Made by a program: the position numbers and the translations under genes. Source: a virus (taxonomy: Duplodnaviria > Caudoviricetes). Taken from it: a DNA stretch of 64,000 bases. Location: positions 1-64,000 of the IMG/VR virus record IMGVR_UViG_3300020577_008200. One strand, given 5' to 3'. Below, piece after piece: positions 1 to 64,000 of the stretch (positions are counted from its first letter, which is position 1; the number at the start of each line of letters is the position of its first letter). Below the pieces are notes generated by a model that was not told the origin of the DNA, did no database searches, and saw only the letters and a program-made list of their open reading frames with translations.

Positions 1-3000
1 GATATTATGAAAAAATATTTAAATGCAAAATCTAATGATGGTTCTTTAGCCTCATTATTAGGTATACGGGGGACAGCGCAGGACACTTCGGCGTTGGGAT
101 TGGCAGGGAAGGGTGCCTCTTCTGCAAATCTTCGTTTGGCAACTGGTGGAGTTGTGCCGGGACACGGAAATGGTGATACGGTTCCAGCGGTTTTGACACC
201 GGGCGAATTTGTAATTAAAAAATCTTCGGCTCAAGCTATTGGTTATGATAAGCTTCATAGCATCAATAAATATGCTAAAGGTGGACCTGTAATATCAATG
301 GGTATTAATGGTAGTTACGGAGGATTATTTTTAGACAATGGTGGGGCTAGTAATAAATCCAGCACTAGAGGTTTACAGACTATCTCTAGAGAAGATAGTG
401 CCGCTGTTTTTGATGCAACTAAATCAAGAAAAGTAAGAGATGATATTAGAACAGTTTTAGGTTTATCTGGAAATAAAGATTTATTTTTGGAAGCTTCTGG
501 CACATCTGGATTTAGAGTTTATAATAGAATTAATAATAGAACATCGGCTTCAGAGATAAAGATTGGTGTTACAGGAGATGTTCCTTCATATTTATTAAAC
601 CCGACTAAGTCGGAAAAATTTTCTAAAGATGTCGATGGAAGCATACAAAATTTAGGTATTGAGGCATCAAAATCTCTTTTAAATGGTTTACCTAATAGAG
701 ATTTAGCTGTATCTCAGGCTGGCGATATAATTAAAAGTATTGGTAATAGAGGGATATTAGGATATGCTTTTGAAAGCGCTTTATTAAGTTTGAATTCAAA
801 CTCTAGTAAAGTGGCTTCTCGTGGACAGGGTGCAGATTTTGATATTGTTGGTGGTACTCAAAAGATTAAAGAGTCAGGTTTGTTTGGTATTGGTAATCCT
901 AAAGAATCTAATGTAGATGTTAAAGCTGGTTTTACATCAAATGCAAAACTTGATATTATTAAAAAAGCTATATCTTTTGCGGCTGATGGTAAAAAAGGTT
1001 TTTCTATTTCGTATAATAAGACATCTGAAGCTCCAGATTTGATTCGTGATATTTATAAAGAAATTGGTTACTCTTCTGGATTTGAGGCTCCTTTAGCTGC
1101 TAAGCCGGTAGCTAAAAAAGCTTCTGGTGGTAACACTACTGATACTGTACCGGCTATGTTAACTCCTGGTGAATTCATCATCAGTAAAGGAGCAGCTTCT
1201 AAGATTGGAACTGCTGATTTACATTATATGAATCAGACTGGAAAGGTAAGAGGTTATGCTAGCGGAGGTCCAGTAGATGTTGATAGTGTATTGTCTAGAG
1301 AAGAACTGCGTAAAATAATTAAACAAAAAGAGATAGAAGATAATAGAGCTAGAATAGCGACTGGACGAAATTTTAATCTTACTCCGGAAGGTAAAGTCGC
1401 GGCTCTTACTCAAAGTCAACTTGATAATGCAAGACAAGTAGCGGAAGAAGCTAGAAATTCTAGTAGACCGCAGTATAGTGTTACTCCTCCCGTTTCTTCT
1501 GGGCCAGTACCAACTGTATTAAGAACTGGGAATGTTGGTAGTATAGTTGCTCAATATAAAGAATTAGAAAAAGAATTAGAAAAATTAAATAATAGTAAAG
1601 TTCCTCTACCTCTTAAAGAACAGATTTTTGATAGACTAGTTAAGTCTTTAGATTCTACTAAAAAATTATTTAATGAGGTTAAGGTTGCAGCAGATAATGC
1701 TAGCGTTTCTATAGATAAAACTACTAGAGTTTCAGTAAAGGTTGATAAAGAAGGTAATAAGACTGTTGCTTCTGTAGGTTTCCCTTATCAAGACAGAAAT
1801 ACTGTTACAGAAGCTCGAAGAAGATTAGATAAAATTACGGAACAAGAAAAATTTTTGAAAGATAATCCTCAATTACGTTCTATTGCTTCGGATGCTGGAA
1901 ATTTTAAAGAACCGGGTTTTTTCAGTAGAACTGGTACAGCTATTAAAGATAGATTTAATCGTTTCATTGGACCGCAAGAAGAGGGTGGTAAGGGAGCATT
2001 AGGTAGATTTGGAGATAGATTATCTGGACCGGGACTAATAGCTTTAAGTCTTAGTGCTGGTTATGGTGCCCAAGCTTTTGAGAACAAACAGGCTGACTTT
2101 GATTTAGCTGCTACTAATAATTCTAAAGCTGAAAGTGTGACTAGTAGAGCGGGTAAAGGTGGAGCATTAACTGGTGCTGCTGCTGGTGCTGCTTTTGGTA
2201 GCGCATTTGGTCCGTTAGGTACTGCTATAGGTGGTTTAGCTGGAGGTATAATTGGTTATACCGATGGGGTTAAAGAGGCTGAAAAAGAAATTAAATCAGC
2301 TAAAATTGGTAAGGCTGTAACTGAATTAGCCGAAACTATTCAGAAAACATTGAAGAATGAGGCTCCGTTAGATGGAGCTATTAGAGCTTCTTTGAAGAAT
2401 AATATTAAAACTATTCAAACTGAAACTAGTGGAAAAGCAGCCTTAGAGTCTACTAATAGTATTTTTGCGAGTTTGAATCCATTTAGTAATGATAAGCGAG
2501 GTTTAGATGTAACTAAATATAGTGATAGTAAAGACAGAGAATTAAGACAAAGTTTGGGTAAAGAGTTGCCAGAAATATTTGCTTTACTAAGCCGAGAATC
2601 TAGAACTATGGGCGAGAACTTTGCTAAAACTAATATTGATTTAGAAGGCTTACCATTTGAAAATGTAAAGGCTAGACTAGACGAGCTTGATAAAAATTTC
2701 ATTGATTTAAATAGAGATTTATTGGAGCCAATTGCTCAATTAAAGAAAGTTTCGGTTGAAGAAGTAGCTAAGGATTTTAGAAGAAGTCGAGTTGAAGGTT
2801 TTACAGATGTGAAAAGAAAAGAAAGCGATATAAAAACAGATGTTGGTGTAGGCCAACAATTAAATTCTATTTCCCGTTTAGCTGTAGCTGCTGAAAGTGT
2901 TGCTGTTAGCATGGCTAGATTACAAGTTAATAGTTTACAACTATCTGATATTTTTGATGGTATAGTTGGCTCAGCAGGTTTAATAACAGATAATAAATTA

Positions 3001-6000
3001 GGGGTATTATCTGGCGGTTCATCTAGAGAAGCTTTTGGCCAATCTGTAGAAGGTCTAAGAGGGATTGCTGGTAACGATATTGTAGAGTTTGCTAAAGTTT
3101 TTGATAATATAAAAGCAAATCTAGCATCTGTTTTGACTAATGTGTTAGGAGATGCTAAATTAGATGAGAAACATGCTAGTATTAGAGTAAGACAAGGCTT
3201 AACACAATCTTTAACTGGTGGAACGAGAACTTTAGACTCCAGAGAGAATACAGTTTTGTCTAGCGTATCTAAAAATATAGGAAATATTCCTTTTTCTGAA
3301 TTAAGTATAGATGCTAGAAAAGATATTCATAAATTAACCGAAAAATTATTAACTGAAGTAAATCCTATTGAAAATTTGGGAAAGATATTGGAAACTGTAG
3401 CACAAAATGCCACCAGTTATACTAATGAGCTTGGAAAGCAGAGTGGTAGACTTAAAACTATTGGAATAGAAGAAGATAAGTTTAGAGGAATTCAGTTAGC
3501 TAAGCTTAGAAATTTTATTGACCAAACTGGAAAACAGAATTATACTTCTGGCTCTATTTATAATAATGTCCCATTAAGTGTTTTGAATAGACCTATTACT
3601 GAAAGAGCAAAATCGTTAACTGGTTTAGGTAATCAGTCTGAAAATCCTGATGCTATTGCTAATAAATTAAAGAAAGTTCAGGATGATATTTTAGAAGCTT
3701 CTAAACAAACTCAAGGAGCGTTTGACGCGGATAAATTTAAATCTCAGGCTTCTAGAGATGCTGCTGATAAATTAGTTAAGTTGAAATTAGAAGCTTCTAA
3801 TTTGCAAACTGCTCTTAAAGATTTAACTGATACTACAGTTAGAAATGCTGCCGCTCAAGAAAAATTAAATGCTATCCAACAGGATAAAAGTTCTAGATTG
3901 AGCTTTGGTGAAAGATTTGCTACTTCTGGCCCTCAAGAGAAAGCTGAAATTAATCGAGGTTTAAGATTAGTTTATCAAGGGGCAGGACAGGGTAATAATG
4001 TAAGCAATTTTAGTTCTGAGAATCTCAAGAAATATTTTGAGACTTTGAGTTCATTAGGCAACGCTAAGCTAACAGGTTTGGGTGGGCGTAGAGCGAGCGA
4101 TATAAAAGAAGAGGCTTTAGCAAAGCTTTATGGAGGAGTATTTGATAATGATAAAGGAGATAAGAATAATGAAAAAATTTTAATTCAAGAAATTTCTGCT
4201 AATTTTGCTAGAGCGGAAGCGGCTCAGCAAGCCTTGATACAAAATCAAAAAACTATTTATGAAAAATTAACAGATGATTTAAGAAAATTACAAAACGATT
4301 TTTTTGCTAAATTAGATAAGAATATTAAAGAGGAAAAAATAAAAAGTGAAGAACAGAAATTGTCAGACACTAAGACACAATTAGGAGATTTAGGGAGAAA
4401 TAGAGGAGAAGCAAAAGAATTTTTAGCAAAACAAATTGCAGTAAGACATGATTCTGAAGTTAATTTTTTGAAGAATAATAAAGATATTGTTGAAATTAGA
4501 AACTTAGAAAAGCAAATTAAAGATTTAGGACCGGCTTCTGCTCAAGCTAAATCTTCAGTAGGAGGTTTTGAAACCGGAGCCTTTTATGATACTGAAAATG
4601 GCCAGAGAATTAGCCAAGACAAAGTTGATATTGAACATTATAAGGCTAGAATCGCAGAATTTTTAAAGAATAAGAATTTAGGTTTAAATGACAACGAACT
4701 TTCCGAAAGGACTAATAAATTAGCTTATTCAACTACCAGTGATACTCCTTTGGAAAGCAAAACAGGCCAAAGAAATATTAGATTTAGAGGTGATGTTGAA
4801 AAGTTAATTTCTGATGAGATTAAAGATATAGCTTTAAGCCGTGGAGAAAAACTGTCTTCCACTAAGCTTAATTTGGAAAGAAATGTTTTAGGTGAAAATA
4901 AAATATCTAAATATACTTTAGATAGAGTGAAAGGTTTAGACGAACAGGGTTTTGCTAAGCTTGCAGCAAATTTAAATAAATTTGATGCTGAAAAACCGTT
5001 GAGTAAATTTGCTAATGAAGTGGAAGTTTTTGAGAAGAAAATAGTTGAAAGTGCTAATAAAATTTCTGATTTAAAATTTTCTTTATCAGCAAATTCTATT
5101 ATTTCTTCTATTGTCCCTTTTATAGCTCCTGGGTCCAGACCCACTCCAGGTTTTGGAAGTCCTTCGTTACCAACTGGTGTTCAGACTCCTGCTCCAAGTT
5201 TTAATCCTTCATTTACGCCAACTGTTACACCCGGTTCTACTCCAGGTTTTGGAAGTCCTTCGTTACCAACTGGCGTTCAGGCTCCCGTTGATGCGTATAC
5301 CGCTGGCCTTAATGCTTTATTTCCTAACGAGGTAATTCCGGGTTTAGGTATAACTAATCCTAACCTAAGATATTTTCCACCAACTGCTTCTGGTAGACCT
5401 AGACCTAGAGGTCCATCAACTACTAGAGGTAATTTTCCAGGTACTCCGGGCTTTGGTACTACTCCTGGTCAGCTTCCTAGCGAATCAAACGGATTTTTAC
5501 CTCAAACTTTTAATACTCCGGACGTTGGTGGATTAGCTCCTAATGAAAGTTTACCCGGATTATTTAATCTCCAGCCGGACGGGACTATACTACAGCCAGA
5601 CCCATTATTTAATCCTAACCTTTCTACCTCTAATAACGGTTTCTTTAACAGAACTTTTGATGAAATTAGAGATAATAACGCTCAACCATTTAATCATCAA
5701 TCTTCTTTACGTCCAGAGGTTGGTATTTCCCTACCTGGGACTCCTAGAACTTTAGATGAGATTAGAAGAAGCGCTGCCTCTTATGACCCAAACTTTACTC
5801 CAGCACCAGATTTTTCTAATACACCTGGGTCTCCAGCTTTTATTGGCCCTCAACCATTTACTGGTCCGCAACCTAGTAGCTTCTCTCCTCCTTCATCAAC
5901 AGTTTCTAGTGGGACTGGAGTATTTACTGGTTTATTAGACAAAGCTTTCAATATTTTTGGGACAAATGTTAATAGTATGCAATCTATACTAGGAATATTT

Positions 6001-6213
6001 TCTTCTTCGGTTAATGTATTAGAAAAGGCTATGGAAGCTTTCCCAGATTCAGTCAAAGGAGAATTTACTCACAATGTTAATTTAAATGTAAGCGGGACTG
6101 AAGCTTTTGCTTCTATGAGTCCAGAAATAGAAAAACTTATTCTTGCTAAAGCTAAAGACGTGTTATCTAATTATATTAAAAATAATATTCCGGAAGCAGG
6201 TATACCAACATGA
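1..6213 (+). CDS. Tail tape-measure protein, 5'-truncated (frame open to window edge)
   Basis: At least 2068 aa, Ala/Gly/Lys-rich and helical. Two copies of the tape-measure motif GG.....DTVPA.LTPGEF.I.K..A..IG...L..N...YA.GG and a glycine-rich GALTGAAAGAAFGSAFGPLGTAIGGLAGG segment. Frame GAT ATT ATG is open at position 1; followed by tail genes. Confidence 0.85.
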   Translation, partial: DIMKKYLNAKSNDGSLASLLGIRGTAQDTSALGLAGKGASSANLRLATGGVVPGHGNGDTVPAVLTPGEFVIKKSSAQAIGYDKLHSINKYAKGGPVISMGINGSYGGLFLDNGGASNKSSTRGLQTISREDSAAVFDATKSRKVRDDIRTVLGLSGNKDLFLEASGTSGFRVYNRINNRTSASEIKIGVTGDVPSYLLNPTKSEKFSKDVDGSIQNLGIEASKSLLNGLPNRDLAVSQAGDIIKSIGNRGILGYAFESALLSLNSNSSKVASRGQGADFDIVGGTQKIKESGLFGIGNPKESNVDVKAGFTSNAKLDIIKKAISFAADGKKGFSISYNKTSEAPDLIRDIYKEIGYSSGFEAPLAAKPVAKKASGGNTTDTVPAMLTPGEFIISKGAASKIGTADLHYMNQTGKVRGYASGGPVDVDSVLSREELRKIIKQKEIEDNRARIATGRNFNLTPEGKVAALTQSQLDNARQVAEEARNSSRPQYSVTPPVSSGPVPTVLRTGNVGSIVAQYKELEKELEKLNNSKVPLPLKEQIFDRLVKSLDSTKKLFNEVKVAADNASVSIDKTTRVSVKVDKEGNKTVASVGFPYQDRNTVTEARRRLDKITEQEKFLKDNPQLRSIASDAGNFKEPGFFSRTGTAIKDRFNRFIGPQEEGGKGALGRFGDRLSGPGLIALSLSAGYGAQAFENKQADFDLAATNNSKAESVTSRAGKGGALTGAAAGAAFGSAFGPLGTAIGGLAGGIIGYTDGVKEAEKEIKSAKIGKAVTELAETIQKTLKNEAPLDGAIRASLKNNIKTIQTETSGKAALESTNSIFASLNPFSNDKRGLDVTKYSDSKDRELRQSLGKELPEIFALLSRESRTMGENFAKTNIDLEGLPFENVKARLDELDKNFIDLNRDLLEPIAQLKKVSVEEVAKDFRRSRVEGFTDVKRKESDIKTDVGVGQQLNSISRLAVAAESVAVSMARLQVNSLQLSDIFDGIVGSAGLITDNKLGVLSGGSSREAFGQSVEGLRGIAGNDIVEFAKVFDNIKANLASVLTNVLGDAKLDEKHASIRVRQGLTQSLTGGTRTLDSRENTVLSSVSKNIGNIPFSELSIDARKDIHKLTEKLLTEVNPIENLGKILETVAQNATSYTNELGKQSGRLKTIGIEEDKFRGIQLAKLRNFIDQTGKQNYTSGSIYNNVPLSVLNRPITERAKSLTGLGNQSENPDAIANKLKKVQDDILEASKQTQGAFDADKFKSQASRDAADKLVKLKLEASNLQTALKDLTDTTVRNAAAQEKLNAIQQDKSSRLSFGERFATSGPQEKAEINRGLRLVYQGAGQGNNVSNFSSENLKKYFETLSSLGNAKLTGLGGRRASDIKEEALAKLYGGVFDNDKGDKNNEKILIQEISANFARAEAAQQALIQNQKTIYEKLTDDLRKLQNDFFAKLDKNIKEEKIKSEEQKLSDTKTQLGDLGRNRGEAKEFLAKQIAVRHDSEVNFLKNNKDIVEIRNLEKQIKDLGPASAQAKSSVGGFETGAFYDTENGQRISQDKVDIEHYKARIAEFLKNKNLGLNDNELSERTNKLAYSTTSDTPLESKTGQRNIRFRGDVEKLISDEIKDIALSRGEKLSSTKLNLERNVLGENKISKYTLDRVKGLDEQGFAKLAANLNKFDAEKPLSKFANEVEVFEKKIVESANKISDLKFSLSANSIISSIVPFIAPGSRPTPGFGSPSLPTGVQTPAPSFNPSFTPTVTPGSTPGFGSPSLPTGVQAPVDAYTAGLNALFPNEVIPGLGITNPNLRYFPPTASGRPRPRGPSTTRGNFPGTPGFGTTPGQLPSESNGFLPQTFNTPDVGGLAPNESLPGLFNLQPDGTILQPDPLFNPNLSTSNNGFFNRTFDEIRDNNAQPFNHQSSLRPEVGISLPGTPRTLDEIRRSAASYDPNFTPAPDFSNTPGSPAFIGPQPFTGPQPSSFSPPSSTVSSGTGVFTGLLDKAFNIFGTNVNSMQSILGIFSSSVNVLEKAMEAFPDSVKGEFTHNVNLNVSGTEAFASMSPEIEKLILAKAKDVLSNYIKNNIPEAGIPT
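5143..5280 (+). repeat. Two 42-bp direct repeats (5143-5184, 5239-5280; one mismatch) encoding TPGFGSPSLPTGVQ
   Basis: actccaggttttggaagtccttcgttaccaactgg(t/c)gttcag read twice, 96 nt apart. Confidence 0.95.
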
Positions 6214-7250
6214 AATTTTTAGATAAAATAATTACAGAAGAAGGAATAAACTGTTTTCCTTTATATACCTCCGGTAGTATTAATTCTTTTGGGTTAGTAG
6301 TTGGTTCTACTAGTTTAAGGTCTGACACTTTTAATAGAACTGATAATACTACTTTGGGCACTCCCAGTGATACTGGAAGCAATTGGATTGACAATAATTC
6401 CACTGGAAGAATTTCGTCTAATAGGGCTATTGGTAATCCTGGATTAGCTGCTAGTGAATATCATCCAGTGGCTTTACAATCATCTTATGTTAATGTGTAC
6501 GTTCAAATTATAGCTGTACAACAAGGCTCAACATCTGGGATTATATACGATTATAATGATAGTTTGGGAGCCGGTCTTGAAAGTTATAGTGGATTTCTTT
6601 TTGGCACAGATTGGGCTAATCCAACTGTTGTTAGAGTAGAAAGCGGGGCTGTTCTTTATACCATTCCAATAGGAATTACTATTAATGATGGAGACACAGT
6701 TGCTTTACAGGTTTCCGGTCCAGTAGTGTATATTTATGTAAATAGCACTCTTATTAATTCTTATCCATCTATTAATAATAGTAATACTAAACAAGGGATT
6801 GTTTTATCCAATAACTCTATATTAGAAAATTTTTCTATTACCTTAGAAAATCAGGCAACGGCGTCTTTAAATTTATATACGGAGGGAGCATATGTTGGCA
6901 GGAATAGCTTGATGCTTTATGTTGGGGGAAGTGGCCTTCTCTGCTCATCGTCTCTCCCTTTAACCTGTTGGAATAATAGTATTGTTGGAAGCTTTTCACT
7001 TTTTACCATCGGTGAAGGAACAGAGCCAGATGCTTATCCATCTTCTAATATTTTGTTACTTTTTGTGAAGGCTCCATATGGAGCTTCTTTACCGTTGTAC
7101 ATTTTGGGTGGCTCTCAACCTTCAGCTAACGCAGAATTAACTTTATGTACTACTGGTTCTATTGCCGTAACTGGAAGTTTAGCATTATCTGTGCCTAATA
7201 CTGTAGATGTTAAAACTAAAAGTCTAACGTTATATACTCATGGAAATTAA
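6210..7250 (+). CDS. Virion/tail protein, beta-rich (possibly lectin/ConA-like N-terminal domain)
   Basis: 346 aa, Ser/Thr/Gly/Asn-rich; ATGA overlap with tape-measure stop; SDTFNRTD..LG....G.NW motif resembles tail-fibre beta-sandwich domains. Confidence 0.55.
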   Translation: MKFLDKIITEEGINCFPLYTSGSINSFGLVVGSTSLRSDTFNRTDNTTLGTPSDTGSNWIDNNSTGRISSNRAIGNPGLAASEYHPVALQSSYVNVYVQIIAVQQGSTSGIIYDYNDSLGAGLESYSGFLFGTDWANPTVVRVESGAVLYTIPIGITINDGDTVALQVSGPVVYIYVNSTLINSYPSINNSNTKQGIVLSNNSILENFSITLENQATASLNLYTEGAYVGRNSLMLYVGGSGLLCSSSLPLTCWNNSIVGSFSLFTIGEGTEPDAYPSSNILLLFVKAPYGASLPLYILGGSQPSANAELTLCTTGSIAVTGSLALSVPNTVDVKTKSLTLYTHGN

Positions 7251-7268
7251 TAAGGAAAAGGTGCTACA

Positions 7269-8681
7269 TTGCCTGTGATTTATGATAATAAAAAGATAAT
7301 ACCAGTACAACATATTTCTATAGAAAAAGAATATTTATTAACTGGCGCTGGTAAACTTAAAAGACCAACTTTTAATATTACTGCTAAGGGAACTTTAGTA
7401 GCATTTAAAGGCTCTCCAGACGGAGATGGAGTTTTTTGGACTTCGTCTGGTTATCCGCCTGACACAAGTTTAGTTATAGCTAGTAATCCTGATAAAAGAC
7501 TAGCATTGTTGAGGAATAAGATGGGGGCATTACAAAATTTGTTTTGTAATCAAAATAGACTATTTGAAATTCAACCGTATGACGGTAGTTCTCCTATTAC
7601 TTTTATTCCTCGCATTAAGAATATAAATTTTGCCGAAGGTATTTGGGTTGACAAAATTGAATACACTATTAACATGGAGACCGATAGGGTAAATTTTGGG
7701 ACTTTTATATTATGCGCTAATGAAGAAGGATTAGATAATGATGTTGAAGAAACTTGGCAGATTGAGCCTAGCGACGAAAAGGTTAGAACTTATAAAATAA
7801 CACATTCTGTTTCGTCTGAAGCTAAAGATGAGTATGACCCGTCAGGAACAGGGGTTTTATTGAGAAAAGGCTGGATAGTTGCCAGGGATGACAAAGTCGT
7901 GCCGAACTTAGGATTCGATAATTCTATTAAGTTAGCCTCTTTAGCAAAAACATTTGATGGAAGTTGGGTTCAATATAATCATGTTAAAAATGAAAATATA
8001 GATGAAACTTCTGGGAAATATTCATTAACAGAGTCGTGGGTATTATTTGATGGAGGACCATATATAGAAGAATACACTGTTTCAACTAAAACATCGGCAG
8101 ATACAAATCAATCTACTGTAAGCGTTGATGGAACTATAACTGGTTATAATACTCAGGATGAACCTGGGGTTGGGGATAAGTACGTTAATGCTGAAGCTGG
8201 ATGGGCCTTGATTGAAGGAATGTTAATAACTAGAGCGCAGGGTTATTCAGGTTTAACATTGAATGCTGTAGTAATAAATAAAACTGTTGGAAAAAATCCT
8301 TTGAGTGGCGTTATAACATATAACTATGAATATAGTGACAAGCCAACATCTACGATTTCAGGAGCTTTAAAAGAAACAATTACTGTTAATGACCAATTAC
8401 CCATAGAAATATACGCTAAACATGTTTGCGTTCTCAGGACTATAGGGCCGGTTATACAAGATATCTTTACGAAGACTGAAAATAAAAGAAGTCTTACTAT
8501 AGAAATTCAGATGCCTGCAAAAACACAAAGTTTTACCCCAACTGAACCGGATGTAACATCAATAATATCTGCTTATACTCCATCTGGAGCAATTCAGGGT
8601 CCATATGTAGATAAGAATGATAAAGTGTGGAGTCCAACAAACGGAAATTACTCAAGAAATATTTCTTGGTTTTGGATATAA
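7269..8681 (+). CDS. Putative tail/baseplate structural protein
   Basis: 470 aa, TTG start with AAGGA RBS; beta-rich, with repeated ETW/ESW and ITHSVS/YTVS patterns; lies in tail module. Confidence 0.55.
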   Translation: MPVIYDNKKIIPVQHISIEKEYLLTGAGKLKRPTFNITAKGTLVAFKGSPDGDGVFWTSSGYPPDTSLVIASNPDKRLALLRNKMGALQNLFCNQNRLFEIQPYDGSSPITFIPRIKNINFAEGIWVDKIEYTINMETDRVNFGTFILCANEEGLDNDVEETWQIEPSDEKVRTYKITHSVSSEAKDEYDPSGTGVLLRKGWIVARDDKVVPNLGFDNSIKLASLAKTFDGSWVQYNHVKNENIDETSGKYSLTESWVLFDGGPYIEEYTVSTKTSADTNQSTVSVDGTITGYNTQDEPGVGDKYVNAEAGWALIEGMLITRAQGYSGLTLNAVVINKTVGKNPLSGVITYNYEYSDKPTSTISGALKETITVNDQLPIEIYAKHVCVLRTIGPVIQDIFTKTENKRSLTIEIQMPAKTQSFTPTEPDVTSIISAYTPSGAIQGPYVDKNDKVWSPTNGNYSRNISWFWI

Positions 8682-8696
8682 TAAAAGGAAAAAGAA

Positions 8697-11600
8697 ATGC
8701 CGTTAGAAGGTTTAAAATTATTTGGCTCAACTGTAAAGAATTTTAGTTCATCATTAGGATGGGGGACTAATAAAAGTTCAGTGCGTGTTAATTTAGTCCA
8801 AGATTCGTATCTTGGAGACTATTTTTTACCTCCTCCAGTTGGAGCGCCTTCTTATGTAACTTTTGGGTCTCTTAATTTTTGGGGACTATTACAAAAATGG
8901 GAAAAATCTTTATCTCAAGAAGGATTTCCTATATATGATGTTCTAATAGAAGACCCAAGAGATATATTAGATGGAACCGAAGTAATATTAGGAGTGTATA
9001 ATAATAATACATACGGAGTACCAAATTTAATAAATGTTTTTGGTTATTGGGAAAATTTATTGGGTTTTGGAGGGTCTAAGATTAATGATAGTGGGATGCC
9101 GTGGTATTTAATAAGACAGGGTTTATTAAATATAATTAATTCTCCAATACAAACGAATTTTGGCGGACCTTTAAAATATAAAGGTTATTCTTATAATTTA
9201 GATTTGAGCCAATTACCAACTACCTCGAATTCGTATCGTGTTGGAGGTGGTACAAATATGAGTTTGATGGCTATCATTCAAAATGTTTGTGATGAAAATG
9301 CTTTAGATTTTTTCGTTGATATGACTCCGGGTACTAGAAATATTAGAGTTAGAACTGTAAGTAGAAGGTTACAACCTCCAGTTGGTTATATTCAACAGTT
9401 AATAAATGAAAATTTAGCAACTGGACTATGCGTTAATAGTACAGTTGGATTGGAAGCTAGAAATGAAACAACTTCAGCCTTTGTAGTTGGAGGCGAAGTT
9501 ACTACTATATATGAAACATCTTCTAATCATACTGTTCATCAATATTTTGGTAAAGATGTCAATAATAATCCAATTATAGGAATTGGAACTGATTATTCTA
9601 TGACAGCTTTATTAAATTCTTCTGAAGTTAAAGATATAATTGGAACTAATGGGTATTATTGTTCGGCATTAGAAATGTCTTGTGCTTTAGCAGATATTAA
9701 TACTTGGTTAAATTATATGTATGCTTTAAAGCCCACATTTTCAGATATGATAGGTATCATTTCTCCAAATGTTAATCCAGCTATAAATATTTTGCATGGG
9801 CCAGTAGTTCCAGTTTTCCCAGCAGATACTTTAAATTTAGCTCCTAATTTTGTAGCCGCTGCTTCTGGTATGAGCGTAGAAGATATTTCTAATTATATTA
9901 TTCAACGAATGTATAATTTTGTTCAAAAAATTTCTCAAGAATTTTTGGGTAAAAAATATTTAATAGAAATACCTTTTATGTTTACTCAAACTGAGTCTGA
10001 AACAGGGAGAATTTTACATAGCTATGATGTTACAAACGCTGGATATATAGAATCTGGAGTAGCTCCGTTGGGATTATCGTCAATATTTGCTGATAATTTT
10101 AAAACTTCTGATAATAGATATGAGCCTATGGCGGTTCAAGCAGCTTTATCTGGGGCTGATTTAAGTAGAATTAATACTGGCGATTATTTAGTAGATATCT
10201 ATGGTGGCGGGAAAATTTATATTAAAATATCAATTGATGAAGAAATAGTATTTTTAGATGAATTAACTCCATGTGTAGTTGTTACGGTAAATAATCCTAT
10301 ATATAATGTTCCTATTGACGCTACTGGCGCTGGAATCGCAGAAATTGCAGCTATTTTCCAAATGAATACTGTAGACTGTGCTAATTTAATGAATAGTTTA
10401 GGAGCAGGAAATTTCTTCGGAAAGATATCTCCGTTACCAGTCAGCCCTACTGGATGGGCTATACCTCTTAAAAGTAATATATTAAGTTATGGACCGTGGT
10501 ATAAAATTGGGGCTTATGGAAAAGTTAATTTTATTCATGACTCAGGATTAGTTCCGTGGAATTATGGTAATTCTACTGTAATGGATTTAGCCGCGAGAGC
10601 TAAAGTGGAAGAAGCTGTTAGTTATCAACAACAAGCTGAAAGCGGGTCAATAGAATTGGTTGGTGCGCCAATATTTAATATTGGAGACCAGCTTCAAATT
10701 TCTAGTAACGCTTTATTAGGACCGTCTCTAACTGGTATGGATATTAGATATAGTGATAAAGGAGTTACAACAACTTATAGAATGCAAACTTTTTCAGCTA
10801 ATAGACTAGGAACTCATTATAAAGGTGAAGTTGAAAGATATAAAAAAGCTGCTTTATTAAATAATAAGTTAAATAGAGATGCTAGACAATTATGGAGAAA
10901 AAGCCTTTTACCTAATCCGAATTTAGCTAATATAGAAATATCCACTTTAGCCTCTTCGCAATTAAGAGGTTGGCCTGGACAATTTCAAAGAAATTCTCCT
11001 CATGCTTATCTTATTGGTATGGTAGATAGTGACGCAGAATTTTCTGATTTAAGAAGAACTTCGGTAACAACTACTTCAGATAACGAGTTTATAACTTCTA
11101 TTAATATTAATTCTGACTATTATAATAGAACAGCGGCGATGTCTTTAACTGGAATTGTTAGACCTTTTAGTACCATGTATAACCATGAAGAAATGGCTTG
11201 TTATGAATTGCCAAACCCTTCTTATACTGACGCTATAGATGGCACTTTTTTAAATCCTTTTAAAGTTAATAATGATGTTGAAATATATATACATGGAAAT
11301 AGTTACAGCGATGCCCATTCATATTTAAATGATGGGCCAGATGAAAATGTTAGAGGATTTGCTCTCAGAGGCCCGTTAATATTAAGCGGCTGGGGCTGGT
11401 GTACTGATGACGCATTTGTTCCTAACTCAAACCCAACCGATTTGAGTGGTGGGGAACTTACGAATTATTTAAGAAAATCTTGGTACTGGAAAACGGGAGC
11501 AGTTGACCTATTGTGGGATGACGAGCGCAAAGTTTGGACCCCTCACGGTTTCATGTGTGGAAAAACTATTGGGGCTATTCCTAGTGGAAGTAGTGGTTTA

Positions 11601-11759
11601 GTTAAACTATGGTCAATAACTGGAGAGATAACCGGGCGAAAGAAAGATAGAACAGTGTATAATTTTTTTAGCAGAACAGTGCCGGCTTTAACTAAAATTC
11701 AAGCGTGTTGGAATCCAGATATTACCGCTTGGGTTATTATAAGTGCTGACTGTCCATAA
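8697..11759 (+). CDS. Large tail/baseplate hub-like protein
   Basis: 1020 aa downstream of tape measure, AAGGA RBS; N-terminal FSSSLGWG...V.V.LV.D pattern; assigned by position and composition. Confidence 0.55.
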   Translation: MPLEGLKLFGSTVKNFSSSLGWGTNKSSVRVNLVQDSYLGDYFLPPPVGAPSYVTFGSLNFWGLLQKWEKSLSQEGFPIYDVLIEDPRDILDGTEVILGVYNNNTYGVPNLINVFGYWENLLGFGGSKINDSGMPWYLIRQGLLNIINSPIQTNFGGPLKYKGYSYNLDLSQLPTTSNSYRVGGGTNMSLMAIIQNVCDENALDFFVDMTPGTRNIRVRTVSRRLQPPVGYIQQLINENLATGLCVNSTVGLEARNETTSAFVVGGEVTTIYETSSNHTVHQYFGKDVNNNPIIGIGTDYSMTALLNSSEVKDIIGTNGYYCSALEMSCALADINTWLNYMYALKPTFSDMIGIISPNVNPAINILHGPVVPVFPADTLNLAPNFVAAASGMSVEDISNYIIQRMYNFVQKISQEFLGKKYLIEIPFMFTQTESETGRILHSYDVTNAGYIESGVAPLGLSSIFADNFKTSDNRYEPMAVQAALSGADLSRINTGDYLVDIYGGGKIYIKISIDEEIVFLDELTPCVVVTVNNPIYNVPIDATGAGIAEIAAIFQMNTVDCANLMNSLGAGNFFGKISPLPVSPTGWAIPLKSNILSYGPWYKIGAYGKVNFIHDSGLVPWNYGNSTVMDLAARAKVEEAVSYQQQAESGSIELVGAPIFNIGDQLQISSNALLGPSLTGMDIRYSDKGVTTTYRMQTFSANRLGTHYKGEVERYKKAALLNNKLNRDARQLWRKSLLPNPNLANIEISTLASSQLRGWPGQFQRNSPHAYLIGMVDSDAEFSDLRRTSVTTTSDNEFITSININSDYYNRTAAMSLTGIVRPFSTMYNHEEMACYELPNPSYTDAIDGTFLNPFKVNNDVEIYIHGNSYSDAHSYLNDGPDENVRGFALRGPLILSGWGWCTDDAFVPNSNPTDLSGGELTNYLRKSWYWKTGAVDLLWDDERKVWTPHGFMCGKTIGAIPSGSSGLVKLWSITGEITGRKKDRTVYNFFSRTVPALTKIQACWNPDITAWVIISADCP

Positions 11760-11772
11760 TGAGGGAAAATGA

Positions 11773-12393
11773 ATGGCAAGTATAAGTTTTTATGCCGGTG
11801 AAGATTTTAATATCTATGATGTTAGTGCTTCCGGTTTAGGGTTTTTCGGAGGAGGGTTTGGGATATCTATTCCAGTCGGAACTGGTTATAATACTAGAAC
11901 TTTTATAACTAACTCAGTTGGAACTATAGAAGGACCAGAGGTAGATAATGTTAGATATGTTTCTAGTACAGGAGCAGTTTTAGGACAAACTGGAGTTCCT
12001 ATATTACTAACGCAAATTCCTAACTATCTATCCACATTGAATGTTAGATTTACTCATTCAACAGGTGTTAGGACCATGAATTCTGAATTCAGAATTTTTG
12101 ATAGAAGCAATATTAATAATCCTCCGAGTGGAGTTACGTGTAAAATTGCGGAAATTATTCATCCTGCAACTACACAAACTAATGTTGGTTCTGGGGACGC
12201 GACCTGGGTATTAGGTAGTGGAAGTGGGTCTAAACTTAGTTTAGTAGACAGTCCTGGTACTAGCGGTCTTAGCCCATCAGGTATTAGCACTATAGATAGT
12301 AGACATGATTGGTATGTAGCTATCACAGTATCTCCAGATACAATAGGAGCGCATACTAATTTCGGAGCTTATGTGAGTTGCGAATATTTGTAA
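11773..12393 (+). CDS. Putative virion structural protein
   Basis: 206 aa, Gly/Ser/Thr-rich, last gene of + strand module, GAGGG RBS. Confidence 0.5.
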   Translation: MASISFYAGEDFNIYDVSASGLGFFGGGFGISIPVGTGYNTRTFITNSVGTIEGPEVDNVRYVSSTGAVLGQTGVPILLTQIPNYLSTLNVRFTHSTGVRTMNSEFRIFDRSNINNPPSGVTCKIAEIIHPATTQTNVGSGDATWVLGSGSGSKLSLVDSPGTSGLSPSGISTIDSRHDWYVAITVSPDTIGAHTNFGAYVSCEYL

Positions 12394-12465
12394 TTAAAAT
12401 GTGAATAAAATTAGTGGTTTGAAATTAAGTTCTACTATTAGATGAGAATTTAATTGGAAACAAAA

Positions 12466-12487
12466 TAGCCGTCAATTAAGACGGCTA
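12466..12487 (-). terminator. Rho-independent terminator between convergent operons (possibly bidirectional)
   Basis: TAGCCGTC-aattaa-GACGGCTA perfect 8-bp stem, followed on the minus strand by TTTTGTTT. Confidence 0.8.
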
Positions 12488-12504
12488 ATTATATTGTTTT
12501 CTAA

Positions 12505-13029
12505 CTATCTCCAACCGAACATTAATTTTACAGCTTCTTCTAATAATATTTTAATTATTTTCCCCTCCCCCATACTTATTACGTGCTTTACATTAACAAG
12601 CGTTCCATCTTTTTTCTTGGATGATAATCCTAACCAATATACATCGCCGGCCTTTTGGAATTTAAGAATAGTATTCCCTAAAGGTGTTTGGTGAAATACG
12701 GACCCTCCTTTTCCATCTTTAGCTGGCATTCCAGCAAATTCCTTAGTTCCATCCAATACACAGAGAAGTTCTCCAACATCTAAAGCTTCCATTTTAAATG
12801 TAACTTTTTTATTCTTATCTGTCCAAGCGAAACTAGCATTTCCCTCAGAGTCAAGTCCAGTTTGTTGAGCGGATTCTAGGAAAAGGTACACATGATGCCT
12901 TCCCTGCTTATCCGCTATTTTAATTTGCAGACGCGAAGCGGCTCCTGAACCCGATTTGTTCGGCTTATAAATTCGATATTCTGGAAAATAAATAGTTTCC
13001 ATTTTTTGTTTAACATCTTTTTCATTCAT
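12505..13029 (-). CDS. Hypothetical protein, possibly Whirly/PC4-like ssDNA-binding protein
   Basis: 174 aa, basic, beta-beta-alpha repeats (YRIYKPN..G.G.A, K...DVGELL.VL, VFHQT); near the annealase gene; fold call is recognition only. Confidence 0.4.
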   Translation of the reverse strand: MNEKDVKQKMETIYFPEYRIYKPNKSGSGAASRLQIKIADKQGRHHVYLFLESAQQTGLDSEGNASFAWTDKNKKVTFKMEALDVGELLCVLDGTKEFAGMPAKDGKGGSVFHQTPLGNTILKFQKAGDVYWLGLSSKKKDGTLVNVKHVISMGEGKIIKILLEEAVKLMFGWR

Positions 13030-13163
13030 TTACTTGCTCCAGTGTTATTTCACCCTCTTCACATTGTATAGTGGTGGGTATATACGGAAAATGAGTTTTT
13101 TCATCAATATAGGTAATCGTTAGCCTTTTTAAATCAAAGGCCACTATATTATCCACGATATTA

Positions 13164-14000
13164 TTATTTAGTTTCACCCGGTATTTCATTTTTAACATCC
13201 CATGAGGTATCCCAATATGTGGCCCAACTATCAGACCAACCTTTAATTTTTTCCGGCTTGCTCTCTGGTTTTTGTTGGAAGCTGCTCAAAGCCCCAGACA
13301 TTTTAATAGCTGTTGCGTATGGAACTTCATTAATAGTTCTATACTTATTTCTACCCATATTAATATATTTCATTAAATGAATATCGTTTCGCTTTGCTAT
13401 ATTCACTAAGAAGTTAATTTGAGCTAAAGTTATCTTTCCTTGTTCAGTAGGATTATCCGCAATTGGAGCTACGGTAGTTACCTCTTCTGCTGCAATGACT
13501 CTCTTCAACATTAGAGCTTTTCTTAAAGCTCTAGCTTCCGCTCTAGTAGAGGCGGTGGAGCTAGCGAATCTGCGATATTCAGCCTCACAGTTTTGCTCAT
13601 TAACATCTGCTACTTCTTTGAAGTATCTATCTTCTTTACTATATTCGTCCAATTCTCGATACCATTTAATACCTACTTTGTGTTCTACAGTAGCACAAAA
13701 ACCGTTCTGAGTAGTTGGGGCTTGAATTACATTACACTCACTTAGAAAAATATCTCCTAATAGTTTTCTAGCAACTCTTCGCAAACCGTCTACAGTAGGA
13801 TTACCATCCATTAGCTCGTCTTCACCAAACTGCTTTAATACGAAATCAGACCAAGTTTCGTCTACCATAAGTGGGTCTGACAACTCTTCTGCTAGTAATG
13901 ATTCTTTTCTTTCTCCTGAAAGAATAGGAAGTTCTTCATTAGCCTCTAAAGAGTTTAAATTGACTGAGTCTAAAACACCTACTTCATTTTCGTCACCCAT
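13164..14000 (-). CDS. Rad52/Sak-like single-strand annealing protein
   Basis: PTVDGLRRVA...ATVEH...ADV...ASTRAEARALRKAL core plus C-terminal IT.AQ..F motif typical of Rad52-family phage annealases. Confidence 0.65.
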   Translation of the reverse strand: MGDENEVGVLDSVNLNSLEANEELPILSGERKESLLAEELSDPLMVDETWSDFVLKQFGEDELMDGNPTVDGLRRVARKLLGDIFLSECNVIQAPTTQNGFCATVEHKVGIKWYRELDEYSKEDRYFKEVADVNEQNCEAEYRRFASSTASTRAEARALRKALMLKRVIAAEEVTTVAPIADNPTEQGKITLAQINFLVNIAKRNDIHLMKYINMGRNKYRTINEVPYATAIKMSGALSSFQQKPESKPEKIKGWSDSWATYWDTSWDVKNEIPGETK

Positions 14001-14002
14001 TA

Positions 14003-14776
14003 TTACATTACCTCAATTTCAATAAGACGTTTATCTTCTTCCGGGAAGTTGGATTTAATACAGTTTAAGGTATCTAACACCTTTGTCAAGACTTTTCTTT
14101 TATGTATTTGAGAAATACTCTTAACTAAATGTTTAACTCTAATTACTACGAAACCGCCATTGATTAACAAACCGTTCTTCTTATTATCTGAAACTAAATG
14201 TTTAGCTAAATTTTCTTCACCCCAAATTGGGTAAAAGTGTGCCGGTCCATCAACTTCTATTACAGTATTTAATTCTGGTATATAGATATCCATTTCTAGT
14301 TTTTCACTAGCTACTAAGTGTGTTCTATGGAAATCTGGTTTATAACCATTTCTTCTAAGCTCTATCACTAAGAATCGTTCTAATTTGGACCCGAATTCTG
14401 CGGACTCTCTAACAGCTTCCGAAGCCGCTTTTCTAAATTCTTCTCTTTCATCATCAGGCATACTTTCCCAATTTTCCTTAGCAATTTGGGAACGCCTTGC
14501 TCTTTCATTCTCGCTCATATCCTGCCACTGTTTAGCGATAGCTTCACTTATCTTAATTTTAGTAGCTTCGGAACGTTTTTTCCCTTTAGTTGGATGATTA
14601 TGTCTTCCGCTTTCTAAAGCATCTTTTTGAGCCTCACTCTTATCTCTCATCTTAACACCGGCATCAGTCAAGATTCTCCTAACCTTATTTGGGTAGGTGC
14701 TAAATTCTTTAGCTATAGCGTAAGTGCTTTTTTTATCTATTATGCAAGCATTTATCACATATTCTTCAGCAGTCAT
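14003..14776 (-). CDS. NUMOD3 + DUF559/Vsr-like endonuclease (putative homing endonuclease)
   Basis: N-terminal HTH-like region, KGKKRSEATKIKISEA (NUMOD3-like), C-terminal EMDIYIPELNTVIEVDGPAHF PD-(D/E)XK motif. Confidence 0.7.
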   Translation of the reverse strand: MTAEEYVINACIIDKKSTYAIAKEFSTYPNKVRRILTDAGVKMRDKSEAQKDALESGRHNHPTKGKKRSEATKIKISEAIAKQWQDMSENERARRSQIAKENWESMPDDEREEFRKAASEAVRESAEFGSKLERFLVIELRRNGYKPDFHRTHLVASEKLEMDIYIPELNTVIEVDGPAHFYPIWGEENLAKHLVSDNKKNGLLINGGFVVIRVKHLVKSISQIHKRKVLTKVLDTLNCIKSNFPEEDKRLIEIEVM

Positions 14777-15237
14777 TTTGTTATTTCCAGTAATTTATCA
14801 ATATTGAAATCTTCTATAATATATTTTACTTTAGTGTTCCACATACTTTCGATTAGTTTAGCATGGTTTTTACATCTTGCAATTAAAATTAATTTTGGAT
14901 TGGAATAAATTTCTTCTAATTTTGAGTAATCTTTATCAATTAAATTTATCCATTCCAAATCCCAAATGTAAAAGAATTTATTTCTTATAGTAGGAATTCG
15001 GATAATATCTTGAGCCGAATTTAAATTAGTCGCAATCACAGGCCCGTCATATCCCCACATCTCTACTGATTGCATACAAGAAAATTTAGGGTCTAATGAA
15101 TACTTAATTAGATTTTCGTAGAAACCAATAATATCAGTTTTATATTCTTTTTCCAAATATAGATTTATATTATTTATAATAAGATAGCTTAATTGACTAG
15201 CCCCGAAACTAGAAACAGCTATTCCTAATTTTCTCAT
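14773..15237 (-). CDS. Hypothetical protein, glycosyltransferase-like fragment
   Basis: 154 aa, FFYIWDLEW and LIARCKNHAKLIE resemble the N-terminal Rossmann half of GT-B enzymes; coupled to GT genes. Confidence 0.35.
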   Translation of the reverse strand: MRKLGIAVSSFGASQLSYLIINNINLYLEKEYKTDIIGFYENLIKYSLDPKFSCMQSVEMWGYDGPVIATNLNSAQDIIRIPTIRNKFFYIWDLEWINLIDKDYSKLEEIYSNPKLILIARCKNHAKLIESMWNTKVKYIIEDFNIDKLLEITK

Positions 15238-16115
15238 TTTATCTCCAGTTGGTTGAACACTTGGTTTATACGATGTTCGTAAGTATGGTTATCTAGAATC
15301 CAGTTAGTAGAAATTTTACCAATTAATTCTTGATAAGTTTTGACAGTATCAACCATACAGTAATTACCAAAAAGATTTTCGTATTCTTTATTAGCTCCCA
15401 ATATTAAACATCGTCCTTTACAAGCTAATATCTTAAATATACGTTCGCTAGGTGAATATCCTTTATTATTAGTAACGCTGAGATTCAAATCTGAATTTGA
15501 TATTATATTACAAAATACATCGTTGTTAGTTATAATTCCCAGATGATTTGCTACTGACCAATTGCCGAAACCGTAGATTTTTATTCCAAAATCTAAATAT
15601 GGATAGATATATTTTTTAATATTCTCCTCTTTGGAGGGTTCCCACTGGCCGATGAAGCTTATTGGAGAATAATATCTATTATCTATATCTTTTGGTTTAA
15701 AACGGGTGATATCAGCAGCGGGTAAGCAGGAGAAGCACCTTATACCACTCCAATAAGGTAGGTAGTTTTCAAAATTTTGACTAAACATGGTTTGATATTT
15801 AGATTTTAATTGATTTACATATTTTTTTTCATCTTCAGTAGCATCTTCGTAATCATTTAGAAATATAATAGCTTTGGTTTCATCAAATTTGCTATCTAAT
15901 AGAACTTTAGTTAATGAGCGTGTTAAATCTCGACTGTGGCACCAGAACACATCAGGTTGGTAAGTATCAAAAATATCAAAAGAAGATATATTTTCATTAC
16001 CGTTCCACATTCTCACATCACAATCTTTCCTTAGAGACAGAGCGTTACTCCAACCGAGGGAGTGGCTTTGAATGTCGGGTGTGGTTGCCTTTCCTGCAAA
16101 AATTAATATTTTCAA
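15234..16115 (-). CDS. Glycosyltransferase, CgeB/Glyco_trans_1_2-like
   Basis: LPAAD...F.P, ISFIG.W, IKIYG...W, SERIFKILACKG, NHTYEHRI motifs. Confidence 0.75.
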   Translation of the reverse strand: MKILIFAGKATTPDIQSHSLGWSNALSLRKDCDVRMWNGNENISSFDIFDTYQPDVFWCHSRDLTRSLTKVLLDSKFDETKAIIFLNDYEDATEDEKKYVNQLKSKYQTMFSQNFENYLPYWSGIRCFSCLPAADITRFKPKDIDNRYYSPISFIGQWEPSKEENIKKYIYPYLDFGIKIYGFGNWSVANHLGIITNNDVFCNIISNSDLNLSVTNNKGYSPSERIFKILACKGRCLILGANKEYENLFGNYCMVDTVKTYQELIGKISTNWILDNHTYEHRINQVFNQLEIK

Positions 16116-16816
16116 AATTTTCCTTCCCCGGCTAATTTTTCAGCCTTTTCAATATCTTTAGAGTCATCTATTTCTTGGATGAACATACTTGGATTTTCAT
16201 ATACTTTTAATTTTAAATTATGTTTACTAATCATTTTATTAAGTATTTCATAAGTTAAAAATTTATCTTGATAAGAACGGTTTACTATAGCGTTAAATAA
16301 GTTCATATCTTTGTAATCTAAATACAGTATATGCGCCCATTTTTTAAGAATTGAATATGAAAAGTTAACAACTGCTTCATTTTCATATTTAACTCCTATT
16401 TCCATTGAGTCAAATTGGTCATTCGTATCTAAAACAATTCCACTTTTATCGAAATTTAAATTTTCAATTGTTTCTTTATTAAATATCAAGTCCCCATATA
16501 CTATCAGGTAGTTATTAGCCGGATATTTTTCTGCTGCTAAAGATATGCTTTTAGCAACATTAGTTGTTTTGTATTTATAGTTTAGTAAAACTTTTATTAG
16601 TTTTGAATCTAATTTTTCTTCTATATAAGTATTAACTTTTTCATACTCAAATCCGGCAACTACAACTATTTTGGAATTGGGATATTTATCTGTTAATATT
16701 TTAATTTGTCTATGTATTAAATTTTTATCTTCTATTATTAGAAGAGATTTAGGGCCGTAAGATTTCATTCTTCTTCCTAAGCCTGCCGCTGGTATAATTA
16801 TTACTAAATCATCCAT
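16112..16816 (-). CDS. Sugar/choline-phosphate nucleotidyltransferase (LicC/NTP_transf-like)
   Basis: IIPAAGLGRRMKSYGPKSLL, VVAGF, YGDLIF, EIDDSKDI motifs. Confidence 0.85.
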   Translation of the reverse strand: MDDLVIIIPAAGLGRRMKSYGPKSLLIIEDKNLIHRQIKILTDKYPNSKIVVVAGFEYEKVNTYIEEKLDSKLIKVLLNYKYKTTNVAKSISLAAEKYPANNYLIVYGDLIFNKETIENLNFDKSGIVLDTNDQFDSMEIGVKYENEAVVNFSYSILKKWAHILYLDYKDMNLFNAIVNRSYQDKFLTYEILNKMISKHNLKLKVYENPSMFIQEIDDSKDIEKAEKLAGEGKF

Positions 16817-17423
16817 TTGTTTTTACTCTTTTAATTGTATCTGACAGAATGATATCTTTTGAAATTTTGAAATCTTCTATTTTAGTAGTATTTTCTTTTT
16901 CAATATTGGAATAAAGAATTTTTGGTAAGTGATATAGAACATATTTTTCACTAATTCTTAACCATATATCCCAATTTTCTAACACGTTTAGATTTGGATT
17001 ATAAGAGCCGCATTTATCAAACACTTCTCTTTTAAAGAGTGCTGTATTTGGTATAGTATAACCATCAGTTATCTTTTTTCTATCGAATGATGTTAAGTAT
17101 TGTGGAATATTATTATCATTGATGATATTAAAATAATCAGTGTAAACTGCTCCAACATAGACTGAATGATTAATTATAGTTTTGAGAGTGTCTTCAATAT
17201 AAGTAGGAAATAATATTTGCTGACCTTCTATTAATAGAACATAATCAGTTTTAGCTATAGTTTCCAAACCTTTATTAATAATTTCAGCTTTATTATGATT
17301 TCCACCTATTGAAATAACTTTTAAGTTTTTATAGGTTTGAGACTTAATACTACTAATACATTTTTGAATTTCTTCTTCAGTATTATCTTTATTAATAATA
17401 ATTATTCCTACTGAATTATCCAT
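16809..17423 (-). CDS. GT2-family glycosyltransferase (degenerate DxD)
   Basis: CISSIKSQTYKNL, INKGLE, VGAVYTDY, LFKREVFDKCGSYN, EN(ED)WDIWLRIS. Confidence 0.75.
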   Translation of the reverse strand: MDNSVGIIIINKDNTEEEIQKCISSIKSQTYKNLKVISIGGNHNKAEIINKGLETIAKTDYVLLIEGQQILFPTYIEDTLKTIINHSVYVGAVYTDYFNIINDNNIPQYLTSFDRKKITDGYTIPNTALFKREVFDKCGSYNPNLNVLENWDIWLRISEKYVLYHLPKILYSNIEKENTTKIEDFKISKDIILSDTIKRVKTNG

Positions 17424-18219
17424 TTAATATCTCTTGATAGCTTTTAATTAGAAAATGTTGATTATTTTTATTAGCCAAATATTTTACTTTATCTTGTAAA
17501 GAGTTTAGTATTAAAGTGTCGTCTTGACAATCTTCATCAATTTTTGAGGCACGAATTGGATAGTTGCCTTCTAGATTTTTGTGTAATGGAAAATAAACAA
17601 AATCACCTATTTTATTTGTAACTATTAAAAATCTTTTTAATTCTACGTTGATAGCTTCATCTATATTAGCAACATACTCTTCATCTAGATTAGTTCCACT
17701 TTCCAGAATTAGATAATAGTCAGTCTTAACTTTATCTAAAGAAGTTTCTAAAGCGAATCTATCATTACTTAACATTCTATCTACTCTGAACGGTAGTTTT
17801 TGATTTTTAAGCTGTCTGATTAAATTTGGATATTTTATTTTGTTAGAGGTGCAGTTTAAGACTATCAATGAAGGTTTTACTAATTGTTTATTTAAACTTT
17901 TTAAAGTTATTTCTAAAGCAGAGCTATCTACATCTGTAATTGGGATTATAACTTCATAATTAACTAAAAGTTCTGCCCTAACTATTAGAGGGAGATTTAT
18001 TTTATTTTTACCTTCAGCCCATTGTGAAGGACGTTTAGCAGAACAGAAGCGTCCTTTAACAATCATAGTTGGAGTATTAGGATTTTGTCTTGGATGATGT
18101 ATATCGTCAATAAAACTTATTTCTGCTCCATTTTCTTTGAATTTTTCATATCTTCCTAATGAGCATTCTAAGTCTCCATCGTAAAATACACATCCTTTGC
18201 ATTTAGTTTCAATTTCCAT
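17416..18219 (-). CDS. Hypothetical protein, GT-A-like with N-terminal Cys cluster
   Basis: CKGC...CSLGR N-terminus; VIIP...LEITLKSL..Q...P..IV and TDYYLILE resemble GT2 fold. Confidence 0.4.
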   Translation of the reverse strand: MEIETKCKGCVFYDGDLECSLGRYEKFKENGAEISFIDDIHHPRQNPNTPTMIVKGRFCSAKRPSQWAEGKNKINLPLIVRAELLVNYEVIIPITDVDSSALEITLKSLNKQLVKPSLIVLNCTSNKIKYPNLIRQLKNQKLPFRVDRMLSNDRFALETSLDKVKTDYYLILESGTNLDEEYVANIDEAINVELKRFLIVTNKIGDFVYFPLHKNLEGNYPIRASKIDEDCQDDTLILNSLQDKVKYLANKNNQHFLIKSYQEILNG

Positions 18220-18692
18220 TATATTCTTTGTGCCTCTATTACAAAATTATAATCTTCAAAATATTTCTTAGTTATTTTAAGTCCTTTAGACTTTAGAGCT
18301 TCCTCTAAGGATATGATATTTAAACCACATTTTCTTAGGTTCCATTTTCTATCTTGTCCACCAAATAATAACTCGTTTAGTTTTAATAGGTTAATATCTC
18401 CTCTAATGTAAGCTTTATAACTTTCATCCAGGTCTATATCTGAAATGTAAATAGTGCCATTTTTGCGAAGTTTACTAATCCAATTGTTTAACATATTATC
18501 TACTTTGTTAGAATCAAAGTAGGTTAATATTTCATGAACTCTTATTTCTTCACATTCATTATCATCCACATATTCATCTAAATTTGAGATATCTGTTTTG
18601 ATTCTAGCATCTCCAACTTCCATCATACATGGGTCAAGATTAAGATAGCCGGACAATACATTTCCATTATCTATAAGTAAATTTACTTTCAT
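18219..18692 (-). CDS. SAM-dependent methyltransferase-like protein (type 11-like)
   Basis: GYLNLD, DISNL...DNECEEI...EILTY, W..KL..NG.I.I.D.D pattern common in glycan loci. Confidence 0.65.
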   Translation of the reverse strand: MKVNLLIDNGNVLSGYLNLDPCMMEVGDARIKTDISNLDEYVDDNECEEIRVHEILTYFDSNKVDNMLNNWISKLRKNGTIYISDIDLDESYKAYIRGDINLLKLNELLFGGQDRKWNLRKCGLNIISLEEALKSKGLKITKKYFEDYNFVIEAQRI

Positions 18693-19678
18693 GCTCTGCT
18701 TGTCCCCTTATATACTATATTAGTAGCTTGACTGAATATCTGATTCCAATTAGAAACAAATTGTTCTACTGAGTGATTAAGAAGTATTTGTTTGTTGGCT
18801 CTTATTCCTATTGTTCTAAACCATTCTTTATTTTTAATATAAATTTCTGCATATTTTAACAGATATTCAGGATATTTTTCGTCAACTAATAAACCTGTCT
18901 TTTTATGAGTAATAACTTTATTAATTTCACAGTTATCTAAAGCTATTACTACAGCTCCAGTATACATAGCTTTTAGAACTTGTGTGGGTTGAGGAACAGA
19001 TAATGTTGGGTTGATATAGATACTAGCTTTATTAAACTCTTCAATTTCATCTTGCCAATGAATATGTTTAGAAATACCAGGATTGTGACCAATAATTTTT
19101 ATTGGCAACTTTATGTTATGGAATAATTTCCAGTAGATTCCAAACCCATGACTATTTCCTTTTCTTTTCCAACTGTTAATAGCTGTTAGTATTGTTTTAC
19201 TTTTATTTTCGTTATAACTATATAAATGTTGATTGATAGCATTATTTATAATAGTATATTCATTTTCTTTAAAACCCCAACTTTTAGCCTGTTCGTGAGT
19301 AACAAATATATTAATATCACCTGAAATTTTTTCATTATTATATTTATCAGGATATTCCTGTTCTACTATAACTAATGGGATATGTAATTCTTTTGATATC
19401 ACAACACATTCTTTTAAATGTTTCTTTCTTCCTAAACATAAAATTAAATCAAAAGTTATTCCATTCCCTTTTATTTTATTTATCTCAGTGTAATTTTCTG
19501 GGATTAAAGCAACGTCGTTTCTCCATCTTTCCTGTCTTAAATTGAGAGCGAAAAAGTTATGGTTGGTTTTGCAGAGAAGGCTCTCGTATTCCTCACTGGT
19601 TGTGAACAGTAAAATATTAAGCGGCTCTCCATTTTGACGAGTAGCCGCTCTAATTATTGAATTTACCGCTGAAGACAT
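18689..19678 (-). CDS. GT4 (GT-B) glycosyltransferase
   Basis: INNAIN, ASIYINPT...P..VLKAMYTGAVVI, ITHKKTGLLV, F...WNQIF. Confidence 0.8.
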   Translation of the reverse strand: MSSAVNSIIRAATRQNGEPLNILLFTTSEEYESLLCKTNHNFFALNLRQERWRNDVALIPENYTEINKIKGNGITFDLILCLGRKKHLKECVVISKELHIPLVIVEQEYPDKYNNEKISGDINIFVTHEQAKSWGFKENEYTIINNAINQHLYSYNENKSKTILTAINSWKRKGNSHGFGIYWKLFHNIKLPIKIIGHNPGISKHIHWQDEIEEFNKASIYINPTLSVPQPTQVLKAMYTGAVVIALDNCEINKVITHKKTGLLVDEKYPEYLLKYAEIYIKNKEWFRTIGIRANKQILLNHSVEQFVSNWNQIFSQATNIVYKGTSRA

Positions 19679-19696
19679 AGAAATTACCTGTGTTTA

Positions 19697-19724
19697 AATT
19701 AGTTTGGTGTAACTAATTATACCA
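19697..19724 (-). promoter_or_regulatory. Extended -10 promoter (TGGTATAAT) overlapped by an 8-bp inverted repeat
   Basis: TGGTATAAT at 19724-19716; AATTAGTT-N6-AACTAATT at 19697-19718; only intergenic gap before the 18689-19678 GT gene. Confidence 0.5.
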
Positions 19725-19730
19725 CATTTT

Positions 19731-20453
19731 TTACTTACCGTCCAGTAGTTTCAAGATTTTCCCGATGAGTCCATTTCGGACGATATCGCTTTCATCTAGT
19801 TCTACCACTCCTATATCTTTATCTTCGTTGAACAATCTATCCGCTGTTACAGAGAATGCGCTTCTACTTCCTATTAAATCCTCTTTTCTCCACAAGTCAG
19901 TTTGTTCTCCATCACCAGTTATAACCATCTTAGAATCTTTACCCATTCTGGATAATAACATTTTAATTTGAGTCATAGTACAATTTTGAGCCTCATCAAT
20001 TACGACGAACATCTCGTCAAATGTAACACCTCTCATAAACTCGCAGGTGTCAATAACTATTTTATTTTCTTTAACTAAATCTGCTAACTCTCTTTCTCCA
20101 ATCAATTTACTGAAAAGTTGATAGAAAGCGGCCATATGTGGCCCTAATTTATCTTCCTTTTCTCCAGGTAAAAAACCTATAGGACGCCCACATTCTTGTA
20201 ATGGACGAATTACTAATAATTGTTTATACTTATTAGCCTTTAGATATTCTAAACCTTTAGATAAAGCAATATGTGTTTTTCCAGTTCCAGCAGGCCCATC
20301 GCATATGATAAATTGGCAGTGTTCAATAGTTTCTAGATAATATTTTTGACCTTCAGTTAATGGTTTGGTTTTATTTTTGTCAAGTTTTTTCTTAAAGAAT
20401 TCTTCAGTCTTTTTATCAAAAACTTCACGTTCAGGATTATCAAACTTACTCAT
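19731..20453 (-). CDS. phoH: PhoH family ATPase
   Basis: GPAGTGKTHIA, RP..ECG..IGFLPG..EDK, FMRGVTF, IDEAQN, GD.EQTDL, DIVRNGLI. Confidence 0.95.
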   Translation of the reverse strand: MSKFDNPEREVFDKKTEEFFKKKLDKNKTKPLTEGQKYYLETIEHCQFIICDGPAGTGKTHIALSKGLEYLKANKYKQLLVIRPLQECGRPIGFLPGEKEDKLGPHMAAFYQLFSKLIGERELADLVKENKIVIDTCEFMRGVTFDEMFVVIDEAQNCTMTQIKMLLSRMGKDSKMVITGDGEQTDLWRKEDLIGSRSAFSVTADRLFNEDKDIGVVELDESDIVRNGLIGKILKLLDGK

Positions 20454-21552
20454 AGAGTATCCTTTTAATTTGAGAACCTATCACTTCATGTGAGTAATCA
20501 AAAACTTTATTGATACCAGCTTCCGATTTCAATTCTCTTTTTTTATGGTTTTCATAAGCTTCACGCATACACTGTCGAAGATGAGGTATCGAAATAGAAC
20601 CCCAAAGTTCTTTGCCATAAAATAGCTTGGCCGGATTATCTTGTAAACCAAAAACGGGAGTTAGGTTGTAATCAACCTTCCATCCCGTTTCGTCATCTAT
20701 GTAATCACTATAGCCACCATAACCATTAACAATTGGTGTTTTACCGAAACCCATACTATCTATACACGGAATTGAAAACCCTTCACCATATGACGTAGAA
20801 ACAAATACGTTACAGCTATTATGTATACTATAAATTTCATTATCAGACAAATACTCACTTGGAAGAACTATTTCTTCTTTTGTTTGTCCTAATTTTAGAC
20901 CGTCTTTTAATTTTTTAATAAAATCTCTACTATTTATATTTTCATTTTTTGTATCTAAGAGAAATTTTATTACTATATTAACAGGCTCATTTTTATCAAA
21001 TTCTAAATGGAATGCTTGAACAAAAGCCCCGAAGTTCTTACGACGAGAGAAGGAACCAGAGATGGAATAGAAAAGGAAGTCAGTGTGCCTTTCCTGCTCA
21101 ATTTGTTTGTAGGCTGGATAACTTTGCAAAAATACAGAAGTGTCGCAACCGAAGGGAACAACTCGAATAGGTTTCCTGATACCGCTCACTTCACAAGCTC
21201 GTTTAACAAAATTAGATGGAACCCAAATTTCATCCATCATATTTAAACGTTCTGGCCACTGTGACATTTTAAAATCACTAGTATGATAGTTGACATAAGC
21301 TATGTTCTTTTGAAACTCACCTTCATAAATTAACATTTCTGGTGGAACGTGTTGGATGATTACATCAGTTCCTTTAATCTTTTTGCTTTCTAATTCCAGA
21401 AATTTTTCGTCTAATTTTCCTTGAAAGTCATTAAGTTTAATAGGTCTAATACAAATATTCTCTCCAGTCTCATTTAGAGAAGATATAAGATTCAGAGAAC
21501 CTTTAGAGGCACCAGTACCATCCCGATATGGACCAATATATAATATACTCAT
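20446..21552 (-). CDS. GT4 glycosyltransferase
   Basis: MDEIWVPSNF, RKNF..FV.AF..EF, CNVFVSTSYGEGFSIPCIDSMGFGK. Confidence 0.9.
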   Translation of the reverse strand: MSILYIGPYRDGTGASKGSLNLISSLNETGENICIRPIKLNDFQGKLDEKFLELESKKIKGTDVIIQHVPPEMLIYEGEFQKNIAYVNYHTSDFKMSQWPERLNMMDEIWVPSNFVKRACEVSGIRKPIRVVPFGCDTSVFLQSYPAYKQIEQERHTDFLFYSISGSFSRRKNFGAFVQAFHLEFDKNEPVNIVIKFLLDTKNENINSRDFIKKLKDGLKLGQTKEEIVLPSEYLSDNEIYSIHNSCNVFVSTSYGEGFSIPCIDSMGFGKTPIVNGYGGYSDYIDDETGWKVDYNLTPVFGLQDNPAKLFYGKELWGSISIPHLRQCMREAYENHKKRELKSEAGINKVFDYSHEVIGSQIKRILYE

Positions 21553-22005
21553 TTATTTAACTTTCCTGTCCCTATATAATCTCTTATTATTATTTACACA
21601 ATTCATTATTCTCTCATTGTTATCAGAGAATATATTTTCGTAATCGGATGGAGCATACCATAGTCTAGTAGCTATGATAAAAACTAAATATGATTTAATA
21701 TAGGGAGACCTATTAATTTTAGCCGCATCTTCAATTGTTATATATCTATCACTATCTATAATTTCGATTGCTGCAAATATCGGGATACTATATATAGTAG
21801 ACTTATACTCAAAAAATTTCTTTTTTAATATTTCTTTACTTCTAAAACGTATTTCCGGGTCTGAACTGTGGACCCCATATTCAATCATATACGGAATAGT
21901 TTTTGGGTTAATATTATAGCTTAGATATTTAGTAGCATTTTCTCTAGTGCAGAAATCATTATCTCCGAGAAGAGAAATTATAAAAATAATTATTATTTTT
22001 GACAT
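21553..22005 (-). CDS. Hypothetical protein with hydrophobic N-terminus and HEAT-like motif
   Basis: MSKIIIIFIISLLGDNDFCTRENATKYL...SSDPEIRFRSKEIL. Confidence 0.5.
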   Translation of the reverse strand: MSKIIIIFIISLLGDNDFCTRENATKYLSYNINPKTIPYMIEYGVHSSDPEIRFRSKEILKKKFFEYKSTIYSIPIFAAIEIIDSDRYITIEDAAKINRSPYIKSYLVFIIATRLWYAPSDYENIFSDNNERIMNCVNNNKRLYRDRKVK

Positions 22006-22012
22006 TGTAATA

Positions 22013-22037
22013 TAAGCCTGTATTTTGGACAGGCTTA
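22013..22037 (-). terminator. Intergenic hairpin (terminator or processing site)
   Basis: TAAGCCTGT-N7-ACAGGCTTA perfect 9-bp stem; weak U-tract. Confidence 0.5.
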
Positions 22038-22046
22038 GTAAAAGGT

Positions 22047-22382
22047 TTAGATTTTGTAATATCTGCTGGCTCTGTCAACCAAACTTGTAACTGTATACCT
22101 AAGACTATTTGGAATTTCTGTACTTTTTTGAACAAATTTTACAGAATTCAACTCTACAGAATTATTAATAGCTTTGTTAATACCAATTTGTTTGTCAAAA
22201 TTTTCAAGTGTGGTATTACATTTACTCCAGCCAACTTTTACCTCATCGTTTTGTTTATAAGCTAGTGCTAGTCCGACTGGACGCCCATGTTTATCACGAA
22301 GATATTGGACTAGAAACTTTGGACCCAAAACCTGTTGATTTTCCTTTTTACAATTTTCGATGTATTCATTTCTATTATTCAT
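22047..22382 (-). CDS. Hypothetical phage protein
   Basis: 111 aa; KVGWSKCN...NFDKQIGINKA motif; coupled to upstream gene. Confidence 0.6.
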   Translation of the reverse strand: MNNRNEYIENCKKENQQVLGPKFLVQYLRDKHGRPVGLALAYKQNDEVKVGWSKCNTTLENFDKQIGINKAINNSVELNSVKFVQKSTEIPNSLRYTVTSLVDRASRYYKI

Positions 22383-24010
22383 AACTTTCCTCTTTTCTTT
22401 TCAAAAATATTTTTAGCGTTAGCAATATTTATTAAATGATTTGCTAAAGTTTCTCTAGTAAATTCTCCATAAGCGGCGTATGATTCAGAACTATGTTCTT
22501 CGTCTACTAACATATTTGGCAAACCTTTTAAACAGGCTCCTAATCCCAAATCTCTAGTTAATCTGATAGCTAAGTAACTATTTATTAACTCTGGGCGTCC
22601 AGCTATGTTAGCAAAAGCCCAATTTACAAATTCTTTATCACTCATACCGCTTGGAGGATTCATGTTTGGCACATTTATCTTAGCTGGTAAATCCCACTTG
22701 TCAAGAGGAATCACGGAATCGAAATAATTTTCCCAAATTTTACTAGTTTTTTCCCAGGTGTAATGGGTTAACACACCTTCTCTAGCTTTTACAGCATACT
22801 CGAAATGTTTTTCTTTTGGCATTTTGAAGAAGTTTATTAGTAAATCAACTAAATTAGAATTGTCTGGTAAGGCACGATAAGACTCTGTTCCACTATCTCT
22901 AAACATTCTGTGTACTTTAATAGGGAAACCGCCTAATTTTCTAACCACATCAGACATTGCGGAGTAATCCACAGCTATAACTGGAGTTCCGGACGCAGAA
23001 GATTCTACCATAGGCATTCCAAAACCTTCACAATTTGAGTATTGAACATATACATTCATTAGCGCATATATTTCGTTTAATACATGTGGAGGTATTCCAG
23101 CTTTAATGTTAGGTAAAATTGCGCTATGTGAACCGCACAGACGACAAGGAGCCTTGCCGTCTTGAAAGAATGATGGATATATTTCTTTACAATTTAGACA
23201 GAAATAAGTAAAGTAAGTTCGATGTGCTATTCCATGTTCTTTTAGTAAACGAGGTATATCCCAACCTAAGTCCGGATAAGCGCAATGTAAATAAAGATAG
23301 GATTTACTAGCAATCTCTTTTGGAGCCTGTTCTAAGAACAAAGCAAAGCTTTCCATTAAATCAGGATAAAGTTTTCTAACCTGATTTCTCATTACGCTTC
23401 CAATAATAAAACTGTCTTCTGATAAACCAACTCTTTTTCTAACTTCATCTTTTTTCAAAAATTTATAGTTTACTAAGTCTGCTCCCGGTGGAGCAGCGCA
23501 CTTAAGATTAGAAGGATTATTCATTTGTTTTTTGAGAACATCCAAGCCCCAATCTGTATAAGTGAAAATAGCATCTGCACTGGCAAAGTTACTTAACCAA
23601 TTATCATTTTGTGGAGCAGAATCAACTGTGGGCATATAAGCATAATTAAAATATGGTCTAGCTGGAGAACGTTCTATAAATTCATCCATCCACGGGTCAC
23701 GAATAGAGAAAACGCAATCTGGTTTGAAATCTATACATACGTCATCAAATAAATATTCTCCCCATTGATTAGTAACTTTACTATGATAAATTTGTTCAGT
23801 TATTTTATCATTCAATTTTGGAATAACGGGATAATATTTCCACGGTAAAACGCTAGCTCTATTATCTTCTGGACTTCCGTATGAAGCTAGTTCTGCAATC
23901 TCATATTTATTAGTATCTTGTAGTCTACGCAAAACTTCATAACCGTATGTAGAATAACCAGTCGAAAGAAGAGAACTTTCATTAACCATTAAAAGACGTT
24001 TTTTTCTCAT
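22379..24010 (-). CDS. GT4 glycosyltransferase with internal Zn-ribbon
   Basis: STGYSTYG, IGSVMRNQVRKLYPDL, CLNC...CRLC insertion, YVQYSNCEGFGMPMVESSASGTPVI. Confidence 0.9.
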   Translation of the reverse strand: MRKKRLLMVNESSLLSTGYSTYGYEVLRRLQDTNKYEIAELASYGSPEDNRASVLPWKYYPVIPKLNDKITEQIYHSKVTNQWGEYLFDDVCIDFKPDCVFSIRDPWMDEFIERSPARPYFNYAYMPTVDSAPQNDNWLSNFASADAIFTYTDWGLDVLKKQMNNPSNLKCAAPPGADLVNYKFLKKDEVRKRVGLSEDSFIIGSVMRNQVRKLYPDLMESFALFLEQAPKEIASKSYLYLHCAYPDLGWDIPRLLKEHGIAHRTYFTYFCLNCKEIYPSFFQDGKAPCRLCGSHSAILPNIKAGIPPHVLNEIYALMNVYVQYSNCEGFGMPMVESSASGTPVIAVDYSAMSDVVRKLGGFPIKVHRMFRDSGTESYRALPDNSNLVDLLINFFKMPKEKHFEYAVKAREGVLTHYTWEKTSKIWENYFDSVIPLDKWDLPAKINVPNMNPPSGMSDKEFVNWAFANIAGRPELINSYLAIRLTRDLGLGACLKGLPNMLVDEEHSSESYAAYGEFTRETLANHLINIANAKNIFEKKRGKL

Positions 24011-24024
24011 TATATCCTATTAGT

Positions 24025-24063
24025 AAAAAAGCCCCGCCTAAGATTTATATAGACAGGGCGGAA
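24025..24063 (-). terminator. Rho-independent terminator after ssb
   Basis: Minus strand TTCCGCC...GGCGGGG stem followed by C then TTTTTT. Confidence 0.65.
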
Positions 24064-24121
24064 GGAGATAGACTGGCTGAACAAATTGGCAGGGAAGGAT
24101 GTGATGTGCCTTCTCTGCAAA

Positions 24122-24535
24122 TTAAAATGGTGGAGGTGCCTCAGTGCTTTGAATATTTTTTTGTGGAGTGGTTTTGGCTTTTGGTTGAGTTTTTGCTGGT
24201 GGAGCATTATTAGTAGTATCATTTTCGTCAACAGCTTTTCTGTCTACGAACCAAAAATCACTAACGGTAATCTTGTGCTTACTTCTTTTGTCACCATCTT
24301 TTTCCCATGTTTCAAACTTAAGTTTACCTTCTAGTAAGATTCTAGAACCTTTTTTGAAATATTTTTCTAATACTTCAGCACGATTACCCCAACATTCACA
24401 ATCAATGAACATTGTTTCTTCTTTATCCTTATATTTTTCATTTACAGCAACACCAAACTTTGCTACTTTATGTTCCCCAACATCTTTTACCTCAACGTCT
24501 CTAGTTAGATTACCCATTATCGTACTCTTATTCAT
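24122..24535 (-). CDS. ssb: Single-stranded DNA-binding protein (likely start MNKSTIMG at 24535)
   Basis: MNK..IMGNLTRD, F.VAVNE, FIDCECWG, KGSRILLEGKL....WEK OB fold; C-terminal PPF tail. Confidence 0.95.
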   Translation of the reverse strand: MNKSTIMGNLTRDVEVKDVGEHKVAKFGVAVNEKYKDKEETMFIDCECWGNRAEVLEKYFKKGSRILLEGKLKFETWEKDGDKRSKHKITVSDFWFVDRKAVDENDTTNNAPPAKTQPKAKTTPQKNIQSTEAPPPF

Positions 24536-24579
24536 AATAACCCTTTTTATAATTGTGTAGATAGCTTTAGCTACCAAAT

Positions 24580-24783
24580 TTATTCTTCAATCTCAAATAC
24601 ATTAAGTTCTACTTCTGCTCCAGTGACTATATTAACAGTATCACTCAGGTCATCTTTAAACCATACTTTGATTTTCTTTTCTAATTCTTCTATTGCTGTT
24701 GGGGTTGGTAAAATTTTATGTTCTAACGAGCCAATTTTCCAATGTCTGATTTTCATATTTTCCCTAATTAAATTTGTGAACAT
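24580..24783 (-). CDS. Hypothetical protein
   Basis: 67 aa ORF packed between dnaE-C and ssb. Confidence 0.55.
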   Translation of the reverse strand: MFTNLIRENMKIRHWKIGSLEHKILPTPTAIEELEKKIKVWFKDDLSDTVNIVTGAEVELNVFEIEE

Positions 24784-25373
24784 TTCTTAACTTCAAAACT
24801 TCCCTTTTTACCGAATTCACCTTCTAGTAAAACGTTGTTACCTTCTGACAAGATATCTTTATATTTTTTATAAGTATCCGAAAATACACATACATCAGAT
24901 AGAGAGCAGGTAGCATCTGATACTACCAGAAAAGCCATCTTTTGTCCAGTATAATTTCCTATTTTCTTAATAGTAGTTACTCTGACAGCTTCAATAGTTA
25001 CTGCTAAAACTAACCTTCCTTTTCTTCCAGATAAGGCTTCTTTACAACTACAGTTAGCTTCGCTAATATCACAACCATCAACAATAGAACAATTAATAGC
25101 TGTGCCTAAATATTTTTCTTCATTATAAGCAATCATACTTGGAGTATCATTCATACTAATTATTGGAGAAGTAAGTAATTTTACTTTGTCTTCCAAAATA
25201 GCTACCCGTTTTATATTAGCGCATCCACCTCCATCTTTTTTAGGTTTGGCGGCAGCTTCAATAGCATGTACTATTTCAGTAAATTTTGAAGAAGATTCTT
25301 TAATCCATTCTTGCTCTTTATCTGTTAAATCTGAGTAGGCTTTATATTCTTCTAACATTCTAGTTCTTGACAC
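24768..25373 (-). CDS. dnaE: DNA polymerase III alpha, C-terminal fragment (OB-fold)
   Basis: EEKYLG, G.....KMAFLVVSD....LSDVCVFSDTYKKY..IL.EGN.VLLEG; own AAGGAG RBS and GTG start. Confidence 0.85.
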   Translation of the reverse strand: MSRTRMLEEYKAYSDLTDKEQEWIKESSSKFTEIVHAIEAAAKPKKDGGGCANIKRVAILEDKVKLLTSPIISMNDTPSMIAYNEEKYLGTAINCSIVDGCDISEANCSCKEALSGRKGRLVLAVTIEAVRVTTIKKIGNYTGQKMAFLVVSDATCSLSDVCVFSDTYKKYKDILSEGNNVLLEGEFGKKGSFEVKKCSQI

Positions 25374-25388
25374 AACTATCTCCTTTTA

Positions 25389-26483
25389 TTAACTTTTGGA
25401 AAAGTTGTCCATGTAACTAAGTGCCCCAACCTCTATTAATCTCTCCATAGTGGTACTACTGACCTGTGGAGACACAAAAACTAAAAATTCATACCAAGAT
25501 AAGTCTTCTATTTTTTTACCATAAGTTTCTTCAGCATTTATAATTGCTTGTCTAAGTTTATCAACTTGAGCATCTCCAATTCCTTTTATATCAGCTAGGC
25601 CAAATTGTACTTTAACCCCATCTGTAAAGAAATGTTTTTTCATACTTCTGAGGTCTGGAGTTAAAACTTCTACATCCATTAATTTTGCTTCATTAATTAA
25701 CTCTCGTATTTCCTGTAAAGGGTCTTGTTTTTCTTGAGCGTAACGTAAATAAGATGTAAAAAATTGAATCGGAAAGTGGGCTTTACAGTAAGCTGTCCAG
25801 TAACTATTCATAGCATACGAATAAGCGTGGCTAGCATTGAACGAATATCTTTGACTTTCTTTAATCCAACCGAAGATTTCTTTAGCCTGTTCCTCGTTGA
25901 CAACATTCGCTTTCTTAACACCTTCAAAGAACATGACTTCCACTTTTGCCATTTCTTCTGGTAACTTTTTACCAATAGCTTTACGAAGCATGTCTGCTTC
26001 TTGCATTGTAAAGTTAGCTAAATCTCTAACTATAAACATAGCTTGTTCTTGATAAACTAAAATTCCATAAGTCTTTTCTAGAATTGGTTTTAAGGAAGGA
26101 TGAAGATATTCTACTTCTACCATTCTATTTTTTCTTTGGCAATATAATTCTGTAAGACTCAGCCCGGTTTTAGCGTCAATACTTTTAGTACAACCGGGTC
26201 TTAAAATAGCTCCTAAATCAGCTAGGTGTTGTATACATTCAGGTTTTAATTTTTTAACCCACTGTCTACCAGTTCCTTCTAGTTGGAATACTCCTTTGAC
26301 TAAACCTTTACCTAACATATCCCAAACATACATGCATTCTAAAGGGACTTCCGCAATATTAAATTTATGAAGTGGCGGAACTATTTGATTCTTTTCATAG
26401 TATTCTAATGTTTTACCCTTTTTCGCTATCATCTCTTCATTGATATTAAACTTACATCCGCACTTCATTTGATAAATCTTCAT
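25389..26483 (-). CDS. dnaE: DNA polymerase III alpha, middle fragment (fingers + HhH)
   Basis: GVFQLEG, LGAILRPG, TYGILVYQEQAM, EADMLRKAIGKK, YSFNASHAYSY, FGLADIKGIG. Confidence 0.95.
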   Translation of the reverse strand: MKIYQMKCGCKFNINEEMIAKKGKTLEYYEKNQIVPPLHKFNIAEVPLECMYVWDMLGKGLVKGVFQLEGTGRQWVKKLKPECIQHLADLGAILRPGCTKSIDAKTGLSLTELYCQRKNRMVEVEYLHPSLKPILEKTYGILVYQEQAMFIVRDLANFTMQEADMLRKAIGKKLPEEMAKVEVMFFEGVKKANVVNEEQAKEIFGWIKESQRYSFNASHAYSYAMNSYWTAYCKAHFPIQFFTSYLRYAQEKQDPLQEIRELINEAKLMDVEVLTPDLRSMKKHFFTDGVKVQFGLADIKGIGDAQVDKLRQAIINAEETYGKKIEDLSWYEFLVFVSPQVSSTTMERLIEVGALSYMDNFSKS

Positions 26484-27207
26484 GATAAGTCTCGCCGTAT
26501 AAGTTTTTCAGATGTCGAAATGGATAGCCATTGGGATAGTGCTTGGGCCATTCAATGGGTAATTGAGGTAATGGTTGAAAGGCTACGCCATCACTTATTA
26601 ATTGATTACTTATTTTCAATGCTTCATCTTTATGAGAAGCGGAATCAGTTAGATATTTATACGGTTCATCTACGAATTTTTGAATCTCAGGATTAAATTT
26701 TCTACAATAATGTGAGCCAATATAAGTTTCTGTTCTAATTGTTGTGCTTTCATTATACTGAAAATCCTTGACTTTGTCAAGGGGAATATCAAATAATTCC
26801 CACATATCTTTTGAATTACCAATAAACATGTGGTCCCGAGGATGAAATGGGAAACGGGGATAAATGCTAAGAGTTAGTATATTATTATTAATACGTTCAG
26901 TACAATAGAAATACCAGATTTTATCTAAAGGTACAAACATATCGCTTCGTATTTTCATTACTACTGAGGAATGAATTTTATTCATACCGGCGAGCGAAGT
27001 TACTAATTGAAGATTACGATTTCCTAAACCGGGGTTGGAAGGATAATCTGATAGAACTAATTCATCTATATCCCAATCTCTATAGAGAACTTCATTCTCT
27101 TTCCAGGTAGAAAAAATTACTCTATTTACAAAATCGTAGTCTCTATATCTATTAATGAATTCTCTTGTGTAAGAATATACTGGACCTTGTATTAAAACGT
27201 CTATCAT
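26452..27207 (-). CDS. WavE-family lipopolysaccharide synthesis protein (likely start MIDV at 27207)
   Basis: VLIQGP, VIFSTW, P.NPG..NRNLQLVTSLAG, MKIRSD, FHPRDHMFIG motifs. Confidence 0.75.
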   Translation of the reverse strand: MIDVLIQGPVYSYTREFINRYRDYDFVNRVIFSTWKENEVLYRDWDIDELVLSDYPSNPGLGNRNLQLVTSLAGMNKIHSSVVMKIRSDMFVPLDKIWYFYCTERINNNILTLSIYPRFPFHPRDHMFIGNSKDMWELFDIPLDKVKDFQYNESTTIRTETYIGSHYCRKFNPEIQKFVDEPYKYLTDSASHKDEALKISNQLISDGVAFQPLPQLPIEWPKHYPNGYPFRHLKNLYGETYHEDLSNEVRM

Positions 27208-28250
27208 TTGATTCTCACGAAAGTGGTACATTTAGATAAGGATTTAATATCGTCTGTTCCAATATAGGTACAAGTAGAACGTAATCCGCCCAATATTTGA
27301 TTGATTATATTTTTAACTGGACCCTTGTATTGTATTTCTACAGATTTACCTTCTGGGGAACGATGTTCTGCAACCCCACCATAATATTTATCCATACATT
27401 CTTTACTGCTCATTCCATAAACACGAAGAGATTTTTTAACATCTTTATAATTTTCGTAACCGTTTCCAGGTAGTCCGTCATGAACTGGTTCATAAGTCCA
27501 TAATCCTTCACATTCATCAGTTCCACTTAACATATTTCCTAGCATCACAAAATCTGCACCGGCTCCAAAAGCTTTAGCAATATCTCCAGATGTTTTACAT
27601 CCACCGTCACTACAAACATGTCCTCCACAACCATGTGCAACATCACTACATTCAATAATAGCACTTAATTGAGGATAACCAACTCCGGTTACTTTACGAG
27701 TTTCACAGAATGCTCCCGGTCCAATTCCAATTTTAACTATATCCGCCCCATTTACTAACAATTCTTGTGTCATGTCTCCAGTAGCTACGTTACCAGCCAT
27801 AATAATAGCTTTAGGAAATGATTTTCTTACTTCTTGAACTCTATTAACAAAATATTTAGTATATCCATTAGCTGCGTCAATACAAATTCTATGGATGTAA
27901 GTCTCATCTTTCATATATTTTAGTTTTTCAAAATCACCATCTGTGATACCAATTGTACAGAAAGCTTGATTAATTGGATTCTGTTTGAAAAAACTAATTA
28001 ATTGTTCCGGCTTGTAGAACTTATGAAGACATGTATATAAACCTTGTTCAGATAATGCTTTTTCCATTGCTATTGTGCCAGTAGTATCTAAATTTGCAGC
28101 AATGATTGGAATACCGCTCATAGTACATTTTGCGTGTAGCATTTTAAAAGTTCTATATAGATTAACATCCGCTCTACTTCCAGTTTCACTCCTCTTAGGA
28201 CAGATTAAAACATCATCAAAATCTAACTTAACTTCGTTTATAATTCTCAA
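27204..28250 (-). CDS. guaC: GMP reductase
   Basis: KLDFDDVLICPKRS, IIAANLDTTGT, CIDAANGY, AGNVAT, KIGIGPG..CETR, YPQLSA, SDGGC, YRSPEGK-like and GGLRSTCTYIG. Confidence 0.95.
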   Translation of the reverse strand: MRIINEVKLDFDDVLICPKRSETGSRADVNLYRTFKMLHAKCTMSGIPIIAANLDTTGTIAMEKALSEQGLYTCLHKFYKPEQLISFFKQNPINQAFCTIGITDGDFEKLKYMKDETYIHRICIDAANGYTKYFVNRVQEVRKSFPKAIIMAGNVATGDMTQELLVNGADIVKIGIGPGAFCETRKVTGVGYPQLSAIIECSDVAHGCGGHVCSDGGCKTSGDIAKAFGAGADFVMLGNMLSGTDECEGLWTYEPVHDGLPGNGYENYKDVKKSLRVYGMSSKECMDKYYGGVAEHRSPEGKSVEIQYKGPVKNIINQILGGLRSTCTYIGTDDIKSLSKCTTFVRIK

Positions 28251-28713
28251 TTAATTCTCCGCCAAATGTACTAGTATATTGTTCAGCATCTTCTGAACTT
28301 GGCATCCAGTCTTTAATTTCTTGTAAGGCTTCTGGTGAAATCCATAAATCTTTGTATTTATCCCCTGAATAATATTTATCACCCGGAACAGATGGAGTTT
28401 TTATAACTATAAGTTCACTATCTTCTACAAATTCTATTCCATAAACTTGATTTGGTTCTGTGACCCAGATAAAACCTTGTTTAGCTTCAATAATCCACTG
28501 TTTACCATCAACTATTTTCATAGTGTCAAATTTTATTTTACCTTTGATTAGATAGTTAATTTCAGTCATTTTTTTATGGAAGTGCCCATCACTTTTATCG
28601 CCAGCTTTATGTTTCAAATGTCCAACTTCAAAAGCTTCGCTTATAAATGCGGAAGGATAAAAATTACCAATGAACCAGCCATTTTTCATCCAGTCAATAC
28701 TGTATAAAAGCAT
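28228..28713 (-). CDS. Cupin-fold protein of sugar-nucleotide loci
   Basis: GWFIGNF.P, H.H....EINY.I.G, IKTPSVPGDKY. Confidence 0.7.
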   Translation of the reverse strand: MLLYSIDWMKNGWFIGNFYPSAFISEAFEVGHLKHKAGDKSDGHFHKKMTEINYLIKGKIKFDTMKIVDGKQWIIEAKQGFIWVTEPNQVYGIEFVEDSELIVIKTPSVPGDKYYSGDKYKDLWISPEALQEIKDWMPSSEDAEQYTSTFGGELIENYKRS

Positions 28714-28731
28714 AACTATTCTCTTTTGTTT

Positions 28732-29916
28732 TTAGTTTCCATTTTTCATTAAACGACATTGATGCCGGCCTCCATCGAAAGTTTCTTCGGTTAGTGAATA
28801 GATAACATCTTCTAATTTTCTAGTTTCCGGAAAATCATGTGCAGATAGAGCAAAGAAGTTGGCCGCATTATGTTTGATAGCATAACCAGCGTGATATTCA
28901 TCTTGAACCAAAGCAGAGCGAATTCCTGGTATTTTATTAGCACAAATATTAATACCCTGTCCGCTACGACAAATTCCTAAACCAAAAAATGGTCTATTAT
29001 TAAGGACAAACTTTGCAGTAGTTTCTACATAAGTATTATAATCACAATCTTTATCATTATAACAACCAAAGTCTATATAAGGAATTTTATTTTTTTCCAT
29101 TATTTTCTTGATTTCATCTTTTACTTTAAAACCAGAATGGTCACTACATAACGCAAAAGCTCGCGGTTTAGCTAGATATTTGAAAGATACTTCCTCAAAA
29201 AATTTGAATTCTTCGGGCGTCCCCATAATATGAATTTTGTCGATTTTTCGATATTCGACCTCATCTGAATTTGTTATTCTGTTATAGAGAGGAGCAATAT
29301 GGGCTTCACCACTAGGATTATATTGGCTTTTTACTGATACACTATTCAGATACGCCCATGCATGTTCAGCAAATAATTTGCAACTTTGAAAACAGTAGAC
29401 TCCGACATTAGCTAAATTACTAGGTCTAACCACTTTTTCCCAAACAGAAGAAACTAAATTTTTATCATTTATATCTATATAACTATAGTTAGGACTATTA
29501 GATTTAAAAACTAAAGTTTGACCCGCAGTTTTAAAGTCATAGTTATTTGGTTTAAAGATTGGTGTAAAAGAAATATCGGGACAAAGTATAATTAAAGGAT
29601 TTTCATCATCCGGATTAATGCCAGCTAACACGGTTTCTATTGCCCCTTTAGTTTCTCGGTGAAGCTTAGTAACACCAATATCTTTACCGAACTTATATTG
29701 CAACCATTCAAACATACCGAAATCCCGGATATGTTCTTCTCTTACTACAAATTCTATTTCGCATTCTGTAGTATCAATAGATTGCATAGACCATTCTAAA
29801 ATACTTCTATCTCCACAAATCAACATAGGTTTGGGAAGTTTAAAACCTCCGGCAGTCATGCGAGAGCCGCGACCAGCTAGAGGGACTACTAACTTGTACG
29901 GCTTAGATGTTCTCAT
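28732..29916 (-). CDS. Nucleotidyltransferase fused to RpiB/LacAB sugar-phosphate isomerase
   Basis: N-terminal VPLAGRGSRM...GFKLPKPM, MGTPEE; C-terminal SDHSGF..K, D.DY, GICRSGQG..I.ANK.PGIRSA, HNAAN, F.GGRH.CR. Confidence 0.9.
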   Translation of the reverse strand: MRTSKPYKLVVPLAGRGSRMTAGGFKLPKPMLICGDRSILEWSMQSIDTTECEIEFVVREEHIRDFGMFEWLQYKFGKDIGVTKLHRETKGAIETVLAGINPDDENPLIILCPDISFTPIFKPNNYDFKTAGQTLVFKSNSPNYSYIDINDKNLVSSVWEKVVRPSNLANVGVYCFQSCKLFAEHAWAYLNSVSVKSQYNPSGEAHIAPLYNRITNSDEVEYRKIDKIHIMGTPEEFKFFEEVSFKYLAKPRAFALCSDHSGFKVKDEIKKIMEKNKIPYIDFGCYNDKDCDYNTYVETTAKFVLNNRPFFGLGICRSGQGINICANKIPGIRSALVQDEYHAGYAIKHNAANFFALSAHDFPETRKLEDVIYSLTEETFDGGRHQCRLMKNGN

Positions 29917-30655
29917 TGACTTCCTTTAACCATTGTAATACTTTAGTATGCGCATACTCTTGACTATTTTTGATATAAGATTCCGGATTATTCATTCTAT
30001 GTTCAATGAAGTAACCAGCAAACCTATCACCAGCGCCCACCGTAAAAAGAAAATTTTCTTTTTGATGCCAATAATGACTAACATTTATCCCGTCTGACCC
30101 GCAAGTATCACCAAAGAGATGAGACACGTCTTTGATTTTTTTGGGTTGGCAGGCCACACTTCCCTGCGAAGAATGCTCAACGAGCCATCCTGAAAAGTTG
30201 GAACTTGGTTCAAACAAAAAATGTTTTAAAAGGTTTTGATTATCTTCATTACTTAAAAAAACATAATCGCAACAAGCAATATTATTGTAAGCTTTTGATA
30301 AATCAAATGTAAAGTAATGTTTAGTTAAATCACAAGACTTTATCTTTGCTTCTACTTTTGTAAAGTCAATATTAATCAAATTAGCATAAGCTAAATGAAC
30401 CCAACCGTAACCAGCTTTACTATACGGACCTTCTACTGGACATTGATATCCTTTATCAATAGTTGATTCTGTCCCATGATGAGTTATTAGAATATTAGCG
30501 GTATTCTTTTTTAGAGCAATTTTAGTACCCTGTTTAATATTATGAATTCCACCATCTTGAATTATTCTTTTATATTTTCCATCATAATTAATGATATCAA
30601 TAATATCTAAGAATTCATTACCAATAACACAAAGCTTATCTTCATTAAGATTCAT
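29903..30655 (-). CDS. PfkB/ribokinase-family carbohydrate kinase (divergent)
   Basis: C-terminal TVGAGDRFAGYF anion-hole motif; DYVFLSNED. Confidence 0.7.
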   Translation of the reverse strand: MNLNEDKLCVIGNEFLDIIDIINYDGKYKRIIQDGGIHNIKQGTKIALKKNTANILITHHGTESTIDKGYQCPVEGPYSKAGYGWVHLAYANLINIDFTKVEAKIKSCDLTKHYFTFDLSKAYNNIACCDYVFLSNEDNQNLLKHFLFEPSSNFSGWLVEHSSQGSVACQPKKIKDVSHLFGDTCGSDGINVSHYWHQKENFLFTVGAGDRFAGYFIEHRMNNPESYIKNSQEYAHTKVLQWLKEVNENI

Positions 30656-31589
30656 AAGGGTATCTCTGAATTATTTTATCTTTGACTTGTTCATAGAGGG
30701 CGTCAATTACTCCATCTCCACCATTTCGGTTAAGAATAGTAGCATTTTGTTTAACAATACTAGAGGCATTTTGAGGACAGTAGGGATGACCAACTACATT
30801 TAAAGCTGATAAATCATAGTAATCATCTCCCACATAAGCTATATCTTCTAATTTAAACTTGTATTCTTCTGCTATTTTCTCTATAGCAATAGCCTTATCT
30901 AACTGTTTAGAATAATTTCTAGCATTGAAGAATGGTAAACTTCGACTTAGAGCCATCCCGGAGTTGAAGTTGTCCCCGCTAAGTAATAGAACTGGTATAC
31001 CAGCGGACTTAAACCGTTTAATTGCAGTAAAGTCTCTATCACAAAATTCTTTAGATAATACATTGTGTTCACTATCATAAGTTTTTCTTCCGTTAGTTAG
31101 GACTCCATCTACATCTAGAATGAGAAGTTTGAAGGCTTCTCCTATTTTTTCGTTGTCATATTCAAGATTTGGATAATTCGTAATTATTCCATAAGCTTCA
31201 CAAGTTGTTGACCAATCTAAATCTACAACAATATCTTTATTTCCAAAATCACGACATTTACCAGAATTTTGATGCCAGATTCGGTAACCTTGAGAGGTAA
31301 TACTCACATCATCTAAACTTTGAAAGAAGGAATGTATTTGTTTATATCTGAGTAAATATTCAAAAGTCTGCCATGTTTTAGCATGTGCTAAAATACGACT
31401 GTCTTCTAAAAATTCTCTAACAATTTCATCTTTTGGCTCATCATGACCTAAGTAAAGTTTACCATCTTTTAGGCGAATGTCAAGTTCTACATTATATCCT
31501 TTGTTAAAACAGTTCCATGTTGCTATTTTAGTATTTTCTAAATTAATATTAGAGCCGTTTTGATTAGCCCTGTGTGCATAAACTTTCAT
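30645..31589 (-). CDS. GDPD-like domain fused to KdsC/YrbI-like HAD phosphatase
   Basis: AHRAN.NG....EN...VELDI...LGHDEP N-terminus; LILDVDGVLTNG, RD..AI, LLSGD, AYVGDDYYD, GGDGVI C-terminus. Confidence 0.85.
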   Translation of the reverse strand: MKVYAHRANQNGSNINLENTKIATWNCFNKGYNVELDIRLKDGKLYLGHDEPKDEIVREFLEDSRILAHAKTWQTFEYLLRYKQIHSFFQSLDDVSITSQGYRIWHQNSGKCRDFGNKDIVVDLDWSTTCEAYGIITNYPNLEYDNEKIGEAFKLLILDVDGVLTNGRKTYDSEHNVLSKEFCDRDFTAIKRFKSAGIPVLLLSGDNFNSGMALSRSLPFFNARNYSKQLDKAIAIEKIAEEYKFKLEDIAYVGDDYYDLSALNVVGHPYCPQNASSIVKQNATILNRNGGDGVIDALYEQVKDKIIQRYPYES

Positions 31590-32556
31590 TTATCACCTTT
31601 CCATAATCTTGGTATAAATTTTCCCAACTCCACTCTTTATAGAGAGGTTCTAAAGGAACCGTTCCATTTTGGATTATAGTTTTTAGTGTATTTTTACATA
31701 AACAAATACTTGGTTCAACCTTATGAACATGATGAAACATACCATCATTACTCACCGCAATAGGGCGACCGGCAGCAATCGCCCAATCTATTACGCTGGA
31801 ACAAGCATTATGTGCCACACTATTGCGATACATAAAAACATTAGCTGTATTTTGAGCCAACCAGTATAATAATTGTTGAGAATCTAAATATTCGTGAGAA
31901 AATTCTAATTTAATTCCGTGTTTAACTGGAATTTTTTCTAGCCTATTTCTCATAGAATAGGCGTAAGACCCAGAACTATCTACAATAGTATTCAATGGAA
32001 GACGAATTCTAACTGTAGCCTCATCAAATTCTTCGTTAACCTTATGAACTACCTCATCAAAACCTTTGTGATTAAAACCAAAGCCAAAAGTCCCGATAGT
32101 ATTTTCTAGAACTGGAGCTATTTTATAGTAACCGTTTTCATCTCTAATCATATTTTCAGGATAGAAAAACGGTATAGGTCTTCCTACTTTGTAATCAATT
32201 CCATTAGAGATATAGGTTGGGTCAGGATGTAATATTACAGTATTATTAAATATCTTTCTTTCGTCATGCATGATAACAGCAGAAGGCAGTTTTGTGGTGG
32301 TTATTACATCGTTATTTAACCAGCTCATAGTTAATGGATGGTGGTTGTAGATTACAAAACAGTAAGACTTATTTTTTAATCTTTCATATAAATCTTCTGG
32401 TTTAGACGCTTCTACACATTCGTAATAGTAAAAATCTTGTTCATTATCAATCAGTTTATTATAGGATATTTTAAATAATATTCTTCCAGTCCAATAACCG
32501 AATTCATAAACGCCACATTGGGCTTTGGGCTGAACTACAAAAAGAACTTTTTTCAT
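31564..32556 (-). CDS. Glycosyltransferase-like protein (GT-B; likely start MKKV at 32556)
   Basis: CGVYEFG, IGTFGFGFNHKGF, SSVIDWAIAAGRPIAVS, WSWENL. Confidence 0.7.
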   Translation of the reverse strand: MKKVLFVVQPKAQCGVYEFGYWTGRILFKISYNKLIDNEQDFYYYECVEASKPEDLYERLKNKSYCFVIYNHHPLTMSWLNNDVITTTKLPSAVIMHDERKIFNNTVILHPDPTYISNGIDYKVGRPIPFFYPENMIRDENGYYKIAPVLENTIGTFGFGFNHKGFDEVVHKVNEEFDEATVRIRLPLNTIVDSSGSYAYSMRNRLEKIPVKHGIKLEFSHEYLDSQQLLYWLAQNTANVFMYRNSVAHNACSSVIDWAIAAGRPIAVSNDGMFHHVHKVEPSICLCKNTLKTIIQNGTVPLEPLYKEWSWENLYQDYGKVINESLCTQG

Positions 32557-32648
32557 TACAGAATCCAAATAAGAATACAAACTATTATTACAAATATTAA
32601 ATATACTAAATCATTTTTGCAGTTACATTTATGATTACATTGACTCAT
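32556..32648 (-). CDS. 30-aa membrane peptide (not in ORF track): MSQCNHKCNCKNDLVYLIFVIIVCILIWIL
   Basis: Translated by hand; fills the gap, and its TAA overlaps the next ATG (TAATG). Confidence 0.5.
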   Translation of the reverse strand: MSQCNHKCNCKNDLVYLIFVIIVCILIWIL

Positions 32649-32654
32649 TTTTTC

Positions 32655-34883
32655 TCACATTATTGGTGTAAAATATGGTTCTTCTTTACTATCGTCCCAA
32701 GACCAATATCCAGGTTCCGGCATTGCTACTAAGAATTTCCCACCTCTTTTGAGATAGTCAACATGTCTTTTTAAAAAGAAATTAGTAAAGTGCCACGGGA
32801 GTATGAGTAAGAAATCCGGCTCTTTAATAAATCCCTCAGTTTCACTAATGATTGGTATATCAGAACCAATAGCGTATTTACCAAATTTATCTTTGCTAAC
32901 TTCTAATATATAAGGAATATCTTTGTTAGTTAAGTTACACATTTGTAAAAATGTGTTACCTTTAGTAGATGCTCCAAGTCCGAAAACTGTTTTACCACAT
33001 TTGTTTATTTCATTAATAAAATTAGTAGTAACTTGGTTAATTTTTGCTATTTTTTCATTAAACTTTTCCCAATATCCGAGTTTGAATATTTCTTTCTCGT
33101 CTTCCATTGCCTTCAATGCAGTAAATGTCACTCCTCGTTGGGCACCAATATGTTGAATGTAAAGTCTGACGGAAGCTCCGTTGACATCATTGTATTCCAA
33201 ATCAAAGATTTCCATATCATGTTTAGCTAGTAATTTTTTCATTACTTCCAACGTGTAATATCCTATATGCTCAAAGCATATATTATCATAGGCATTAGTT
33301 TTAATAGTACACATCAAGTCTGTCATTTGAACAACCCAAATCCCGCTCTTACATAAGTATTTTTTAATACTTCTGATAAATTTATCCGGGTCTTCTAAGT
33401 CATAAAACATAGCAATAGAAGTGATAATATCAAAGGGCAAAGAATAATGTATACTATCGTCAAAGTAATTATTGATAAATATATCGCAATTGTTGATAGC
33501 GTACCCAGCGAGGTTATTAGCCGGGTCGTAACCTGTCTTAAAGAATTTATCTGGGTAGAACGATAAGAGCGTGCCATCGTTACAATTATGAACTCCTATA
33601 TTGTTTGCTATATAAGCGTTTTCATCTTCAACTTCAAAGTTGTAAACATTAATATTTTCTACTTCTTCAAATGAATTATTTTTAACTCTAACAAAAATAA
33701 AATTATCATTTGTTTTATACAGACATCTATCTTTATCTTCTTCTATAATTCCTGGTTCTAATAAAGATATTTTTTGTCCACTTATAGTTAACCTATAGGA
33801 GTCATTAACGAAATGTATATTCGTTGATATTCCTAACTGGATTAATAATTGTTTTATTCCATAAATTAGTTCTTTTGATACTGATGTTACTATGTATTGA
33901 TAACCACCACTAGTCATATATCTGAGATGACCATCTCCCCTCATATAATGTTTAATTAATTCAATTTTACATTCATCTGACCAATTATAAATTTCTTTAT
34001 TTATGAATTTATGATGAGAATATTCCCCAAATAATCTTTTAACTTCTGTGGCAAAATCTTTAGAATAAATTCTTAGGTCAATAGTATTTTTTTCAGGACG
34101 AATAGATTTTGTTGTATTTAAACCTAATCTTTTTGATGCATCCTCTAATTGTTTAATATAATGTTCTTCATGAATACCTAAGCATAAATTAATTCCACAA
34201 ATTAACGGTTTATGGGAATGAATATATGAGCCTTCAGCTAAAAACCAGCCATATATTAATAATCTATCTTTATCTATTTGCAAATTTTTGCTAGACTTTA
34301 TTCTTGGAATTGAAACATATTCTCCTTTTTTGAAATCTTTAATTTGCTTATATTCTAATTTATCATTAAGAATAGGATGTTCTTCAGTTGCAGATAAGTT
34401 AAATCCATGCATAGTAGATAAATTATAAATTTTACCAGTATATTTTCTAGTAAAAGTTTTTAAAACTTTACATTCTTTATTATTTGGAGTTAAGACATAG
34501 TCTCCCTCTTTAATATCTTGAATATTTTTTGTAGAATAATCTGACATTCTAATTTTAGTATCAGATGGAAAACATCCAATATCCATTACCCGTTTATACG
34601 ACTGAGGACTTTTAGCTAGTGACTTCGTCACTATATCTTGGAGAGCAGTTACCATCGTATTATTCAAACCGGAACGATACCAGTATTCTCTGTACATATT
34701 ATCAGGTTCTAACACGTTTGTCAACTGGACAAATTCGCATTTGGGACACTGAGCTAAGGCTAGTTCTTCTGTATCAAATTTTACTTTATCTTCTGGTTTG
34801 TCTAAAAATAAAGAAGGATAAATATCTCCTAAATTTACCACAGTATTTTCATATTCATTTTTACATAAAAAACATTTTGTCAT
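32655..34883 (-). CDS. NDP-hexose C-methyltransferase (Methyltransf_13/14 type), intein-interrupted (likely start MTKC at 34883)
   Basis: C..C Zn finger, L.QC.KC.FVQL, YWYRSGLN, DIG/CNDGTLL, AMFYDL, YDNIC.EH.GYY, GLGASTKGNTFL, LILPWHF. Confidence 0.9.
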   Translation of the reverse strand: MTKCFLCKNEYENTVVNLGDIYPSLFLDKPEDKVKFDTEELALAQCPKCEFVQLTNVLEPDNMYREYWYRSGLNNTMVTALQDIVTKSLAKSPQSYKRVMDIGCFPSDTKIRMSDYSTKNIQDIKEGDYVLTPNNKECKVLKTFTRKYTGKIYNLSTMHGFNLSATEEHPILNDKLEYKQIKDFKKGEYVSIPRIKSSKNLQIDKDRLLIYGWFLAEGSYIHSHKPLICGINLCLGIHEEHYIKQLEDASKRLGLNTTKSIRPEKNTIDLRIYSKDFATEVKRLFGEYSHHKFINKEIYNWSDECKIELIKHYMRGDGHLRYMTSGGYQYIVTSVSKELIYGIKQLLIQLGISTNIHFVNDSYRLTISGQKISLLEPGIIEEDKDRCLYKTNDNFIFVRVKNNSFEEVENINVYNFEVEDENAYIANNIGVHNCNDGTLLSFYPDKFFKTGYDPANNLAGYAINNCDIFINNYFDDSIHYSLPFDIITSIAMFYDLEDPDKFIRSIKKYLCKSGIWVVQMTDLMCTIKTNAYDNICFEHIGYYTLEVMKKLLAKHDMEIFDLEYNDVNGASVRLYIQHIGAQRGVTFTALKAMEDEKEIFKLGYWEKFNEKIAKINQVTTNFINEINKCGKTVFGLGASTKGNTFLQMCNLTNKDIPYILEVSKDKFGKYAIGSDIPIISETEGFIKEPDFLLILPWHFTNFFLKRHVDYLKRGGKFLVAMPEPGYWSWDDSKEEPYFTPIM
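33585..34574 (-). mobile_element. Intein (330 aa) with LAGLIDADG homing endonuclease
   Basis: Starts CFPSDTKIRMSD, block B ATEEHP, LAGLIDADG-like YGWFLAEG and YMRGDG, ends VYNFEV...YIANNIGVHN followed by +1 Cys. Confidence 0.95.
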
Positions 34884-35929
34884 TAGACTTTCCTTAATAG
34901 TTCTTTCCAATCGTTTAAGTTTCGTTCAAAAGAAAAGTGTTTAATAGCGGCCTTGCGACCGTTTTCAGAAATACTTTTAGCTAATGTTTTATCTTTAATT
35001 AGCAGGAGAAGCATCTCACGCAATTCCCTAATATCATCGCTCCAGAAACCTGAGACACCATTTTCAATAAATTTGTGTGCTTCAAAGGTAGGCATATCTT
35101 CTCGCGGACTTCCTATCTTTGGACCTACTGAAACTAGTGGAATACCAGTAGATAGAGCTTCCATAAAAGAATATGTAAATGGGCCGGGTTTAGTGCAAGT
35201 AGAGAAGTATACTCCGGCTCTCTTTCTTAGATTATGAAGTTCCGTAGGAGTTAAATTTCCAGCGGAAAATTCAATATCTTCATTCTCGAAGCCGCCTACT
35301 ATTCTATTCATTCCCTGAGTAACTAAATTATATTCCGGCCAAGCTGCATGTTGACCCCGTTTCTTCATCCATTTATTAATAGTGAGAACGTAATCATCTT
35401 CGCCGGTCCAACCTTTGTATAATTCAGTATCTACGAACGGACGAATAATAGCGTCGTTTTTTGCTAAGCGATTGATATATCTTTCAGTTGGTGAGTATGC
35501 TACAGTCTTAGTATATTTAAGATATTTACTAAAATGCATTTGAGGTTGACCAATATATCTCATGATAATTGGTTTACCTTTAATAGATTCCCAATTCAAA
35601 GTTAAATTTTCTTCAAAGTGAGCAATAACAACTAAATCAAAAAGTTGAGCAAAATCTTTTTTAACTCTATTATAGTAAGCCCCGAGAACTTCATTAATAG
35701 TTAAAGTGTCAAACTTTTTAACTAATCCTTCATAATTGTGGCCAGCTTTATATTTTTCTAATAATTCTTCATCAAACTTAATATTCAAAGCCCCATCTTT
35801 AGTTGGATGTAGAGGTTTTCGAGGGTCTATATAGTGCCCAATAGAAAAAACTTGGTGACCAAGCTTATCTAATACTGTTAACTCGTCCGCTTCTAGCGTT
35901 TCATGGCAACTTAGGTATAGAATCTTCAT
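34883..35929 (-). CDS. GT4 glycosyltransferase
   Basis: AGVYFSTC..P.P...SFMEALSTGIPLVS, FIENGVSGF, ISENGRKAAIKHFS. Confidence 0.85.
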   Translation of the reverse strand: MKILYLSCHETLEADELTVLDKLGHQVFSIGHYIDPRKPLHPTKDGALNIKFDEELLEKYKAGHNYEGLVKKFDTLTINEVLGAYYNRVKKDFAQLFDLVVIAHFEENLTLNWESIKGKPIIMRYIGQPQMHFSKYLKYTKTVAYSPTERYINRLAKNDAIIRPFVDTELYKGWTGEDDYVLTINKWMKKRGQHAAWPEYNLVTQGMNRIVGGFENEDIEFSAGNLTPTELHNLRKRAGVYFSTCTKPGPFTYSFMEALSTGIPLVSVGPKIGSPREDMPTFEAHKFIENGVSGFWSDDIRELREMLLLLIKDKTLAKSISENGRKAAIKHFSFERNLNDWKELLRKV

Positions 35930-36276
35930 TTAATTTCCATTCCAGTTACCGGGTCATATCTAGTAACGTCAGTTCCATCTGGGTCGTAATAATCAAAAAA
36001 TTCTGTAATATAACAGTCTGTTAAAGATGTGAGTCTATTATAATAAGTCGCTGGAATATTAATATAATCTCCATCTTTCAGAACTTTGTTGAAAGCATTA
36101 TAACATAGAGAACTGTCTCCATGATAGACTACAAGTTCTCCTTTGTCAACCATAATTATCTTATTTTTCTTTTCATTTCGATGCCAACTTGTGGAGTAGC
36201 CCTTTTTAATAAAAAGTTTTTTCCCTAATTTACCGATATGTTCTTCCCATCCCCAGGGTTTAGACTTGAAACTCAT
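35926..36276 (-). CDS. Cupin (mannose-6-phosphate isomerase type II C-terminal-like)
   Basis: KPWGWE, STSWHR, V.KGEL, L..GD.I.IP. Confidence 0.7.
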   Translation of the reverse strand: MSFKSKPWGWEEHIGKLGKKLFIKKGYSTSWHRNEKKNKIIMVDKGELVVYHGDSSLCYNAFNKVLKDGDYINIPATYYNRLTSLTDCYITEFFDYYDPDGTDVTRYDPVTGMEIK

Positions 36277-36914
36277 TTAAAACAATCCTTGAATAATGTT
36301 TTTGCTGAAATGCTACGATGGAACTTTAGGAATCTAGATATAATCATAGCTGTATGTTGCGTATCAACTAGAGCATCGTGAGCATTATCTTTACTAATTC
36401 CAAGAAAGTCTCTTACCGTATCTAGTTTATAGTTCTCTGGCTCAGCCATATTTTCAAACCAAAGAAAACAAATATCCATTAGGTCAATCATATCTCTACG
36501 GTGAAATAGAATTGGTTTATTATTTTTGTCTAATGGTCCATATAGATTACACATTCGTTCTACTATATGTTTATCAAAATTCTTAATATTGAAGCCAGCG
36601 GAAATTGGGGCACCAAAAGGAGTTTTACTTTTGTTATATTTATTGACATATCTGGTAAAAGCTTCCCAAGCCTCCTTTTGAGAAATACCGTCTCTCTCTA
36701 CGACCTCTCTTTTAATTTTATTTACCGCCAGAGCTTCATCTTGAACATTTGTCCAATTAGTAGGCTTTATATAAGTCTTGAATTCAGAAGAAGGTTTTAT
36801 TTCTAAAGTCCGAGCATCTAATACAATAGCCGCTAATTGCAGTGGTTCGCATGTAAAAGGGTCTGCTGAACCAGTTTCAAAATCATACACGACAACGTCG
36901 TTCTTATTTAACAT
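36273..36914 (-). CDS. DEDDh 3'-5' exonuclease (DnaQ-like proofreader)
   Basis: YDFETG, AGFNI..FD, YKLDT, AHDALVD. Confidence 0.9.
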   Translation of the reverse strand: MLNKNDVVVYDFETGSADPFTCEPLQLAAIVLDARTLEIKPSSEFKTYIKPTNWTNVQDEALAVNKIKREVVERDGISQKEAWEAFTRYVNKYNKSKTPFGAPISAGFNIKNFDKHIVERMCNLYGPLDKNNKPILFHRRDMIDLMDICFLWFENMAEPENYKLDTVRDFLGISKDNAHDALVDTQHTAMIISRFLKFHRSISAKTLFKDCFK

Positions 36915-37340
36915 TCAATTTTTCTCCGTAGATTCAACCACCGGAGAGGCTGAAGGATTTGGATTTTCTGGTTGTGTGGTGCCTCTCTGCAAATCTTCCG
37001 AAGCAGTTCTATCAACCAGCGTCAGTTTGGAACTGCCATCAGGAAGGTTTTCAATGGACAATAGTTTATTATAATCTTTATCTGTCACAATGTCAAATAG
37101 AATTTTATCTAATAAATATTCACCATTATGTCCTAATGTAATAGCAGCTAGAATAGCATATTGTTGAACTTGCAGATTTTTTAATTCTTGTTCTTTTCTT
37201 GCTAGTTGGTCATCTTTGATTATCAGATACTCATCTCTTAATTGACACAACCTAAAAATAGTAATAAAATTTTGTTCTAAATCTTTAAGCTTCGCTTTTT
37301 TAATTTTATATTGATTGTATTTTCTAGATATCCAACTCAT
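36915..37340 (-). CDS. Hypothetical protein
   Basis: 141 aa coiled-coil-like ORF abutting neighbours. Confidence 0.6.
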   Translation of the reverse strand: MSWISRKYNQYKIKKAKLKDLEQNFITIFRLCQLRDEYLIIKDDQLARKEQELKNLQVQQYAILAAITLGHNGEYLLDKILFDIVTDKDYNKLLSIENLPDGSSKLTLVDRTASEDLQRGTTQPENPNPSASPVVESTEKN

Positions 37341-37343
37341 GTC

Positions 37344-37742
37344 TTATCCTTCAATTATATTTGATATTTTTTTAAAAAGCGTGAGCGTTTCTTCTTCTAA
37401 CTTCTTTCCCCGAATTAATAAGTGATTAGCTGCATACCACGGGATAAGAATTTTATTTCCAAGAACGAAGTTCTTTCCTAAGTAATCTTTCATCTTGAAA
37501 CTTTTAGGTAGTTTCAAAAGTAGTCCGGTAGGAATGGCTCCTAAGCTAATTATAACGTGGAAGTTAGCATTTTGCAACCTATTTTCTAAAGTATCATCCC
37601 ATTTAGCAAAGCAGAAGGCTCCATCATGTATTCCAGATTTCAGTAGTAATTTCTTAACATAATCACCTTCTCTAAGATTAAAGGAAACTTCACCTATTTT
37701 TTGAGTTAAAGGAACGTTACTAACTACGCATATTTCTTTCAT
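37344..37742 (-). CDS. Degenerate uracil-DNA glycosylase-like (family 4 fold) protein
   Basis: IISLGAIPTGLLL...LG.....LIPWYAANHLL matches the UDG4 I..LG..A...LL...RG...PTYHP..LL region, but catalytic residues are absent. Confidence 0.5.
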   Translation of the reverse strand: MKEICVVSNVPLTQKIGEVSFNLREGDYVKKLLLKSGIHDGAFCFAKWDDTLENRLQNANFHVIISLGAIPTGLLLKLPKSFKMKDYLGKNFVLGNKILIPWYAANHLLIRGKKLEEETLTLFKKISNIIEG

Positions 37743-37766
37743 ATGTATTCCTTCAGGAATAGTTTA

Positions 37767-39794
37767 CTATTCCCCATTTATCTCTCCTGTTTCAAGTAAT
37801 TCTTGCACACCCATAATTTTATCTAAACAGCCCAAACTTAGAATGTCAAATTTAACTAATCCCATCGCTTCTAAATCATTCATTTCCAAACCAGCAATCA
37901 TCAGATTATCAGATTTTTTATCGTAGACCATTGGGCAAACTTCAGCTAAAGTTTCCGGCGAAATTATTATACCGGAAGCATGGGTGCCTTGAGAACGTTT
38001 AGTTCCTTCTAGTCTAATAGCTTGTTCAAATAGTTTGGCTAGTGGCCCGTCCAAACTTCCATCTTCTTTCATAACACACCACTGACTTAGCTCTTTAGCA
38101 TTATTTTCTAAAGCCCAACCAATGATACTAGCTTCACCAGTTTCTTCTCTCATTAACTGCAATTGGTCTATAATTTCAGCTTCTTGTGGAATACATTCTG
38201 TAATTCTATTCATTTCCTCAAAACTACAAGCTTCATGAACTCGAAGCACATCTTTTAAAGCTCCTCTACCTTGCATACGGCTGAAGGTAATCATTTCAGC
38301 TACTTTGTCTGAACCCCATTTTTTTCTAACATATTCTTTAACTTGAGGACGTTTCATAATAGGAAAATCAGAATCAATGTCTGGTAAAGCTATTCTACCA
38401 GGAGAGTTTCTACCGGAATTGTAAAAACGTTCCCAGAGTAAACCATACTTAATTGGGTCTACCACTTTATCAGTGATACCAATTAAAGAAGAAACCATAC
38501 TTCCACTACCAGACCCGCGACCGGGAGACATTAAACAGCCTAAATCTTTTTTAGCGTAAGAACAATAATCTTGAACAATTAAAAAATAAGTTGCTAAGAA
38601 ACCTTCAGTAGATTTAATAACGTCTAATTCTTTTTTAACTCTATCTCCATATTCTTTATGTTGTTCTTTGGGTATATCTTTAACTATAATATCTTTCCAG
38701 CCTTTAATAACTAACTCTCTTAAATATTCATCCGGAGACATTTCTTTAGGACAGGGAAATTTAGGTAAAGAAGGTTTATTAAAGATATCATACTCTTCGC
38801 ACATTTCAGCTATATTGAGAGTATTTTGAATTTCATTAGCTTCGTACAGACCTTCTAATTCTGTGTATTCCGGAACATGATAATTATTAGATTTGAAGAA
38901 ACGTCCTAAATTAACATTATCTTCCTGACTTAGCTTATCTTTAACTTTAGAAAGAGTAGTTTCCATATTATTACAGATAATTACTCTTTGGTCAATAGCA
39001 TCTTCCTTAGAAGAGTAATGACTATTAGCAGATGCTACGCAGTTAGCACCAGTCTTTTTAGAGAGATATCTCATAGCATCAGCTAGAATTTTAGTCGCTG
39101 GTAGATTCTTACTATCTAATAGTTCTACCGTAAGATAAAAATTCTCTTTACCAAATATATCTTGGTATTTTCCAATTAACTCTATAGAATTTTTAATCCA
39201 ATTTTCATCTACTAGCATTTTAGCTTCATCATAACTTTTAGCTTCGTAGGTGTATTTAGATTTTTCTCCAAAGATTGTATTAGCTATATCGGAGCCTAAG
39301 TGCCCGCTAAATGCAATTAAATCTTGATAGCCGTTAAATTTTCCTAAATCTAGGCGAGGTTTTTTATAAAAATTATTTGGGTTATTAGATTTTGAAGTTA
39401 AAGAAATGAGAGATTTCCAACCATTTTTATTTTTGGCTAGAACACACATATTAGAAGTTTTAACATTATCTTTGTCTTGGATTTGAGACGGCTTTGTCGA
39501 GAGGGAAAATTCGCAACCAATAATGGGTTTAATTGGATTTTTCTTGTATTCCATACAACCATTATTAACACGACATTTTCCTTTACCGCTTTCATGCTCA
39601 TTCTTCTGTCTTCCACAGGCGCAAGCCTCTTTCATAGCTTTCATGAAAGGGACGACTGAGGCCACATTAGCATATTCGGTAATGGCTGCCGATTTGTAAC
39701 CTAGTTTGACTGTACGCTCGGCAATAGCTGATGGCTTGCTTAGACCAATTTGTAGTGAGTAGTGAGAGTGGCAATGGAGATTAACAAAGTTCAT
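37767..39794 (-). CDS. dnaE: DNA polymerase III alpha, N-terminal fragment (PHP + palm/thumb)
   Basis: LHCHSHYS, PIIGCE, PGRGSGSGSMV, LLWERF, LPDIDSDF, GTHASGII, LVKFDILSL; ends shortly after the third catalytic Asp. Confidence 0.95.
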   Translation of the reverse strand: MNFVNLHCHSHYSLQIGLSKPSAIAERTVKLGYKSAAITEYANVASVVPFMKAMKEACACGRQKNEHESGKGKCRVNNGCMEYKKNPIKPIIGCEFSLSTKPSQIQDKDNVKTSNMCVLAKNKNGWKSLISLTSKSNNPNNFYKKPRLDLGKFNGYQDLIAFSGHLGSDIANTIFGEKSKYTYEAKSYDEAKMLVDENWIKNSIELIGKYQDIFGKENFYLTVELLDSKNLPATKILADAMRYLSKKTGANCVASANSHYSSKEDAIDQRVIICNNMETTLSKVKDKLSQEDNVNLGRFFKSNNYHVPEYTELEGLYEANEIQNTLNIAEMCEEYDIFNKPSLPKFPCPKEMSPDEYLRELVIKGWKDIIVKDIPKEQHKEYGDRVKKELDVIKSTEGFLATYFLIVQDYCSYAKKDLGCLMSPGRGSGSGSMVSSLIGITDKVVDPIKYGLLWERFYNSGRNSPGRIALPDIDSDFPIMKRPQVKEYVRKKWGSDKVAEMITFSRMQGRGALKDVLRVHEACSFEEMNRITECIPQEAEIIDQLQLMREETGEASIIGWALENNAKELSQWCVMKEDGSLDGPLAKLFEQAIRLEGTKRSQGTHASGIIISPETLAEVCPMVYDKKSDNLMIAGLEMNDLEAMGLVKFDILSLGCLDKIMGVQELLETGEINGE

Positions 39795-39804
39795 TAATAT
39801 TCTC

Positions 39805-39960
39805 TCACTTATATAACAAATTCACACATGAAAAACATTGACATTTAGTTTTCTTACTACATTTTTGGCAAACGAAGCAGTGATTACCATTATGAGTAAT
39901 TCGGATGTAGTAGTGGTAGCAAAAGAACTTTTTCCAAAAGTTCATAAAAGTTTTAAACAT
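39805..39960 (-). CDS. 51-aa Cys-rich protein (not in ORF track)
   Basis: MFKTFMNFWKKFFCYHYYIRITHNGNHCFVCQKCSKKTKCQCFSCVNLLYK; TAATG-coupled to upstream ORF. Confidence 0.55.
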   Translation of the reverse strand: MFKTFMNFWKKFFCYHYYIRITHNGNHCFVCQKCSKKTKCQCFSCVNLLYK

Positions 39961-40130
39961 TATTCTTCCTCACACTCCGGACAACACATAGTCCCACCAT
40001 CTTCATCATCGTACACCCAACCGTTTCCTTGACACATATCACAGTAACATTCATTAGCGACTTCGTCGCTATTCTCTATATCTATTTTGTCGTCTTTATC
40101 ATCGTCCATTGCTAGTGCTACTTCTGGCAT
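39960..40130 (-). CDS. Small acidic Zn-finger protein (not in ORF track)
   Basis: ...ECYCDMCQGNGWVYDDEDGGTMCCPECEEE, DnaJ-type CxxCxGxG motif. Confidence 0.65.
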   Translation of the reverse strand: MPEVALAMDDDKDDKIDIENSDEVANECYCDMCQGNGWVYDDEDGGTMCCPECEEE

Positions 40131-40588
40131 TGTAATTCTCCTCTTATCTTCATAATAAGTTTTCCTAAATTATTCTTTCCTACTCCAATTGGACATTGTC
40201 CCCACCACACATCATGCCACTGGTTGCCCTCTATAATCTCTACATTACCAGTATCAATTAGTTTTTTATGTAGTTTTGGATTTAACTCTTTAGAATATTT
40301 TTGGCGAAGACAATATTCCATTACTGTAAGTTTAATATCTTCCCAATCTTCTCTAATATCTTTTTTACGATTTTTATAAAAACGTTTAGCTTCCGTAGGA
40401 GTCCCACGAGATATCATATCTCGAAAAACCATATTTTTAGTTTTGGCGGCTTGGTAAGCATGTTCCACAGTTGGGTATTTATTATAGTCTGGTGAAGGTA
40501 GCTCTATAGGAGTTTCACAGTCATGAAAATTTGATAGCCAAGAATGCTCACCACGAAATTTGATGATATTTCCTAGTTCATCAGTCAT
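40118..40588 (-). CDS. NADAR (YbiA-like) family protein
   Basis: WLSNFH, YPTVEHAYQAAK, WEDIKLTVM...LRQK, LIDTG...IIEGN.W.D.WWG, G.N.LGKLIMKIR. Confidence 0.9.
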   Translation of the reverse strand: MTDELGNIIKFRGEHSWLSNFHDCETPIELPSPDYNKYPTVEHAYQAAKTKNMVFRDMISRGTPTEAKRFYKNRKKDIREDWEDIKLTVMEYCLRQKYSKELNPKLHKKLIDTGNVEIIEGNQWHDVWWGQCPIGVGKNNLGKLIMKIRGELQCQK

Positions 40589-40804
40589 TTATAAATTCTC
40601 AACTTTCTGGGGTATTAAATTACACATTTCAAAACGAGGTAATTCCGGTTCCGAAACTAACTTTGGCCCATCTATATCTCGCCATCTTAAGTAGCCATTA
40701 TATAGTGTAGCTCGGTCAAAGTCAACAAAATTCTGTTCATCTTCGTTCCAAAATTTTTTGTCGTCAAAATAGGCGGAAAGTTTAAAGTAAAATTTTTTGT
40801 ACAC
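40589..40804 (-). CDS. Hypothetical protein
   Basis: 71 aa, tightly packed. Confidence 0.55.
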   Translation of the reverse strand: MYKKFYFKLSAYFDDKKFWNEDEQNFVDFDRATLYNGYLRWRDIDGPKLVSEPELPRFEMCNLIPQKVENL

Positions 40805-41047
40805 TTAGAATCCTTCATTTAATACTTTAGTTATAAATCTTTTTTCATGTTCATTCCAAGCTTCAAGAATAAATTCATCGCAGGTATTTTTTAGAGTAAT
40901 CTCCCCATACCATTTGAAAGCATCAGAATTTTCATCTCTCATTAATTGATTATAAGTTTCCGCTGTAATTACACAAACCTTATCTTTTTTATCACCTTCT
41001 AAGAATTTAATTGTATGGTATTTCATTAATATTTTCCCCAAGTACAA
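40805..41047 (-). CDS. Hypothetical protein (probable paralog of 41026-41286)
   Basis: Shares T...Y.......F.W.GE.TL motif with neighbour. Confidence 0.55.
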   Translation of the reverse strand: MYLGKILMKYHTIKFLEGDKKDKVCVITAETYNQLMRDENSDAFKWYGEITLKNTCDEFILEAWNEHEKRFITKVLNEGF

Positions 41048-41286
41048 TTTGTTAAAAGAATTGGACTTTGGACAGTTTTTGTCTCATTCATCCTTATTTC
41101 ATCTTCCGTTTCATATACTTCATTTATTACTTCGGTTGTTAAGGTAACTTCACCTTTCCAAAGAAATGTATGATAACCTTCTTGTGGTTCACCATTAACA
41201 TAAGAATAGTATTGCTTTTCGGTTAAAGCTAAGTATTCCGGGGTGTCATTTTTAGTACAAGCAAATTCTACTAAGTTAAATTTCAT
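41026..41286 (-). CDS. Hypothetical protein (probable paralog of 40805-41047)
   Basis: LTEKQYY...FLWKGEVTL; AGGAGA RBS. Confidence 0.6.
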   Translation of the reverse strand: MKFNLVEFACTKNDTPEYLALTEKQYYSYVNGEPQEGYHTFLWKGEVTLTTEVINEVYETEDEIRMNETKTVQSPILLTNCTWGKY

Positions 41287-41290
41287 AGTT

Positions 41291-41401
41291 CTATCTCCTA
41301 TTCATATACTCATTAATGACAGCTTTTTGAAGTATATATTTTGCTAGACCAGCCGTGACTTGTTCCAAGTCTTTATCTGAAAGTTCATCCTGATTATTCA
41401 T
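41291..41401 (-). CDS. 36-aa peptide with double-glycine-type leader (not in ORF track)
   Basis: MNNQDELSDKDLEQVTAG-LAKYILQKAVINEYMNRR; AGGA RBS; exactly fills the gap between two genes. Confidence 0.7.
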   Translation of the reverse strand: MNNQDELSDKDLEQVTAGLAKYILQKAVINEYMNRR

Positions 41402-41403
41402 AT

Positions 41404-42495
41404 TTATCCTAAATGCTCAATAGTTAATTGGGACCAGCTCTCAAATTGCTCTACATGCTCTAGAAGCCAATCATAATCGAACCAGCTTCCTTTGTCAAGA
41501 GCTTCGTCATGAAAATTCAAAATTGAATCGCAATTGACTTCAATTAAGTGTATTACTCCAAAATGCACTCGTCCCACAGCGTTAGAATTATCGTAAATTA
41601 AGCCGAGAACTTTATTGTCAATAGAATATTTTTCACCCGTGTTTCCATTAATTCCATTTAAATCAAAATCTACTTCTTCTTTAAGTTCTCTAATCATTCC
41701 CGCCTCATAAGAAGCTCCCGGCTCACCATCGCATGGATTTAAATGTCCACCCACTCCTAAACTATATTTATCATGTAGCCGTGATTCTCCACCCTTCTTA
41801 GTTCTCTTATAGACTAAGAAATTTTTACCACATTTAAAAACACAGTAAGGGATTAATTGAAGAAAATTTTCATTCGTCTCCGCTTCATCTCTATCCATAT
41901 AAGTTAGAGAAGAAAGGAAGATTGGATTTTGCAGGAAAGGCACCCCATCACAAAAAGACTCAGAGGGAGAGGAAGGTGGATAAGGCAACTGGCTTGATGA
42001 GCCTTCGGAGTTTTGTTGTGGGCGATTGCCTTCTCTGCTTATATTTGTCGTACAAACTCCGGTGAAGGCACCAAGTTTTTCAAACACGCTGCGGGGAAAC
42101 ACAAGAACTTTCTCTTTTTCTGGCATATCATTTATCTCTTTAAGTTTATTGGAAAATTTTTCTACTATTTTTCTAGGTAAGATAGATTCGTTAGTTAACC
42201 ACGCCGGTACATAATCTTTTGCATCTTGTAATAATATTCCTCCTGTTGCCGGTGGAGTTTGATACTGTTGGCTTTTATAGATAATCCGAATTGGTTCACC
42301 TTCCATATTAACCTCTGGTATTGGATACGGATATTGATTCGGAATACTGTGTCCGTATTCTTCTTCTTTAGCTTTAAGAAGTCTCTTAAATTCTTTCATT
42401 ACTTCCGAGTTTTCATTCTTCTTCGGCTCTTTTGAAGAATATTTTGAAGGAACGTGTTTTTGAAAAGCATCTATCGCCTCTTTAGGCCAACACAT
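41404..42495 (-). CDS. Nudix-family phosphoesterase (COG4112/YmaB-like) with N-terminal extension
   Basis: R.EAE.NENF.QLIPY, VY.R...GGESRLH..YSLGVGGH.N, RELKEE, VGRVHFG, ESWSQ. Confidence 0.85.
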   Translation of the reverse strand: MCWPKEAIDAFQKHVPSKYSSKEPKKNENSEVMKEFKRLLKAKEEEYGHSIPNQYPYPIPEVNMEGEPIRIIYKSQQYQTPPATGGILLQDAKDYVPAWLTNESILPRKIVEKFSNKLKEINDMPEKEKVLVFPRSVFEKLGAFTGVCTTNISREGNRPQQNSEGSSSQLPYPPSSPSESFCDGVPFLQNPIFLSSLTYMDRDEAETNENFLQLIPYCVFKCGKNFLVYKRTKKGGESRLHDKYSLGVGGHLNPCDGEPGASYEAGMIRELKEEVDFDLNGINGNTGEKYSIDNKVLGLIYDNSNAVGRVHFGVIHLIEVNCDSILNFHDEALDKGSWFDYDWLLEHVEQFESWSQLTIEHLG

Positions 42496-42697
42496 AAGCT
42501 TCGCTTTCTAAAAAGTCTGCAAGTTTATTTCTAGCTTGGTCTAATAAATTTACAGTTTCGGTTAACGTTATATGGCACCCTAAAGCTTCTACCATAGCAA
42601 TACATTTTCTAATTTCATTTTCTTCTTTAGTAGTTTCATTTAAGTCTTGCCGTCTATTCCAGCCATATTTACTTAATTTTGGTAATGGTTTTCTCAT
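42482..42697 (-). CDS. Hypothetical protein
   Basis: 71 aa helical ORF with RBS. Confidence 0.6.
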   Translation of the reverse strand: MRKPLPKLSKYGWNRRQDLNETTKEENEIRKCIAMVEALGCHITLTETVNLLDQARNKLADFLESEAYVLA

Positions 42698-42888
42698 TTA
42701 TTCCTTATTAATTTTCTCTAATAATCTATCTGTTAACATTCTCATTCCTATATCGTTCATTCTCTTAATCATTAGTTTAAATTCTATTTCATCCCAAACT
42801 AATTGACGAAGCTTTCTAGCAGATTCTTCAGTAGTCATATATCTTTCCAGTTTCGTTTATAAGCAAACATTGGAATATAATTATTCAT

Positions 42889-43353
42889 TTATTTAACCAT
42901 AAATACATAAGCTAAGTTAATATAAAGTTGACTCGCCTCATCTTCAGAAATGTTATATGTTCTGCTATGAATAGTAGTTTCATCATCCAAACCTTCTTCA
43001 TTAATCCATTTTTTACCTTCAACTACAGCTAAATTAATATTTTTCATCTTAAAATTTTTAATAAAGAAATAGTAACCTTTGTCTGTTTTGTGCCAGTACA
43101 ACTTAGTTCCTTTTAAATTAGGAAGTCCGCAAAATAAATTGGCATTACACTCTTCTAGTTTCCAATCTCTTTGTCTTAGTTTATTTTTTAAAGCTGCTTC
43201 GACCTCTTTTTGAGTTCTTAAAAAGAAATTTTCTTTTTCTGTTAAGAGTTCTCCATCAAAAACTACTTCTTTTTTAATTTCTTTAGGTTTACTAGTACAA
43301 CTGCAACCAAATAAACTTCCTAGCCCTAATAAAGCGAAGCCTCTTCTATCCAT
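42889..43353 (-). CDS. Putative Tat-exported lipoprotein (likely start MDRR at 43353)
   Basis: MDRRGFALLGLGSLFGC: RRxF twin-arginine motif, hydrophobic stretch, lipobox-like Cys; GGAG RBS. Confidence 0.6.
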   Translation of the reverse strand: MDRRGFALLGLGSLFGCSCTSKPKEIKKEVVFDGELLTEKENFFLRTQKEVEAALKNKLRQRDWKLEECNANLFCGLPNLKGTKLYWHKTDKGYYFFIKNFKMKNINLAVVEGKKWINEEGLDDETTIHSRTYNISEDEASQLYINLAYVFMVK

Positions 43354-43858
43354 TATTATTTCTCCATGTTTCAAACCAATAATTATCTTGATTTACATTA
43401 GTGTCGTAGACACACATTTCTAACTCTAAACTTTGATTCATGCACCAATATTTAAAGAGTTCTAATTCTTTATATTCTCTAAGTGTACATATCATTTTTC
43501 CACTTTTAACATTACGACTCATTGGCCAAATAGGAGGCATAATTTCTAATGGGAACAAAGGTGGGAAGTGAGACTCAACATAAACTGTGTCTTTTAAATA
43601 CTGTTCGTACCACGGACATTCAATTTTCACTCGTGTTACATTACAAGGTAAGAGTTGATTTACAAGTTTATCTACATATTTTTTACAACTGAGATAGTTC
43701 TCACTTTGGTGAACTATCGAAGTCATATGTTCGGTTGTAATAATTTCTTTTTTTGGATTTAGAAGTTCTATTTCAATAGTTTTTATTCCAAGTTGTCTTC
43801 CGACTTCGTGGATATATTTATTGCCGGTAATATGAATCTCAAAAATTTCCATTAGCAC
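43346..43858 (-). CDS. Hypothetical protein
   Basis: 170 aa; FEIHIT...RVKIE...YVESH pattern. Confidence 0.6.
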   Translation of the reverse strand: MLMEIFEIHITGNKYIHEVGRQLGIKTIEIELLNPKKEIITTEHMTSIVHQSENYLSCKKYVDKLVNQLLPCNVTRVKIECPWYEQYLKDTVYVESHFPPLFPLEIMPPIWPMSRNVKSGKMICTLREYKELELFKYWCMNQSLELEMCVYDTNVNQDNYWFETWRNNNG

Positions 43859-44064
43859 GCTCCAACAATAACTTTTCCATTATTTACTCCGTAGTTCCAC
43901 AATAAATTCAGCTATTTCTTTAGCTGTACTTGCCAACATTTTTCTTGGAGGATTTATTAATGTGTTCCGAAATATTCTAATTAAATCTATTTCTTTTATC
44001 TTTTTTTGATTATCCATTAACGCAATTCTTTTCATTAATTCTGTCATTTTATCTGGCTTTCTTC

Positions 44065-44093
44065 ATTTTACATGTGTAAATATACTTTGTCAA
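44065..44093 (-). promoter_or_regulatory. Sigma70-type promoter
   Basis: TTGACA (44093-44088), 17-nt spacer, TAAAAT (44070-44065), pointing toward the small-gene block and dnaE-N. Confidence 0.8.
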
Positions 44094-44116
44094 CCTATTT
44101 TTTTGGAGATTTTCAA

Positions 44117-44806
44117 ATGTTTGATTTTACTAATATTTATCATTGTTATATACTGGGTTTACTTTGGGGTGATGGTTATGTTTGTAAATATAAACATAGA
44201 AATAATTATTATAGTTTAAGATTAGAAACAGAAAAACAAGACTCTATTCAATATGAAGAAATTTTTAATTTAGCTAATATCCATTATAGTAAAAATTCTA
44301 GGTCTAGACCAAATAGAAAAGAACAGCAGACCATAAATATTTCTTCTACTGAAATTTTTAATTTTGTAACTAAATATAAGATGGATGAAAAATCTTTTAT
44401 TTCTCCAGATTTAATGTTATTAGAAATACCTATTGAAAATCATCATTATTGGTTTAGAGGTTTCTTTGATGCTGACGGCTGTTTATATTCTAAAGGAAGC
44501 TGTACGCAACTATATTTTTCTGGTTCTTACACTCAAGACTGGAATTTTATTGAGATTATGTATAAAAATCTTAATATTAATTATAAAATCCAAAGAATAG
44601 AAGGGTCGAAAAGTAGCTATTCTTGCATTAGATTAACTAATAGATTAAATATTACTAAAACTTTAAACTATCTTTATAATGGAATCATGTTTGGATTGAG
44701 CAGAAAACATAATAAGTTTTTAAATCTACTAGAGAAACCACACCATAATCCATATAAGAAAATTAATATTGAAGAAATGAATAATTTAATAAAGACTATG
44801 AATTAA
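44117..44806 (+). CDS. Free-standing LAGLIDADG homing endonuclease (antisense to neighbours)
   Basis: YILGLLWGDG and YWFRGFFDADG motifs; GGAG RBS before ATG 44117. Confidence 0.9.
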   Translation: MFDFTNIYHCYILGLLWGDGYVCKYKHRNNYYSLRLETEKQDSIQYEEIFNLANIHYSKNSRSRPNRKEQQTINISSTEIFNFVTKYKMDEKSFISPDLMLLEIPIENHHYWFRGFFDADGCLYSKGSCTQLYFSGSYTQDWNFIEIMYKNLNINYKIQRIEGSKSSYSCIRLTNRLNITKTLNYLYNGIMFGLSRKHNKFLNLLEKPHHNPYKKINIEEMNNLIKTMN

Positions 44807-45504
44807 ATTTCAATCACTGTAACTTCTTTCTTATATGGCTTATATGATGCGTCTAAATAAGACGCATTTACTATTATTGTAGAGCCACGTTTATATACTC
44901 CTCTTCCTTCATGCACATGGCCGCATACATACAACTTAGGTCGTATTTCTTCAATCTTTTTTAACATGGAGGGTGAACCTACATGTTCTACTTCTGGATA
45001 TTTCTCTTCATTTTGCCAAGTTCTAGGATAAACTGAATCCCCATAACCGTATGCTGGCCCGTGACACACAATTACATCAGTATCTTTGGGAATTAGTTCC
45101 CATTTTTTAGCTAAATCAGGTTCATCTAAATTGAAGGCCCAATTATAAAATGTTAATTGGTGAGGAGTTCCCCAGATTTTAATACCATCTATGGTAATAG
45201 AACTATCCTGTAAATAGTATATCTCGTGAGGTTTAGTAAGCATCGGATTTCTTAGGTAACTAAAATCTAATCCCTTTTCCAAAACCCAATCGTGGTTCCC
45301 GCCGATAAATATGATAGCTCTGTATTTACTTTCTAGTTTTTTGAGATATGGCATAAACATATGATGTATCCATTGTTGTTGAAAACTAATAGAATGGTCA
45401 TAAGTTGGGCAAATATCGCCTGAGTGGAGTAAAATGTCTCCATCTGGTAAGTCAGTAGGAAGAAACCCGTGGGTATCACTAATGCAAACGAATTTGGTAG
45501 TCAT
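44803..45504 (-). CDS. Calcineurin-like metallophosphoesterase (MPPED-like)
   Basis: CISDTHG, LLHSGD, GGNHD, VCHGP, CGHVHEG, NAS. Confidence 0.9.
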   Translation of the reverse strand: MTTKFVCISDTHGFLPTDLPDGDILLHSGDICPTYDHSISFQQQWIHHMFMPYLKKLESKYRAIIFIGGNHDWVLEKGLDFSYLRNPMLTKPHEIYYLQDSSITIDGIKIWGTPHQLTFYNWAFNLDEPDLAKKWELIPKDTDVIVCHGPAYGYGDSVYPRTWQNEEKYPEVEHVGSPSMLKKIEEIRPKLYVCGHVHEGRGVYKRGSTIIVNASYLDASYKPYKKEVTVIEI

Positions 45505-45525
45505 TGTATTCCTTGATAGTGAGCG

Positions 45526-45930
45526 TTAGCGAACTATCTCCCCTTCTGGGGAAATAATTCTATAAACTGTCCCTGGGTCTCGATGTTCTTCCACATATTT
45601 TTTAGCCTGTTGAAAGGTTCCAAATTCTAGATTTCCATCGTGTCCAGAGTAATCTGGAATGAAATTTGGGCCTTCATCTTGAAGTTCATAAAGAATTCGG
45701 AAACTATTTCCAGTAGCGTAACCTAAACTTGGGGCAAATTTATTTTTTAACCAAAATTGCCCAGTTCTGACCATTCCACTATCGTTAGCTAAAATTTTAG
45801 GCATCCCTTTGTTTTCTATAGGAAAACTTAATAGCTCTTTTAATTCATCCAATTGTTCTTGTAATGAAGCTAATTCGTTTTCTAAACGTTCTTTTAGAGC
45901 TAGTAAATACTTTTTGTACTTATCGTTCAT
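45526..45930 (-). CDS. Hypothetical protein
   Basis: 134 aa, N-terminal coiled coil. Confidence 0.6.
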   Translation of the reverse strand: MNDKYKKYLLALKERLENELASLQEQLDELKELLSFPIENKGMPKILANDSGMVRTGQFWLKNKFAPSLGYATGNSFRILYELQDEGPNFIPDYSGHDGNLEFGTFQQAKKYVEEHRDPGTVYRIISPEGEIVR

Positions 45931-45943
45931 TTAAACTCCAATC

Positions 45944-46243
45944 TTAGTTTTGACCATATAAACGTTTCCTTAATTCTTCCTTATCTATAGGTAACCAGCC
46001 AGCATAAGAAGAATTAAACTTCATTGCAATAATTCTCACTTTACCACCTAGTCTATTAAAACGGGCTTCATGTTTTTCCGCATCTTCTAAGCTATGCATA
46101 TCAAAACTAATTTCTTCTCCATGTTGGTCTATTCCCTCAACACACCAAATAAATTCTGGAAAGTTTTTAGTGAATTTAGACTTATTTTCCTTCATTAGCT
46201 CTTCCCGCACCATAACCATAAGCATCGAATGATGATTTAGCAC
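45944..46243 (-). CDS. Hypothetical protein (true start probably internal)
   Basis: ORF overlaps upstream nuclease stop. Confidence 0.5.
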   Translation of the reverse strand: MLNHHSMLMVMVREELMKENKSKFTKNFPEFIWCVEGIDQHGEEISFDMHSLEDAEKHEARFNRLGGKVRIIAMKFNSSYAGWLPIDKEELRKRLYGQN

Positions 46244-47213
46244 GTTTAATCATAACACGGTCCATCCCCAAAGTCAAGAGTTCTTTCCCGATATTTTGGC
46301 AAATACTTTTTTCCTTATATTCTTCCTTAATAATTTCATTGTTATCTAAGTCATGTGTTCCAAAATAACAAATTTTCTTATTAGTACAACTCCAATGGGG
46401 GTATTTCTTTTTTGGTCTAAAAGTATTCCGAATTAAATTAAATCTTTTTTCCAACATCTTTTCTGTTTTTTCTAAATCATCATCATCATAGCACATACTA
46501 ATAGGTCCACCATCATTAATATAAAATATAGTTACTATTATTTGTTTAACGTTAGGAAAAATATGACGAGCGGCGTAATAATACATTCGGAGTTGGCTAT
46601 CCGAACAAAGTTTATCGTAAGTTTTTTCTTCACCTGTATTAAAATCTTTTCTTTTACCCGTTTTATAATCTACCATTTCGTATATATCATTTCCTAAATC
46701 CACCATTAAATCCATCGTACCCTTAATAGCCAGTGTTCCTTTTAGGAGTTTACCATCTGGAAGTTTATATTCATACTTAGCCCACGGCTTATTTATCTCG
46801 AAATCAAAATAAGTTTCTGGTGAAACTATACTTTGATTCATTGGATTAAACATCCCATTATTATATTCTAAAGCAACTTTAAACCATTTTTTACAATCCC
46901 ATAAGTCTATTTCTTGCCAATTATACATAGTTGATTTTTTTGAATAGTAATCATAAGCTAGTTCGATACATAAATCTGGTGTTAGCTCAGATAGATAAAA
47001 TTTTCCTAGTTCTCCATTTGTGATAAATTTCTCTTTATTCTGCTGAGCTAGTTTTATACTAGCGAGCATCTCAAGTCCCTTATGAACAACACTTCCTTTT
47101 TCGGCAGCTAAGTTAGCTTGACTTCTATATCCAAGAACGTAATCCAAAAAATATTTCATCTCACATTGAGAAAAACAATTGTATGAACTAGACCGAAGGT
47201 ATGTGCAAATCAT
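46182..47213 (-). CDS. PD-(D/E)XK exonuclease (RecB/AddB/Cas4-like)
   Basis: SSSYNCF..C...YF, G...H..LE, KGTMDL....EMVDYKTG, QLRMY, C..W.C. Confidence 0.85.
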   Translation of the reverse strand: MICTYLRSSSYNCFSQCEMKYFLDYVLGYRSQANLAAEKGSVVHKGLEMLASIKLAQQNKEKFITNGELGKFYLSELTPDLCIELAYDYYSKKSTMYNWQEIDLWDCKKWFKVALEYNNGMFNPMNQSIVSPETYFDFEINKPWAKYEYKLPDGKLLKGTLAIKGTMDLMVDLGNDIYEMVDYKTGKRKDFNTGEEKTYDKLCSDSQLRMYYYAARHIFPNVKQIIVTIFYINDGGPISMCYDDDDLEKTEKMLEKRFNLIRNTFRPKKKYPHWSCTNKKICYFGTHDLDNNEIIKEEYKEKSICQNIGKELLTLGMDRVMIKRAKSSFDAYGYGAGRANEGK

Positions 47214-47216
47214 TAG

Positions 47217-47594
47217 TTAACTTTCAAATTTATTAATAGCTTCTAAAACCATCTTCATAGAATAGCAACGTGTAACTCTATTATCATTATAGAACATAAC
47301 ACCTTCTATTTTTTCTCCTAATATAATAATTTGCTTTTGCTTCGCAGTGGCGTAACCAAGCTCAATATGGCTTCCTCTGCCGGCCGGTAAAATCATTAGA
47401 AATAAATCGCAATCTTCTATTCCTTTTAATTCAGAGTCAATAGCCCATTGTCTATATTCAGCACAACTTTGAATCTTTTCTTCATCAAATTGAGTCCAGT
47501 CGCAAGTAACTTTATGTCCGAAATAACTTAGGAAAGCTATTGTGCTGGATACTAATTCTTTATTTTTTAAACCACTAGCAACGTAAATTTTCAT
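47217..47594 (-). CDS. Nucleoside 2-deoxyribosyltransferase-like protein
   Basis: KIYVAS, ELKGIEDCD...ILPAGRGSHIELGYA. Confidence 0.8.
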   Translation of the reverse strand: MKIYVASGLKNKELVSSTIAFLSYFGHKVTCDWTQFDEEKIQSCAEYRQWAIDSELKGIEDCDLFLMILPAGRGSHIELGYATAKQKQIIILGEKIEGVMFYNDNRVTRCYSMKMVLEAINKFES

Positions 47595-48304
47595 GCTTCG
47601 CCCCTTTTTACTTTATCATATTCATTTCCGCAAACAGAACATATTCTAGAAAAACATAGGCAGGTTCCACTTATATTTTTATTACAAGTTTTGCAAAATC
47701 TTCCTCCTATGCATTTTTGATGTAAAAGTAAAGTGCCTCTAACTTCCATATCTTTACCATTTTGAAATCCACAAGGTATCATACCAGTCATACCAAAATA
47801 AGACATTGGTAAATTAGCAAACTTGGCTAGTCTTAGTATTTTATCATGGAACTCTTCTAGAGTTCCGTTGTTCTCAATTACAATATCGCATTCCTTAGAT
47901 GTAAACTTAACTGTTGGGTCTGGTGGTACTGTTTTATTTTCTACCCACACAATTAGGTCTACCAAATTTTCTTGACGACAAGCTATTATTTCTTCATAAT
48001 CACGGATACCACCGCTTATCTCACCATTTTCTAAAGCCATTCTAATTAATGTGGTGGGACCATTAGCTCTTACTTCATTTCCGATATCATACCAGATAGT
48101 TCTCATCTCATTTGACTCATGCCGTCTAGCATAAGCTTCTTCTTCACTTAAGCCCAGTCTTTTTGCCACCTCTTTACAAAGATACTTACTAGTAGTACCA
48201 GCATTTTTAAGAGCCGTAATTTTAGCTAAATATTTACAAGCCGTATCCTTTCCTGCTCTCCCATTCCCAACGAATAACACTTTAGGCAAATCTTGTATTG
48301 GCAT
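47591..48304 (-). CDS. Deoxynucleoside monophosphate kinase-like P-loop protein with C-terminal Zn finger
   Basis: FVGNGRAGKDTA, GIRDYEE, D.VIENNGTLEEF; CKTC...CSVC. Confidence 0.7.
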   Translation of the reverse strand: MPIQDLPKVLFVGNGRAGKDTACKYLAKITALKNAGTTSKYLCKEVAKRLGLSEEEAYARRHESNEMRTIWYDIGNEVRANGPTTLIRMALENGEISGGIRDYEEIIACRQENLVDLIVWVENKTVPPDPTVKFTSKECDIVIENNGTLEEFHDKILRLAKFANLPMSYFGMTGMIPCGFQNGKDMEVRGTLLLHQKCIGGRFCKTCNKNISGTCLCFSRICSVCGNEYDKVKRGEA

Positions 48305-48305
48305 A

Positions 48306-49508
48306 TTAAAATTTCTTCCTTATCTTTTCTAACAGAGGACGTAGTTCATTATTACATATTTCTTCATTCCAATCCCCAGGGTCATTCACTGAGAATTCCG
48401 GGATATACAAAGTAAAACTTCTTTCTATTTTTTTCTTAATAGAAGCTATCGCTTTTCTTCCTGGCTCATCCATATCTAAAATTACTATTACGTTCAAAGC
48501 TCCGCTTGTCTCTATCAATATTTGTTGCTGTTCGCTTAATTCTGTACCGAATAATGCAACAGAATTATGAATTCCTAATTCTTCCAACTTCCAAACATCT
48601 GCTGGACCTTCCACTAAAATAATAGTCCCGGAATTATGAATGAATTTAGCGGCATTCCATAGGTTATATAAGTGTTCACTAATATTAGAATTAGAGCTAT
48701 TTTTCCATTTGGAGTATTTGAGAACTGCATATTGTTCATTAGTAGGGCAATCATAAGTTATATTATGCCACAGGTGACATTTTTCACATTTAGGATGAAT
48801 AGTACGTCCAGTACAGCATAACATTGTGTCCCCGTCTTGATTATAGATAGGAACAACTACTCTCTCATACATTTCTCTATTAACATTGGTACAAAGCCCC
48901 ACATCATAACTGTCCAGCGTAAGTTTTTTATAACCTTTATCCAAAAAGAATTTAGCCGGGATATCTAGGTTCTGACGAACCTGTTTTCGACTAATACCCG
49001 ACGCTTTTTTAAGTTCTTGTTTAGCAAGCACTTCCATTTGGGCCACAAATTTCTTTTTAGCTAATGCTTCATTATCAACTTTAATATCTTCTAACTTGAT
49101 ATCTAAAAATTTACAACACCAGTCTATTGTTTTGGTATAGTCGAAGACCTTTTCTTTTGGTTTATTAACATTCCAACCATGTTGTTTAGATAATACTCCA
49201 CGAATGAAACCAATTAGTGTAGGTTTAAATATTTGATGACACTGATGAGTGCGGCATTTCCAAAAACCTTTGACCGTATAACCATCTCGGTAGAGACTTA
49301 CTGCACTTTTATTATCTCCGTCATGAATTGGACAACGTCCAATATACATTTTATTACTTTTACTTAAAATTACTTCTAAAGCAAAAAATAATTCATCATA
49401 GGAATAGCAGAGCATATCAGTTAAAACTTCGATTCTACCTTGCTCATAGTATAATCTTCTGGGGTCAGGGATGAAATCCCTGTTAGAAGTCTGGGGTTTC
49501 TCCTTCAA
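48306..49508 (-). CDS. dnaG: DNA primase (CHC2 Zn-finger + Toprim)
   Basis: CPIHDGDN, WKC.T..C, RVVVPI, YNL, IILVEGPADVW, VALFG, LDMDEPG. Confidence 0.9.
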   Translation of the reverse strand: MKEKPQTSNRDFIPDPRRLYYEQGRIEVLTDMLCYSYDELFFALEVILSKSNKMYIGRCPIHDGDNKSAVSLYRDGYTVKGFWKCRTHQCHQIFKPTLIGFIRGVLSKQHGWNVNKPKEKVFDYTKTIDWCCKFLDIKLEDIKVDNEALAKKKFVAQMEVLAKQELKKASGISRKQVRQNLDIPAKFFLDKGYKKLTLDSYDVGLCTNVNREMYERVVVPIYNQDGDTMLCCTGRTIHPKCEKCHLWHNITYDCPTNEQYAVLKYSKWKNSSNSNISEHLYNLWNAAKFIHNSGTIILVEGPADVWKLEELGIHNSVALFGTELSEQQQILIETSGALNVIVILDMDEPGRKAIASIKKKIERSFTLYIPEFSVNDPGDWNEEICNNELRPLLEKIRKKF

Positions 49509-50946
49509 TCTTTATCTCCCCATGTTTTTTGTTTTTATGTTGGTTACGATGTAATTCATTGCGAGTTTCACCTTCTACAATTTTGCCTATCTCACCGAAC
49601 ATTTGCATATTGATATAGTCACCAGATTCCATACCCGCTCCGTGACGAGCGATAATTGGTACGAGCTTCCTATTATAATCTTTGTCTGTCAAAGGGCTAT
49701 CTTCAGCAATTTCTTCGTCGCTCTTGGGTTTGAAGATAGTAAAGTTAGAGCAAAGCCAAATAATTCTATCAGAACCGGAAGCTACATCTGTATCTTCTTT
49801 ATTAATCCCGTCTCGGTTTAATTGAATGAATGAAAGGAATGGTACACTATAACGAACCGCAAAATTATGCAAGCCTGTCATCTGAAAACCTAGAACTTGA
49901 TATTCTTGCAGATTTTTAGAGATGGCATCGCTGGACATCAATTTCAAATAATCATAAATGATAAGACAGGGTTTAGCTTCACCATTATCTTCCAACCCAA
50001 CTGTTTTCATAATCCATCTTCTCATGATGGATACTATTTCCTCGAATGGAAAGCCGGCAATAGATTGGTAATCATATGGCATATTTCGGAGTTTGTCAAC
50101 TGCTTCTTTGACAGCTTGAGCCTGCTTCTTATCTTTAGCAAATTTACCAGTTTCCAAAGTTTTAATTGGAACCCCAGACATAGTTGCAATCATACGATTC
50201 CAATGGTCCTCTTTAGACATTTCGGTATCTAAATTCAGAACTGGAATTCCTAATTTACCAGCTACATGTAATGCTACATTATCAGCAAATAAAGTTTTTC
50301 CTACTTTAGCTCTTGCCCCAATCATATTCACAGTCTTTTTCCGAAAGCCTCCGCCAATAGCTAAATCATACATAGGATAGCCAGAAGATATACCAACATT
50401 TTCCACTGGATTATCGGATATATGTTTAATATAAGCATCTAAGCCAGAACCCATTCGTTGAGGCCCATCAGCTTTACCTTCTGATAAACCGAGAGCAAAA
50501 TCATAAACTGGATTCTCCATCATAGCGAGAATCTTATCTATAGGCTCATCACCATTAACTTGTGAAAGTTCATCTTTGATAGTATCTACTACTACTGAAC
50601 CTTCACGAGCAATTTGGAGTTTACGAATTCTCTTAGCCATGCTTCTAACGTTTTCTAACTTAATTGGAAAATTCATTACTGCTCGACGATGCTTCCTTTC
50701 ATGATCCTTTTCTAAAAATTTATTAACTCCTAATGAGTTAGCTGCTGAAAATAATGTGGCAACATCTACAGAACCATTAGTTTTATCTTTAAGTAGATAT
50801 TCTAAACATCTAAATAATAATTCATTGCTATCATTAGTAAAAGTTGAATTGTTAATGATATCCGCAACATCTGTATAAGCACTACTCCCATATTGAAATA
50901 TACCTGCTAGAACAGCTTTCTCTGACGCAATATCACAATTATTCAT
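49483..50946 (-). CDS. dnaB: Replicative DNA helicase
   Basis: SEKAVLAGI, GARAKVGKT, LDTEMS, YDYLKL, FIQLNR, SDRI, RHG. Confidence 0.9.
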   Translation of the reverse strand: MNNCDIASEKAVLAGIFQYGSSAYTDVADIINNSTFTNDSNELLFRCLEYLLKDKTNGSVDVATLFSAANSLGVNKFLEKDHERKHRRAVMNFPIKLENVRSMAKRIRKLQIAREGSVVVDTIKDELSQVNGDEPIDKILAMMENPVYDFALGLSEGKADGPQRMGSGLDAYIKHISDNPVENVGISSGYPMYDLAIGGGFRKKTVNMIGARAKVGKTLFADNVALHVAGKLGIPVLNLDTEMSKEDHWNRMIATMSGVPIKTLETGKFAKDKKQAQAVKEAVDKLRNMPYDYQSIAGFPFEEIVSIMRRWIMKTVGLEDNGEAKPCLIIYDYLKLMSSDAISKNLQEYQVLGFQMTGLHNFAVRYSVPFLSFIQLNRDGINKEDTDVASGSDRIIWLCSNFTIFKPKSDEEIAEDSPLTDKDYNRKLVPIIARHGAGMESGDYINMQMFGEIGKIVEGETRNELHRNQHKNKKHGEIKIEGETPDF

Positions 50947-50948
50947 TA

Positions 50949-51722
50949 CTATCTTCCTCTATTTCTTAAGATACAACCATCACATTGATATGTTGTTTTA
51001 TCGTCACCTTCTAGCCTTCCGGGAGCCATCTTAGAACTAATTTTATATCTGCGATTGCATCCTCGACATGTGACAATAACACCGACATCTGGAGGTCGTT
51101 TTTGAATAAATTTATGGGCTGCAATAGAATTCTTGCTTCTAACTTTATTATCAAATAAAAGAGTGTCTTCGGCAGCGTAAGCTTTATTATCTACAAACTT
51201 ATTAACACGCTTCTTAATTTGAAACTGTACTCTGGAACATTGTCTTCCACCAGTTGGTGTACTATCTGAACCATCTAAAGGTTGCTCATTGAAATTAGTT
51301 GGTAAAATTAATTTTGTTTTATTAGCCATAGTTGGCCCAGGAAGAATTAAACTATTTTCTAGAACTGGTTCTTCATCGACGGAGTTTGCAGAGAAGGCAC
51401 CGTCATCAACAGGCTGTTCAGAAAAATTTTGTTCTTCTATCAACTCTTCTGATGGTAAATCATTTTCATAATCATCTGGTAATGGAGAAAAAGTTCCCTC
51501 TAAAGATGTAGGAGAAGGCTCTGGGCGAGCCGGGGAATCTGTTTCTGTAGATGTGTGGTGCTTTCCCTGCAAATCCGAGAAAACGGTTTTCAATTTTTGA
51601 ACGTGTTCATCGGTGATTTGAGAAGGTTCAAGTTTTTCACCTGTTATCATGGAGTAACCTTTGGAGATTTTAGTCATATCTCCAGCAAGGATACCCTGTT
51701 TAATTAATTCTAATGCGCTCAT
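50949..51722 (-). CDS. Hypothetical protein with acidic/Pro-rich centre and C-terminal Zn finger
   Basis: CRGC...CDGC. Confidence 0.6.
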   Translation of the reverse strand: MSALELIKQGILAGDMTKISKGYSMITGEKLEPSQITDEHVQKLKTVFSDLQGKHHTSTETDSPARPEPSPTSLEGTFSPLPDDYENDLPSEELIEEQNFSEQPVDDGAFSANSVDEEPVLENSLILPGPTMANKTKLILPTNFNEQPLDGSDSTPTGGRQCSRVQFQIKKRVNKFVDNKAYAAEDTLLFDNKVRSKNSIAAHKFIQKRPPDVGVIVTCRGCNRRYKISSKMAPGRLEGDDKTTYQCDGCILRNRGR

Positions 51723-52210
51723 ATTTTTCTCTTACTCTGTTGATATTCTGAAAATCTATAGGAAAGTGCATCACACTTAGCCGATAAATAATTGATTTGG
51801 TCTACTCTGGCTTGTGCTTGTGTTCTTAGACTTTCTAGTGATAAAGCAAAACTATTATCTTTGATAGCTAACATTTTTCTTTCTGGTGCTGACCCAGCAG
51901 AGTAATTCTTCATTTCTCCTAGAATAGCTCTATCAATCTGAGCCGTAGCCCAATTCATTCTTCGTAATTCTATATTTATACTTCTTTGTAAATAAAACGA
52001 ATATTGTCCAAGTGTTATACTAGCTATTGCAGCATCTTCTCCTGACATACATCTTATATCATCCTCTGACATTGTCAAATATTTTTCCGCTTTTATATCT
52101 GGATTACCATTTTTAATTCCTAATCCTTGTTCATATTCCAATAGTAATTCGTCTACTTTAGTTGCTAAGTCATTCGCCGTATATTTTATTGATTTCTCTT
52201 CGCCATTCAT
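51719..52210 (-). CDS. Hypothetical coiled-coil protein, possibly UvsY-like mediator
   Basis: All-helical, about 160 aa, between recA and dnaB; weak resemblance only. Confidence 0.35.
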   Translation of the reverse strand: MNGEEKSIKYTANDLATKVDELLLEYEQGLGIKNGNPDIKAEKYLTMSEDDIRCMSGEDAAIASITLGQYSFYLQRSINIELRRMNWATAQIDRAILGEMKNYSAGSAPERKMLAIKDNSFALSLESLRTQAQARVDQINYLSAKCDALSYRFSEYQQSKRKI

Positions 52211-52580
52211 CTTCTGTTTCCTTGTATGAGCAAATTGCGAGATGGATTTTATTCAACTGGCACCAGTCTGCTTTGACTGAGTCACGTTTTTTAGAGGCAA
52301 TAAAACCATTAGTGCTACCATGAAAATGAGGAACATATTCATAGTGCTGTCTACCATGTGCTTCCACTATTAAACCTAATTGTGGTAGATAGAAATCGGC
52401 GTAAAGCTTAGTTCCAGGTAAAGGGACTTCTTCAAGAAGCTTTTGTCCTGAAAACATTGATTTTAATAGTGCCCTAATACTAACATGTAGCTCACTTCTA
52501 GGTTTAGTTTCATTAAGAGAAGCTTCATATCCTACCAGATACCAACTATATTCTTTTCCGTCTAAACCTTTGACTTTCAT
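52170..52580 (-). CDS. DUF559/Vsr-like endonuclease
   Basis: LYADFYLP.LGLIVEAHGRQHY...KRD..K..WC. Confidence 0.75.
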   Translation of the reverse strand: MKVKGLDGKEYSWYLVGYEASLNETKPRSELHVSIRALLKSMFSGQKLLEEVPLPGTKLYADFYLPQLGLIVEAHGRQHYEYVPHFHGSTNGFIASKKRDSVKADWCQLNKIHLAICSYKETEDEWRREINKIYGE

Positions 52581-52774
52581 GGTATATACTCATCACAATC
52601 TAAACATCTTTTACCTATTATCATTTGATTAATTTCTCCATATTCGTCAATCGTATTTTTATGCTGGCATTTCTTCCGAATTTCAAATAAGGCGTCTTGT
52701 AAATTAATAATTTTTTCTCGAATATAATTAACTTTATGCCTTGTAAATGAAATAGATTCAGTATTAGTAGTCAT
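52577..52774 (-). CDS. Small hypothetical protein (C.H...C.DC)
   Basis: 65 aa, coupled to neighbours. Confidence 0.55.
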   Translation of the reverse strand: MTTNTESISFTRHKVNYIREKIINLQDALFEIRKKCQHKNTIDEYGEINQMIIGKRCLDCDEYIP

Positions 52775-52991
52775 ATTCTTTAGGCTCTACTTGGTCTTGA
52801 GGATGTTTGGAAGGTTCGTACCCGGTATATTGATGACCTTCACAAGAATAAATGCAATACCAATTATCTTCATCGTCTTTGTATTCATCTATACAATTAA
52901 CTTGTCCCCAACAAGGTTCATCTCTAGTATCAAAACTTGAATAACACTCTGCATAAGTATTGTCATAGCTTGGTAGTCTATAGTAGCTCAT
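52764..52991 (-). CDS. Small Cys-containing hypothetical protein
   Basis: 75 aa; EPCWG.V...Y.CEGH. Confidence 0.55.
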   Translation of the reverse strand: MSYYRLPSYDNTYAECYSSFDTRDEPCWGQVNCIDEYKDDEDNWYCIYSCEGHQYTGYEPSKHPQDQVEPKEYDY

Positions 52992-54037
52992 TTTACCCCC
53001 AACATTGTATTTACATCTTTTTCCAATATTTCCAACCAGCCCGGATTTGCTTTTAAAAGTTGATACAACTTTTCTTCACCTTGAGCCTTATATCTCTTTT
53101 TATTTTCTTCGTTCCATTCTTCGATACCTAGTGTGGTTAAATGATTTTGTAAGAAGGAACAAGTAAACCAAGAACCAGCTTTTTCAATTAAACCTAAGTC
53201 AGTTCCCAATACAATAGATTCTTTAACCTCATCAATACCTTTTCCGTAACGGATATAGGAAATACATTCTTGATGTGGAGGTATCCCTAATGCGGAACAC
53301 TCTACTTCCCAAGTTAACATGTTACCTACTCTCTTACCTTCTTCTTCCCAAGCTTCTTCTTTACGACAACGTAGTTTAACATCTACTTGATACTTAATAC
53401 TATTTCCACCTTTTTCCTGAACAGCCGCTCCATAACCACTAGTATTAGCCATTAATTGCACAATACCAATTACTATATTTCGTTTTACTGGTACTACTGC
53501 CGCCATTTGTCTACAAAATTGTGATAGGAGTAATGCTCCACCGCCGCGAGTTGAAGTTCCAACACCTTCCTGAATTTCTTTTTCATGGCATAACATAGAG
53601 TAGGAATCAAAGATAACTACACACTCTTTATGATTCATAAGAATACGTTCAGCTATATTTAGATAGTCTTGTGCGGATAATATCTTATCTTCATCAGAAC
53701 CTATTACTGTAAATTTTTCCTTATCAATACCAGCACCACTTATATTCATTTCTTTTAAACGGCCTTCAATATCAAGATAGTAAATATGCTTATTTCCATA
53801 TTTTTCTTGTTGGCATTTAGCCGCAAAATGTAGTGCTGTAGTCGTCTTTCCACACTTCTCTTTTCCAACAAAGTTAACCCAACTTCCTTCTGGAATACCT
53901 CCAGTGACTAAATTTAGAGAAGGTCCAATTGGTATAATACGCTTTTTCTTTTTAAGGAAATCAACTCCACTAGTAGCAAGTTTATCACCAAAATCCTTCT
54001 TAATTAATTTTAGAACATTATCTGTAAATTCATTCAT
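52988..54037 (-). CDS. recA: RecA/UvsX recombinase
   Basis: GGIPEG, GKEKCGKTT, YLDIEG, VIFDS, GG.SIKY..DV, YGKGID, AGSWF. Confidence 0.9.
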   Translation of the reverse strand: MNEFTDNVLKLIKKDFGDKLATSGVDFLKKKKRIIPIGPSLNLVTGGIPEGSWVNFVGKEKCGKTTTALHFAAKCQQEKYGNKHIYYLDIEGRLKEMNISGAGIDKEKFTVIGSDEDKILSAQDYLNIAERILMNHKECVVIFDSYSMLCHEKEIQEGVGTSTRGGGALLLSQFCRQMAAVVPVKRNIVIGIVQLMANTSGYGAAVQEKGGNSIKYQVDVKLRCRKEEAWEEEGKRVGNMLTWEVECSALGIPPHQECISYIRYGKGIDEVKESIVLGTDLGLIEKAGSWFTCSFLQNHLTTLGIEEWNEENKKRYKAQGEEKLYQLLKANPGWLEILEKDVNTMLGVK

Positions 54038-54513
54038 TAATCTAAATCTCGCAATCTGGCTTTAACTGATTTACCTTCTACAAAAGCTTCTCTTGGTTTT
54101 TCTTCAGTAGTTGTTCGTTCAATTGGTGTGTGATTTGCAGAGGAGGCACCCTCATCACGCTTCTTTAACTTGTTCAATTTCTCTTGTTCTAGTTTAAAAT
54201 CATCGTCTAACCATTTAGCCTTTAATGAATAACATTTCCAATTTTTCTTAAGTGCAGCTATAATAGCCGCCGGTTCATACATCTTTAATAAACTAGTAGC
54301 AGTAAGTAACTGCATTAGATACGTTTTTTTCCACTTATCTGTATTCCAGAATTTAACTGGAAGTACACATTTTTCTTTCATTGCTAAACGTTCACAGACT
54401 AACTCTGCTATGTAATTTTGCGGTGTACAATAGCTATTTTCTTCCCCATACTTTGATTTATAACGTGAAGCTTCGCTTTGTTCCTGAGCCATTTCTTGCT
54501 CCATTAAGTTCAT
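54037..54513 (-). CDS. Hypothetical protein
   Basis: 158 aa. Confidence 0.6.
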   Translation of the reverse strand: MNLMEQEMAQEQSEASRYKSKYGEENSYCTPQNYIAELVCERLAMKEKCVLPVKFWNTDKWKKTYLMQLLTATSLLKMYEPAAIIAALKKNWKCYSLKAKWLDDDFKLEQEKLNKLKKRDEGASSANHTPIERTTTEEKPREAFVEGKSVKARLRDLD

Positions 54514-55207
54514 AGTAACGTTCTAAGAATCGTTGCTCAGCCATTTCTGGTTTTTGAGCTTTAATTCTTTTTTCAATAGGTTTTATAGTTTCATCAAAGC
54601 TATCCATAATAACCTGAGTAGTTAATAAATCTCTAGCTTCTGTTACCAAAGCTATATTATCAGCTTTCTTAATTTCGTTATGATTAGATATGAAATCCAA
54701 TTTAAATTTTTCAGCTATCGCTTGCTCTAACTTATTTTCAACGTCTTTAAACTCAACCATAAAACGTTTTACTGGCCGAATCATATCTCCAATTATTGAC
54801 TCTGTTGCATCATGAAGTAGTCCCTCCATTGCAATCTCAGGACTAACTAGTTTACTCACTAATACTGAGTGTTGAGCTACACTATAAAATCGTTTAACAT
54901 GTCCATTAAAACGACATATCATGGATAAGGCACGAGCAATATCAATAATATCAATGTCGTCAATGTTAGGATTAAAAACATAAAACTTCTTACCAGTGTA
55001 AGTTGATATCCAACCGTCTCTCTTATCCTTCATTCCGTAGCAACAACCATTTTCTTCAACTGGCTTGAATTTTTCATGAAGCTTTTTATATTCGTCGTCT
55101 TTAAGCCACTCTTTTTCAAGTTCTTTTAATTTATGAGTACCACAACATATATTTTCATGTAAATGTAATGTATCATCATTTGTTATTATTGGTAATTTAT
55201 CACTCAT
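54458..55207 (-). CDS. HD-domain 5'-deoxynucleotidase (YfdR-like)
   Basis: ISTYTG, DIIDIARALS.ICRFNGH, YSVAQHS, LLHDATE, DM.RP.K, KKAD..AL.TE.RDL. Confidence 0.9.
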   Translation of the reverse strand: MSDKLPIITNDDTLHLHENICCGTHKLKELEKEWLKDDEYKKLHEKFKPVEENGCCYGMKDKRDGWISTYTGKKFYVFNPNIDDIDIIDIARALSMICRFNGHVKRFYSVAQHSVLVSKLVSPEIAMEGLLHDATESIIGDMIRPVKRFMVEFKDVENKLEQAIAEKFKLDFISNHNEIKKADNIALVTEARDLLTTQVIMDSFDETIKPIEKRIKAQKPEMAEQRFLERYYELNGARNGSGTKRSFTL

Positions 55208-55532
55208 TTTTATATCTTCTCTTTTCCGGTATACTCATAGATTGAAAAGACCATCCTAGTTTTTTAGAGCGAAGCTCTAATTGTTTGTGTCCAAACGTTC
55301 TCATAAATCTACGAAGCTTCTTATGTCCTTTAATAAAATTTTCTTTAGAATATACACATCCTTCTGGCGTATCTCTATTATCTTTAAGCCCAAAAGATGA
55401 ATTTCCGACTTCATCTTTCTTAACTACCATTGATAAGCCTATTGGATGAAGTATAGTTCTATTGATTTCAAAAAGTAAACCGCTTTCTAATATAAAAGCG
55501 GCGTCCATTTTTCTATCTTTCCATTCTTCCAT
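55200..55532 (-). CDS. Hypothetical protein
   Basis: GLLFEINR.ILHP.GL motif. Confidence 0.6.
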   Translation of the reverse strand: MEEWKDRKMDAAFILESGLLFEINRTILHPIGLSMVVKKDEVGNSSFGLKDNRDTPEGCVYSKENFIKGHKKLRRFMRTFGHKQLELRSKKLGWSFQSMSIPEKRRYKNE

Positions 55533-55533
55533 T

Positions 55534-55947
55534 CTAGTTCCTTATCAAGAAATCTTCTGGTACAGTATGTTCTTTAATAACATCTTCATCAGCTAGGACA
55601 AGCTCGGGAACTTTAAAAGTTTTTCGATAAATTAAGTTACTCTTAATGTAGCCAACTATAAAAAAATTTAGACTCCCACCACCTAAAAATTGAACTATTT
55701 TATTTCCAAAGAAATAGCCGTCAGTCTCAATTCCATTGAATACGTTTATTATATTCGAGCGAAATTGCAAATGCAAGTTAATAATAAAAACTTTTTCAGA
55801 CTTTATATACTGTTTTAGTCTCTTCCATGCTATAGGTTCTATACAACCTTCTCTGTTATCGTCTTGATAGACAGAAATTCCATTGGATAAGTCAGCAATC
55901 CATCTAACTTTTTCTTCAATAAATTCGTCGGGCTTTATGCATATCAT
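55534..55947 (-). CDS. Hypothetical protein
   Basis: 137 aa. Confidence 0.6.
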   Translation of the reverse strand: MICIKPDEFIEEKVRWIADLSNGISVYQDDNREGCIEPIAWKRLKQYIKSEKVFIINLHLQFRSNIINVFNGIETDGYFFGNKIVQFLGGGSLNFFIVGYIKSNLIYRKTFKVPELVLADEDVIKEHTVPEDFLIRN

Positions 55948-55948
55948 T

Positions 55949-56383
55949 TCATCTTCCGGTTGCTGGAATTACCGAATCACTATATAGAGATTGTCCACCT
56001 TTTACTTTTTGTATTTCATCTGAAATCATACCTGCTGAAGCTGTCATAGCGGTAAATGTGCCACGTCTAGCAAATGCTTCTCTAAGAATAGATTTATTTT
56101 CTCTAGCCTTAATAACTTCTGGCTGTTTTACTTGAGGAGTATCTAAATCTAAATTTGGCAGAGAAAGCACAGGGTCAGAAGAAGAGAGAGTTGCCGAGTC
56201 AAGGGAGTCGGGCTTTGTTTTTTGTGAGGATTGCCTTTCCTGCTCATATTTTTTTTGAGCTTCTACCGCCATGTAGACTTCAATTAAAGTTTTCCCCTTT
56301 TTCAAAATATGGGCTAGTTCTTCGCTAGTTCTATCTAGATTAGCGTCAATATAAAATTTATCCGCAATATTTAACTCATCCAT
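55949..56383 (-). CDS. Hypothetical protein
   Basis: 144 aa. Confidence 0.6.
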   Translation of the reverse strand: MDELNIADKFYIDANLDRTSEELAHILKKGKTLIEVYMAVEAQKKYEQERQSSQKTKPDSLDSATLSSSDPVLSLPNLDLDTPQVKQPEVIKARENKSILREAFARRGTFTAMTASAGMISDEIQKVKGGQSLYSDSVIPATGR

Positions 56384-56772
56384 TAGTACATCTCTCTTTC
56401 AGCATTTCTTAAGTAAGCCTGATTCTTAGTTTCTAAGAATTTTAGATAAAGCTTAAAACAATTTTCATTAACTTTAGAGTAAGAATAGTAATCTTTACCT
56501 CTAGTTTTATCGAAACCTCTAGTTTCTCCATCTTTATACCAAATACTATTTGGATTTAGTAAGTGGCTGGCGTCTGCGCCCATGTTACATTTTTTAATAT
56601 AATAATTTGTTTCTTCCGGTTCATCAATAATAGCTTTAACTCTAATAACATCTTTAGTTTCACCATCGGAACTATCGTTTTTATTTATTACTAATTTAGC
56701 ACAAGATAAGAGGTCATTAGTGCCGGCTTTAAGCTGTTCCCCATTTAATCCGTACTTCTTTTCTATTTTCAT
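56383..56772 (-). CDS. Hypothetical protein
   Basis: 129 aa; F.LYLKFL.TKN..YLR.AERE. Confidence 0.6.
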   Translation of the reverse strand: MKIEKKYGLNGEQLKAGTNDLLSCAKLVINKNDSSDGETKDVIRVKAIIDEPEETNYYIKKCNMGADASHLLNPNSIWYKDGETRGFDKTRGKDYYSYSKVNENCFKLYLKFLETKNQAYLRNAEREMY

Positions 56773-57137
56773 TTATATTTCTCCGTTACAAATAAAGAAA
56801 CATCTTTTCCTTGATATTTTATCATTTGTATATCTACTATATTTACAATTGGAATTACATCTTCCGGGTTACCATTAGGATGAGGAATATCATGTCCTTT
56901 AGGATGAAAACCTCCAGTTACTTTAGTTATATAACTTTTATCCTGACAATAACAACAAGACGCCTGAATCAACCATTCTAAAGGATGACCGTTTAACGTT
57001 TCTTTAGGGCGAGTATGCCATACTTCGATTAATGGTTTATCACAGTTACTACACTTAATAAGTGTTACACCACCATTTTCTAAAGTCTCGCTAACCTCTT
57101 TTACTTTATCTTCTTTTTCATAAATTATTGAAGACAT
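56769..57137 (-). CDS. Zn-ribbon hypothetical protein
   Basis: CSNC...CCYC. Confidence 0.6.
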   Translation of the reverse strand: MSSIIYEKEDKVKEVSETLENGGVTLIKCSNCDKPLIEVWHTRPKETLNGHPLEWLIQASCCYCQDKSYITKVTGGFHPKGHDIPHPNGNPEDVIPIVNIVDIQMIKYQGKDVSLFVTEKYK

Positions 57138-57310
57138 TTCTTTACCTCTTTTATAAAGTTTTCGGCTTTCTTTTTAAGTTCCTGTTCTGAATTTCCATCA
57201 AGACTAAATATTTTAACTTCATCGGATATTGCGGGAGGTAAACATTCTCCCTCTTCGTTGAGATTATGGGTTTTAAATCTAATGGAAATTAACGTTTTAA
57301 ATTTACTCAT
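57125..57310 (-). CDS. Hypothetical protein
   Basis: 61 aa with AAGGA RBS. Confidence 0.55.
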   Translation of the reverse strand: MSKFKTLISIRFKTHNLNEEGECLPPAISDEVKIFSLDGNSEQELKKKAENFIKEVKKCLQ

Positions 57311-57343
57311 TTTATCCTTTCATCTGGGCGTGGCGAAGCTCCA

Positions 57344-57742
57344 CTATTTTTGCCCTGTTTCTATATACTTTCTAATATTACTTATCTTTCCTAAATCTAA
57401 TTTTTCTCTCCAAGCAGGTTTTGGTCCGTTAGTTGAGCGAATAGCTTTTCCACCTACTTTTTCCGCCATTTCTTCTCTAGCTTTACGAATTGCCTCTTTT
57501 TTTCTTTCCGCTCTTTCACTTAACTCCGCTTTACCAATTCTTTGAGTATTTCTATCTGCTTGCCAGTGAACTGTGGTAGGGTCTTGTTTAACAAAAAAGG
57601 TTGGGCATCCTATTATTTGGAAAAATTGTTCCGGGTTAGAACAATTGCAGAATTCGCATTTGGTTGGCAAATCATCTTTAATAGATTGATTGACTTCGTA
57701 AACTAATTCACATTTTTTACAAGCAAAATCATATGATACCAT
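57344..57742 (-). CDS. FmdB-family Zn-ribbon regulatory protein
   Basis: YDFACKKC...EV.QSIKD.....CEFC. Confidence 0.8.
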   Translation of the reverse strand: MVSYDFACKKCELVYEVNQSIKDDLPTKCEFCNCSNPEQFFQIIGCPTFFVKQDPTTVHWQADRNTQRIGKAELSERAERKKEAIRKAREEMAEKVGGKAIRSTNGPKPAWREKLDLGKISNIRKYIETGQK

Positions 57743-57766
57743 TATTATTTCCTTTTACAATCTTCA

Positions 57767-58774
57767 TTAATAATCTTCCACTAAATTTGATGTTTGATAC
57801 TCAAGAACTCTTTTTTCAAAAAAGTTTTGCATTTTAGGCAAATCTATAGTTTCGCTCATCCACATAAAAGGATTTTTCGCATCTTTATAGAGTACAGGAA
57901 GATTTAAATCTGTCAAGCGTCTATTTGCAATATATTTAATATATTCTAAAAACATTTCGGAATTCAGACCTAAGATACCACGAGGTAAAGCTTCTTCCGC
58001 ATATTTTACTTCTAAAGCTACAGCTTTTTCAATATGTTGAATACTTTCCTTTTCAAATTTTGAAGTCCATAATCCCGGATATTGGTATCTTAATTTGTTA
58101 ATTAAGGTAGTGCCAAATTTGATATGTATTGATTCGTCTTTTAAAGTGTAGTTAATTTGTTCAGCTATTCCTGGAAGTTTATTTTGTCTTCCGAAACTGA
58201 GTAGCATAGCAAAGCCGCTATAGAAGAAGATTCCTTCACATATAATATAGTAAGTAAAAATGTTACGAAGAAGTTCCTGCTTTCCTTCTAAAGTATTAAT
58301 ATCAAAGTCTTGACGATTGATATCTGAAGTAATTTGCATCAAAAAATCATCTTTAGCTTTAATAGCTGGAATATTTTGATAAGCCTCATAAACCTCTTTA
58401 ATATCTAAGCCTAGACTATCGCAAATGTAAACTATTGTTAGATTATGTAAAGATTCTTCATAGTTCTGACGGCTTATATATTGTCTAGCTTCCGGGTCTG
58501 TAACGTATTTAAATATACTTAAGAGTAAGTTATTAGCAACTAGACTTTCTGACCCAGCAAAAAAACCTAGACACCGTTTTACTACCAAACGTTCGTCATC
58601 AGAAAGAACAGTTGAAGATTTCCACTGTTCAATATCCTTTTGCATACTGACTTCAGTAGGCATCCAGTTATTAGCGCAACCAGTGAGAAACAAATCCCAG
58701 GCCCATTTGTTTACATGTGGTAAGATTTGATTTACACTGGCTATATCGTTACTAATTAATTTATCTGTTTTCAT
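57767..58774 (-). CDS. nrdB: Ribonucleotide reductase class Ia beta subunit
   Basis: NNWMPTEV, FFAGSESLV, EESLH, ICEGIFFYSGF, DESIH, FFEKRV.EY. Confidence 0.97.
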   Translation of the reverse strand: MKTDKLISNDIASVNQILPHVNKWAWDLFLTGCANNWMPTEVSMQKDIEQWKSSTVLSDDERLVVKRCLGFFAGSESLVANNLLLSIFKYVTDPEARQYISRQNYEESLHNLTIVYICDSLGLDIKEVYEAYQNIPAIKAKDDFLMQITSDINRQDFDINTLEGKQELLRNIFTYYIICEGIFFYSGFAMLLSFGRQNKLPGIAEQINYTLKDESIHIKFGTTLINKLRYQYPGLWTSKFEKESIQHIEKAVALEVKYAEEALPRGILGLNSEMFLEYIKYIANRRLTDLNLPVLYKDAKNPFMWMSETIDLPKMQNFFEKRVLEYQTSNLVEDY

Positions 58775-58778
58775 TCCA

Positions 58779-58973
58779 TCATTCCATATTAGAATAATCT
58801 AAAATACGTTCTTTTTTATTAACATAAATTCTTAAAAATTTACTAGAAAATACCGATTTAATATTTTCTAACTGTTTCTTATACTCATTTTCGTGGCAGG
58901 TTACTGTGCCGTGTATCCAATCTAATTTATCATCTGAGTAAGAAAAATTAATTTCATATTTTGTTTCCGGCAT
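58779..58973 (-). CDS. Hypothetical protein (likely start MPETK)
   Basis: Trimmed to remove overlap with upstream gene. Confidence 0.5.
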   Translation of the reverse strand: MPETKYEINFSYSDDKLDWIHGTVTCHENEYKKQLENIKSVFSSKFLRIYVNKKERILDYSNME

Positions 58974-58974
58974 T

Positions 58975-59337
58975 TTAGAACTCCACTGGCTTATTTTCAT
59001 CCACACTCTTCCAACGAAGCACACAACCATTAACTCCAGGAGCCGGCACACAATGAGCAATACCATGACTATCTACTACTCTATGAGTGGCTCCACCATT
59101 TCTCATAACCACAGATTTAGGATTTTTAATTCGGTATGCAGTATCTCGACCTGGAAATTCGTATTCTCTCCAAAGTTCAATACCTTCTAAGTTTTTAACT
59201 GTATATTCGTTCTTGATTTCAACTTTATCTTCCATATTATCTCCTAATTTCTTCATTATTAAATGTTTAGTAATATCAAAATTTTCAAAAGCTCGGTATA
59301 AGAAGTTTAATTCGTCCTGACTCAATTCTAAGAGCAT
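58975..59337 (-). CDS. Hypothetical phage protein
   Basis: WREYEFP...RIKNP...HRVVD..G..H. Confidence 0.6.
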   Translation of the reverse strand: MLLELSQDELNFLYRAFENFDITKHLIMKKLGDNMEDKVEIKNEYTVKNLEGIELWREYEFPGRDTAYRIKNPKSVVMRNGGATHRVVDSHGIAHCVPAPGVNGCVLRWKSVDENKPVEF

Positions 59338-59348
59338 GTTTATTCCAT

Positions 59349-59540
59349 TTAAACTCTTCTATTTTGTGGAACTTTCTCTATAAGAAAGTTTTGCATTTCA
59401 TTAAAATTTTTCAAAGCCTTTTTAATGGATTCTAATTCACTATCTGTGACTTCGGCGGATAAATCATATTTGTTACTTGGTTCTTCATTAAATTCGTATA
59501 CTGGCCATTTTTCATCGTATGTTATATTAATTATTGGCAT
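59349..59540 (-). CDS. Hypothetical protein
   Basis: 63 aa. Confidence 0.55.
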   Translation of the reverse strand: MPIINITYDEKWPVYEFNEEPSNKYDLSAEVTDSELESIKKALKNFNEMQNFLIEKVPQNRRV

Positions 59541-61981
59541 GATTCACAAATTCCCCCATTCTTCATAGCTTCAATTGAACAAACAGTTGGAGTTTTACTC
59601 ACTGTTGATTTTTCTACTTTGCTAGCTCCGCGACTTCTTAAGTAGTAAGTAGTCTTGAGACCTTTTTCATAAGTATACATATACTTTTCAGCTAGATGTT
59701 TGAGACTTGGGTTGTCATTATAAATATTGAAACTAATTCCCATATCAATCCATTGCTGTCTAGCTGCTGTGGCATCTACTAAGTAATGATAATCAATATC
59801 AAAAGCTGTCTTAGATTGCTTCTTTAAATCTTCTGGTAAATTTAATTTACTAATATCTCCATCCACCTGTTTAATTGCGGTTAGTAACTCTTCACTCCAA
59901 ACTCCTAATTTCTTAGCTTTTTCCACAAACCATTCATCAATCATGGTGAATGAACCACTTAATGTACCATAAGTGAAGAGAACTGAATAGTCAGGCTCAA
60001 TACTTTGTCTACATCCAGCTATGTAACTAATTGTAGCTGTTGGAGCAATTGCTCTGACACTAGCATTTCTCATACCATGAGATATTACTAATTGCCGCAA
60101 AGCATTCCATTTAAAATCACTTATCTTGTTTTTAGGAACATCTTTAGTTTTACCACGTTCTTCAAAGAGTTTATCACACATATCTTGAGGAAAGCTCCCT
60201 TCGGACCATGTAGAACCTTCGTATGTAGAAAATACTCCACGTTCTTTAGCTAGTTTACAAGACGTTTTAATAGCATGATAGGAAACAAATTCTTCTAATT
60301 CACTAGCTAATTCTACAGCCTCTTGACTTTCATATGGAATATCTAAAGCATGAAGCACATCCACGAAACCCATTTCGCCAAGCCCAATTGGTCTATGGTC
60401 TAAATTAGATTTTCTTCCTTCTGGCGTAGCATAGAAATTCAAGTCTATATTGTTATCTAACATTCTAATCATAGTAGCTACAGTTTTAGCTAATTTATTT
60501 TTATTTAACTTCCATTTACCAGTTTTTTCATTATACTCTAAATGAGCTTTATAATTAGGAGAAGCTAGAGTGCAAATTGCAGTATCACCAATAGAAGTTT
60601 TATTTCCATCTTTATCATATGAACTACTAGTAGTATGTCTAATTACCTCTGTACACAAATTACTACTATGAACTACACCGGCATTACTATTAGAATAACA
60701 GATGTTAGAAGCGTCTTTATATGTTATCCAAGGGTGTCCGGTTTCAGATAGCGAAACTAATATTTTCTTATAGAGAGACTTAGCAGAGAAAGTCCTCCAT
60801 AACTTTATTTCGCCTTTCTGAGCCTTTTTAACATAGTAATTATAACGTTTCTCGAATTCCTCGCCGTACAAATCATGTAAGTCTGGGACTTCATCAGGTG
60901 AAAATAGATACCAGTTTTCGTCCTTAGTCACCTTCTCCATGAATAAGTCCGGTATCCAAACCGCAGTGTTCATATCATGGCATCGGCGTCTATCATCACC
61001 AGTATTCTTTCTTAAATCAATGAAGTCTTCAATATCTATATGCCATACTTCTAAGTATGAACACCCGGAACCTTTCCGGAGTCCGCTTTGATTCCAGGAG
61101 ACTAGCACATCATTAAATATCTTCATGAATGGGATTACCCCGCTAGAAGTTCCATTAGTTCCTTTAATATGTGAGCCGGCTCCTCGTACTGGAGTCCAGT
61201 CTACTCCCAGACCTCCAGCATATTTACTTAGTTTAGCTTGGTCATGCATTGACCCCATAATACTATCTAAACTATCACCTACTGTTGAAAGGAAACAGCT
61301 AGATAATTGTGAGTGAGTAGTCCCACTGTTGAATAGTGTGGGAGTAGAAGGCATTCCTAAGAACTGAGACATTACTTCGTAAAACTCTAAAGCTTTTTTA
61401 TCCTTATCTTTCTCATTAATAGCTAGCCCCATAGCAATTCGCATGAAGAAGGCTTGCGGAGTTTCTTTTTTTATACTGTCAATATGAATAAAATATCTAT
61501 CGTAGAGAGTCTGAATACCTAGATACTTAAATAGATTATCTCTGTCTATATCTATTTTTTCAGATAAAAATTCTAAATCAAAAGTCAAAAGTCTCGGGTC
61601 AAGTCGGCCAACCTCTACCAATTCATTGACATTTTCGATAAATGATTGCCGGTACTGTTCTTCAAATAATTCTTGTTCTACTCCACAACCGAATACTTCT
61701 TTGTATATATTATTTAATAGCAAACGGGCTGCAACAAAAGAATAATTTGGTTCTTTTTCAATTTTACTCTTAGCGGATAAAATCAAAGCTTTGTCAATTT
61801 CAATAGTTGATATTTTATCAAACAACTGAACATGGGCATCCAGAACAACCTCAGACGCGGAGACATCGGTGAGGCCGACACATGCCCTTCCTGCTGATTT
61901 ATTTATTTTATCTAAGTTTAGATTTTCGAGTGAACCATCTCTTTTAGTAACTAGAATATTGGACATGAGTGAAGCCTTCAT
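59531..61981 (-). CDS. nrdA: Ribonucleotide reductase class Ia alpha subunit with ATP cone
   Basis: VTKRDG ATP cone, PSTPTLFNSG, LSSCF, Q.GLRKG, SSNLCTE, R.IGLG, APTATIS, KTTYYLR, C-terminal CESCQ. Confidence 0.97.
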   Translation of the reverse strand: MKASLMSNILVTKRDGSLENLNLDKINKSAGRACVGLTDVSASEVVLDAHVQLFDKISTIEIDKALILSAKSKIEKEPNYSFVAARLLLNNIYKEVFGCGVEQELFEEQYRQSFIENVNELVEVGRLDPRLLTFDLEFLSEKIDIDRDNLFKYLGIQTLYDRYFIHIDSIKKETPQAFFMRIAMGLAINEKDKDKKALEFYEVMSQFLGMPSTPTLFNSGTTHSQLSSCFLSTVGDSLDSIMGSMHDQAKLSKYAGGLGVDWTPVRGAGSHIKGTNGTSSGVIPFMKIFNDVLVSWNQSGLRKGSGCSYLEVWHIDIEDFIDLRKNTGDDRRRCHDMNTAVWIPDLFMEKVTKDENWYLFSPDEVPDLHDLYGEEFEKRYNYYVKKAQKGEIKLWRTFSAKSLYKKILVSLSETGHPWITYKDASNICYSNSNAGVVHSSNLCTEVIRHTTSSSYDKDGNKTSIGDTAICTLASPNYKAHLEYNEKTGKWKLNKNKLAKTVATMIRMLDNNIDLNFYATPEGRKSNLDHRPIGLGEMGFVDVLHALDIPYESQEAVELASELEEFVSYHAIKTSCKLAKERGVFSTYEGSTWSEGSFPQDMCDKLFEERGKTKDVPKNKISDFKWNALRQLVISHGMRNASVRAIAPTATISYIAGCRQSIEPDYSVLFTYGTLSGSFTMIDEWFVEKAKKLGVWSEELLTAIKQVDGDISKLNLPEDLKKQSKTAFDIDYHYLVDATAARQQWIDMGISFNIYNDNPSLKHLAEKYMYTYEKGLKTTYYLRSRGASKVEKSTVSKTPTVCSIEAMKNGGICESCQ

Positions 61982-62034
61982 TAAAACTTTTCCTTATTTA
62001 AAAAATGGGATAAGGAATAACTACCCAGAGACAC

Positions 62035-62505
62035 TCATTTAAATGCAGGTTCTAAGATGATTTCTAGGTAACGCTTTATGTCTTTATAAACCCGACTTTT
62101 AGTATTATATTTATACTTATCAGCAGCCGAACCTTTAACCCATTCCCAGATACCAGAACCAAATTCTTCACTTCGGGCTTTCCAGTCGCAAGTCATTTCA
62201 GCTAAGTAAACTTCACTCATTAATTCGATACCACGCCACGCTTCCGGATGGTGAAGATTTATAGTATTGTGGTGTGTTAACGCAGCTTTAAATAGTTCCG
62301 GTTTTTCTTCTTTAGTCTGGCTGTCTAAGTATAGCCATTCAATTCCTTTAAACTTAGAATTATCGTGAATCATACTATTAGCTATGAGTTCTACACCTAA
62401 ATCTTCGTAACCATCTTTAATGAAATGTTCACCAAGTATTAAACAATTATCTTGCACATTTTTAATATGTCTCAAAAGTCCATCTAATTTACTATCTTCG
62501 TCCAT
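62035..62505 (-). CDS. DUF5662-like HD-related protein
   Basis: HI.NV, HDNSK, HH...N.HHPE, EM.CDW.ARS. Confidence 0.7.
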   Translation of the reverse strand: MDEDSKLDGLLRHIKNVQDNCLILGEHFIKDGYEDLGVELIANSMIHDNSKFKGIEWLYLDSQTKEEKPELFKAALTHHNTINLHHPEAWRGIELMSEVYLAEMTCDWKARSEEFGSGIWEWVKGSAADKYKYNTKSRVYKDIKRYLEIILEPAFK

Positions 62506-62522
62506 CTTTACCTCAAATTAAA

Positions 62523-62544
62523 AAGACGTGACTATTCACGTCTT
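62523..62544 (-). terminator. Rho-independent terminator after protease gene
   Basis: AAGACGTGA-atag-TCACGTCTT then TTT. Confidence 0.75.
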
Positions 62545-62545
62545 A

Positions 62546-62574
62546 AGTATATCACATAGTATAAGCTATGTCAA
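62546..62574 (-). promoter_or_regulatory. Sigma70-type promoter
   Basis: TTGACA (62574-62569), 17-nt spacer, TATACT (62551-62546). Confidence 0.8.
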
Positions 62575-62581
62575 GCGGAGC

Positions 62582-63382
62582 TTAAGGATATTTTTCAGAA
62601 TTGTTAAAAATCCATTTTGTATTATTTTTAGAAGACCATTTAATTAGTTCTCTGATGGGAGTGTATATAGCTATATTAGAAGAATATTTACCATACGTCA
62701 TTCCAATATATTTACCATATTCATTAAACATTCCACTTCCTGAACATCCTTTACCAACAGAAATATCATAGGATAAATCACTAGGTCTATAAGCTTTCTG
62801 TCTAACTCCATTTACAGTTCTTCCTAGTTCTACTTTTCTATTAATTTCACCTATAGTTCCAGTAGCACTACTAGTTAACCCTGGAGTTGATTCATATTCT
62901 AGGAAATTAGCAACTGCTATAATTTTAGTGCCTCTTGGTAGAATATTATCTTCTAAATAAAATTCTGTATTTCCAAATATATCTGGTGGACTTTCAAGTT
63001 TAAAAATTACTAAATCTAATATTTCATCATATGCAAAAACTTTAGCTTTTACAAATACCTCTTTATTAATTTCATAATTTTTATCTAAGAATTGTTTGTA
63101 TATTGTAAAATTGTAAAATTTTTCAAATTCCATATTCCAGATTTTGAATCTAACTCGTTCTTCTGGATATATGAGATGAAAACAGGTGATAACATAAACA
63201 TCTTTATCTCTGATAACAGAGACTCCGGAGCCTCTAATATCTCCGGAACCAGAAGCTATTAAAACACATGATTTATCTATTTTTTCAATAATATCTGGTA
63301 GATTTTTAACATCGTTTTCCCCTGCTATCATAAATAGAGGGGATATTAGAACTGCTAATAGAAATGTGGCGACGTATTTCAT
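62582..63382 (-). CDS. Secreted trypsin-like (S1) serine protease
   Basis: Signal peptide; GSGV, TCFH (His), DLVIF (Asp), GCSGSG (Ser) triad. Confidence 0.8.
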   Translation of the reverse strand: MKYVATFLLAVLISPLFMIAGENDVKNLPDIIEKIDKSCVLIASGSGDIRGSGVSVIRDKDVYVITCFHLIYPEERVRFKIWNMEFEKFYNFTIYKQFLDKNYEINKEVFVKAKVFAYDEILDLVIFKLESPPDIFGNTEFYLEDNILPRGTKIIAVANFLEYESTPGLTSSATGTIGEINRKVELGRTVNGVRQKAYRPSDLSYDISVGKGCSGSGMFNEYGKYIGMTYGKYSSNIAIYTPIRELIKWSSKNNTKWIFNNSEKYP

Positions 63383-63391
63383 ACAAAGCCT

Positions 63392-64000
63392 TTATTGTGA
63401 TAATCTATTACCGCATTTTCCACAGAACTTATCACTTTTTCTAGTGATTTTCTTACCACAGTTGGAACAATACGAATCTTCACTTGTAGTATGAGCGGTA
63501 GGGTTGTAGCCCTTAAGTACCAATAATATTATAACCGGATTTTTACCTTCTGTGATAAATTCTTCAGTTCTGAATGTTTGGTTAGTTGTGGAGCCTGATA
63601 CTGTGCAACCAGTTTCACCTTTAGGAAGTTGAATACCTCCAGAAGTTTTTTCTTCGTTACAAAAACTAGCTAGTGGGACTCCTCTTGGAATAGAATTACA
63701 ATATGTTTCTTCCCCATCTTCTGGGAGACTTTTAGACCCACAATCAGTAAAATTTAAATATTTTTTATAAGGATGCTGCCATCCGTTATCTTTGCGCCAC
63801 GGATTAGTTGGATATGGAAAAAATGGAATTGGTTCTGGATATGTACCTTCTGGCCATTGCTTAGGTTTAATAGCTGGATTACTTAGAAATGAATCTCTTT
63901 CCAATTCCCATTCTACTCTAATAACACCGTTTCTTCCATCTTTATATTTAGTTTTGCCACTATCAACAGCTTGTCCGCTTTCTATAGAGACAAATTTGAA
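63392..64000 (-). CDS. Hypothetical protein with C-terminal double Zn-ribbon, 5'-truncated
   Basis: Frame is open from 64000 (FKFVSIESG...NGVIRVEWELE) into the tracked ORF; ends YCSNCG...FCGKCG. Confidence 0.65.
   Translation of the reverse strand, partial: FKFVSIESGQAVDSGKTKYKDGRNGVIRVEWELERDSFLSNPAIKPKQWPEGTYPEPIPFFPYPTNPWRKDNGWQHPYKKYLNFTDCGSKSLPEDGEETYCNSIPRGVPLASFCNEEKTSGGIQLPKGETGCTVSGSTTNQTFRTEEFITEGKNPVIILLVLKGYNPTAHTTSEDSYCSNCGKKITRKSDKFCGKCGNRLSQ

Follow-up and report, generated by a model that had tools for sequence, protein, structure and literature searches.

Some 20 kb of genuine sugar-activating, sugar-methylating and sugar-transferring genes lie inside the DNA-replication operon of an uncultured large phage. 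The source is an IMG/VR contig (record length 73 kb, ~48% complete), positions 1 to 64,000 of which form the window; the phage is of the DnaE type, with an estimated genome of 150-165 kb. The genes occupy 14.8-36.3 kb, and they and the replication genes described below are on the minus strand. They comprise ten glycosyltransferase-like ORFs, two nucleotidyltransferases, a PfkB-type kinase, an RpiB isomerase domain, a KdsC-type phosphatase, an intein-split sugar 3-C-methyltransferase, a second methyltransferase-fold protein and two weakly matching cupins. The region divides into two units, designated cluster A (14.8-24.0 kb) and cluster B (26.4-36.3 kb). These are read as a resident glycan-synthesis gene set with a proposed pathway and cytoplasmic assembly, a reading given a probability of about 60%. 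Large sugar clusters have been seen before in phages of the ocean; the replication-operon layout and one phage-only module for sugar activation have no earlier description.

An earlier note on this DNA had proposed a glycan gene region of ~21 kb, and Pfam, Atlas and AF2 evidence bears this out, with WavE counted among the ten transferase-like ORFs. The two nucleotidyltransferases, kinase, isomerase and phosphatase that it listed were all found by Pfam, NCBIfam or a family profile. The interleaving that it described with phoH, ssb, dnaE pieces and guaC was also seen. The replication genes among the glycan genes are phoH, ssb, three dnaE pieces, guaC and a gene for a DnaQ-like exonuclease. Packing is tight, genes overlapping by 1-32 nt, and the two sets are probably co-transcribed. 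A two-way terminator-like hairpin (12466..12487; 8-bp stem with 5 GC pairs, detected on both strands) lies between the converging tail module (plus strand) and the replication/glycan operon. All proteins encoded from 12.5 to 40 kb are predicted to be soluble, none having a predicted membrane segment, and the region lacks lipid-carrier and export genes.

The boundary between the clusters is marked by SSB (24122..24577; PF00436, E=3e-24) together with DnaE pieces identified by Pfam (24768..26483), namely an OB piece (24768-25373) and a fingers/HhH piece (25389-26483), whose translations show no split-intein ends. The upstream border of cluster B is a DnaQ-like 3'-5' exonuclease (36273..36914; PF00929, E=6e-18), and the PHP-plus-palm piece of DnaE is encoded at 37767..39794 (phrog_405, E=6e-138). 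The best matches of RecA and DnaE among 50,697 phage records are less than 31% identical.

Cluster A and its conservation

Cluster A encodes one nucleotidyltransferase, seven transferase-like proteins and one methyltransferase-fold protein. Its marker (14773..15237) is a stand-alone GT-B N-terminal (acceptor-side) domain of 154 aa (AF2 pLDDT 94), 148 residues of which align with GT4-type enzymes (VIA Z 15.2-11); a chlorovirus transferase (PDB 3oy2, Z 11.7) is a further match. The GT-B label of the earlier note stands for this protein, which by its model is half a transferase. The next gene encodes a CgeB-like glycosyltransferase (Glyco_trans_1_2; 15234..16115; PF13524, E=5e-8, above the Pfam cut-off), as the note had it; homologues occur at 29 of 77 clade loci. 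It is followed by a MobA/IspD/GlmU-N-like nucleotidyltransferase (16112..16816; PF12804, E=2e-10; every NCBIfam match below cut-off), the second sugar-activating enzyme of the region, with homologues at 54 of the 77 loci. A short GT2-family glycosyltransferase (16809..17423) is above cut-off (PF00535, E=4e-6), with no DxD found by motif scan. The neighbouring GT2-like (GT-A) protein (17416..18219) is a weaker assignment than had been claimed: it has no Pfam match, and its comparison with GT2 clusters (Atlas feature score 0.91, TM 0.55) relies on a poor Atlas model (pLDDT 0.52).

The "second methyltransferase" (18219..18692; 157 aa) has a class I SAM-methyltransferase fold (AF2 pLDDT 93) and gave 405 Foldseek matches in the PDB at E<=1e-3, all those listed being methyltransferases; it is without the GxGxG motif of the usual glycine-rich SAM loop. 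Three GT4-type glycosyltransferases follow, as the note had listed, all above the Pfam cut-off: 18689..19678 (PF13692 and PF00534), 20446..21552 (PF00534, E=6e-10) and the 543-aa product of 22379..24010 (PF00534, E=2e-9). Embedded among them is a PhoH-like ATPase (19731..20453; PF02562, E=2e-57), whose gene shares 8 nt with that of the next transferase. The GT4 folds resemble WaaG, WaaB and PglA. By motif scan a canonical EX7E is present in one of the four GT4-like proteins of the region (residues 328-336 of the 22379-24010 product), and the non-canonical motifs suggest that some of the transferases may be inactive or unusual.

The contig is collinear with viral contig G001 over ~60 kb and with viral contig G011 over the region fetched. 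The half GT-B family is found in 77 IMG/VR viral contigs, among which is a complete genome of 141.8 kb that has terminal repeats. The DNA is therefore that of a phage and not a host chromosome or chimera. The ordered set of cluster A is kept on one strand in 29-54 of the 77 loci, and cluster A dates back to the ancestor of a wide clade. Cluster B was seen in three contigs, and in five genomes of the wider clade the dnaE gap measures only 0.9-2.4 kb; cluster B is a later insertion of ~10 kb into the split-dnaE gap. Younger still is guaC, which is in G011 and absent from G001; guaC and two small ORFs are variably present between these relatives. As had been supposed, the genes are long resident and not a recent host island, but they are of two ages. 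Gene order is kept despite deep divergence (25-50% identity). The product of 20446-21552 is 47-57% identical to its orthologues in G001 and G011. In G011 several genes appear as two ORFs.

Cluster B and its sugar-nucleotide module

Cluster B carries a five-domain sugar-nucleotide module. Its central protein (28732..29916) is a sugar-1-phosphate nucleotidyltransferase (N-half, PF00483) fused to an RpiB-type sugar-phosphate isomerase (C-half, PF02502), for which 570 homologues were identified. The RpiB catalytic Cys, Asp-His and His-Asn residues and the phosphate-binding GGRHxxR are invariant in 30 of 30 fusion proteins and align to RpiB of Clostridium thermocellum (PDB 3he8); the loop that follows the catalytic Cys is C-R-S-G-Q-G in place of C-G-T-G-x-G. 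The nucleotidyltransferase half weakly matches HddC (NCBIfam, E=2e-4). Beside it is a short PfkB/ribokinase-family sugar kinase (29903..30655), which has no Pfam match but carries an invariant GAGD (alignment A2), and the family profile of which matches PfkB kinases in the PDB (E=8e-16). The heptose-kinase model rfaE_dom_I is matched weakly by five of 26 members of this family (best E=2e-3) and is outscored by ribokinase and ribose-1-phosphate kinase models. The third gene (30645..31589) encodes a mini GDPD-like domain (residues 1-150; family profile to GDPD, E=3e-4, with H-R, E-D and H-D motifs) joined to a KdsC/YrbI-type HAD phosphatase (residues about 150-314) with DVDGVLT and GDD motifs, PDB matches and a match to the NCBIfam KdsC subfamily (E=3e-22).

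The order HAD, kinase, fusion is fixed, with the HAD gene two genes upstream of the fusion in 72 of 88 loci and the kinase gene one gene upstream in 75. The module was identified in at least 201 viral contigs and also in Synechococcus phages Bellamy and SynMITS9220M01. Genes 204-206 of Bellamy are homologues of the trio in unchanged order, the fusion homologue being 39% identical over 97% of its length. The module is almost absent from cellular genomes: a collection covering 185,579 species yielded six full-length matches to the fusion, all in metagenome or single-cell assemblies. At other loci its neighbours are of a kind typical for O-antigen loci, among them GT11, GT6, sulfotransferase and SDR genes. 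An SDR enzyme is present at 71 of the 88 module loci; no SDR, dehydratase or reductase was found in the window.

The 3-C-methyltransferase gene (32655..34910) encodes an NDP-sugar enzyme of the MtmC/TcaB9/KijD1 family (Pfam Methyltransf_13, _23 and _14) containing a LAGLIDADG intein of 330 aa (33585-34574), with ends at Cys113 and His-Asn442, followed by Cys443. The intein interrupts the SAM-binding motif after DIG, and splicing, as predicted, would rejoin it as DIGCNDG, the form that it has in the intein-free G001 orthologue. Residues 11-415 of that orthologue align end to end with MtmC (PDB 4rv9, E=5e-35). All three domains of TylC3/MtmC/TcaB9/KijD1-type enzymes are present, the zinc-binding N-domain with two Cys-x-x-Cys pairs, the SAM domain and the C-terminal domain.

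The transferases of cluster B are a putative WavE-family glycosyltransferase (26452..27231; PF07507, E=2e-7, above cut-off), which the note had also listed and whose family (cluster 7) is close to the module in 22 loci, and two others. One (31564..32580) belongs to a virus-dominated family with no Pfam match, and the GT-B fold claimed for it is upheld by its Atlas model (pTM 0.84; TM 0.78-0.88 against GT4 clusters). The other (34883..35929) had been called GT4 and is GT4-like only below the Pfam cut-off (PF00534, E=4e-4); its orthologues are 48% identical in G001 and 69% in G011. Two small cupins had also been claimed and were found, with weak matches. That at 28228..28713 (Cupin_2, E=0.014; family representative, E=1e-4) belongs to a family found directly after the fusion gene in 39 loci. 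That at 35926..36276 (Cupin_2, E=0.009), whose gene shares 4 nt with the exonuclease gene, falls in one cluster with a Bellamy protein that bears the annotation cysteine dioxygenase. The GMP reductase gene guaC (27204..28250; NCBIfam NF003470, 457 bits, above cut-off) is a lineage-specific insertion in cluster B.

What the domains are, which catalytic residues they keep, how the genes are ordered and where they occur is observed; the order of reactions that follows, like the sugar and the acceptor, is inferred. The RpiB domain would convert a ketose phosphate to an aldose phosphate, the short PfkB kinase would phosphorylate C1, the KdsC-like HAD would strip the distal phosphate and the fused nucleotidyltransferase would then form an NDP-sugar. 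On its usual substrate RpiB yields ribose 5-phosphate, which is already in the cell; this speaks against the reading, and the real substrate may be another. A keto-sugar nucleotide would receive a 3-C-methyl branch from the MtmC/TcaB9-type enzyme together with the small cupins. Since this methyltransferase family requires a 4-keto sugar nucleotide and the window encodes no dehydratase or reductase, a 4-keto intermediate from the host must be assumed. The two GT-B proteins and the WavE-like protein would transfer the products of cluster B. Because all of the enzymes are predicted to be soluble, glycan assembly would be cytoplasmic. The activated sugars and methyl-branched glycan suggested earlier are plausible, the branch being a C-methyl.

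Known systems and candidate acceptors

Large clusters of multiple transferases and sugar-nucleotide enzymes have been described in P-SSM2 (PMC1079782) and, with 13 glycosyltransferases, in S-SCSM2R (PMC12801897), and one is annotated in Bellamy (genes 200-224). The earlier statement that this pathway is more complete than the single-GT cassettes of many phages was therefore overstated. Like the present phage, these cyanomyoviruses are large and lytic and combine many transferases and sugar-nucleotide enzymes with no export machinery, and in Bellamy the module trio is directly homologous. Here, in contrast, the polymerase is a split DnaE type, the genome backbone is not T4-like (Kyanoviridae), the genes lie within the replication operon and dnaE gap, and an intein-bearing C-methyltransferase is present without an SDR epimerase/dehydratase.

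The logic of the module matches the heptose and phage UDP-arabinose pathways, via other enzyme families. Bacterial nucleotide-heptose pathways (GmhA, HldA/HldE or HddA, GmhB, HldC or HddC) share the four steps, PfkB kinases (HldA and HldE-N) and the weak HddC match. They differ in that no SIS isomerase (GmhA) appears in any Pfam or NCBIfam result for this region, the HAD is KdsC-like and not GmhB-like, the heptose-kinase match is weak and no GT9 heptosyltransferase was seen. The phage UDP-D-arabinofuranose pathway for arabinosyl-5-hydroxycytosine DNA (RB69 gp51, gp52:53 and gp55; DLP3 gp81-83; HY126 AfhE and AfhF; PMC13326640) likewise employs an isomerase, anomeric kinase, HAD phosphatase and nucleotidyltransferase, one pair of activities being fused and several GT-B transferases lying nearby. 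Here, however, the only isomerase domain found is PF02502 (RpiB) and not an SIS arabinose-5-phosphate isomerase, the kinase is a separate PfkB and not of the APH fold, the nucleotidyltransferase is fused to the isomerase and not to the kinase (AfhE type), the HAD is of the KdsC type and the ThyA-homologous 5-hydroxy-dCMP synthase is absent.

Of the candidate acceptors a protein made by the phage, most plausibly a virion protein, is slightly favoured, at somewhat less than even confidence. Retention of cluster A as an ordered set in the clade speaks for an acceptor that is intrinsic to the phage and conserved, and against variable host surfaces. Chloroviruses and mimivirus glycosylate virion proteins autonomously in the cytoplasm. 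Such systems resemble this one in their soluble viral transferases, own sugar-nucleotide enzymes, methylated sugars and lack of lipid-carrier or export genes. Glycosylation of virion proteins is also reported for mycobacteriophages (Freeman et al. 2023, cited in PMC12801897 and PMC12619734); there the genes adjoin capsid genes, unlike here. The location amid replication genes points to expression in the early or middle phase, a timing more in keeping with DNA or the host surface as target than with virion proteins. The transferases could instead act on acceptors, lipid-linked or of the LPS core, whose synthesis, flipping and ligation are left to host enzymes, altering the infected-cell surface to block superinfection or keep progeny from sticking to debris, a long-standing guess for cyanophage 'LPS' clusters. 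The match to the WavE (LPS core) family, the WaaG-, WaaB- and PglA-like folds, the O-antigen-type neighbours of the module elsewhere, the shared early or middle expression context and precedent (PMC1079782, PMC12801897) speak for this. O-antigen and LPS-core transferases are likewise soluble, so the absence of membrane proteins is compatible with a host-envelope acceptor. Still, the region has no phosphoglycosyl transferase, flippase, polymerase, ligase, ABC exporter or any membrane protein, and one and the same ordered set of transferase orthologues over a 77-contig clade is unexpected for a hypervariable host O-antigen. A host envelope glycan is accordingly considered rather unlikely, and some other acceptor doubtful to a like degree.

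DNA, another target that had been suggested, is disfavoured and held distinctly improbable. Sugars on the phage's own DNA, an anti-restriction hypermodification as in T4 or arabinosylated RB69 and DLP3, would account for the placement amid dnaE, ssb, dnaQ and genes of nucleotide metabolism, and would fit both the soluble proteins and the UDP-arabinose-like four-step activation with several GT-B enzymes. The language-model similarity of the 31564-32580 protein to clusters with PF11440 (AGT) is a lead only. Against this, no AGT profile match and no enzyme making an attachment base was found in the contig: ThyA-family hydroxylase/hydroxymethylase, TET/JBP and C5-methylase are absent from the 73 kb, which holds only ThyX. 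Neither this ~48% complete record nor any of four clade genomes of at least 90% completeness gave a PF00303 (ThyA) match, and the ThyA family is absent from the complete module-bearing Bellamy and G003. Ten transferase-like genes, a C-methyltransferase and, elsewhere, sulfotransferases also exceed any known DNA glycan. Very improbable is a pile-up of separately acquired auxiliary genes, some decayed, that merely resembles a pathway. The two layers of different age, the coming and going of guaC and two small ORFs, the transferases without canonical motifs, the half GT-B and the G011 genes appearing as two ORFs would suit it, but the tight overlaps on one strand, the order kept over deep divergence, the invariant catalytic residues of the module and the conservation of the half GT-B itself in 77 contigs all argue against it.

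Sugar genes within the replication operon

The viral record is 73 kb long and estimated to be ~48% complete (IMG/VR virus record), the window being its first 64 kb. Very large proteins are encoded on the plus strand from 1 to 12.4 kb; beyond 12.5 kb and up to the end of the contig, the minus strand holds nearly all genes, tightly packed. This minus-strand array encodes a replication set (DnaE in three ORFs, a DnaQ-like exonuclease, SSB, PhoH, a primase, DnaB and a RecA/UvsX-like protein), a nucleotide-metabolism set (both RNR subunits, a dNMP-kinase-like protein, GMP reductase and ThyX), a NADAR protein, ClpP and a sigma-70 region-4 protein. The DnaE ORFs (24768-39794, minus strand) carry PHP and palm, fingers and HhH, and OB regions, respectively; a split intein was ruled out, the ends of the pieces being without split-intein features. 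The first dnaE piece is followed directly downstream by the gene of the NADAR-domain protein (40118-40588, minus strand; PF08719, E=5e-20), whose family is tied to ADP-ribose processing; a counter-defence role is possible.

Sugar genes occupy two clusters of the array, A (14.8-24.0 kb) and B (26.4-36.3 kb). Every feature claimed for them in the earlier note was found at its coordinates, though the strength of the evidence varies, and their interleaving with replication genes was confirmed by direct overlaps with phoH (8 nt), the dnaE fingers piece (32 nt), guaC (28 and 23 nt) and the exonuclease (4 nt). All functions were assigned from sequence and predicted folds. Pfam assignments are solid for three GT4-type transferases, one Glyco_trans_1_2, one GT2 and WavE, as well as for two nucleotidyltransferases, RpiB, a KdsC-like HAD and a C-methyltransferase with an intein. 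The product of 31564-32580 has a GT-B fold, while 14773-15237 encodes a lone GT-B N-terminal domain (pLDDT 94, Z up to 15.2) and 18219-18692 a methyltransferase fold (pLDDT 93) without the glycine-rich loop. Assignments are weak for 34883-35929 (GT4, below the cut-off), 17416-18219 (GT2-like) and both cupins; among the orphan ORFs, low-threshold Pfam searches returned noise apart from weak cupin matches. A motif check showed the canonical EX7E in one GT4-like protein only and no DxD motif in the GT2-like ORF at 16809-17423. By eye, the two neighbouring GT2-like ORFs (16809-18219, minus strand) show E-G-Q and E-S-G at the expected DxD site.

A putative sugar-nucleotide module

Within cluster B lies a five-domain module, all on the minus strand: a small GDPD-like domain joined to the KdsC-like HAD (30645-31589), a short PfkB-type kinase (29903-30655) and a nucleotidyltransferase-RpiB fusion (28732-29916). 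The fusion has 570 homologs in a large protein collection, and an alignment-based search identified relatives in at least 201 viral contigs; an alignment query was required, a single-sequence scan of viral contigs giving zero matches. On the cellular side, six full-length matches were found among the 185,579 species of a genome collection, all of them in metagenome or single-cell assemblies. Synechococcus phages Bellamy and SynMITS9220M01 also carry the fusion, under the annotation 'phosphatase'. HAD, kinase and fusion keep this order almost without exception across 88 loci, and a cupin of ~106 aa usually comes after the fusion. A further common partner is a protein of ~147 aa with glycerophosphodiester phosphodiesterase motifs (H-R, E-D, H-D), which is fused to the HAD in the window and at four other loci.

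The kinase (250 aa) falls in a family in which GAGD is invariant, and the family profile matches PfkB kinases (E=8e-16); matches to the models of ribokinase, ribose-1-phosphate kinase and heptose kinase are weak throughout. The RpiB domain (28732-29169, minus strand) retains all catalytic and phosphate-binding residues. An Arg adjoins its catalytic Cys, the following loop reading C-R-S-G-Q-G versus the usual C-G-T-G-x-G, and this is (nearly) invariant in 30 fusion proteins; the extra Arg may indicate a different substrate. The module shares the logic of nucleotide-heptose pathways (isomerase, anomeric kinase, distal phosphatase and nucleotidyltransferase). The same four-activity logic is found in the UDP-arabinofuranose route, described recently from phages (PMC13326640). 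Each step of the module relies on another enzyme family or a fusion. No paper was found in the literature on an RpiB-nucleotidyltransferase route in phages.

The C-methyltransferase of cluster B is a full-length relative of MtmC/TcaB9/KijD1, a family whose substrates are 4-keto sugar nucleotides. Unlike most other module loci, the window has no dehydratase or reductase, and therefore either a host intermediate would be needed or the chemistry is different. In other viral contigs (loci L003-L082) the module adjoins GT11 (fucosyltransferase-type), GT6, sulfotransferase, GT-D-like and SDR genes, which hints that ocean phages make glycans with fucose or sulfate groups.

Relatives and history of the two clusters

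Gene order is shared with two viral contigs, G001 and G011. G001 (70 kb) is collinear with the contig from 11.7 to 73 kb, all interleaved genes included, at identities of 25-50% for the transferases and 50-73% for the replication proteins. G011 is nearer, most of its proteins being 57-69% identical, and is collinear over the 18 kb compared. In this region of G011 (C1:8000-26000) WavE, the fusion, GDPD-HAD and the exonuclease each appear as two ORFs, whether through frameshifts in the assembly, genuine splits or decay.

Cluster A genes recur more widely. The family of the lone GT-B domain (14773-15237, minus strand) is present in 77 IMG/VR contigs, the longest of 169 kb, and at 29-54 of these 77 loci the surrounding cluster A genes are found on the same strand at steady offsets, with SSB and the DnaE OB piece seen at the 10-kb edge of the compared loci. 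Five large genomes from this wider clade, one of which has terminal repeats, likewise carry dnaE in two pieces, with a gap of only 0.9-2.4 kb. None of the five carries the full-length fusion gene and one matches its nucleotidyltransferase half alone; both halves were found in G011 only, among 49 clade records. The earlier view of the sugar genes as resident in the phage is supported, with the qualification that they differ in age. Cluster A is old, and cluster B is an insertion of ~10 kb into the dnaE gap of a sub-lineage; guaC is a still later addition, since it is present in G011 and missing from G001.

Nine wider-clade records match only the nucleotidyltransferase half of the fusion. One of these genomes, G010, has it as the C-terminal half of a protein of 458 aa (L237:4191-5567) whose N-terminal domain of ~220 aa gave no identification. 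Next to the lone GT-B gene, 14003-14776 (minus strand) encodes a 257-aa protein that resembles a homing endonuclease (weak NUMOD3 match; endonuclease-like C-terminal motif by eye); despite this likeness, its synteny is kept in 75 of the 77 clade loci.

DnaE and RecA show <31% identity to any of 50,697 phage records, and a cultured relative is therefore not known; megablast of the region against the same records gave zero DNA matches. As to the host, no tRNA genes were found, the best cellular matches of guaC (~56% identical; Planctomycetota) are uninformative, and one family member from Tara Oceans is the sole environmental hint. A probable tail module (1-12393, plus strand) encodes a 2070-aa tape-measure-like protein, its likeness to tape-measure proteins being a short N-terminal motif only, followed by proteins of 346, 470, 1020 and 206 aa. 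The 1020-aa protein was unmatched in phage records; the 470-, 1020- and 206-aa proteins again adjoin cluster A in 23-54 clade loci. The tail module and the minus-strand operon converge on a two-way hairpin (12466-12487), the one exception in a promoter and terminator scan whose counts were not above those of shuffles.

Acceptor of the glycan and significance

The earlier note had offered virion proteins, the host surface or DNA as possible targets. DNA is disfavoured: profiles of ThyA homologs, TET/JBP, C5-methylases and AGT gave zero matches in the record (~48% complete), and no member of the ThyA family was found in four near-complete genomes of the clade or in those of Bellamy and G003, which are complete and carry the module. 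No membrane segments were predicted in the proteins encoded at 12.5-40 kb, nor was there any sign of a priming transferase, flippase, polymerase or exporter. The host surface may nonetheless be the target, because O-antigen and core transferases are likewise soluble. The ordered transferase orthologs across a wide clade are more in keeping with a conserved acceptor intrinsic to the phage than with variable glycans of the host. Taking together the conserved transferase set, the missing DNA-modification genes and the soluble proteins, a phage protein would be the leading candidate, if at somewhat under even odds; the host envelope and other targets each appear rather improbable, and DNA decidedly unlikely.

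A more far-reaching reading, tentative at a probability of about 0.3, is that the module makes a nucleotide-activated sugar (e.g. an NDP-pentofuranose or an unusual heptose) by an undescribed route, and that the C-methyltransferase and ~10 soluble transferases would together with it build a branched glycan on one of the phage's own components, entirely in the cytoplasm. If true, this would be a bacteriophage counterpart, widespread in ocean phages, to the self-sufficient way in which chloroviruses and mimiviruses glycosylate; with the virion or some other part of the phage as acceptor, many ocean phages would join the viruses with autonomous glycosylation. Sugar clusters fill at least a tenth of some marine phage genomes.

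Large carbohydrate clusters were already known in cyanomyoviruses, where their role is putative (PMC1079782; PMC12801897). The Bellamy annotation also includes such a cluster. New here is a non-T4 clade as carrier of sugar clusters (at least 77 viral contigs), with an ordered transferase set inherited with replication genes, as is the location of sugar genes within a replication operon and within a split polymerase gene. The definition of a compact, almost virus-exclusive sugar-activation module is likewise new; since two cultured Synechococcus phages carry it, its pathway and target can be tested at the bench.

An intein in a sugar-tailoring enzyme is also new: a LAGLIDADG intein (33585-34574, minus strand) lies within the SAM motif of the C-methyltransferase and is missing from the G001 ortholog. 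Another intein-bearing ORF (660 aa) lies beyond the window (L002:1701-3683; contig 64700-66682). Two G001 genes are oversized, those of the RNR large subunit (1185 versus 816 aa) and DnaE fingers (678 versus 364 aa), possibly through inteins at other sites.

Follow-up and report, generated by a model that had tools for sequence, protein, structure and literature searches.

Three separate genes encode the DnaE replicative polymerase of an uncultured phage

The only replicative DNA polymerase detected in an uncultured phage, of which a stretch of 64,000 nt (the window) was analysed, is DnaE, and it is encoded by three separate intein-free genes (Table 1). All bacterial chromosomes are replicated by C-family polymerases, which have been studied as single chains of about 130 kDa. 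Here, instead of the single polypeptide of the DnaE type, there are three ORFs, each with its own start and stop: piece 1 (dnaE-N), piece 2 (dnaE-M) and piece 3 (dnaE-C). Judged from their sequences, the three very probably encode subunits of one working replicative polymerase. The three catalytic aspartates would come from dnaE-N, the OB fold from dnaE-C, and from dnaE-M both the HhH DNA-binding domain and the fingers, which bind nucleotide and template. The pieces would be translated separately and would associate non-covalently, joined by DnaQ as the proofreading exonuclease.

Table 1. Coordinates of the dnaE pieces and of associated features in the window.
Feature	Coordinates	Strand	Evidence
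dnaE-N: PHP, palm and thumb, 675 aa	37767..39794	-	PF02811, PF07733; ends TAG TAA
Perfect TTGACA-N17-TATAAT, ~150 nt upstream of dnaQ	37068..37096	-	Motif scan
dnaQ-type DEDDh 3'-5' exonuclease, 213 aa	36273..36914	-	PF00929 E 6.3e-18; phrog_192; DEDDh motifs read
Cargo island, ~9.8 kb	26484..36272	-	Pfam
Perfect TTGACA-N17-TATAAT, ~270 nt upstream of dnaE-M	26752..26780	-	Motif scan
dnaE-M: CxC N-terminal module, fingers and HhH, 364 aa	25389..26483	-	PF17657, PF14579
Split-specific N-terminal extension of dnaE-M, residues 1-37, C8-G-C10	26373..26483	-	Alignment, model
dnaE-M/dnaE-C junction: second TAA, AAGGAG Shine-Dalgarno, spacer	25374..25388	-	Read in sequence
dnaE-C: linker helices and OB fold, 201 aa, GTG start	24768..25373	-	phrog_405 929-1070
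SSB, conserved downstream neighbour	24122..24577	-	PF00436 E 3e-24

Domain content of the three genes and of the gap

In Pfam searches, dnaE-N matched the PHP domain (PF02811, E 3.4e-25) and the Pol III alpha palm (PF07733, E 1.7e-61), dnaE-M matched the fingers (PF17657, E 3.8e-39) and HhH (PF14579, 27.6 bits, cut-off 25.6), and dnaE-C gave a weak OB match under the 27-bit cut-off (PF01336, 23.3 bits). The phage DnaE profile phrog_405 was tiled without overlap by dnaE-N (42-614), dnaE-M (622-925) and dnaE-C (929-1070), in agreement with a preliminary description of this DNA in which the pieces together made up a full Pol III alpha. The three minus-strand ORFs of that description were recovered at the same positions, and its account of the breaks was accurate: dnaE-N ends just past KFD (25 residues beyond), dnaE-M starts before GVFQL (GVFQLEG lies within it) and holds an intact FNASH, and each piece has its own start and intact motifs, with catalytic and fingers motifs preserved and a Shine-Dalgarno sequence belonging to dnaE-C itself.

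dnaE-N aligns to residues 256-572 of E. coli alpha. None of its catalytic residues D472, D474 and D650 varies across an alignment of 24 sequences, and PDIDSD and KFD are present. In the same alignment the near-invariant PHP ligand motifs TDHG and PDAHY are replaced by TEYA and ANSHY in the window phage. With a PHP site that looks degenerate, this phage probably relies on DnaQ for proofreading. The fingers motifs FQLE, RPG, YQEQ, LRxAxGKK and FNxSH can be read in dnaE-M, the start of which overlaps the upstream gene by 32 nt. Its model (pLDDT 86) resembles solved DnaE structures (2hnh, 5lew, 2hpi and others) with Z of 21-24 and rmsd of 3.0-4.8 A over about 305-312 residues, model residues 33-364 matching E. 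coli 572-897. dnaE-C is 29-46% identical to the C-terminal (OB) part of fused forms. Its stand-alone model is of low confidence (pLDDT 60), its top Foldseek matches are all OB folds (E ~1e-3), and a PDB sequence search with the dnaE-C profile gave nothing meaningful; the OB assignment from sequence is weak. Stand-alone homologs of about 200 aa occur in nine relatives, with 64 invariant columns and nearly all with the same start. dnaE-C ends directly after the OB fold, without a tau-binding C-terminal domain; no QLxLF-like clamp-binding motif was seen in it, and no sliding clamp gene was found in the window record or in the complete relatives.

Between dnaE-N and dnaE-M lie 11,283 nt (26484-37766) with 13 genes. 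These comprise the dnaQ gene (phrog_192 is annotated as 'DNA polymerase exonuclease subunit'), two small unknown ORFs and cargo genes for WavE-like, GuaC/IMPDH, NTP-transferase-RpiB fusion, HAD, intein-bearing C-methyltransferase, GT1 and cupin proteins; no homing endonuclease gene was found at either junction. Described earlier as about 11 kb of glycan and guaC genes, the gap does contain guaC/IMPDH, sugar-nucleotide and glycosyltransferase genes, but the DnaQ-type exonuclease and the intein-bearing methyltransferase had gone unmentioned, and the 11-kb spacing is to be read as a later cargo insertion downstream of dnaQ that is common to a subclade. A WavE homolog was absent from the first 169 related loci and present once, at the same position, in a second genome (L173). 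A full set of replisome genes surrounds the dnaE pieces, and SSB holds the same position in 108 loci. Perfect TTGACA-N17-TATAAT sites number two in 64 kb (0.02 expected); promoter-like sites overall are at chance level (74 vs 73.3), with only the two perfect ones exceptional.

Distribution and history of the breaks

The palm/fingers break falls at the same point in 142 of the 145 related loci in which both parts are visible, with a dnaQ gene between the halves in 141 loci; many of the loci in this census are near-duplicates, and the counts therefore overstate the number of independent observations. The preliminary description had proposed looking for the same breakpoints in related phages, and for the first break they are there. 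The two-way split is not special to the window phage: with dnaQ between the halves, it is an ancestral trait of the whole clade. Homologous C-terminal pieces in the protein database number more than 1,600. The second break (HhH/OB) was found in about ten independent contigs and in L173, which carries the same three genes about 10.4 kb apart (59, 64 and 55% identity for pieces 1, 2 and 3) and whose dnaE-M/dnaE-C junction reads TAA-A-ATG, in a shifted frame at the same residue as the window break. In a tree, 18 of the 19 three-way forms (a set that includes P0028) make up one clade nested inside the two-way forms. One metagenome scan, which returned relatives of 40-50% identity, contained no three-way forms, and no deposited phage was more than about 35% identical. 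Two loci flagged by script as 'OB split' (L034 and L149) owe the flag, an artefact, to an in-frame stop close to the start and are not three-way splits.

Both the HhH/OB break and the cargo island of about 10 kb that follows dnaQ are derived features belonging to a subclade. We infer that the ancestor of a large clade of uncultured aquatic phages (~150-210 kb) carried the palm/fingers break with dnaQ between the halves and also gained a CxC module of about 35 residues on the fingers piece. The subclade would later have acquired the second break after HhH and the island downstream of dnaQ.

These distributions bear on whether the breaks are real. The window comes from a metagenomic contig, and some related IMG/VR records resemble two genomes joined end to end, so a chimeric contig or erroneous stop codons might be suspected. 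However, break 1 recurs in more than 140 loci from different samples, break 2 recurs in the independent contigs noted above and in L173, where the junction sequence differs, and each piece has its own start, dnaE-C with its own Shine-Dalgarno sequence; we regard an assembly or sequencing artefact as extremely unlikely. Stop-codon recoding was likewise rejected, with TAA (39), TGA (19) and TAG (7) all in use as stops.

A second concern is that the pieces are decaying while another polymerase, host-encoded or located in the unsequenced half of the genome, replicates the phage. The record is about 48% complete, and the PHP metal ligands of dnaE-N are degenerate, both of which would suit decay. 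Against it, the catalytic motifs are all intact, frameshifts and internal stops are absent, the breakpoints are kept across sequences 42-77% identical, and a full replisome gene set lies around the pieces. Four relatives rated 100% complete (173-210 kb) each have one palm domain, in a frame of 635-663 aa, and neither PolA nor PolB was found in them. The preliminary description had made its reading depend on there being no other replicative polymerase elsewhere, and none appeared in the 73-kb record of the window phage (~48% complete) or in these four complete relatives. Decay is thus largely refuted, and we give it very little credence.

Non-covalent assembly and the CxC module

A broken dnaE can also be made whole by splicing, and split inteins are known to join DnaE in cyanobacteria and metagenomes (PMC2677866). 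Within the clade itself, L194 has a true split intein in dnaE at FNK/SHS (L194-L197 represent the split-intein state, at a site other than the window breaks), and cis-inteins occur in dnaE of further members. Moreover, the N-terminal extension of dnaE-M is about the size of an intein C-fragment, and dnaE-M and dnaE-C share a frame in the window. An unrecognised trans-splicing element (protein or RNA), translational read-through or bypass could then yield a one-chain enzyme. Yet in a split-intein DnaE the upstream piece finishes with an N-intein of ~100 aa that begins with Cys, and the downstream piece opens with a C-intein whose final Asn precedes Cys/Ser/Thr, and neither was found: Pfam detected no intein domain in any of the three pieces, whereas the same search recovered the intein of the window methyltransferase. 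The earlier statement that no split-intein halves flank the breaks is therefore sound, the methyltransferase and L194 inteins serving as positive controls for the Hint/intein search. dnaE-N extends only about four residues past the sequence common to unsplit forms, too few to accommodate an N-intein, and the dnaE-M extension, predicted to form a hairpin and two helices, has no terminal Asn with Cys/Ser/Thr after it. dnaE-M and dnaE-C are separated by two tandem stops (TAA TAA) ahead of the AAGGAG ribosome-binding site and GTG start, and in L173 their frames differ. No Rfam intron was found in the window or in the interruption of L021, and 11 kb with 13 genes would be implausible as an intron. 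Covalent rejoining is accordingly very unlikely.

Assembly from separate chains was modelled, as the preliminary description had suggested, and the result concerns the contact of dnaE-C. The model seats dnaE-C on the HhH domain, with an ipSAE of 0.77 for dnaE-C against the other two chains (0.00 for the best of three controls); the ipSAE mark used is one that 58 of 80 solved complexes attain, as do 2 of 110 mismatched pairs. Runs agreed in at least 91% of contacts, the partner pLDDT was at least 84, and the scored contact is that between pieces 2 and 3 only. This pass may have its source in memory of solved intact DnaE structures. The heterotrimeric, non-covalent polymerase of the preliminary description has thus gained comparative evidence (conserved breaks, sole polymerase), while its physical assembly is something we still infer.

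Functional divergence could instead mean that not all three pieces belong to the same enzyme: dnaE-N and dnaE-M might make up the polymerase between them, with the OB protein serving, for instance, as a free factor that binds ssDNA or plays an accessory part. The OB domain or C-terminal domain is missing from certain bacterial DnaE3 enzymes (PMC3919608), dnaE-C is the most divergent piece (55% identity to L173, vs 64% for dnaE-M), and it carries invariant cysteines specific to the subclade. Nevertheless, dnaE-C always directly follows dnaE-M, translationally coupled or nearly so, and the invariant residues lie in its N-terminal helices, which are predicted to pack against the HhH domain. We consider such divergence unlikely.

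The new N-terminal CGC extension noted on dnaE-M is real, conserved and confined to split forms: CxC is present in 113 of 118 of these and in no unsplit relative, and C8 and C10 are invariant in 19 homologs. In the model the module is a small beta-hairpin (pLDDT 89-92). We propose, by analogy with the split NrdA of phage Aeh1, that it may be a folded cap or clasp, perhaps one that binds metal, making up for the missing peptide link. As a tentative extension, which we would not favour at present, the hairpin could be a metal-dependent clasp, its ligands being C8, C10, C50 and a fourth that another chain might supply, and would enable a C-family polymerase to function with palm, fingers and OB on separate subunits. 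After division of the gene, the gap would then be a tolerated landing site, and cargo islands of 2.5-11 kb would accumulate inside the replicase operon.

Split polymerases compared and implications

The three-gene DnaE is a variant, because two-gene DnaE in cultured phages and split PolB and NrdA are already known. Two-gene DnaE occurs in Rossellomorea phage phiT1 (gp20/gp18; PV767480) and in Microbacterium cluster EF, for which the paper states only that there are two Pol III alpha-related genes (PMC7302621); none of the papers found characterises either split DnaE. phiT1 lies outside the window clade in the tree and, like that clade, has an intein-free break at the palm/fingers boundary, gp20 ending shortly past KFDLLGL and gp18 beginning shortly ahead of GVFQLES. 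It differs from the window phage in that a 49-aa ORF takes the place of dnaQ between the halves, the OB domain is fused and the CxC extension is lacking. In cyanobacterial split-intein dnaE and metagenomic 'fractured genes' (Dassa et al., 2009; PMC2677866), dnaE is also divided among separate genes with others between, but the halves carry intein fragments and are ligated to one chain, whereas the window has no intein parts and FNASH is intact. Group 2.2 jumbo phages have a minimal split Pol III alpha (Iyer et al., 2021; PMC7824862), with the C-family catalytic module likewise encoded as separate proteins by distant genes. That version is a stripped-down core accompanied by a family B polymerase; the window phage has a full-size PHP-to-OB DnaE as the sole polymerase found, with no PolB in its record or in the complete relatives.

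Split PolB enzymes are two-gene replicative polymerases that assemble non-covalently and are active, as in gp43A/43B of Aeromonas phages 25 and 44RR (PMC2988022) and DNAP-N/DNAP-C of PhiKZ (PMC13648687); they differ from the window polymerase in belonging to family B rather than C, in having two pieces rather than three and in having no exonuclease gene at the split. In phage Aeh1, NrdA is split by the homing endonuclease gene mobE, and its tails were shown to be essential (Crona et al., PMC3045599). As in the window, an essential enzyme comes from separate genes, and new stretches of peptide are present at the ends created by the split; these tails would be the best analogue of the CxC extension. 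The intervening gene of the window is dnaQ rather than mobE, and the role of CxC is a putative one. gp43A/B, PhiKZ PolB and Aeh1 NrdA are precedents for working split phage enzymes.

In the window phage and its relatives, one C-family polymerase appears to have been divided at two boundaries between domains and retained by a widespread, uncultured lineage of phages as its sole replicase. Its separable palm, fingers and OB modules would be ready-made for studying how an active site forms across subunits, with CxC as a candidate assembly module. For annotation, 'truncated' dnaE genes in viral metagenomes may often be real subunits. The clade also allows a contrast between two ways of repairing an essential gene that has been broken, with inteins and without.

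Three genes covering one DnaE

ORF calling returned the three minus-strand frames with exactly the coordinates of the preliminary description, which had read them as pieces of one DnaE (Pol III alpha). The pieces do cover a full Pol III alpha, as it had claimed: the phage DnaE profile phrog_405 is tiled end to end, by piece 1 over 42-614, piece 2 over 622-925 and piece 3 over 929-1070. In sequence as in fold, piece 1 matches E. coli alpha as far as about residue 572 and piece 2 matches residues 572-897, which places break 1 just past the last catalytic aspartate, where the fingers begin; break 2 comes where the HhH domain ends. The catalytic aspartates are intact in PDIDSD and KFD (sequence, alignment), as are the fingers motifs FQLEG, RPGC, YQEQ, LRKAIGKK and FNASH, the last also reported intact earlier. 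In piece 1 the PHP ligand motifs, near-invariant elsewhere, are changed (TDHG to TEYA, PDAHY to ANSHY), and the PHP site is therefore probably inactive. The PHP domain also carries a Cys-rich insert that is not found in 22 of 23 aligned relatives; the remaining one, locus L048, has a cysteine-free insert there.

Features of the window, with coordinates and strand
Feature	Position	Strand	Description
Piece 1 (dnaE-N)	37767-39794	minus	675 aa; PHP + Pol III alpha palm domains (Pfam)
Piece 2 (dnaE-M)	25389-26483	minus	364 aa; fingers + HhH domains (Pfam)
Piece 3 (dnaE-C)	24768-25373	minus	201 aa; OB match below threshold (Pfam)
PHP insert	39537-39626	minus	30 residues, CxC...C...C; piece 1 residues 57-86
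Sugar C-methyltransferase	32655-34910	minus	intein + LAGLIDADG; PF14890, PF14528, Hint matches
Perfect sigma-70 consensus site	37068-37096	minus (coding)	~150 nt before dnaQ
Perfect sigma-70 consensus site	26752-26780	minus (coding)	~270 nt before piece 2
Nuclease to dnaE-N interval	40118-46181		~6 kb
HNH endonuclease	44072-44806		opposite strand; within the ~6-kb interval

Piece 1 ends in TAG TAA. Piece 2 shares 32 nt with the upstream WavE-like gene, and homolog alignments back its ATG as the start. The junction of pieces 2 and 3 reads TAA TAA, AAGGAG, six spacer nucleotides and GTG as the start codon, in one frame throughout. Stop-codon recoding was ruled out as an explanation because TAA, TGA and TAG all act as stops in the window's genes (39, 19 and 7 times, respectively). 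Rfam detected no intron. The absence of inteins from the breaks, asserted in the preliminary description, was borne out by Pfam, which found none in any of the three pieces though it did detect the methyltransferase intein, a positive control within the window.

The window covers the first 64 kb of a viral contig in IMG/VR that is 73,036 bp long and estimated to be ~48% complete. The possibility raised earlier, that another replicative polymerase lies elsewhere, found no support: neither a family A nor a family B polymerase was detected in this ~48% complete record or in four relatives rated 100% complete (173-210 kb), whose palm frames are solely of split size (635-663 aa). Around the pieces, the window encodes a full replication set: SSB, primase, DnaB, RecA, RNR and a DnaQ of intact DEDDh type. 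Together, these gene contents indicate that the split DnaE is the replicase of these phages. Two records, IMGVR_UViG_3300024358_000009 (206 kb; loci L185 and L195) and IMGVR_UViG_3300024509_000007 (221 kb; L187 and L197), each hold two differing dnaE loci separated by ~146 kb. The C-terminal piece is intact in one locus and is the split-intein version in the other, which suggests that each record joins two related genomes despite its "100% complete" rating.

Break 1 and the CxC extension

The protein database has more than 1,600 sequences similar to piece 2. The preliminary description had proposed looking for the same breakpoints in related phages, and we surveyed 163 related loci, 42-52% identical, taken from IMG/VR and from public metagenomes; many of them are near-duplicates, so that the counts are not all independent. 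Both dnaE halves are visible in 145, and 142 of these share break 1 at the identical point; only three are unsplit. A ~230-aa dnaQ lies between the halves in 141 of the 142 split loci, the median gap is 866 nt, and the order PD-(D/E)XK nuclease, dnaE-N, dnaQ, dnaE-C, SSB, glycosyltransferase recurs (108-158 loci). The nuclease and dnaE-N genes abut in relatives; in the window they are ~6 kb apart, with a NADAR-domain gene and the HNH endonuclease gene among the intervening sequence, so the replication module of this phage has been expanded at several points.

Unsplit relatives (1,099-1,157 aa, 44-48% identity) read continuously across the junction. Against these, piece 1 has lost nothing and gained ~4 residues, while piece 2 has gained ~35 N-terminal residues (consensus Y-x-F-x-C-G-C-K-F); the N-terminal CGC extension is new, as had been proposed. 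Of 118 split C-terminal pieces, 113 have the CxC; the other five start further downstream, and their starts may be miscalled. The cysteine equivalent to C50 is invariant in 19 aligned short forms and present in only five of the ten unsplit junctions displayed. The AlphaFold model of piece 2 has a pLDDT of 86, and the extension, at 89-92, ranks with its most confident parts; it is predicted to form a beta-hairpin with the CxC at its tip, followed by two short helices; nearly all structural alignments to solved DnaE structures give it no counterpart. The extension may be an assembly clasp or a metal site. For such a role the best precedent comes from phage Aeh1, in which the split NrdA cannot be active without its new tails (PMC3045599).

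A tree built on the fingers region has unsplit forms in at least two places, and monophyly of the split forms as a whole is not rejected (AU test, p 0.198). The scatter could reflect either one origin of the split followed by re-fusion or tree error. The clade's dnaE is, judged from these loci, heavily colonised by mobile elements. The closest piece 2 homolog (P0133, 81% identity) has a ~385-aa cis-intein with a LAGLIDADG domain at the LRK|AIGKK fingers motif, and many other C-terminal pieces bear one or two inteins (e.g., L177, a 1,246-aa frame, and L200). In L194-L197 (about 7600-10600), a textbook split intein introduces a further break in the fingers piece, at FNK|SHS, with part A running on as CLSPDS... 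for ~100 aa, part B reading ...AVSN before SHS, and a 309-aa ORF between them; this is the "fractured gene" arrangement (Dassa et al., 2009) within the same phage clade. Such inteins serve as internal controls, appearing obvious wherever inteins mend dnaE. Piece 1 is itself interrupted in L021, L023 and L025 (about 6033-9107) and likewise in L036, L038, L092 and L198; in L021 a 283-aa LAGLIDADG ORF in a different frame separates two same-frame palm halves, and Rfam found no intron there.

Break 2 and the 11-kb gap

The OB region is fused to the fingers piece in all 163 surveyed loci (fused piece 535-600 aa). The proteins nearest to piece 2 (48-77% identity) are ~360 aa long and end at the same residue, and nine stand-alone OB proteins were found (196-211 aa, 51-68% identity, 64 invariant columns), nearly all starting MSRT[KR]M. 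In their alignment (A3), C51, C101, C110, C156 and C162 are invariant and C108 nearly so; these cysteines are apparently missing from L005, the sole fused form inspected by eye, and may make up a second metal site, or a group of disulfides, peculiar to the three-way subclade. The fingers-region tree groups 18 of the 19 three-way forms in a single clade (support 96), which is nested among two-way forms (break 1 only), with P0028 outside it. A second three-way genome is available at the DNA level (locus L173, genome G008), with pieces 1, 2 and 3 respectively 59%, 64% and 55% identical to those of the window, a WavE homolog directly ahead of piece 2, and piece 1 ~10.4 kb upstream. Its junction of pieces 2 and 3 is TAA-A-ATG, frame shifted, at the identical amino-acid position; two junction sequences sharing one protein position indicate that break 2 is an old, maintained split. 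On these comparisons, the three-way state and the 11-kb gap are derived but inherited.

The 11.3-kb gap is the largest seen. Other relatives carry 2.5-9 kb of cargo between the halves (aldehyde dehydrogenase, aminotransferase, ThyX, methyltransferases, glycosyltransferases), and different cargo at the same place marks the gap as a recurrent insertion site. Between dnaQ and dnaE-C, L044 (7596-8579) encodes a DUF1559 protein with a prepilin-type N-methylation motif. The DUF1559 family is typical of Planctomycetes, and this cargo may hint at such a host for L044. The two perfect TTGACA-N17-TATAAT sites are the only ones in the 64 kb (0.02 expected), and, lying ahead of the polymerase gene blocks, they are candidates for separate strong promoters of the dnaQ and piece 2 blocks. 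The -35 element of the site before piece 2 lies inside a hairpin with a 7-bp stem.

Assembly and known split polymerases

A model of three chains (residues 340-675 of piece 1, piece 2 and piece 3, with a separate alignment each) was scored for piece 3, which reached an ipSAE of 0.77 (best of three controls, 0.00), a mark that solved complexes attained in 58 of 80 cases and mismatched pairs in 2 of 110. Three runs agreed on at least 91% of contacts, with partner pLDDT of at least 84, and placed piece 3 residues 1-37 and 84-94 against piece 2 residues 256-362. The model supports but does not show binding of piece 3; because intact DnaE structures have been solved, the pass may reflect likeness to them and not independent evidence.

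Split dnaE genes joined by inteins are classical (PMC2677866). Intein-free two-gene DnaE is present in deposited cultured phages: in phiT1 (gp20/gp18) the break lies at the same boundary as break 1, without an intervening dnaQ and without the CxC, and the Microbacterium cluster EF phages have received a one-sentence mention (PMC7302621). Some jumbo phages are reported to carry a minimal split Pol III alpha beside a PolB (PMC7824862), and in split PolB the separate chains form an active complex (PMC2988022; PMC13648687). The consulted surveys of C-family polymerases, bacterial as well as viral, do not include the architecture seen here (PMC3919608; PMC4889955; PMC12926913), and in open-access text we found no publication on the clade-wide dnaE-N/dnaQ/dnaE-C operon, the CxC module or a three-piece DnaE. 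The three-gene DnaE is real and, on strong comparative grounds, functional, and it belongs among the split phage replicases, a kind already known.

Follow-up and report, generated by a model that had tools for sequence, protein, structure and literature searches.

A virus-borne cassette around a fused nucleotidyltransferase-RpiB protein, a candidate pathway to a nucleotide-activated sugar

We describe a core cassette of three or four phage genes, which encode a HAD phosphatase, a PfkB-like kinase, a nucleotidyltransferase fused to an RpiB-type isomerase (NT-RpiB) and a miniature glycerophosphodiester-phosphodiesterase-like protein (mini-GDPD), the last being fused to the HAD phosphatase in the DNA analysed here. 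This window of 64,000 nucleotides comprises positions 1 to 64,000 of IMG/VR virus record IMGVR_UViG_3300020577_008200 (an uncultured phage; Duplodnaviria; Caudoviricetes), and the module lies at 26452-31589 on the minus strand. By analogy with characterised pathways, chances are about even that the cassette encodes a virus-borne nucleotide-sugar pathway with the scheme isomerase, anomeric kinase, terminal phosphatase, nucleotidyltransferase. The product would be an NDP-aldose, most likely ribo-configured, for glycan building; that the sugar is ribose is rather doubtful.

Layout and conservation of the cassette

The sequence-only reading had named five items in this span, a GDPD/KdsC-type HAD fusion, a PfkB-like kinase, an NT-RpiB fusion, a cupin and a WavE protein, and all five are found on the minus strand where it had placed them; it overlooked a GMP reductase gene at 27204-28250 that takes up one fifth of the module span. 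The genes are tightly packed, with overlaps of 11, 14, 23 and 28 nt and one 18-nt gap. The whole record is 73 kb and only ~48% complete, and several absence tests given below were run on these 73 kb. The features are as follows.

26452-27231, minus strand, WavE-family protein, 259 aa (PF07507)
27204-28250, minus strand, GMP reductase (GuaC), an insert (NF003470)
28228-28713, minus strand, small cupin, 161 aa, optional accessory (phrog_24762; HxH(x4)E(x6)G metal motif)
28732-29916, minus strand, NT-RpiB fusion, 394 aa (PF00483, 25.4 bits; PF02502, 109.9 bits)
29197-29916, minus strand, sugar-phosphate nucleotidyltransferase (NT) domain of the fusion, residues 1 to ~240 (PF00483)
28735-29157, minus strand, RpiB/LacAB-family aldose-ketose phosphate isomerase domain of the fusion, residues 254-394 (PF02502, TIGR00689)
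29903-30655, minus strand, minimal PfkB-like sugar(-phosphate) kinase, 250 aa (20-sequence profile, motifs)
30645-31589, minus strand, 314-aa fusion of an N-terminal mini-GDPD (147 aa) and a C-terminal KdsC-type HAD
31149-31589, minus strand, mini-GDPD domain, residues 1-147, a helix-poor glycerophosphodiester-phosphodiesterase-like barrel
30645-31148, minus strand, KdsC-type HAD phosphatase domain (capless, subfamily IIIA), residues 148-314 (TIGR01670, PDB profile, VIA fold match)
31564-32580, minus strand, 338-aa protein adjoining the module (homologues in loci L003, L004, L045, L048 and L050)
32655-34910, minus strand, TylC3-type sugar C-methyltransferase with a LAGLIDADG intein, accessory (PF08421, PF13489 and PF08484 plus intein and LAGLIDADG domains)

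The cassette is common to at least 193 other IMG/VR viral contigs and to two cultured cyanophages. We fetched 80 of these contigs, and the locus comparison covers 89 loci (the window and 88 related loci), with a stricter set of 48 related loci that have at least 6 kb of flank on both sides. In this stricter set the HAD phosphatase is present in every locus, and the PfkB-like kinase and the mini-GDPD in 47 each, always beside NT-RpiB. The gene order HAD, PfkB, NT-RpiB is fixed, the usual fuller order being HAD, PfkB, NT-RpiB, cupin, GDPD, and the kinase, found in 87 of the 89 loci, always stands directly upstream of NT-RpiB. Synteny kept in 89 loci bears out the earlier proposal that these genes form one functional unit. 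Its membership has to be revised: the invariant fifth activity is the mini-GDPD, rather than WavE (17/48) or the cupin (30/48), and the C-methyltransferase is likewise an accessory (16/48). Two unrelated phage backbones carry the cassette, one being that of the DnaE-type phage of the window and the other that of cyanophage Bellamy, which is T4-like and has it as genes 204-207 and 213, and glycosyltransferase islands (GT1/4, GT2, GT11, GT6, WavE) surround it in all loci examined for context.

Both fusions had been called unusual. NT-RpiB is fused in every locus, and the mini-GDPD is a gene of its own in most related loci, its fusion to the HAD being rare (7/83 loci). Matches covering at least 80% of the NT-RpiB query occur in just three GenBank phage records, which represent two phages, and full-length matches number six among 185,579 species genomes, all of them MAGs or SAGs; however, the database search returned 570 relatives besides the many IMG/VR contigs, and, judged by the refuting conditions of the sequence-only reading, the fusions are common, with no known product attached to them.

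The remaining genes are less constant. The cupin (phrog_24762, 2.7e-28; Cupin_2 structures at 1e-4) is found in 58 of the 89 loci at a median offset of -3 nt from the NT-RpiB stop, which makes it optional rather than part of the module as first read. The GMP reductase (NF003470, 457.1 bits with the cut-off at 397; its residues 1-347 align with positions 1-336 of the 347-position profile) occurs in the window only, and because it is absent from all 88 related loci we treat it as an insert outside the module. The WavE protein (PF07507, 31.1 bits against a gathering cut-off of 27; profile positions 1-191 of 305) has mostly viral WavE clusters as Atlas neighbours, and no solved relative of it was found. 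It had been proposed as the dedicated transferase of the module, a role not upheld by the comparison: WavE is near the module in just 23 of the 89 loci, and a DUF7796-like protein, for which hhalign gives a probability of homology to WavE of just 7-15%, occupies the same slot in 57. WavE is thus a candidate, non-universal user of the cassette product. The 338-aa neighbour, with no significant Pfam match, is kept beside the module within the window's own sub-lineage, and orthologues of the C-methyltransferase in 18 loci are free of the intein.

Domains and catalytic residues

Every domain (RpiB, NT, HAD with its motifs I and IV, PfkB and GDPD) has retained its predicted catalytic residues. The RpiB domain lies above the curated cut-offs of PF02502 (24.7 bits) and TIGR00689 (101.8 against 88.3 bits) and below the equivalog cut-off of RpiB proper (TIGR01120, 83.5 against 138.65 bits), above which Ru5P/R5P would be the implied substrate. 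Aligned to the Clostridium thermocellum RpiB 3he8 it keeps SDHSG, C316-R-S318, H349-N350 and R384...R388, and across 27 homologues these residues (Asp-His, the catalytic Cys, which is the base, Ser(Thr), His-Asn and two phosphate-binding Arg) vary little or not at all. Genuine RpiBs are nearest to it (3he8, 8.7e-20), and LacA/LacB and DerI score far lower. A family-specific Arg and Gln adjoin the catalytic Cys and may reflect a different substrate. The NT domain exceeds the PF00483 cut-off (21.2 bits) and carries the GxGxR and PK signature, with G15, R19, K29 and D114 invariant; its profile matches PDB 4evw at 1.5e-33, followed by ST0452, GalU and RmlA, and no IspD or TarI type is among the matches at E <1e-3.

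The kinase is a very divergent PfkB-like protein. On its own the window protein has no Pfam, NCBIfam or PHROG match (Pfam and NCBIfam at E up to 0.01), PF00294 included; homologues in two related loci, L003 (weakly) and L004, carry PF00294, and a profile of 20 sequences matches the PfkB kinases YdjH (1e-8) and MJ0406 (8e-7). D17, G35-G36 and A208-G209-D210, which are invariant in the 20 sequences, correspond to the sugar-binding N-terminal Asp, the GG motif and the GAGD anion hole with the catalytic Asp; the alignment has no conserved NXXE, the Mg/phosphate motif, and the part of it concerned contains an invariant His161. The family is rare, with only 17 representatives among 1.8 billion proteins.

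The AF2 model of the mini-GDPD (pLDDT 88.6) has as its top 22 VIA fold matches GDPDs or near relatives of theirs among the GDPD-fold phosphodiesterases/phospholipases D, together with one entry titled 'glucanase' (Z 10.4-7.8, 135-144 of 147 residues aligned, whole targets spanned). With ~147 aa against ~220-250 in GDPDs, and with most helices missing from the model, this fold match describes a stripped-down barrel. H6-R7, E18-N19, E35/D37 and H49-D50 show little or no variation, and these HR/EN/ExD/HD motifs, which in GDPDs hold the catalytic and metal residues, align to PDB 7e0v, which is also the best PDB profile match, a weak one (0.006 over 50 residues). PF03009 matches none of six mini-GDPD members even at E up to 1, and the domain of the window has no Pfam match at all.

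The HAD domain is matched by a PDB profile at 5e-28 and by KdsC/KDN9P phosphatases in VIA (Z 23.2-21.9, rmsd 1.6-2.9, 149-161 residues aligned); its DxDGxxT and GDDxxD motifs are invariant and its fold is that of a capless HAD-IIIA. A Kdo-8-P substrate is not implied by its scores, which are under the subfamily/equivalog cut-offs of both TIGR01670 (2.8e-22, 79.3 bits against 106.95) and NF007019 (65.5 against 208). Pfam scans of ten genes in and flanking the module returned no Kdo-8-P synthase family.

Proposed pathway and alternatives

From these folds, motifs, fusion states and co-occurrences we infer the substrates, order of steps, nucleotide and acceptor as follows. The RpiB domain would equilibrate a ketose phosphate of the pentose phosphate pathway with the (2R)-aldose phosphate, most likely Ru5P and R5P; the PfkB-like kinase would phosphorylate the anomeric hydroxyl to give an aldose-1,n-bisphosphate; the KdsC-type HAD would remove the terminal phosphate, leaving an aldose-1-phosphate; and the NT domain would combine this with an NTP to form an NDP-sugar, for which a ribo-configured NDP-pentofuranose is the likeliest identity. 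The donor would be used by variable glycosyltransferases of the island, WavE in the window and the DUF7796-like protein or others elsewhere, with the cupin as an optional tailoring or isomerising enzyme. As a best guess, the obligatory mini-GDPD would hydrolyse a side-product, either a sugar cyclic phosphate or a phosphodiester, or would serve the capless HAD as a cap or partner.

The presence of kinase and phosphatase together suggests that the phosphate is relocated through a bisphosphate, with an aldose-1-phosphate as intermediate. Such relocation is known from GmhA/HldE/GmhB/HddC, where a PfkB kinase, the kinase domain of HldE, phosphorylates O1. AfhE and AfhF of phages RB69, DLP3 and HY126 relocate phosphate likewise with a kinase and a phosphatase (PMC13326640). 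The scheme is also favoured by the conservation of the cassette, by the nearness of its RpiB domain to genuine RpiBs and by the best matches, weak ones, of longer kinase-family members to ribose-1-phosphate kinase and ribokinase models. The domain set agrees with the earlier idea of a pathway to a nucleotide sugar that draws on a pentose-phosphate ketose/aldose pair; the ketose or pentulose product then favoured finds no specific support, because the NT domain resembles sugar-1-phosphate nucleotidyltransferases and the kinase and phosphatase pair leads to an aldose-1-phosphate.

Several observations count against the scheme. The mini-GDPD, as conserved as the other parts, is given no necessary role; the kinase lacks a conserved NXXE and, in the window, a Pfam match; HADs of this type normally act on 8- and 9-carbon ulosonate phosphates; and the RpiB domain is below the RpiB equivalog cut-off and has the extra Arg and Gln by its catalytic Cys. 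Ribofuranose of bacterial polysaccharides is known to derive from PRPP, not from an NDP-ribose. Moreover, since R5P is abundant in cells and ribose-1-phosphate is available via host phosphopentomutase, the need for such a route is not obvious.

A quite improbable alternative, close to the 'pentulose' idea of the sequence-only reading, is that the NT domain activates the non-anomeric phosphate to give an NDP-5-linked ribose or ribulose, interconverted by the fused RpiB. This would be a pentose/pentulose-phosphate donor for phosphodiester-linked glycans, with the mini-GDPD handling the phosphodiester and the keto form serving as the C-methyltransferase substrate. TarI/Bcs1 for CDP-ribitol and a Campylobacter jejuni enzyme for CDP-6-fructose are precedents, but the NT profile returns sugar-1-phosphate enzymes and not IspD or TarI. 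Fused domains usually run consecutive steps, and here isomerase and NT are always fused; however, the bifunctional PMI-GMP enzymes (AlgA/ManC type II) show that such a fusion can also serve non-consecutive steps. The obligatory phosphodiesterase-fold protein speaks for this alternative, as do the invariant Arg and Gln of the RpiB active-site loop, which could bind a second phosphate, but the invariant kinase and phosphatase pair would be left idle. The C-methyltransferase accompanies the cassette without a nearby 4,6-dehydratase in five loci, and the window's 73-kb record is devoid of any SDR, yet the enzyme is found in just a third of the full-flank loci.

Very improbable is the production of a GDP-hexose or GDP-heptose, by which the cassette would replace ManA/ManB/ManC or GmhA/HddA/GmhB/HddC and feed the GDP-mannose 4,6-dehydratase of most related islands. 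A genuine Gmd, with 555 bits to TIGR01472 (cut-off 415), is within 8 kb in 35 of the 48 loci and overlaps the NT-RpiB start in one (L010), the NT domain has a weak HddC match (1.7e-4), and the kinase fold is that of HldE; however, the cassette is unchanged in the 13 loci without Gmd and in the window, which is SDR-free over 73 kb. Characterised RpiB/LacAB enzymes yield (2R)-aldoses, but a (2S) configuration is found in mannose and glycero-manno-heptose. Bellamy-type islands already have an HddA-like set of their own (kinase, cupin and NT), and hence the cassette is not their heptose route. Scarcely probable is pentose or nucleotide salvage by a pentose-bisphosphate-like route (ribose-1-P kinase, bisphosphate, phosphatase, isomerase) tied to nucleotide-pool remodelling, to which the inserted GMP reductase, the replication genes surrounding the module in the window and the best matches of longer kinase-family members (archaeal ribose-1-phosphate kinase models, 1.9e-9) would be suited, but those matches are weak, fall well short of the cut-off and are equalled by the ribokinase matches, the reductase is seen at the window locus alone, the NT domain has no place in the route, and glycosyltransferase islands enclose the cassette in all loci examined for context.

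A bolder form of the NDP-aldose reading is rather unlikely: five activities, borne largely by viruses, would lead to an NDP-pentofuranose that is not a known glycosyl donor (e.g. NDP-D-ribofuranose). The miniaturised GDPD-fold enzyme would be an integral step, which might open a sugar 1,2-cyclic phosphate or determine the specificity of the capless HAD by serving as its cap, and the product would decorate glycans of the host or the virion in abundant aquatic phages. If true, these phages would hold a previously unrecognised donor pathway and a new miniaturised GDPD-fold enzyme.

Comparison with known nucleotide-sugar systems

Literature searches turned up no paper describing the HAD, PfkB, NT-RpiB, GDPD cassette. 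Iyer et al. 2021 noted in general terms that cyanophage 'capsular polysaccharide modification' clusters combine many glycosyltransferases with PfkB kinases, cupin isomerases, HAD phosphatases and nucleotidyltransferases (PMC7824862); a term search of that paper gave no occurrence of RpiB or of glycerophosphodiester, and thus it appears not to define this cassette.

The type II PMI/GDP-mannose pyrophosphorylases (AlgA, ManC/XanB) also carry an N-terminal PF00483 NT and a C-terminal aldose-ketose phosphate isomerase on one polypeptide, and within one NDP-sugar pathway these domains take the opening and the closing step, to which we liken the cassette fusion. Their isomerase domain is a cupin, whereas that of the cassette has the RpiB fold, and a mutase takes the intermediate step in place of kinase and phosphatase.

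The phage UDP-D-arabinofuranose pathway of RB69, DLP3 and HY126 uses an arabinose-5-P isomerase, the kinase/uridylyltransferase AfhE and the HAD phosphatase AfhF (PMC13326640). Like the cassette it is phage-encoded, employs a HAD phosphatase and places the NT domain inside one bifunctional protein, and the cassette would share its four-step logic, from ketose-5-P through aldose-5-P, 1,5-bisphosphate and 1-phosphate to an NDP-pentofuranose. The isomerase of that pathway has a SIS (KdsD) fold, its kinase is APH/choline-kinase-like, and it is the kinase to which the NT is fused; the cassette has an RpiB-fold isomerase, which is the fusion partner of its NT, and a PfkB-like kinase. Moreover, the arabinofuranose pathway has no GDPD-like member, and its acceptor is 5-hydroxycytosine in DNA, whereas the cassette lies in a glycosyltransferase island. 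RB69-type DNA arabinosylation finds no support: no thymidylate-synthase-like gene (PF00303; 5-hydroxy-/5-hydroxymethyl-pyrimidine synthase) was matched in the ~48% complete 73-kb record, and the isomerase is not of the SIS type.

The bacterial NDP-heptose pathways (GmhA, HldE or HddA, GmhB, HldE-C or HddC) likewise consist of an isomerase, an anomeric kinase, a HAD IIIA-type phosphatase and a nucleotidyltransferase, and share with the cassette the PfkB family of the HldE kinase domain and the PF00483 family of HddC. In contrast, GmhA is a SIS isomerase giving a (2S) manno product, HldE fuses kinase and NT, and the HAD of the cassette is KdsC-type, not GmhB; none of the ten genes scanned with Pfam, within the module or beside it, matched a SIS family. 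The best reading, by analogy, is that the cassette would follow the logic of the NDP-heptose and UDP-arabinofuranose pathways with unrelated (non-orthologous) folds. On that reading the four-step pathway type is known, and what would be new is its variant with different folds and an obligatory mini-GDPD.

The six-gene block and its phage

The sugar block at 26452-31589 consists of six genes, all co-directional on the minus strand, which overlap by 11, 14, 23 and 28 nt and leave one gap of 18 nt. The window covers the opening 64 kb of an IMG/VR record of 73 kb (~48% complete), and no close cultured relative of the phage backbone was found, its DnaE piece being at most ~30% identical to any GenBank phage.

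Genes of the block at 26452-31589, in transcription order
Gene 1, minus, 314 aa: mini-GDPD (N-terminal 147 aa) joined to a KdsC-type HAD
Gene 2, minus, 250 aa: PfkB-like kinase
Gene 3, minus, 394 aa: PF00483 nucleotidyltransferase (NT) fused to PF02502 RpiB
Gene 4, minus, 161 aa: cupin with an HxH(x4)E metal motif
Gene 5, minus, 348 aa: GMP reductase, NF003470
Gene 6, minus, 259 aa: WavE-family protein, PF07507

The five items named by the sequence-only reading are all present, and the GMP reductase inside the same span had been missed. This full-length gene (27204-28250, minus) scored 457 bits, the cut-off being 397, and lies as an insert between cupin and WavE in the window alone (0 of 88 relatives); among phage DNA, the closest match was to the GMP reductase of the Xanthomonas jumbo phage Xoo-sp13 (68% over 241 nt). 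It stands apart from the cassette as an auxiliary gene, carried by the window phage alone among the 89 loci. Upstream of the block lie a 338-aa protein without an assigned family, a TylC3-type C-methyltransferase with an intein and a GT1/4-type transferase, and the pieces of a split DnaE-type polymerase (PHP + NTPase; finger + HhH; OB fold) flank the entire sugar block on both sides. The first two of these pieces are separated by the 11-kb sugar island and an exonuclease gene, a layout that recurs in the 163-kb contig behind the relative L003.

Features around the block
15234-24010, minus: second glycan block with four GT1/GT4-type transferases, one GT2 and a MobA/IspD-like nucleotidyltransferase (16112-16816)
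24122-24577: small ORF, interleaved together with PhoH with the second glycan block; its L003 counterpart has PF00436 SSB
24768-25373, 25389-26483 and 37767-39794, minus: the three DnaE-type polymerase genes
32655-34910, minus: the C-methyltransferase, split by a ~330-aa LAGLIDADG-domain intein that is lacking from its orthologues (about 400-440 aa) in 18 related loci
36273-36914: exonuclease gene
40118-40588, minus: NADAR-domain protein (4.6e-20), just past the polymerase piece
41404-42495, minus: 363-aa protein with a weak NUDIX match, likewise just past the polymerase piece

A link of the last two proteins to ADP-ribose metabolism, or to counter-defence, is possible.

Conservation and spread of the cassette

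We fetched 88 related loci, comprising 80 from IMG/VR (drawn from at least 193 matching contigs), 6 full-length species-genome matches, all of them MAGs or SAGs, and 2 metagenome contigs, and searched these and the window with iterated HMMs of each window protein. The NT and RpiB were fused in every one of the 89 loci, and were accompanied by the PfkB-like kinase in 87, the HAD in 84 and the mini-GDPD in 83; the cupin (58/89), WavE (23/89) and the C-methyltransferase (19/89) were less frequent. In the 48 loci flanked on each side by 6 kb or more, the HAD was present in all 48 and the kinase and GDPD in 47 each, followed by the cupin (30), a DUF7796-like 248-aa protein (29), WavE (17) and the C-methyltransferase (16). 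The order HAD/PfkB/NT-RpiB was invariant, and the modal operon was HAD/PfkB/NT-RpiB/cupin/GDPD. Fusion of the GDPD to the HAD is a minority state (7 of 83 loci, with ~18 more having adjoining but separate genes). Both fusions are common in nature, which weakens their description as unusual, but no product is known for them.

Two cultured Synechococcus phages also have the cassette, SynMITS9220M01 and the T4-like Bellamy (genes 204-207 and 213), as do single-cell genomes labelled Prochlorococcus and SAR116. Because the backbone of the cultured phages differs from that of the DnaE-type window phage, the cassette is a unit transferred horizontally between phage backbones. Short cassette contigs were also present in MAGs labelled Brocadiaceae, Rickettsiales, Methanobacteriota and Crocinitomicaceae (L005 to L008); since the gene order of L007 equals that of Bellamy over the cassette and its neighbours, these contigs are probably phage DNA mis-binned into cellular MAGs. 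Many relatives (L007, L097, L106 and others) carry the cassette together with a true GDP-mannose 4,6-dehydratase (Gmd) and a GDP-fucose-synthase-like SDR, as well as GT11 (fucosyltransferase family), GT6 (blood-group A/B transferase family) and a sulfotransferase, which hints that aquatic phages with such islands make fucosylated, possibly sulfated glycans.

Catalytic parts and accessory proteins

The 250-aa protein on its own had no family match in Pfam, NCBIfam or PHROG searches and has just 17 representatives in 1.8 billion proteins. Its profile matches the PfkB kinases YdjH (1e-8) and MJ0406 (8e-7), the sugar-binding Asp, GG motif and GAGD motif are invariant across the aligned family, and PF00294 is present in homologues from related loci. 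Longer homologues of the kinase show a weak preference for ribose-1-phosphate-kinase and ribokinase models. In the fusion protein, the RpiB half aligned lengthwise to C. thermocellum RpiB with all catalytic residues retained; it has a family-specific loop, C-R-S-G-Q-G, and resembles true RpiBs far more closely than LacA/B or DerI. The NT profile matched 4evw, from an uncharacterised enzyme of Vibrio cholerae (1.5e-33), along with RmlA, GalU and ST0452-type enzymes, and IspD and TarI were absent from the matches at E below 1e-3.

The capless KdsC-type HAD forms the C-terminal half of the 314-aa protein (TIGR01670 2.8e-22, below cut-off; PDB profile search 5e-28; VIA fold match Z 23). A Pfam search of the N-terminal 147 aa gave no match, and because fold searches with the full-length model returned HAD matches only, this domain was modelled separately (pLDDT 88.6). 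GDPDs and proteins closely related to them in fold, together with one entry titled glucanase, made up its best 22 fold matches (Z 10.4-7.8), with 135-144 of the 147 residues aligned across the whole of targets of 220-330 residues, and the GDPD motifs HR, EN, ExD and HD were kept in sequence alignments. The domain is thus modelled as a helix-poor 'mini-GDPD' barrel, a stripped-down version of the glycerophosphodiester-phosphodiesterase fold, and its fusion in the window provides a Rosetta-stone link between the mini-GDPD and HAD activities.

The optional cupin directly follows NT-RpiB, and by sequence its metal-type motif is nearer to cupin isomerases than to RmlC epimerases. A further window cupin of 116 aa (35926-36276) is homologous to the cupin at 13782-14132 of L007; in Bellamy-type islands, this cupin has an HddA-like heptose kinase on one side and a nucleotidyltransferase on the other. 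WavE scored 31.1 bits against a cut-off of 27, and its profile found nothing in the PDB under E = 1. It had been proposed as the transferase of the module; this role is not universal, as the same slot is filled by the DUF7796-like protein in most loci. Homology between these two proteins was not established: hhalign gave probabilities of 15% and 7% and aligned just the RSD/RFD and DH/DW motifs.

The likely product and known nucleotide-sugar designs

Characterised RpiB-family members yield (2R), ribo-like aldoses, and GDP-mannose and GDP-heptose are (2S) sugars; the RpiB-family stereochemistry thus stands against either as product. Moreover, the cassette is independent of Gmd, being kept in 13 of 48 loci without it (with the cupin in 12 of the 13 Gmd-lacking and 18 of the 35 Gmd-bearing full-flank loci, p = 0.017), the window's 73-kb record contains neither an SDR nor a GHMP kinase, and for the heptose route Bellamy-type islands already have a separate set of HddA-like kinase, cupin and NT. 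Such a product is therefore unlikely. RB69-like DNA hypermodification was set aside on the glycosyltransferase context and the lack of a thymidylate-synthase homologue in the record, which covers about half a genome. A Kdo or ulosonate product, suggested by the KdsC-type HAD, was set aside as no KdsA/NeuB-type synthase family was seen among the scanned module and flank genes or in the ten commonest neighbour families, which were annotated. A class II aldolase/AraD-like gene near the Bellamy GDPD occurs in 1 locus only and is thus not core.

Most likely, by analogy, the parts together reproduce a known NDP-sugar design, in which the isomerase, kinase and phosphatase would exchange a terminal phosphate for an anomeric one via a bisphosphate, and the sugar 1-phosphate would then be nucleotidylated by the sugar-1-phosphate-type NT. 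From the NT profile, the RpiB affinity, the (2R) stereochemistry and the kinase-model preference, an NDP-ribofuranose-type product would be the single most likely outcome, a tentative guess. Although no less obligatory than the kinase, the mini-GDPD has no place in this design, and could be the one part that is new in kind. As labile NDP-furanoses break down into 1,2-cyclic phosphates, whose rings are opened by enzymes of PI-PLC/GDPD fold, it might hydrolyse a sugar cyclic phosphate; other possibilities are that it acts on a phosphodiester-linked intermediate, as in a less likely reading in which the NT would activate a non-anomeric phosphate to give NDP-5-linked ribose/ribulose, or that it is a cap-like partner of the capless HAD.

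Iyer et al. 2021 (PMC7824862) reported PfkB kinases, cupins, HADs and nucleotidyltransferases in cyanophage glycan clusters in general terms only, and our literature searches found no paper describing the cassette or either fusion. If the proposed pathway is correct, a common aquatic-phage cassette would suffice by itself to make a nucleotide sugar out of the pentose-phosphate pool, giving glycobiology a donor sugar and a minimal GDPD-fold enzyme that are both new, assigning functions to several protein families now labelled just 'phosphatase' or 'hypothetical', and helping to explain what marine phages make with their large and variable glycan islands. Because Bellamy is cultured, cassette function is open to direct testing.

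The exchange of terminal for anomeric phosphate is established for NDP-heptoses (GmhA, HldE/HddA, GmhB and HddC). A phage version, which leads to UDP-arabinofuranose in RB69, DLP3 and HY126, was described recently (PMC13326640), and the present cassette would be the third independently assembled case of an isomerase, anomeric kinase, phosphatase and nucleotidyltransferase design. Compared with both pathways, every cassette part belongs to a different fold or subfamily, and the likeness is thus one of analogy, not of membership.
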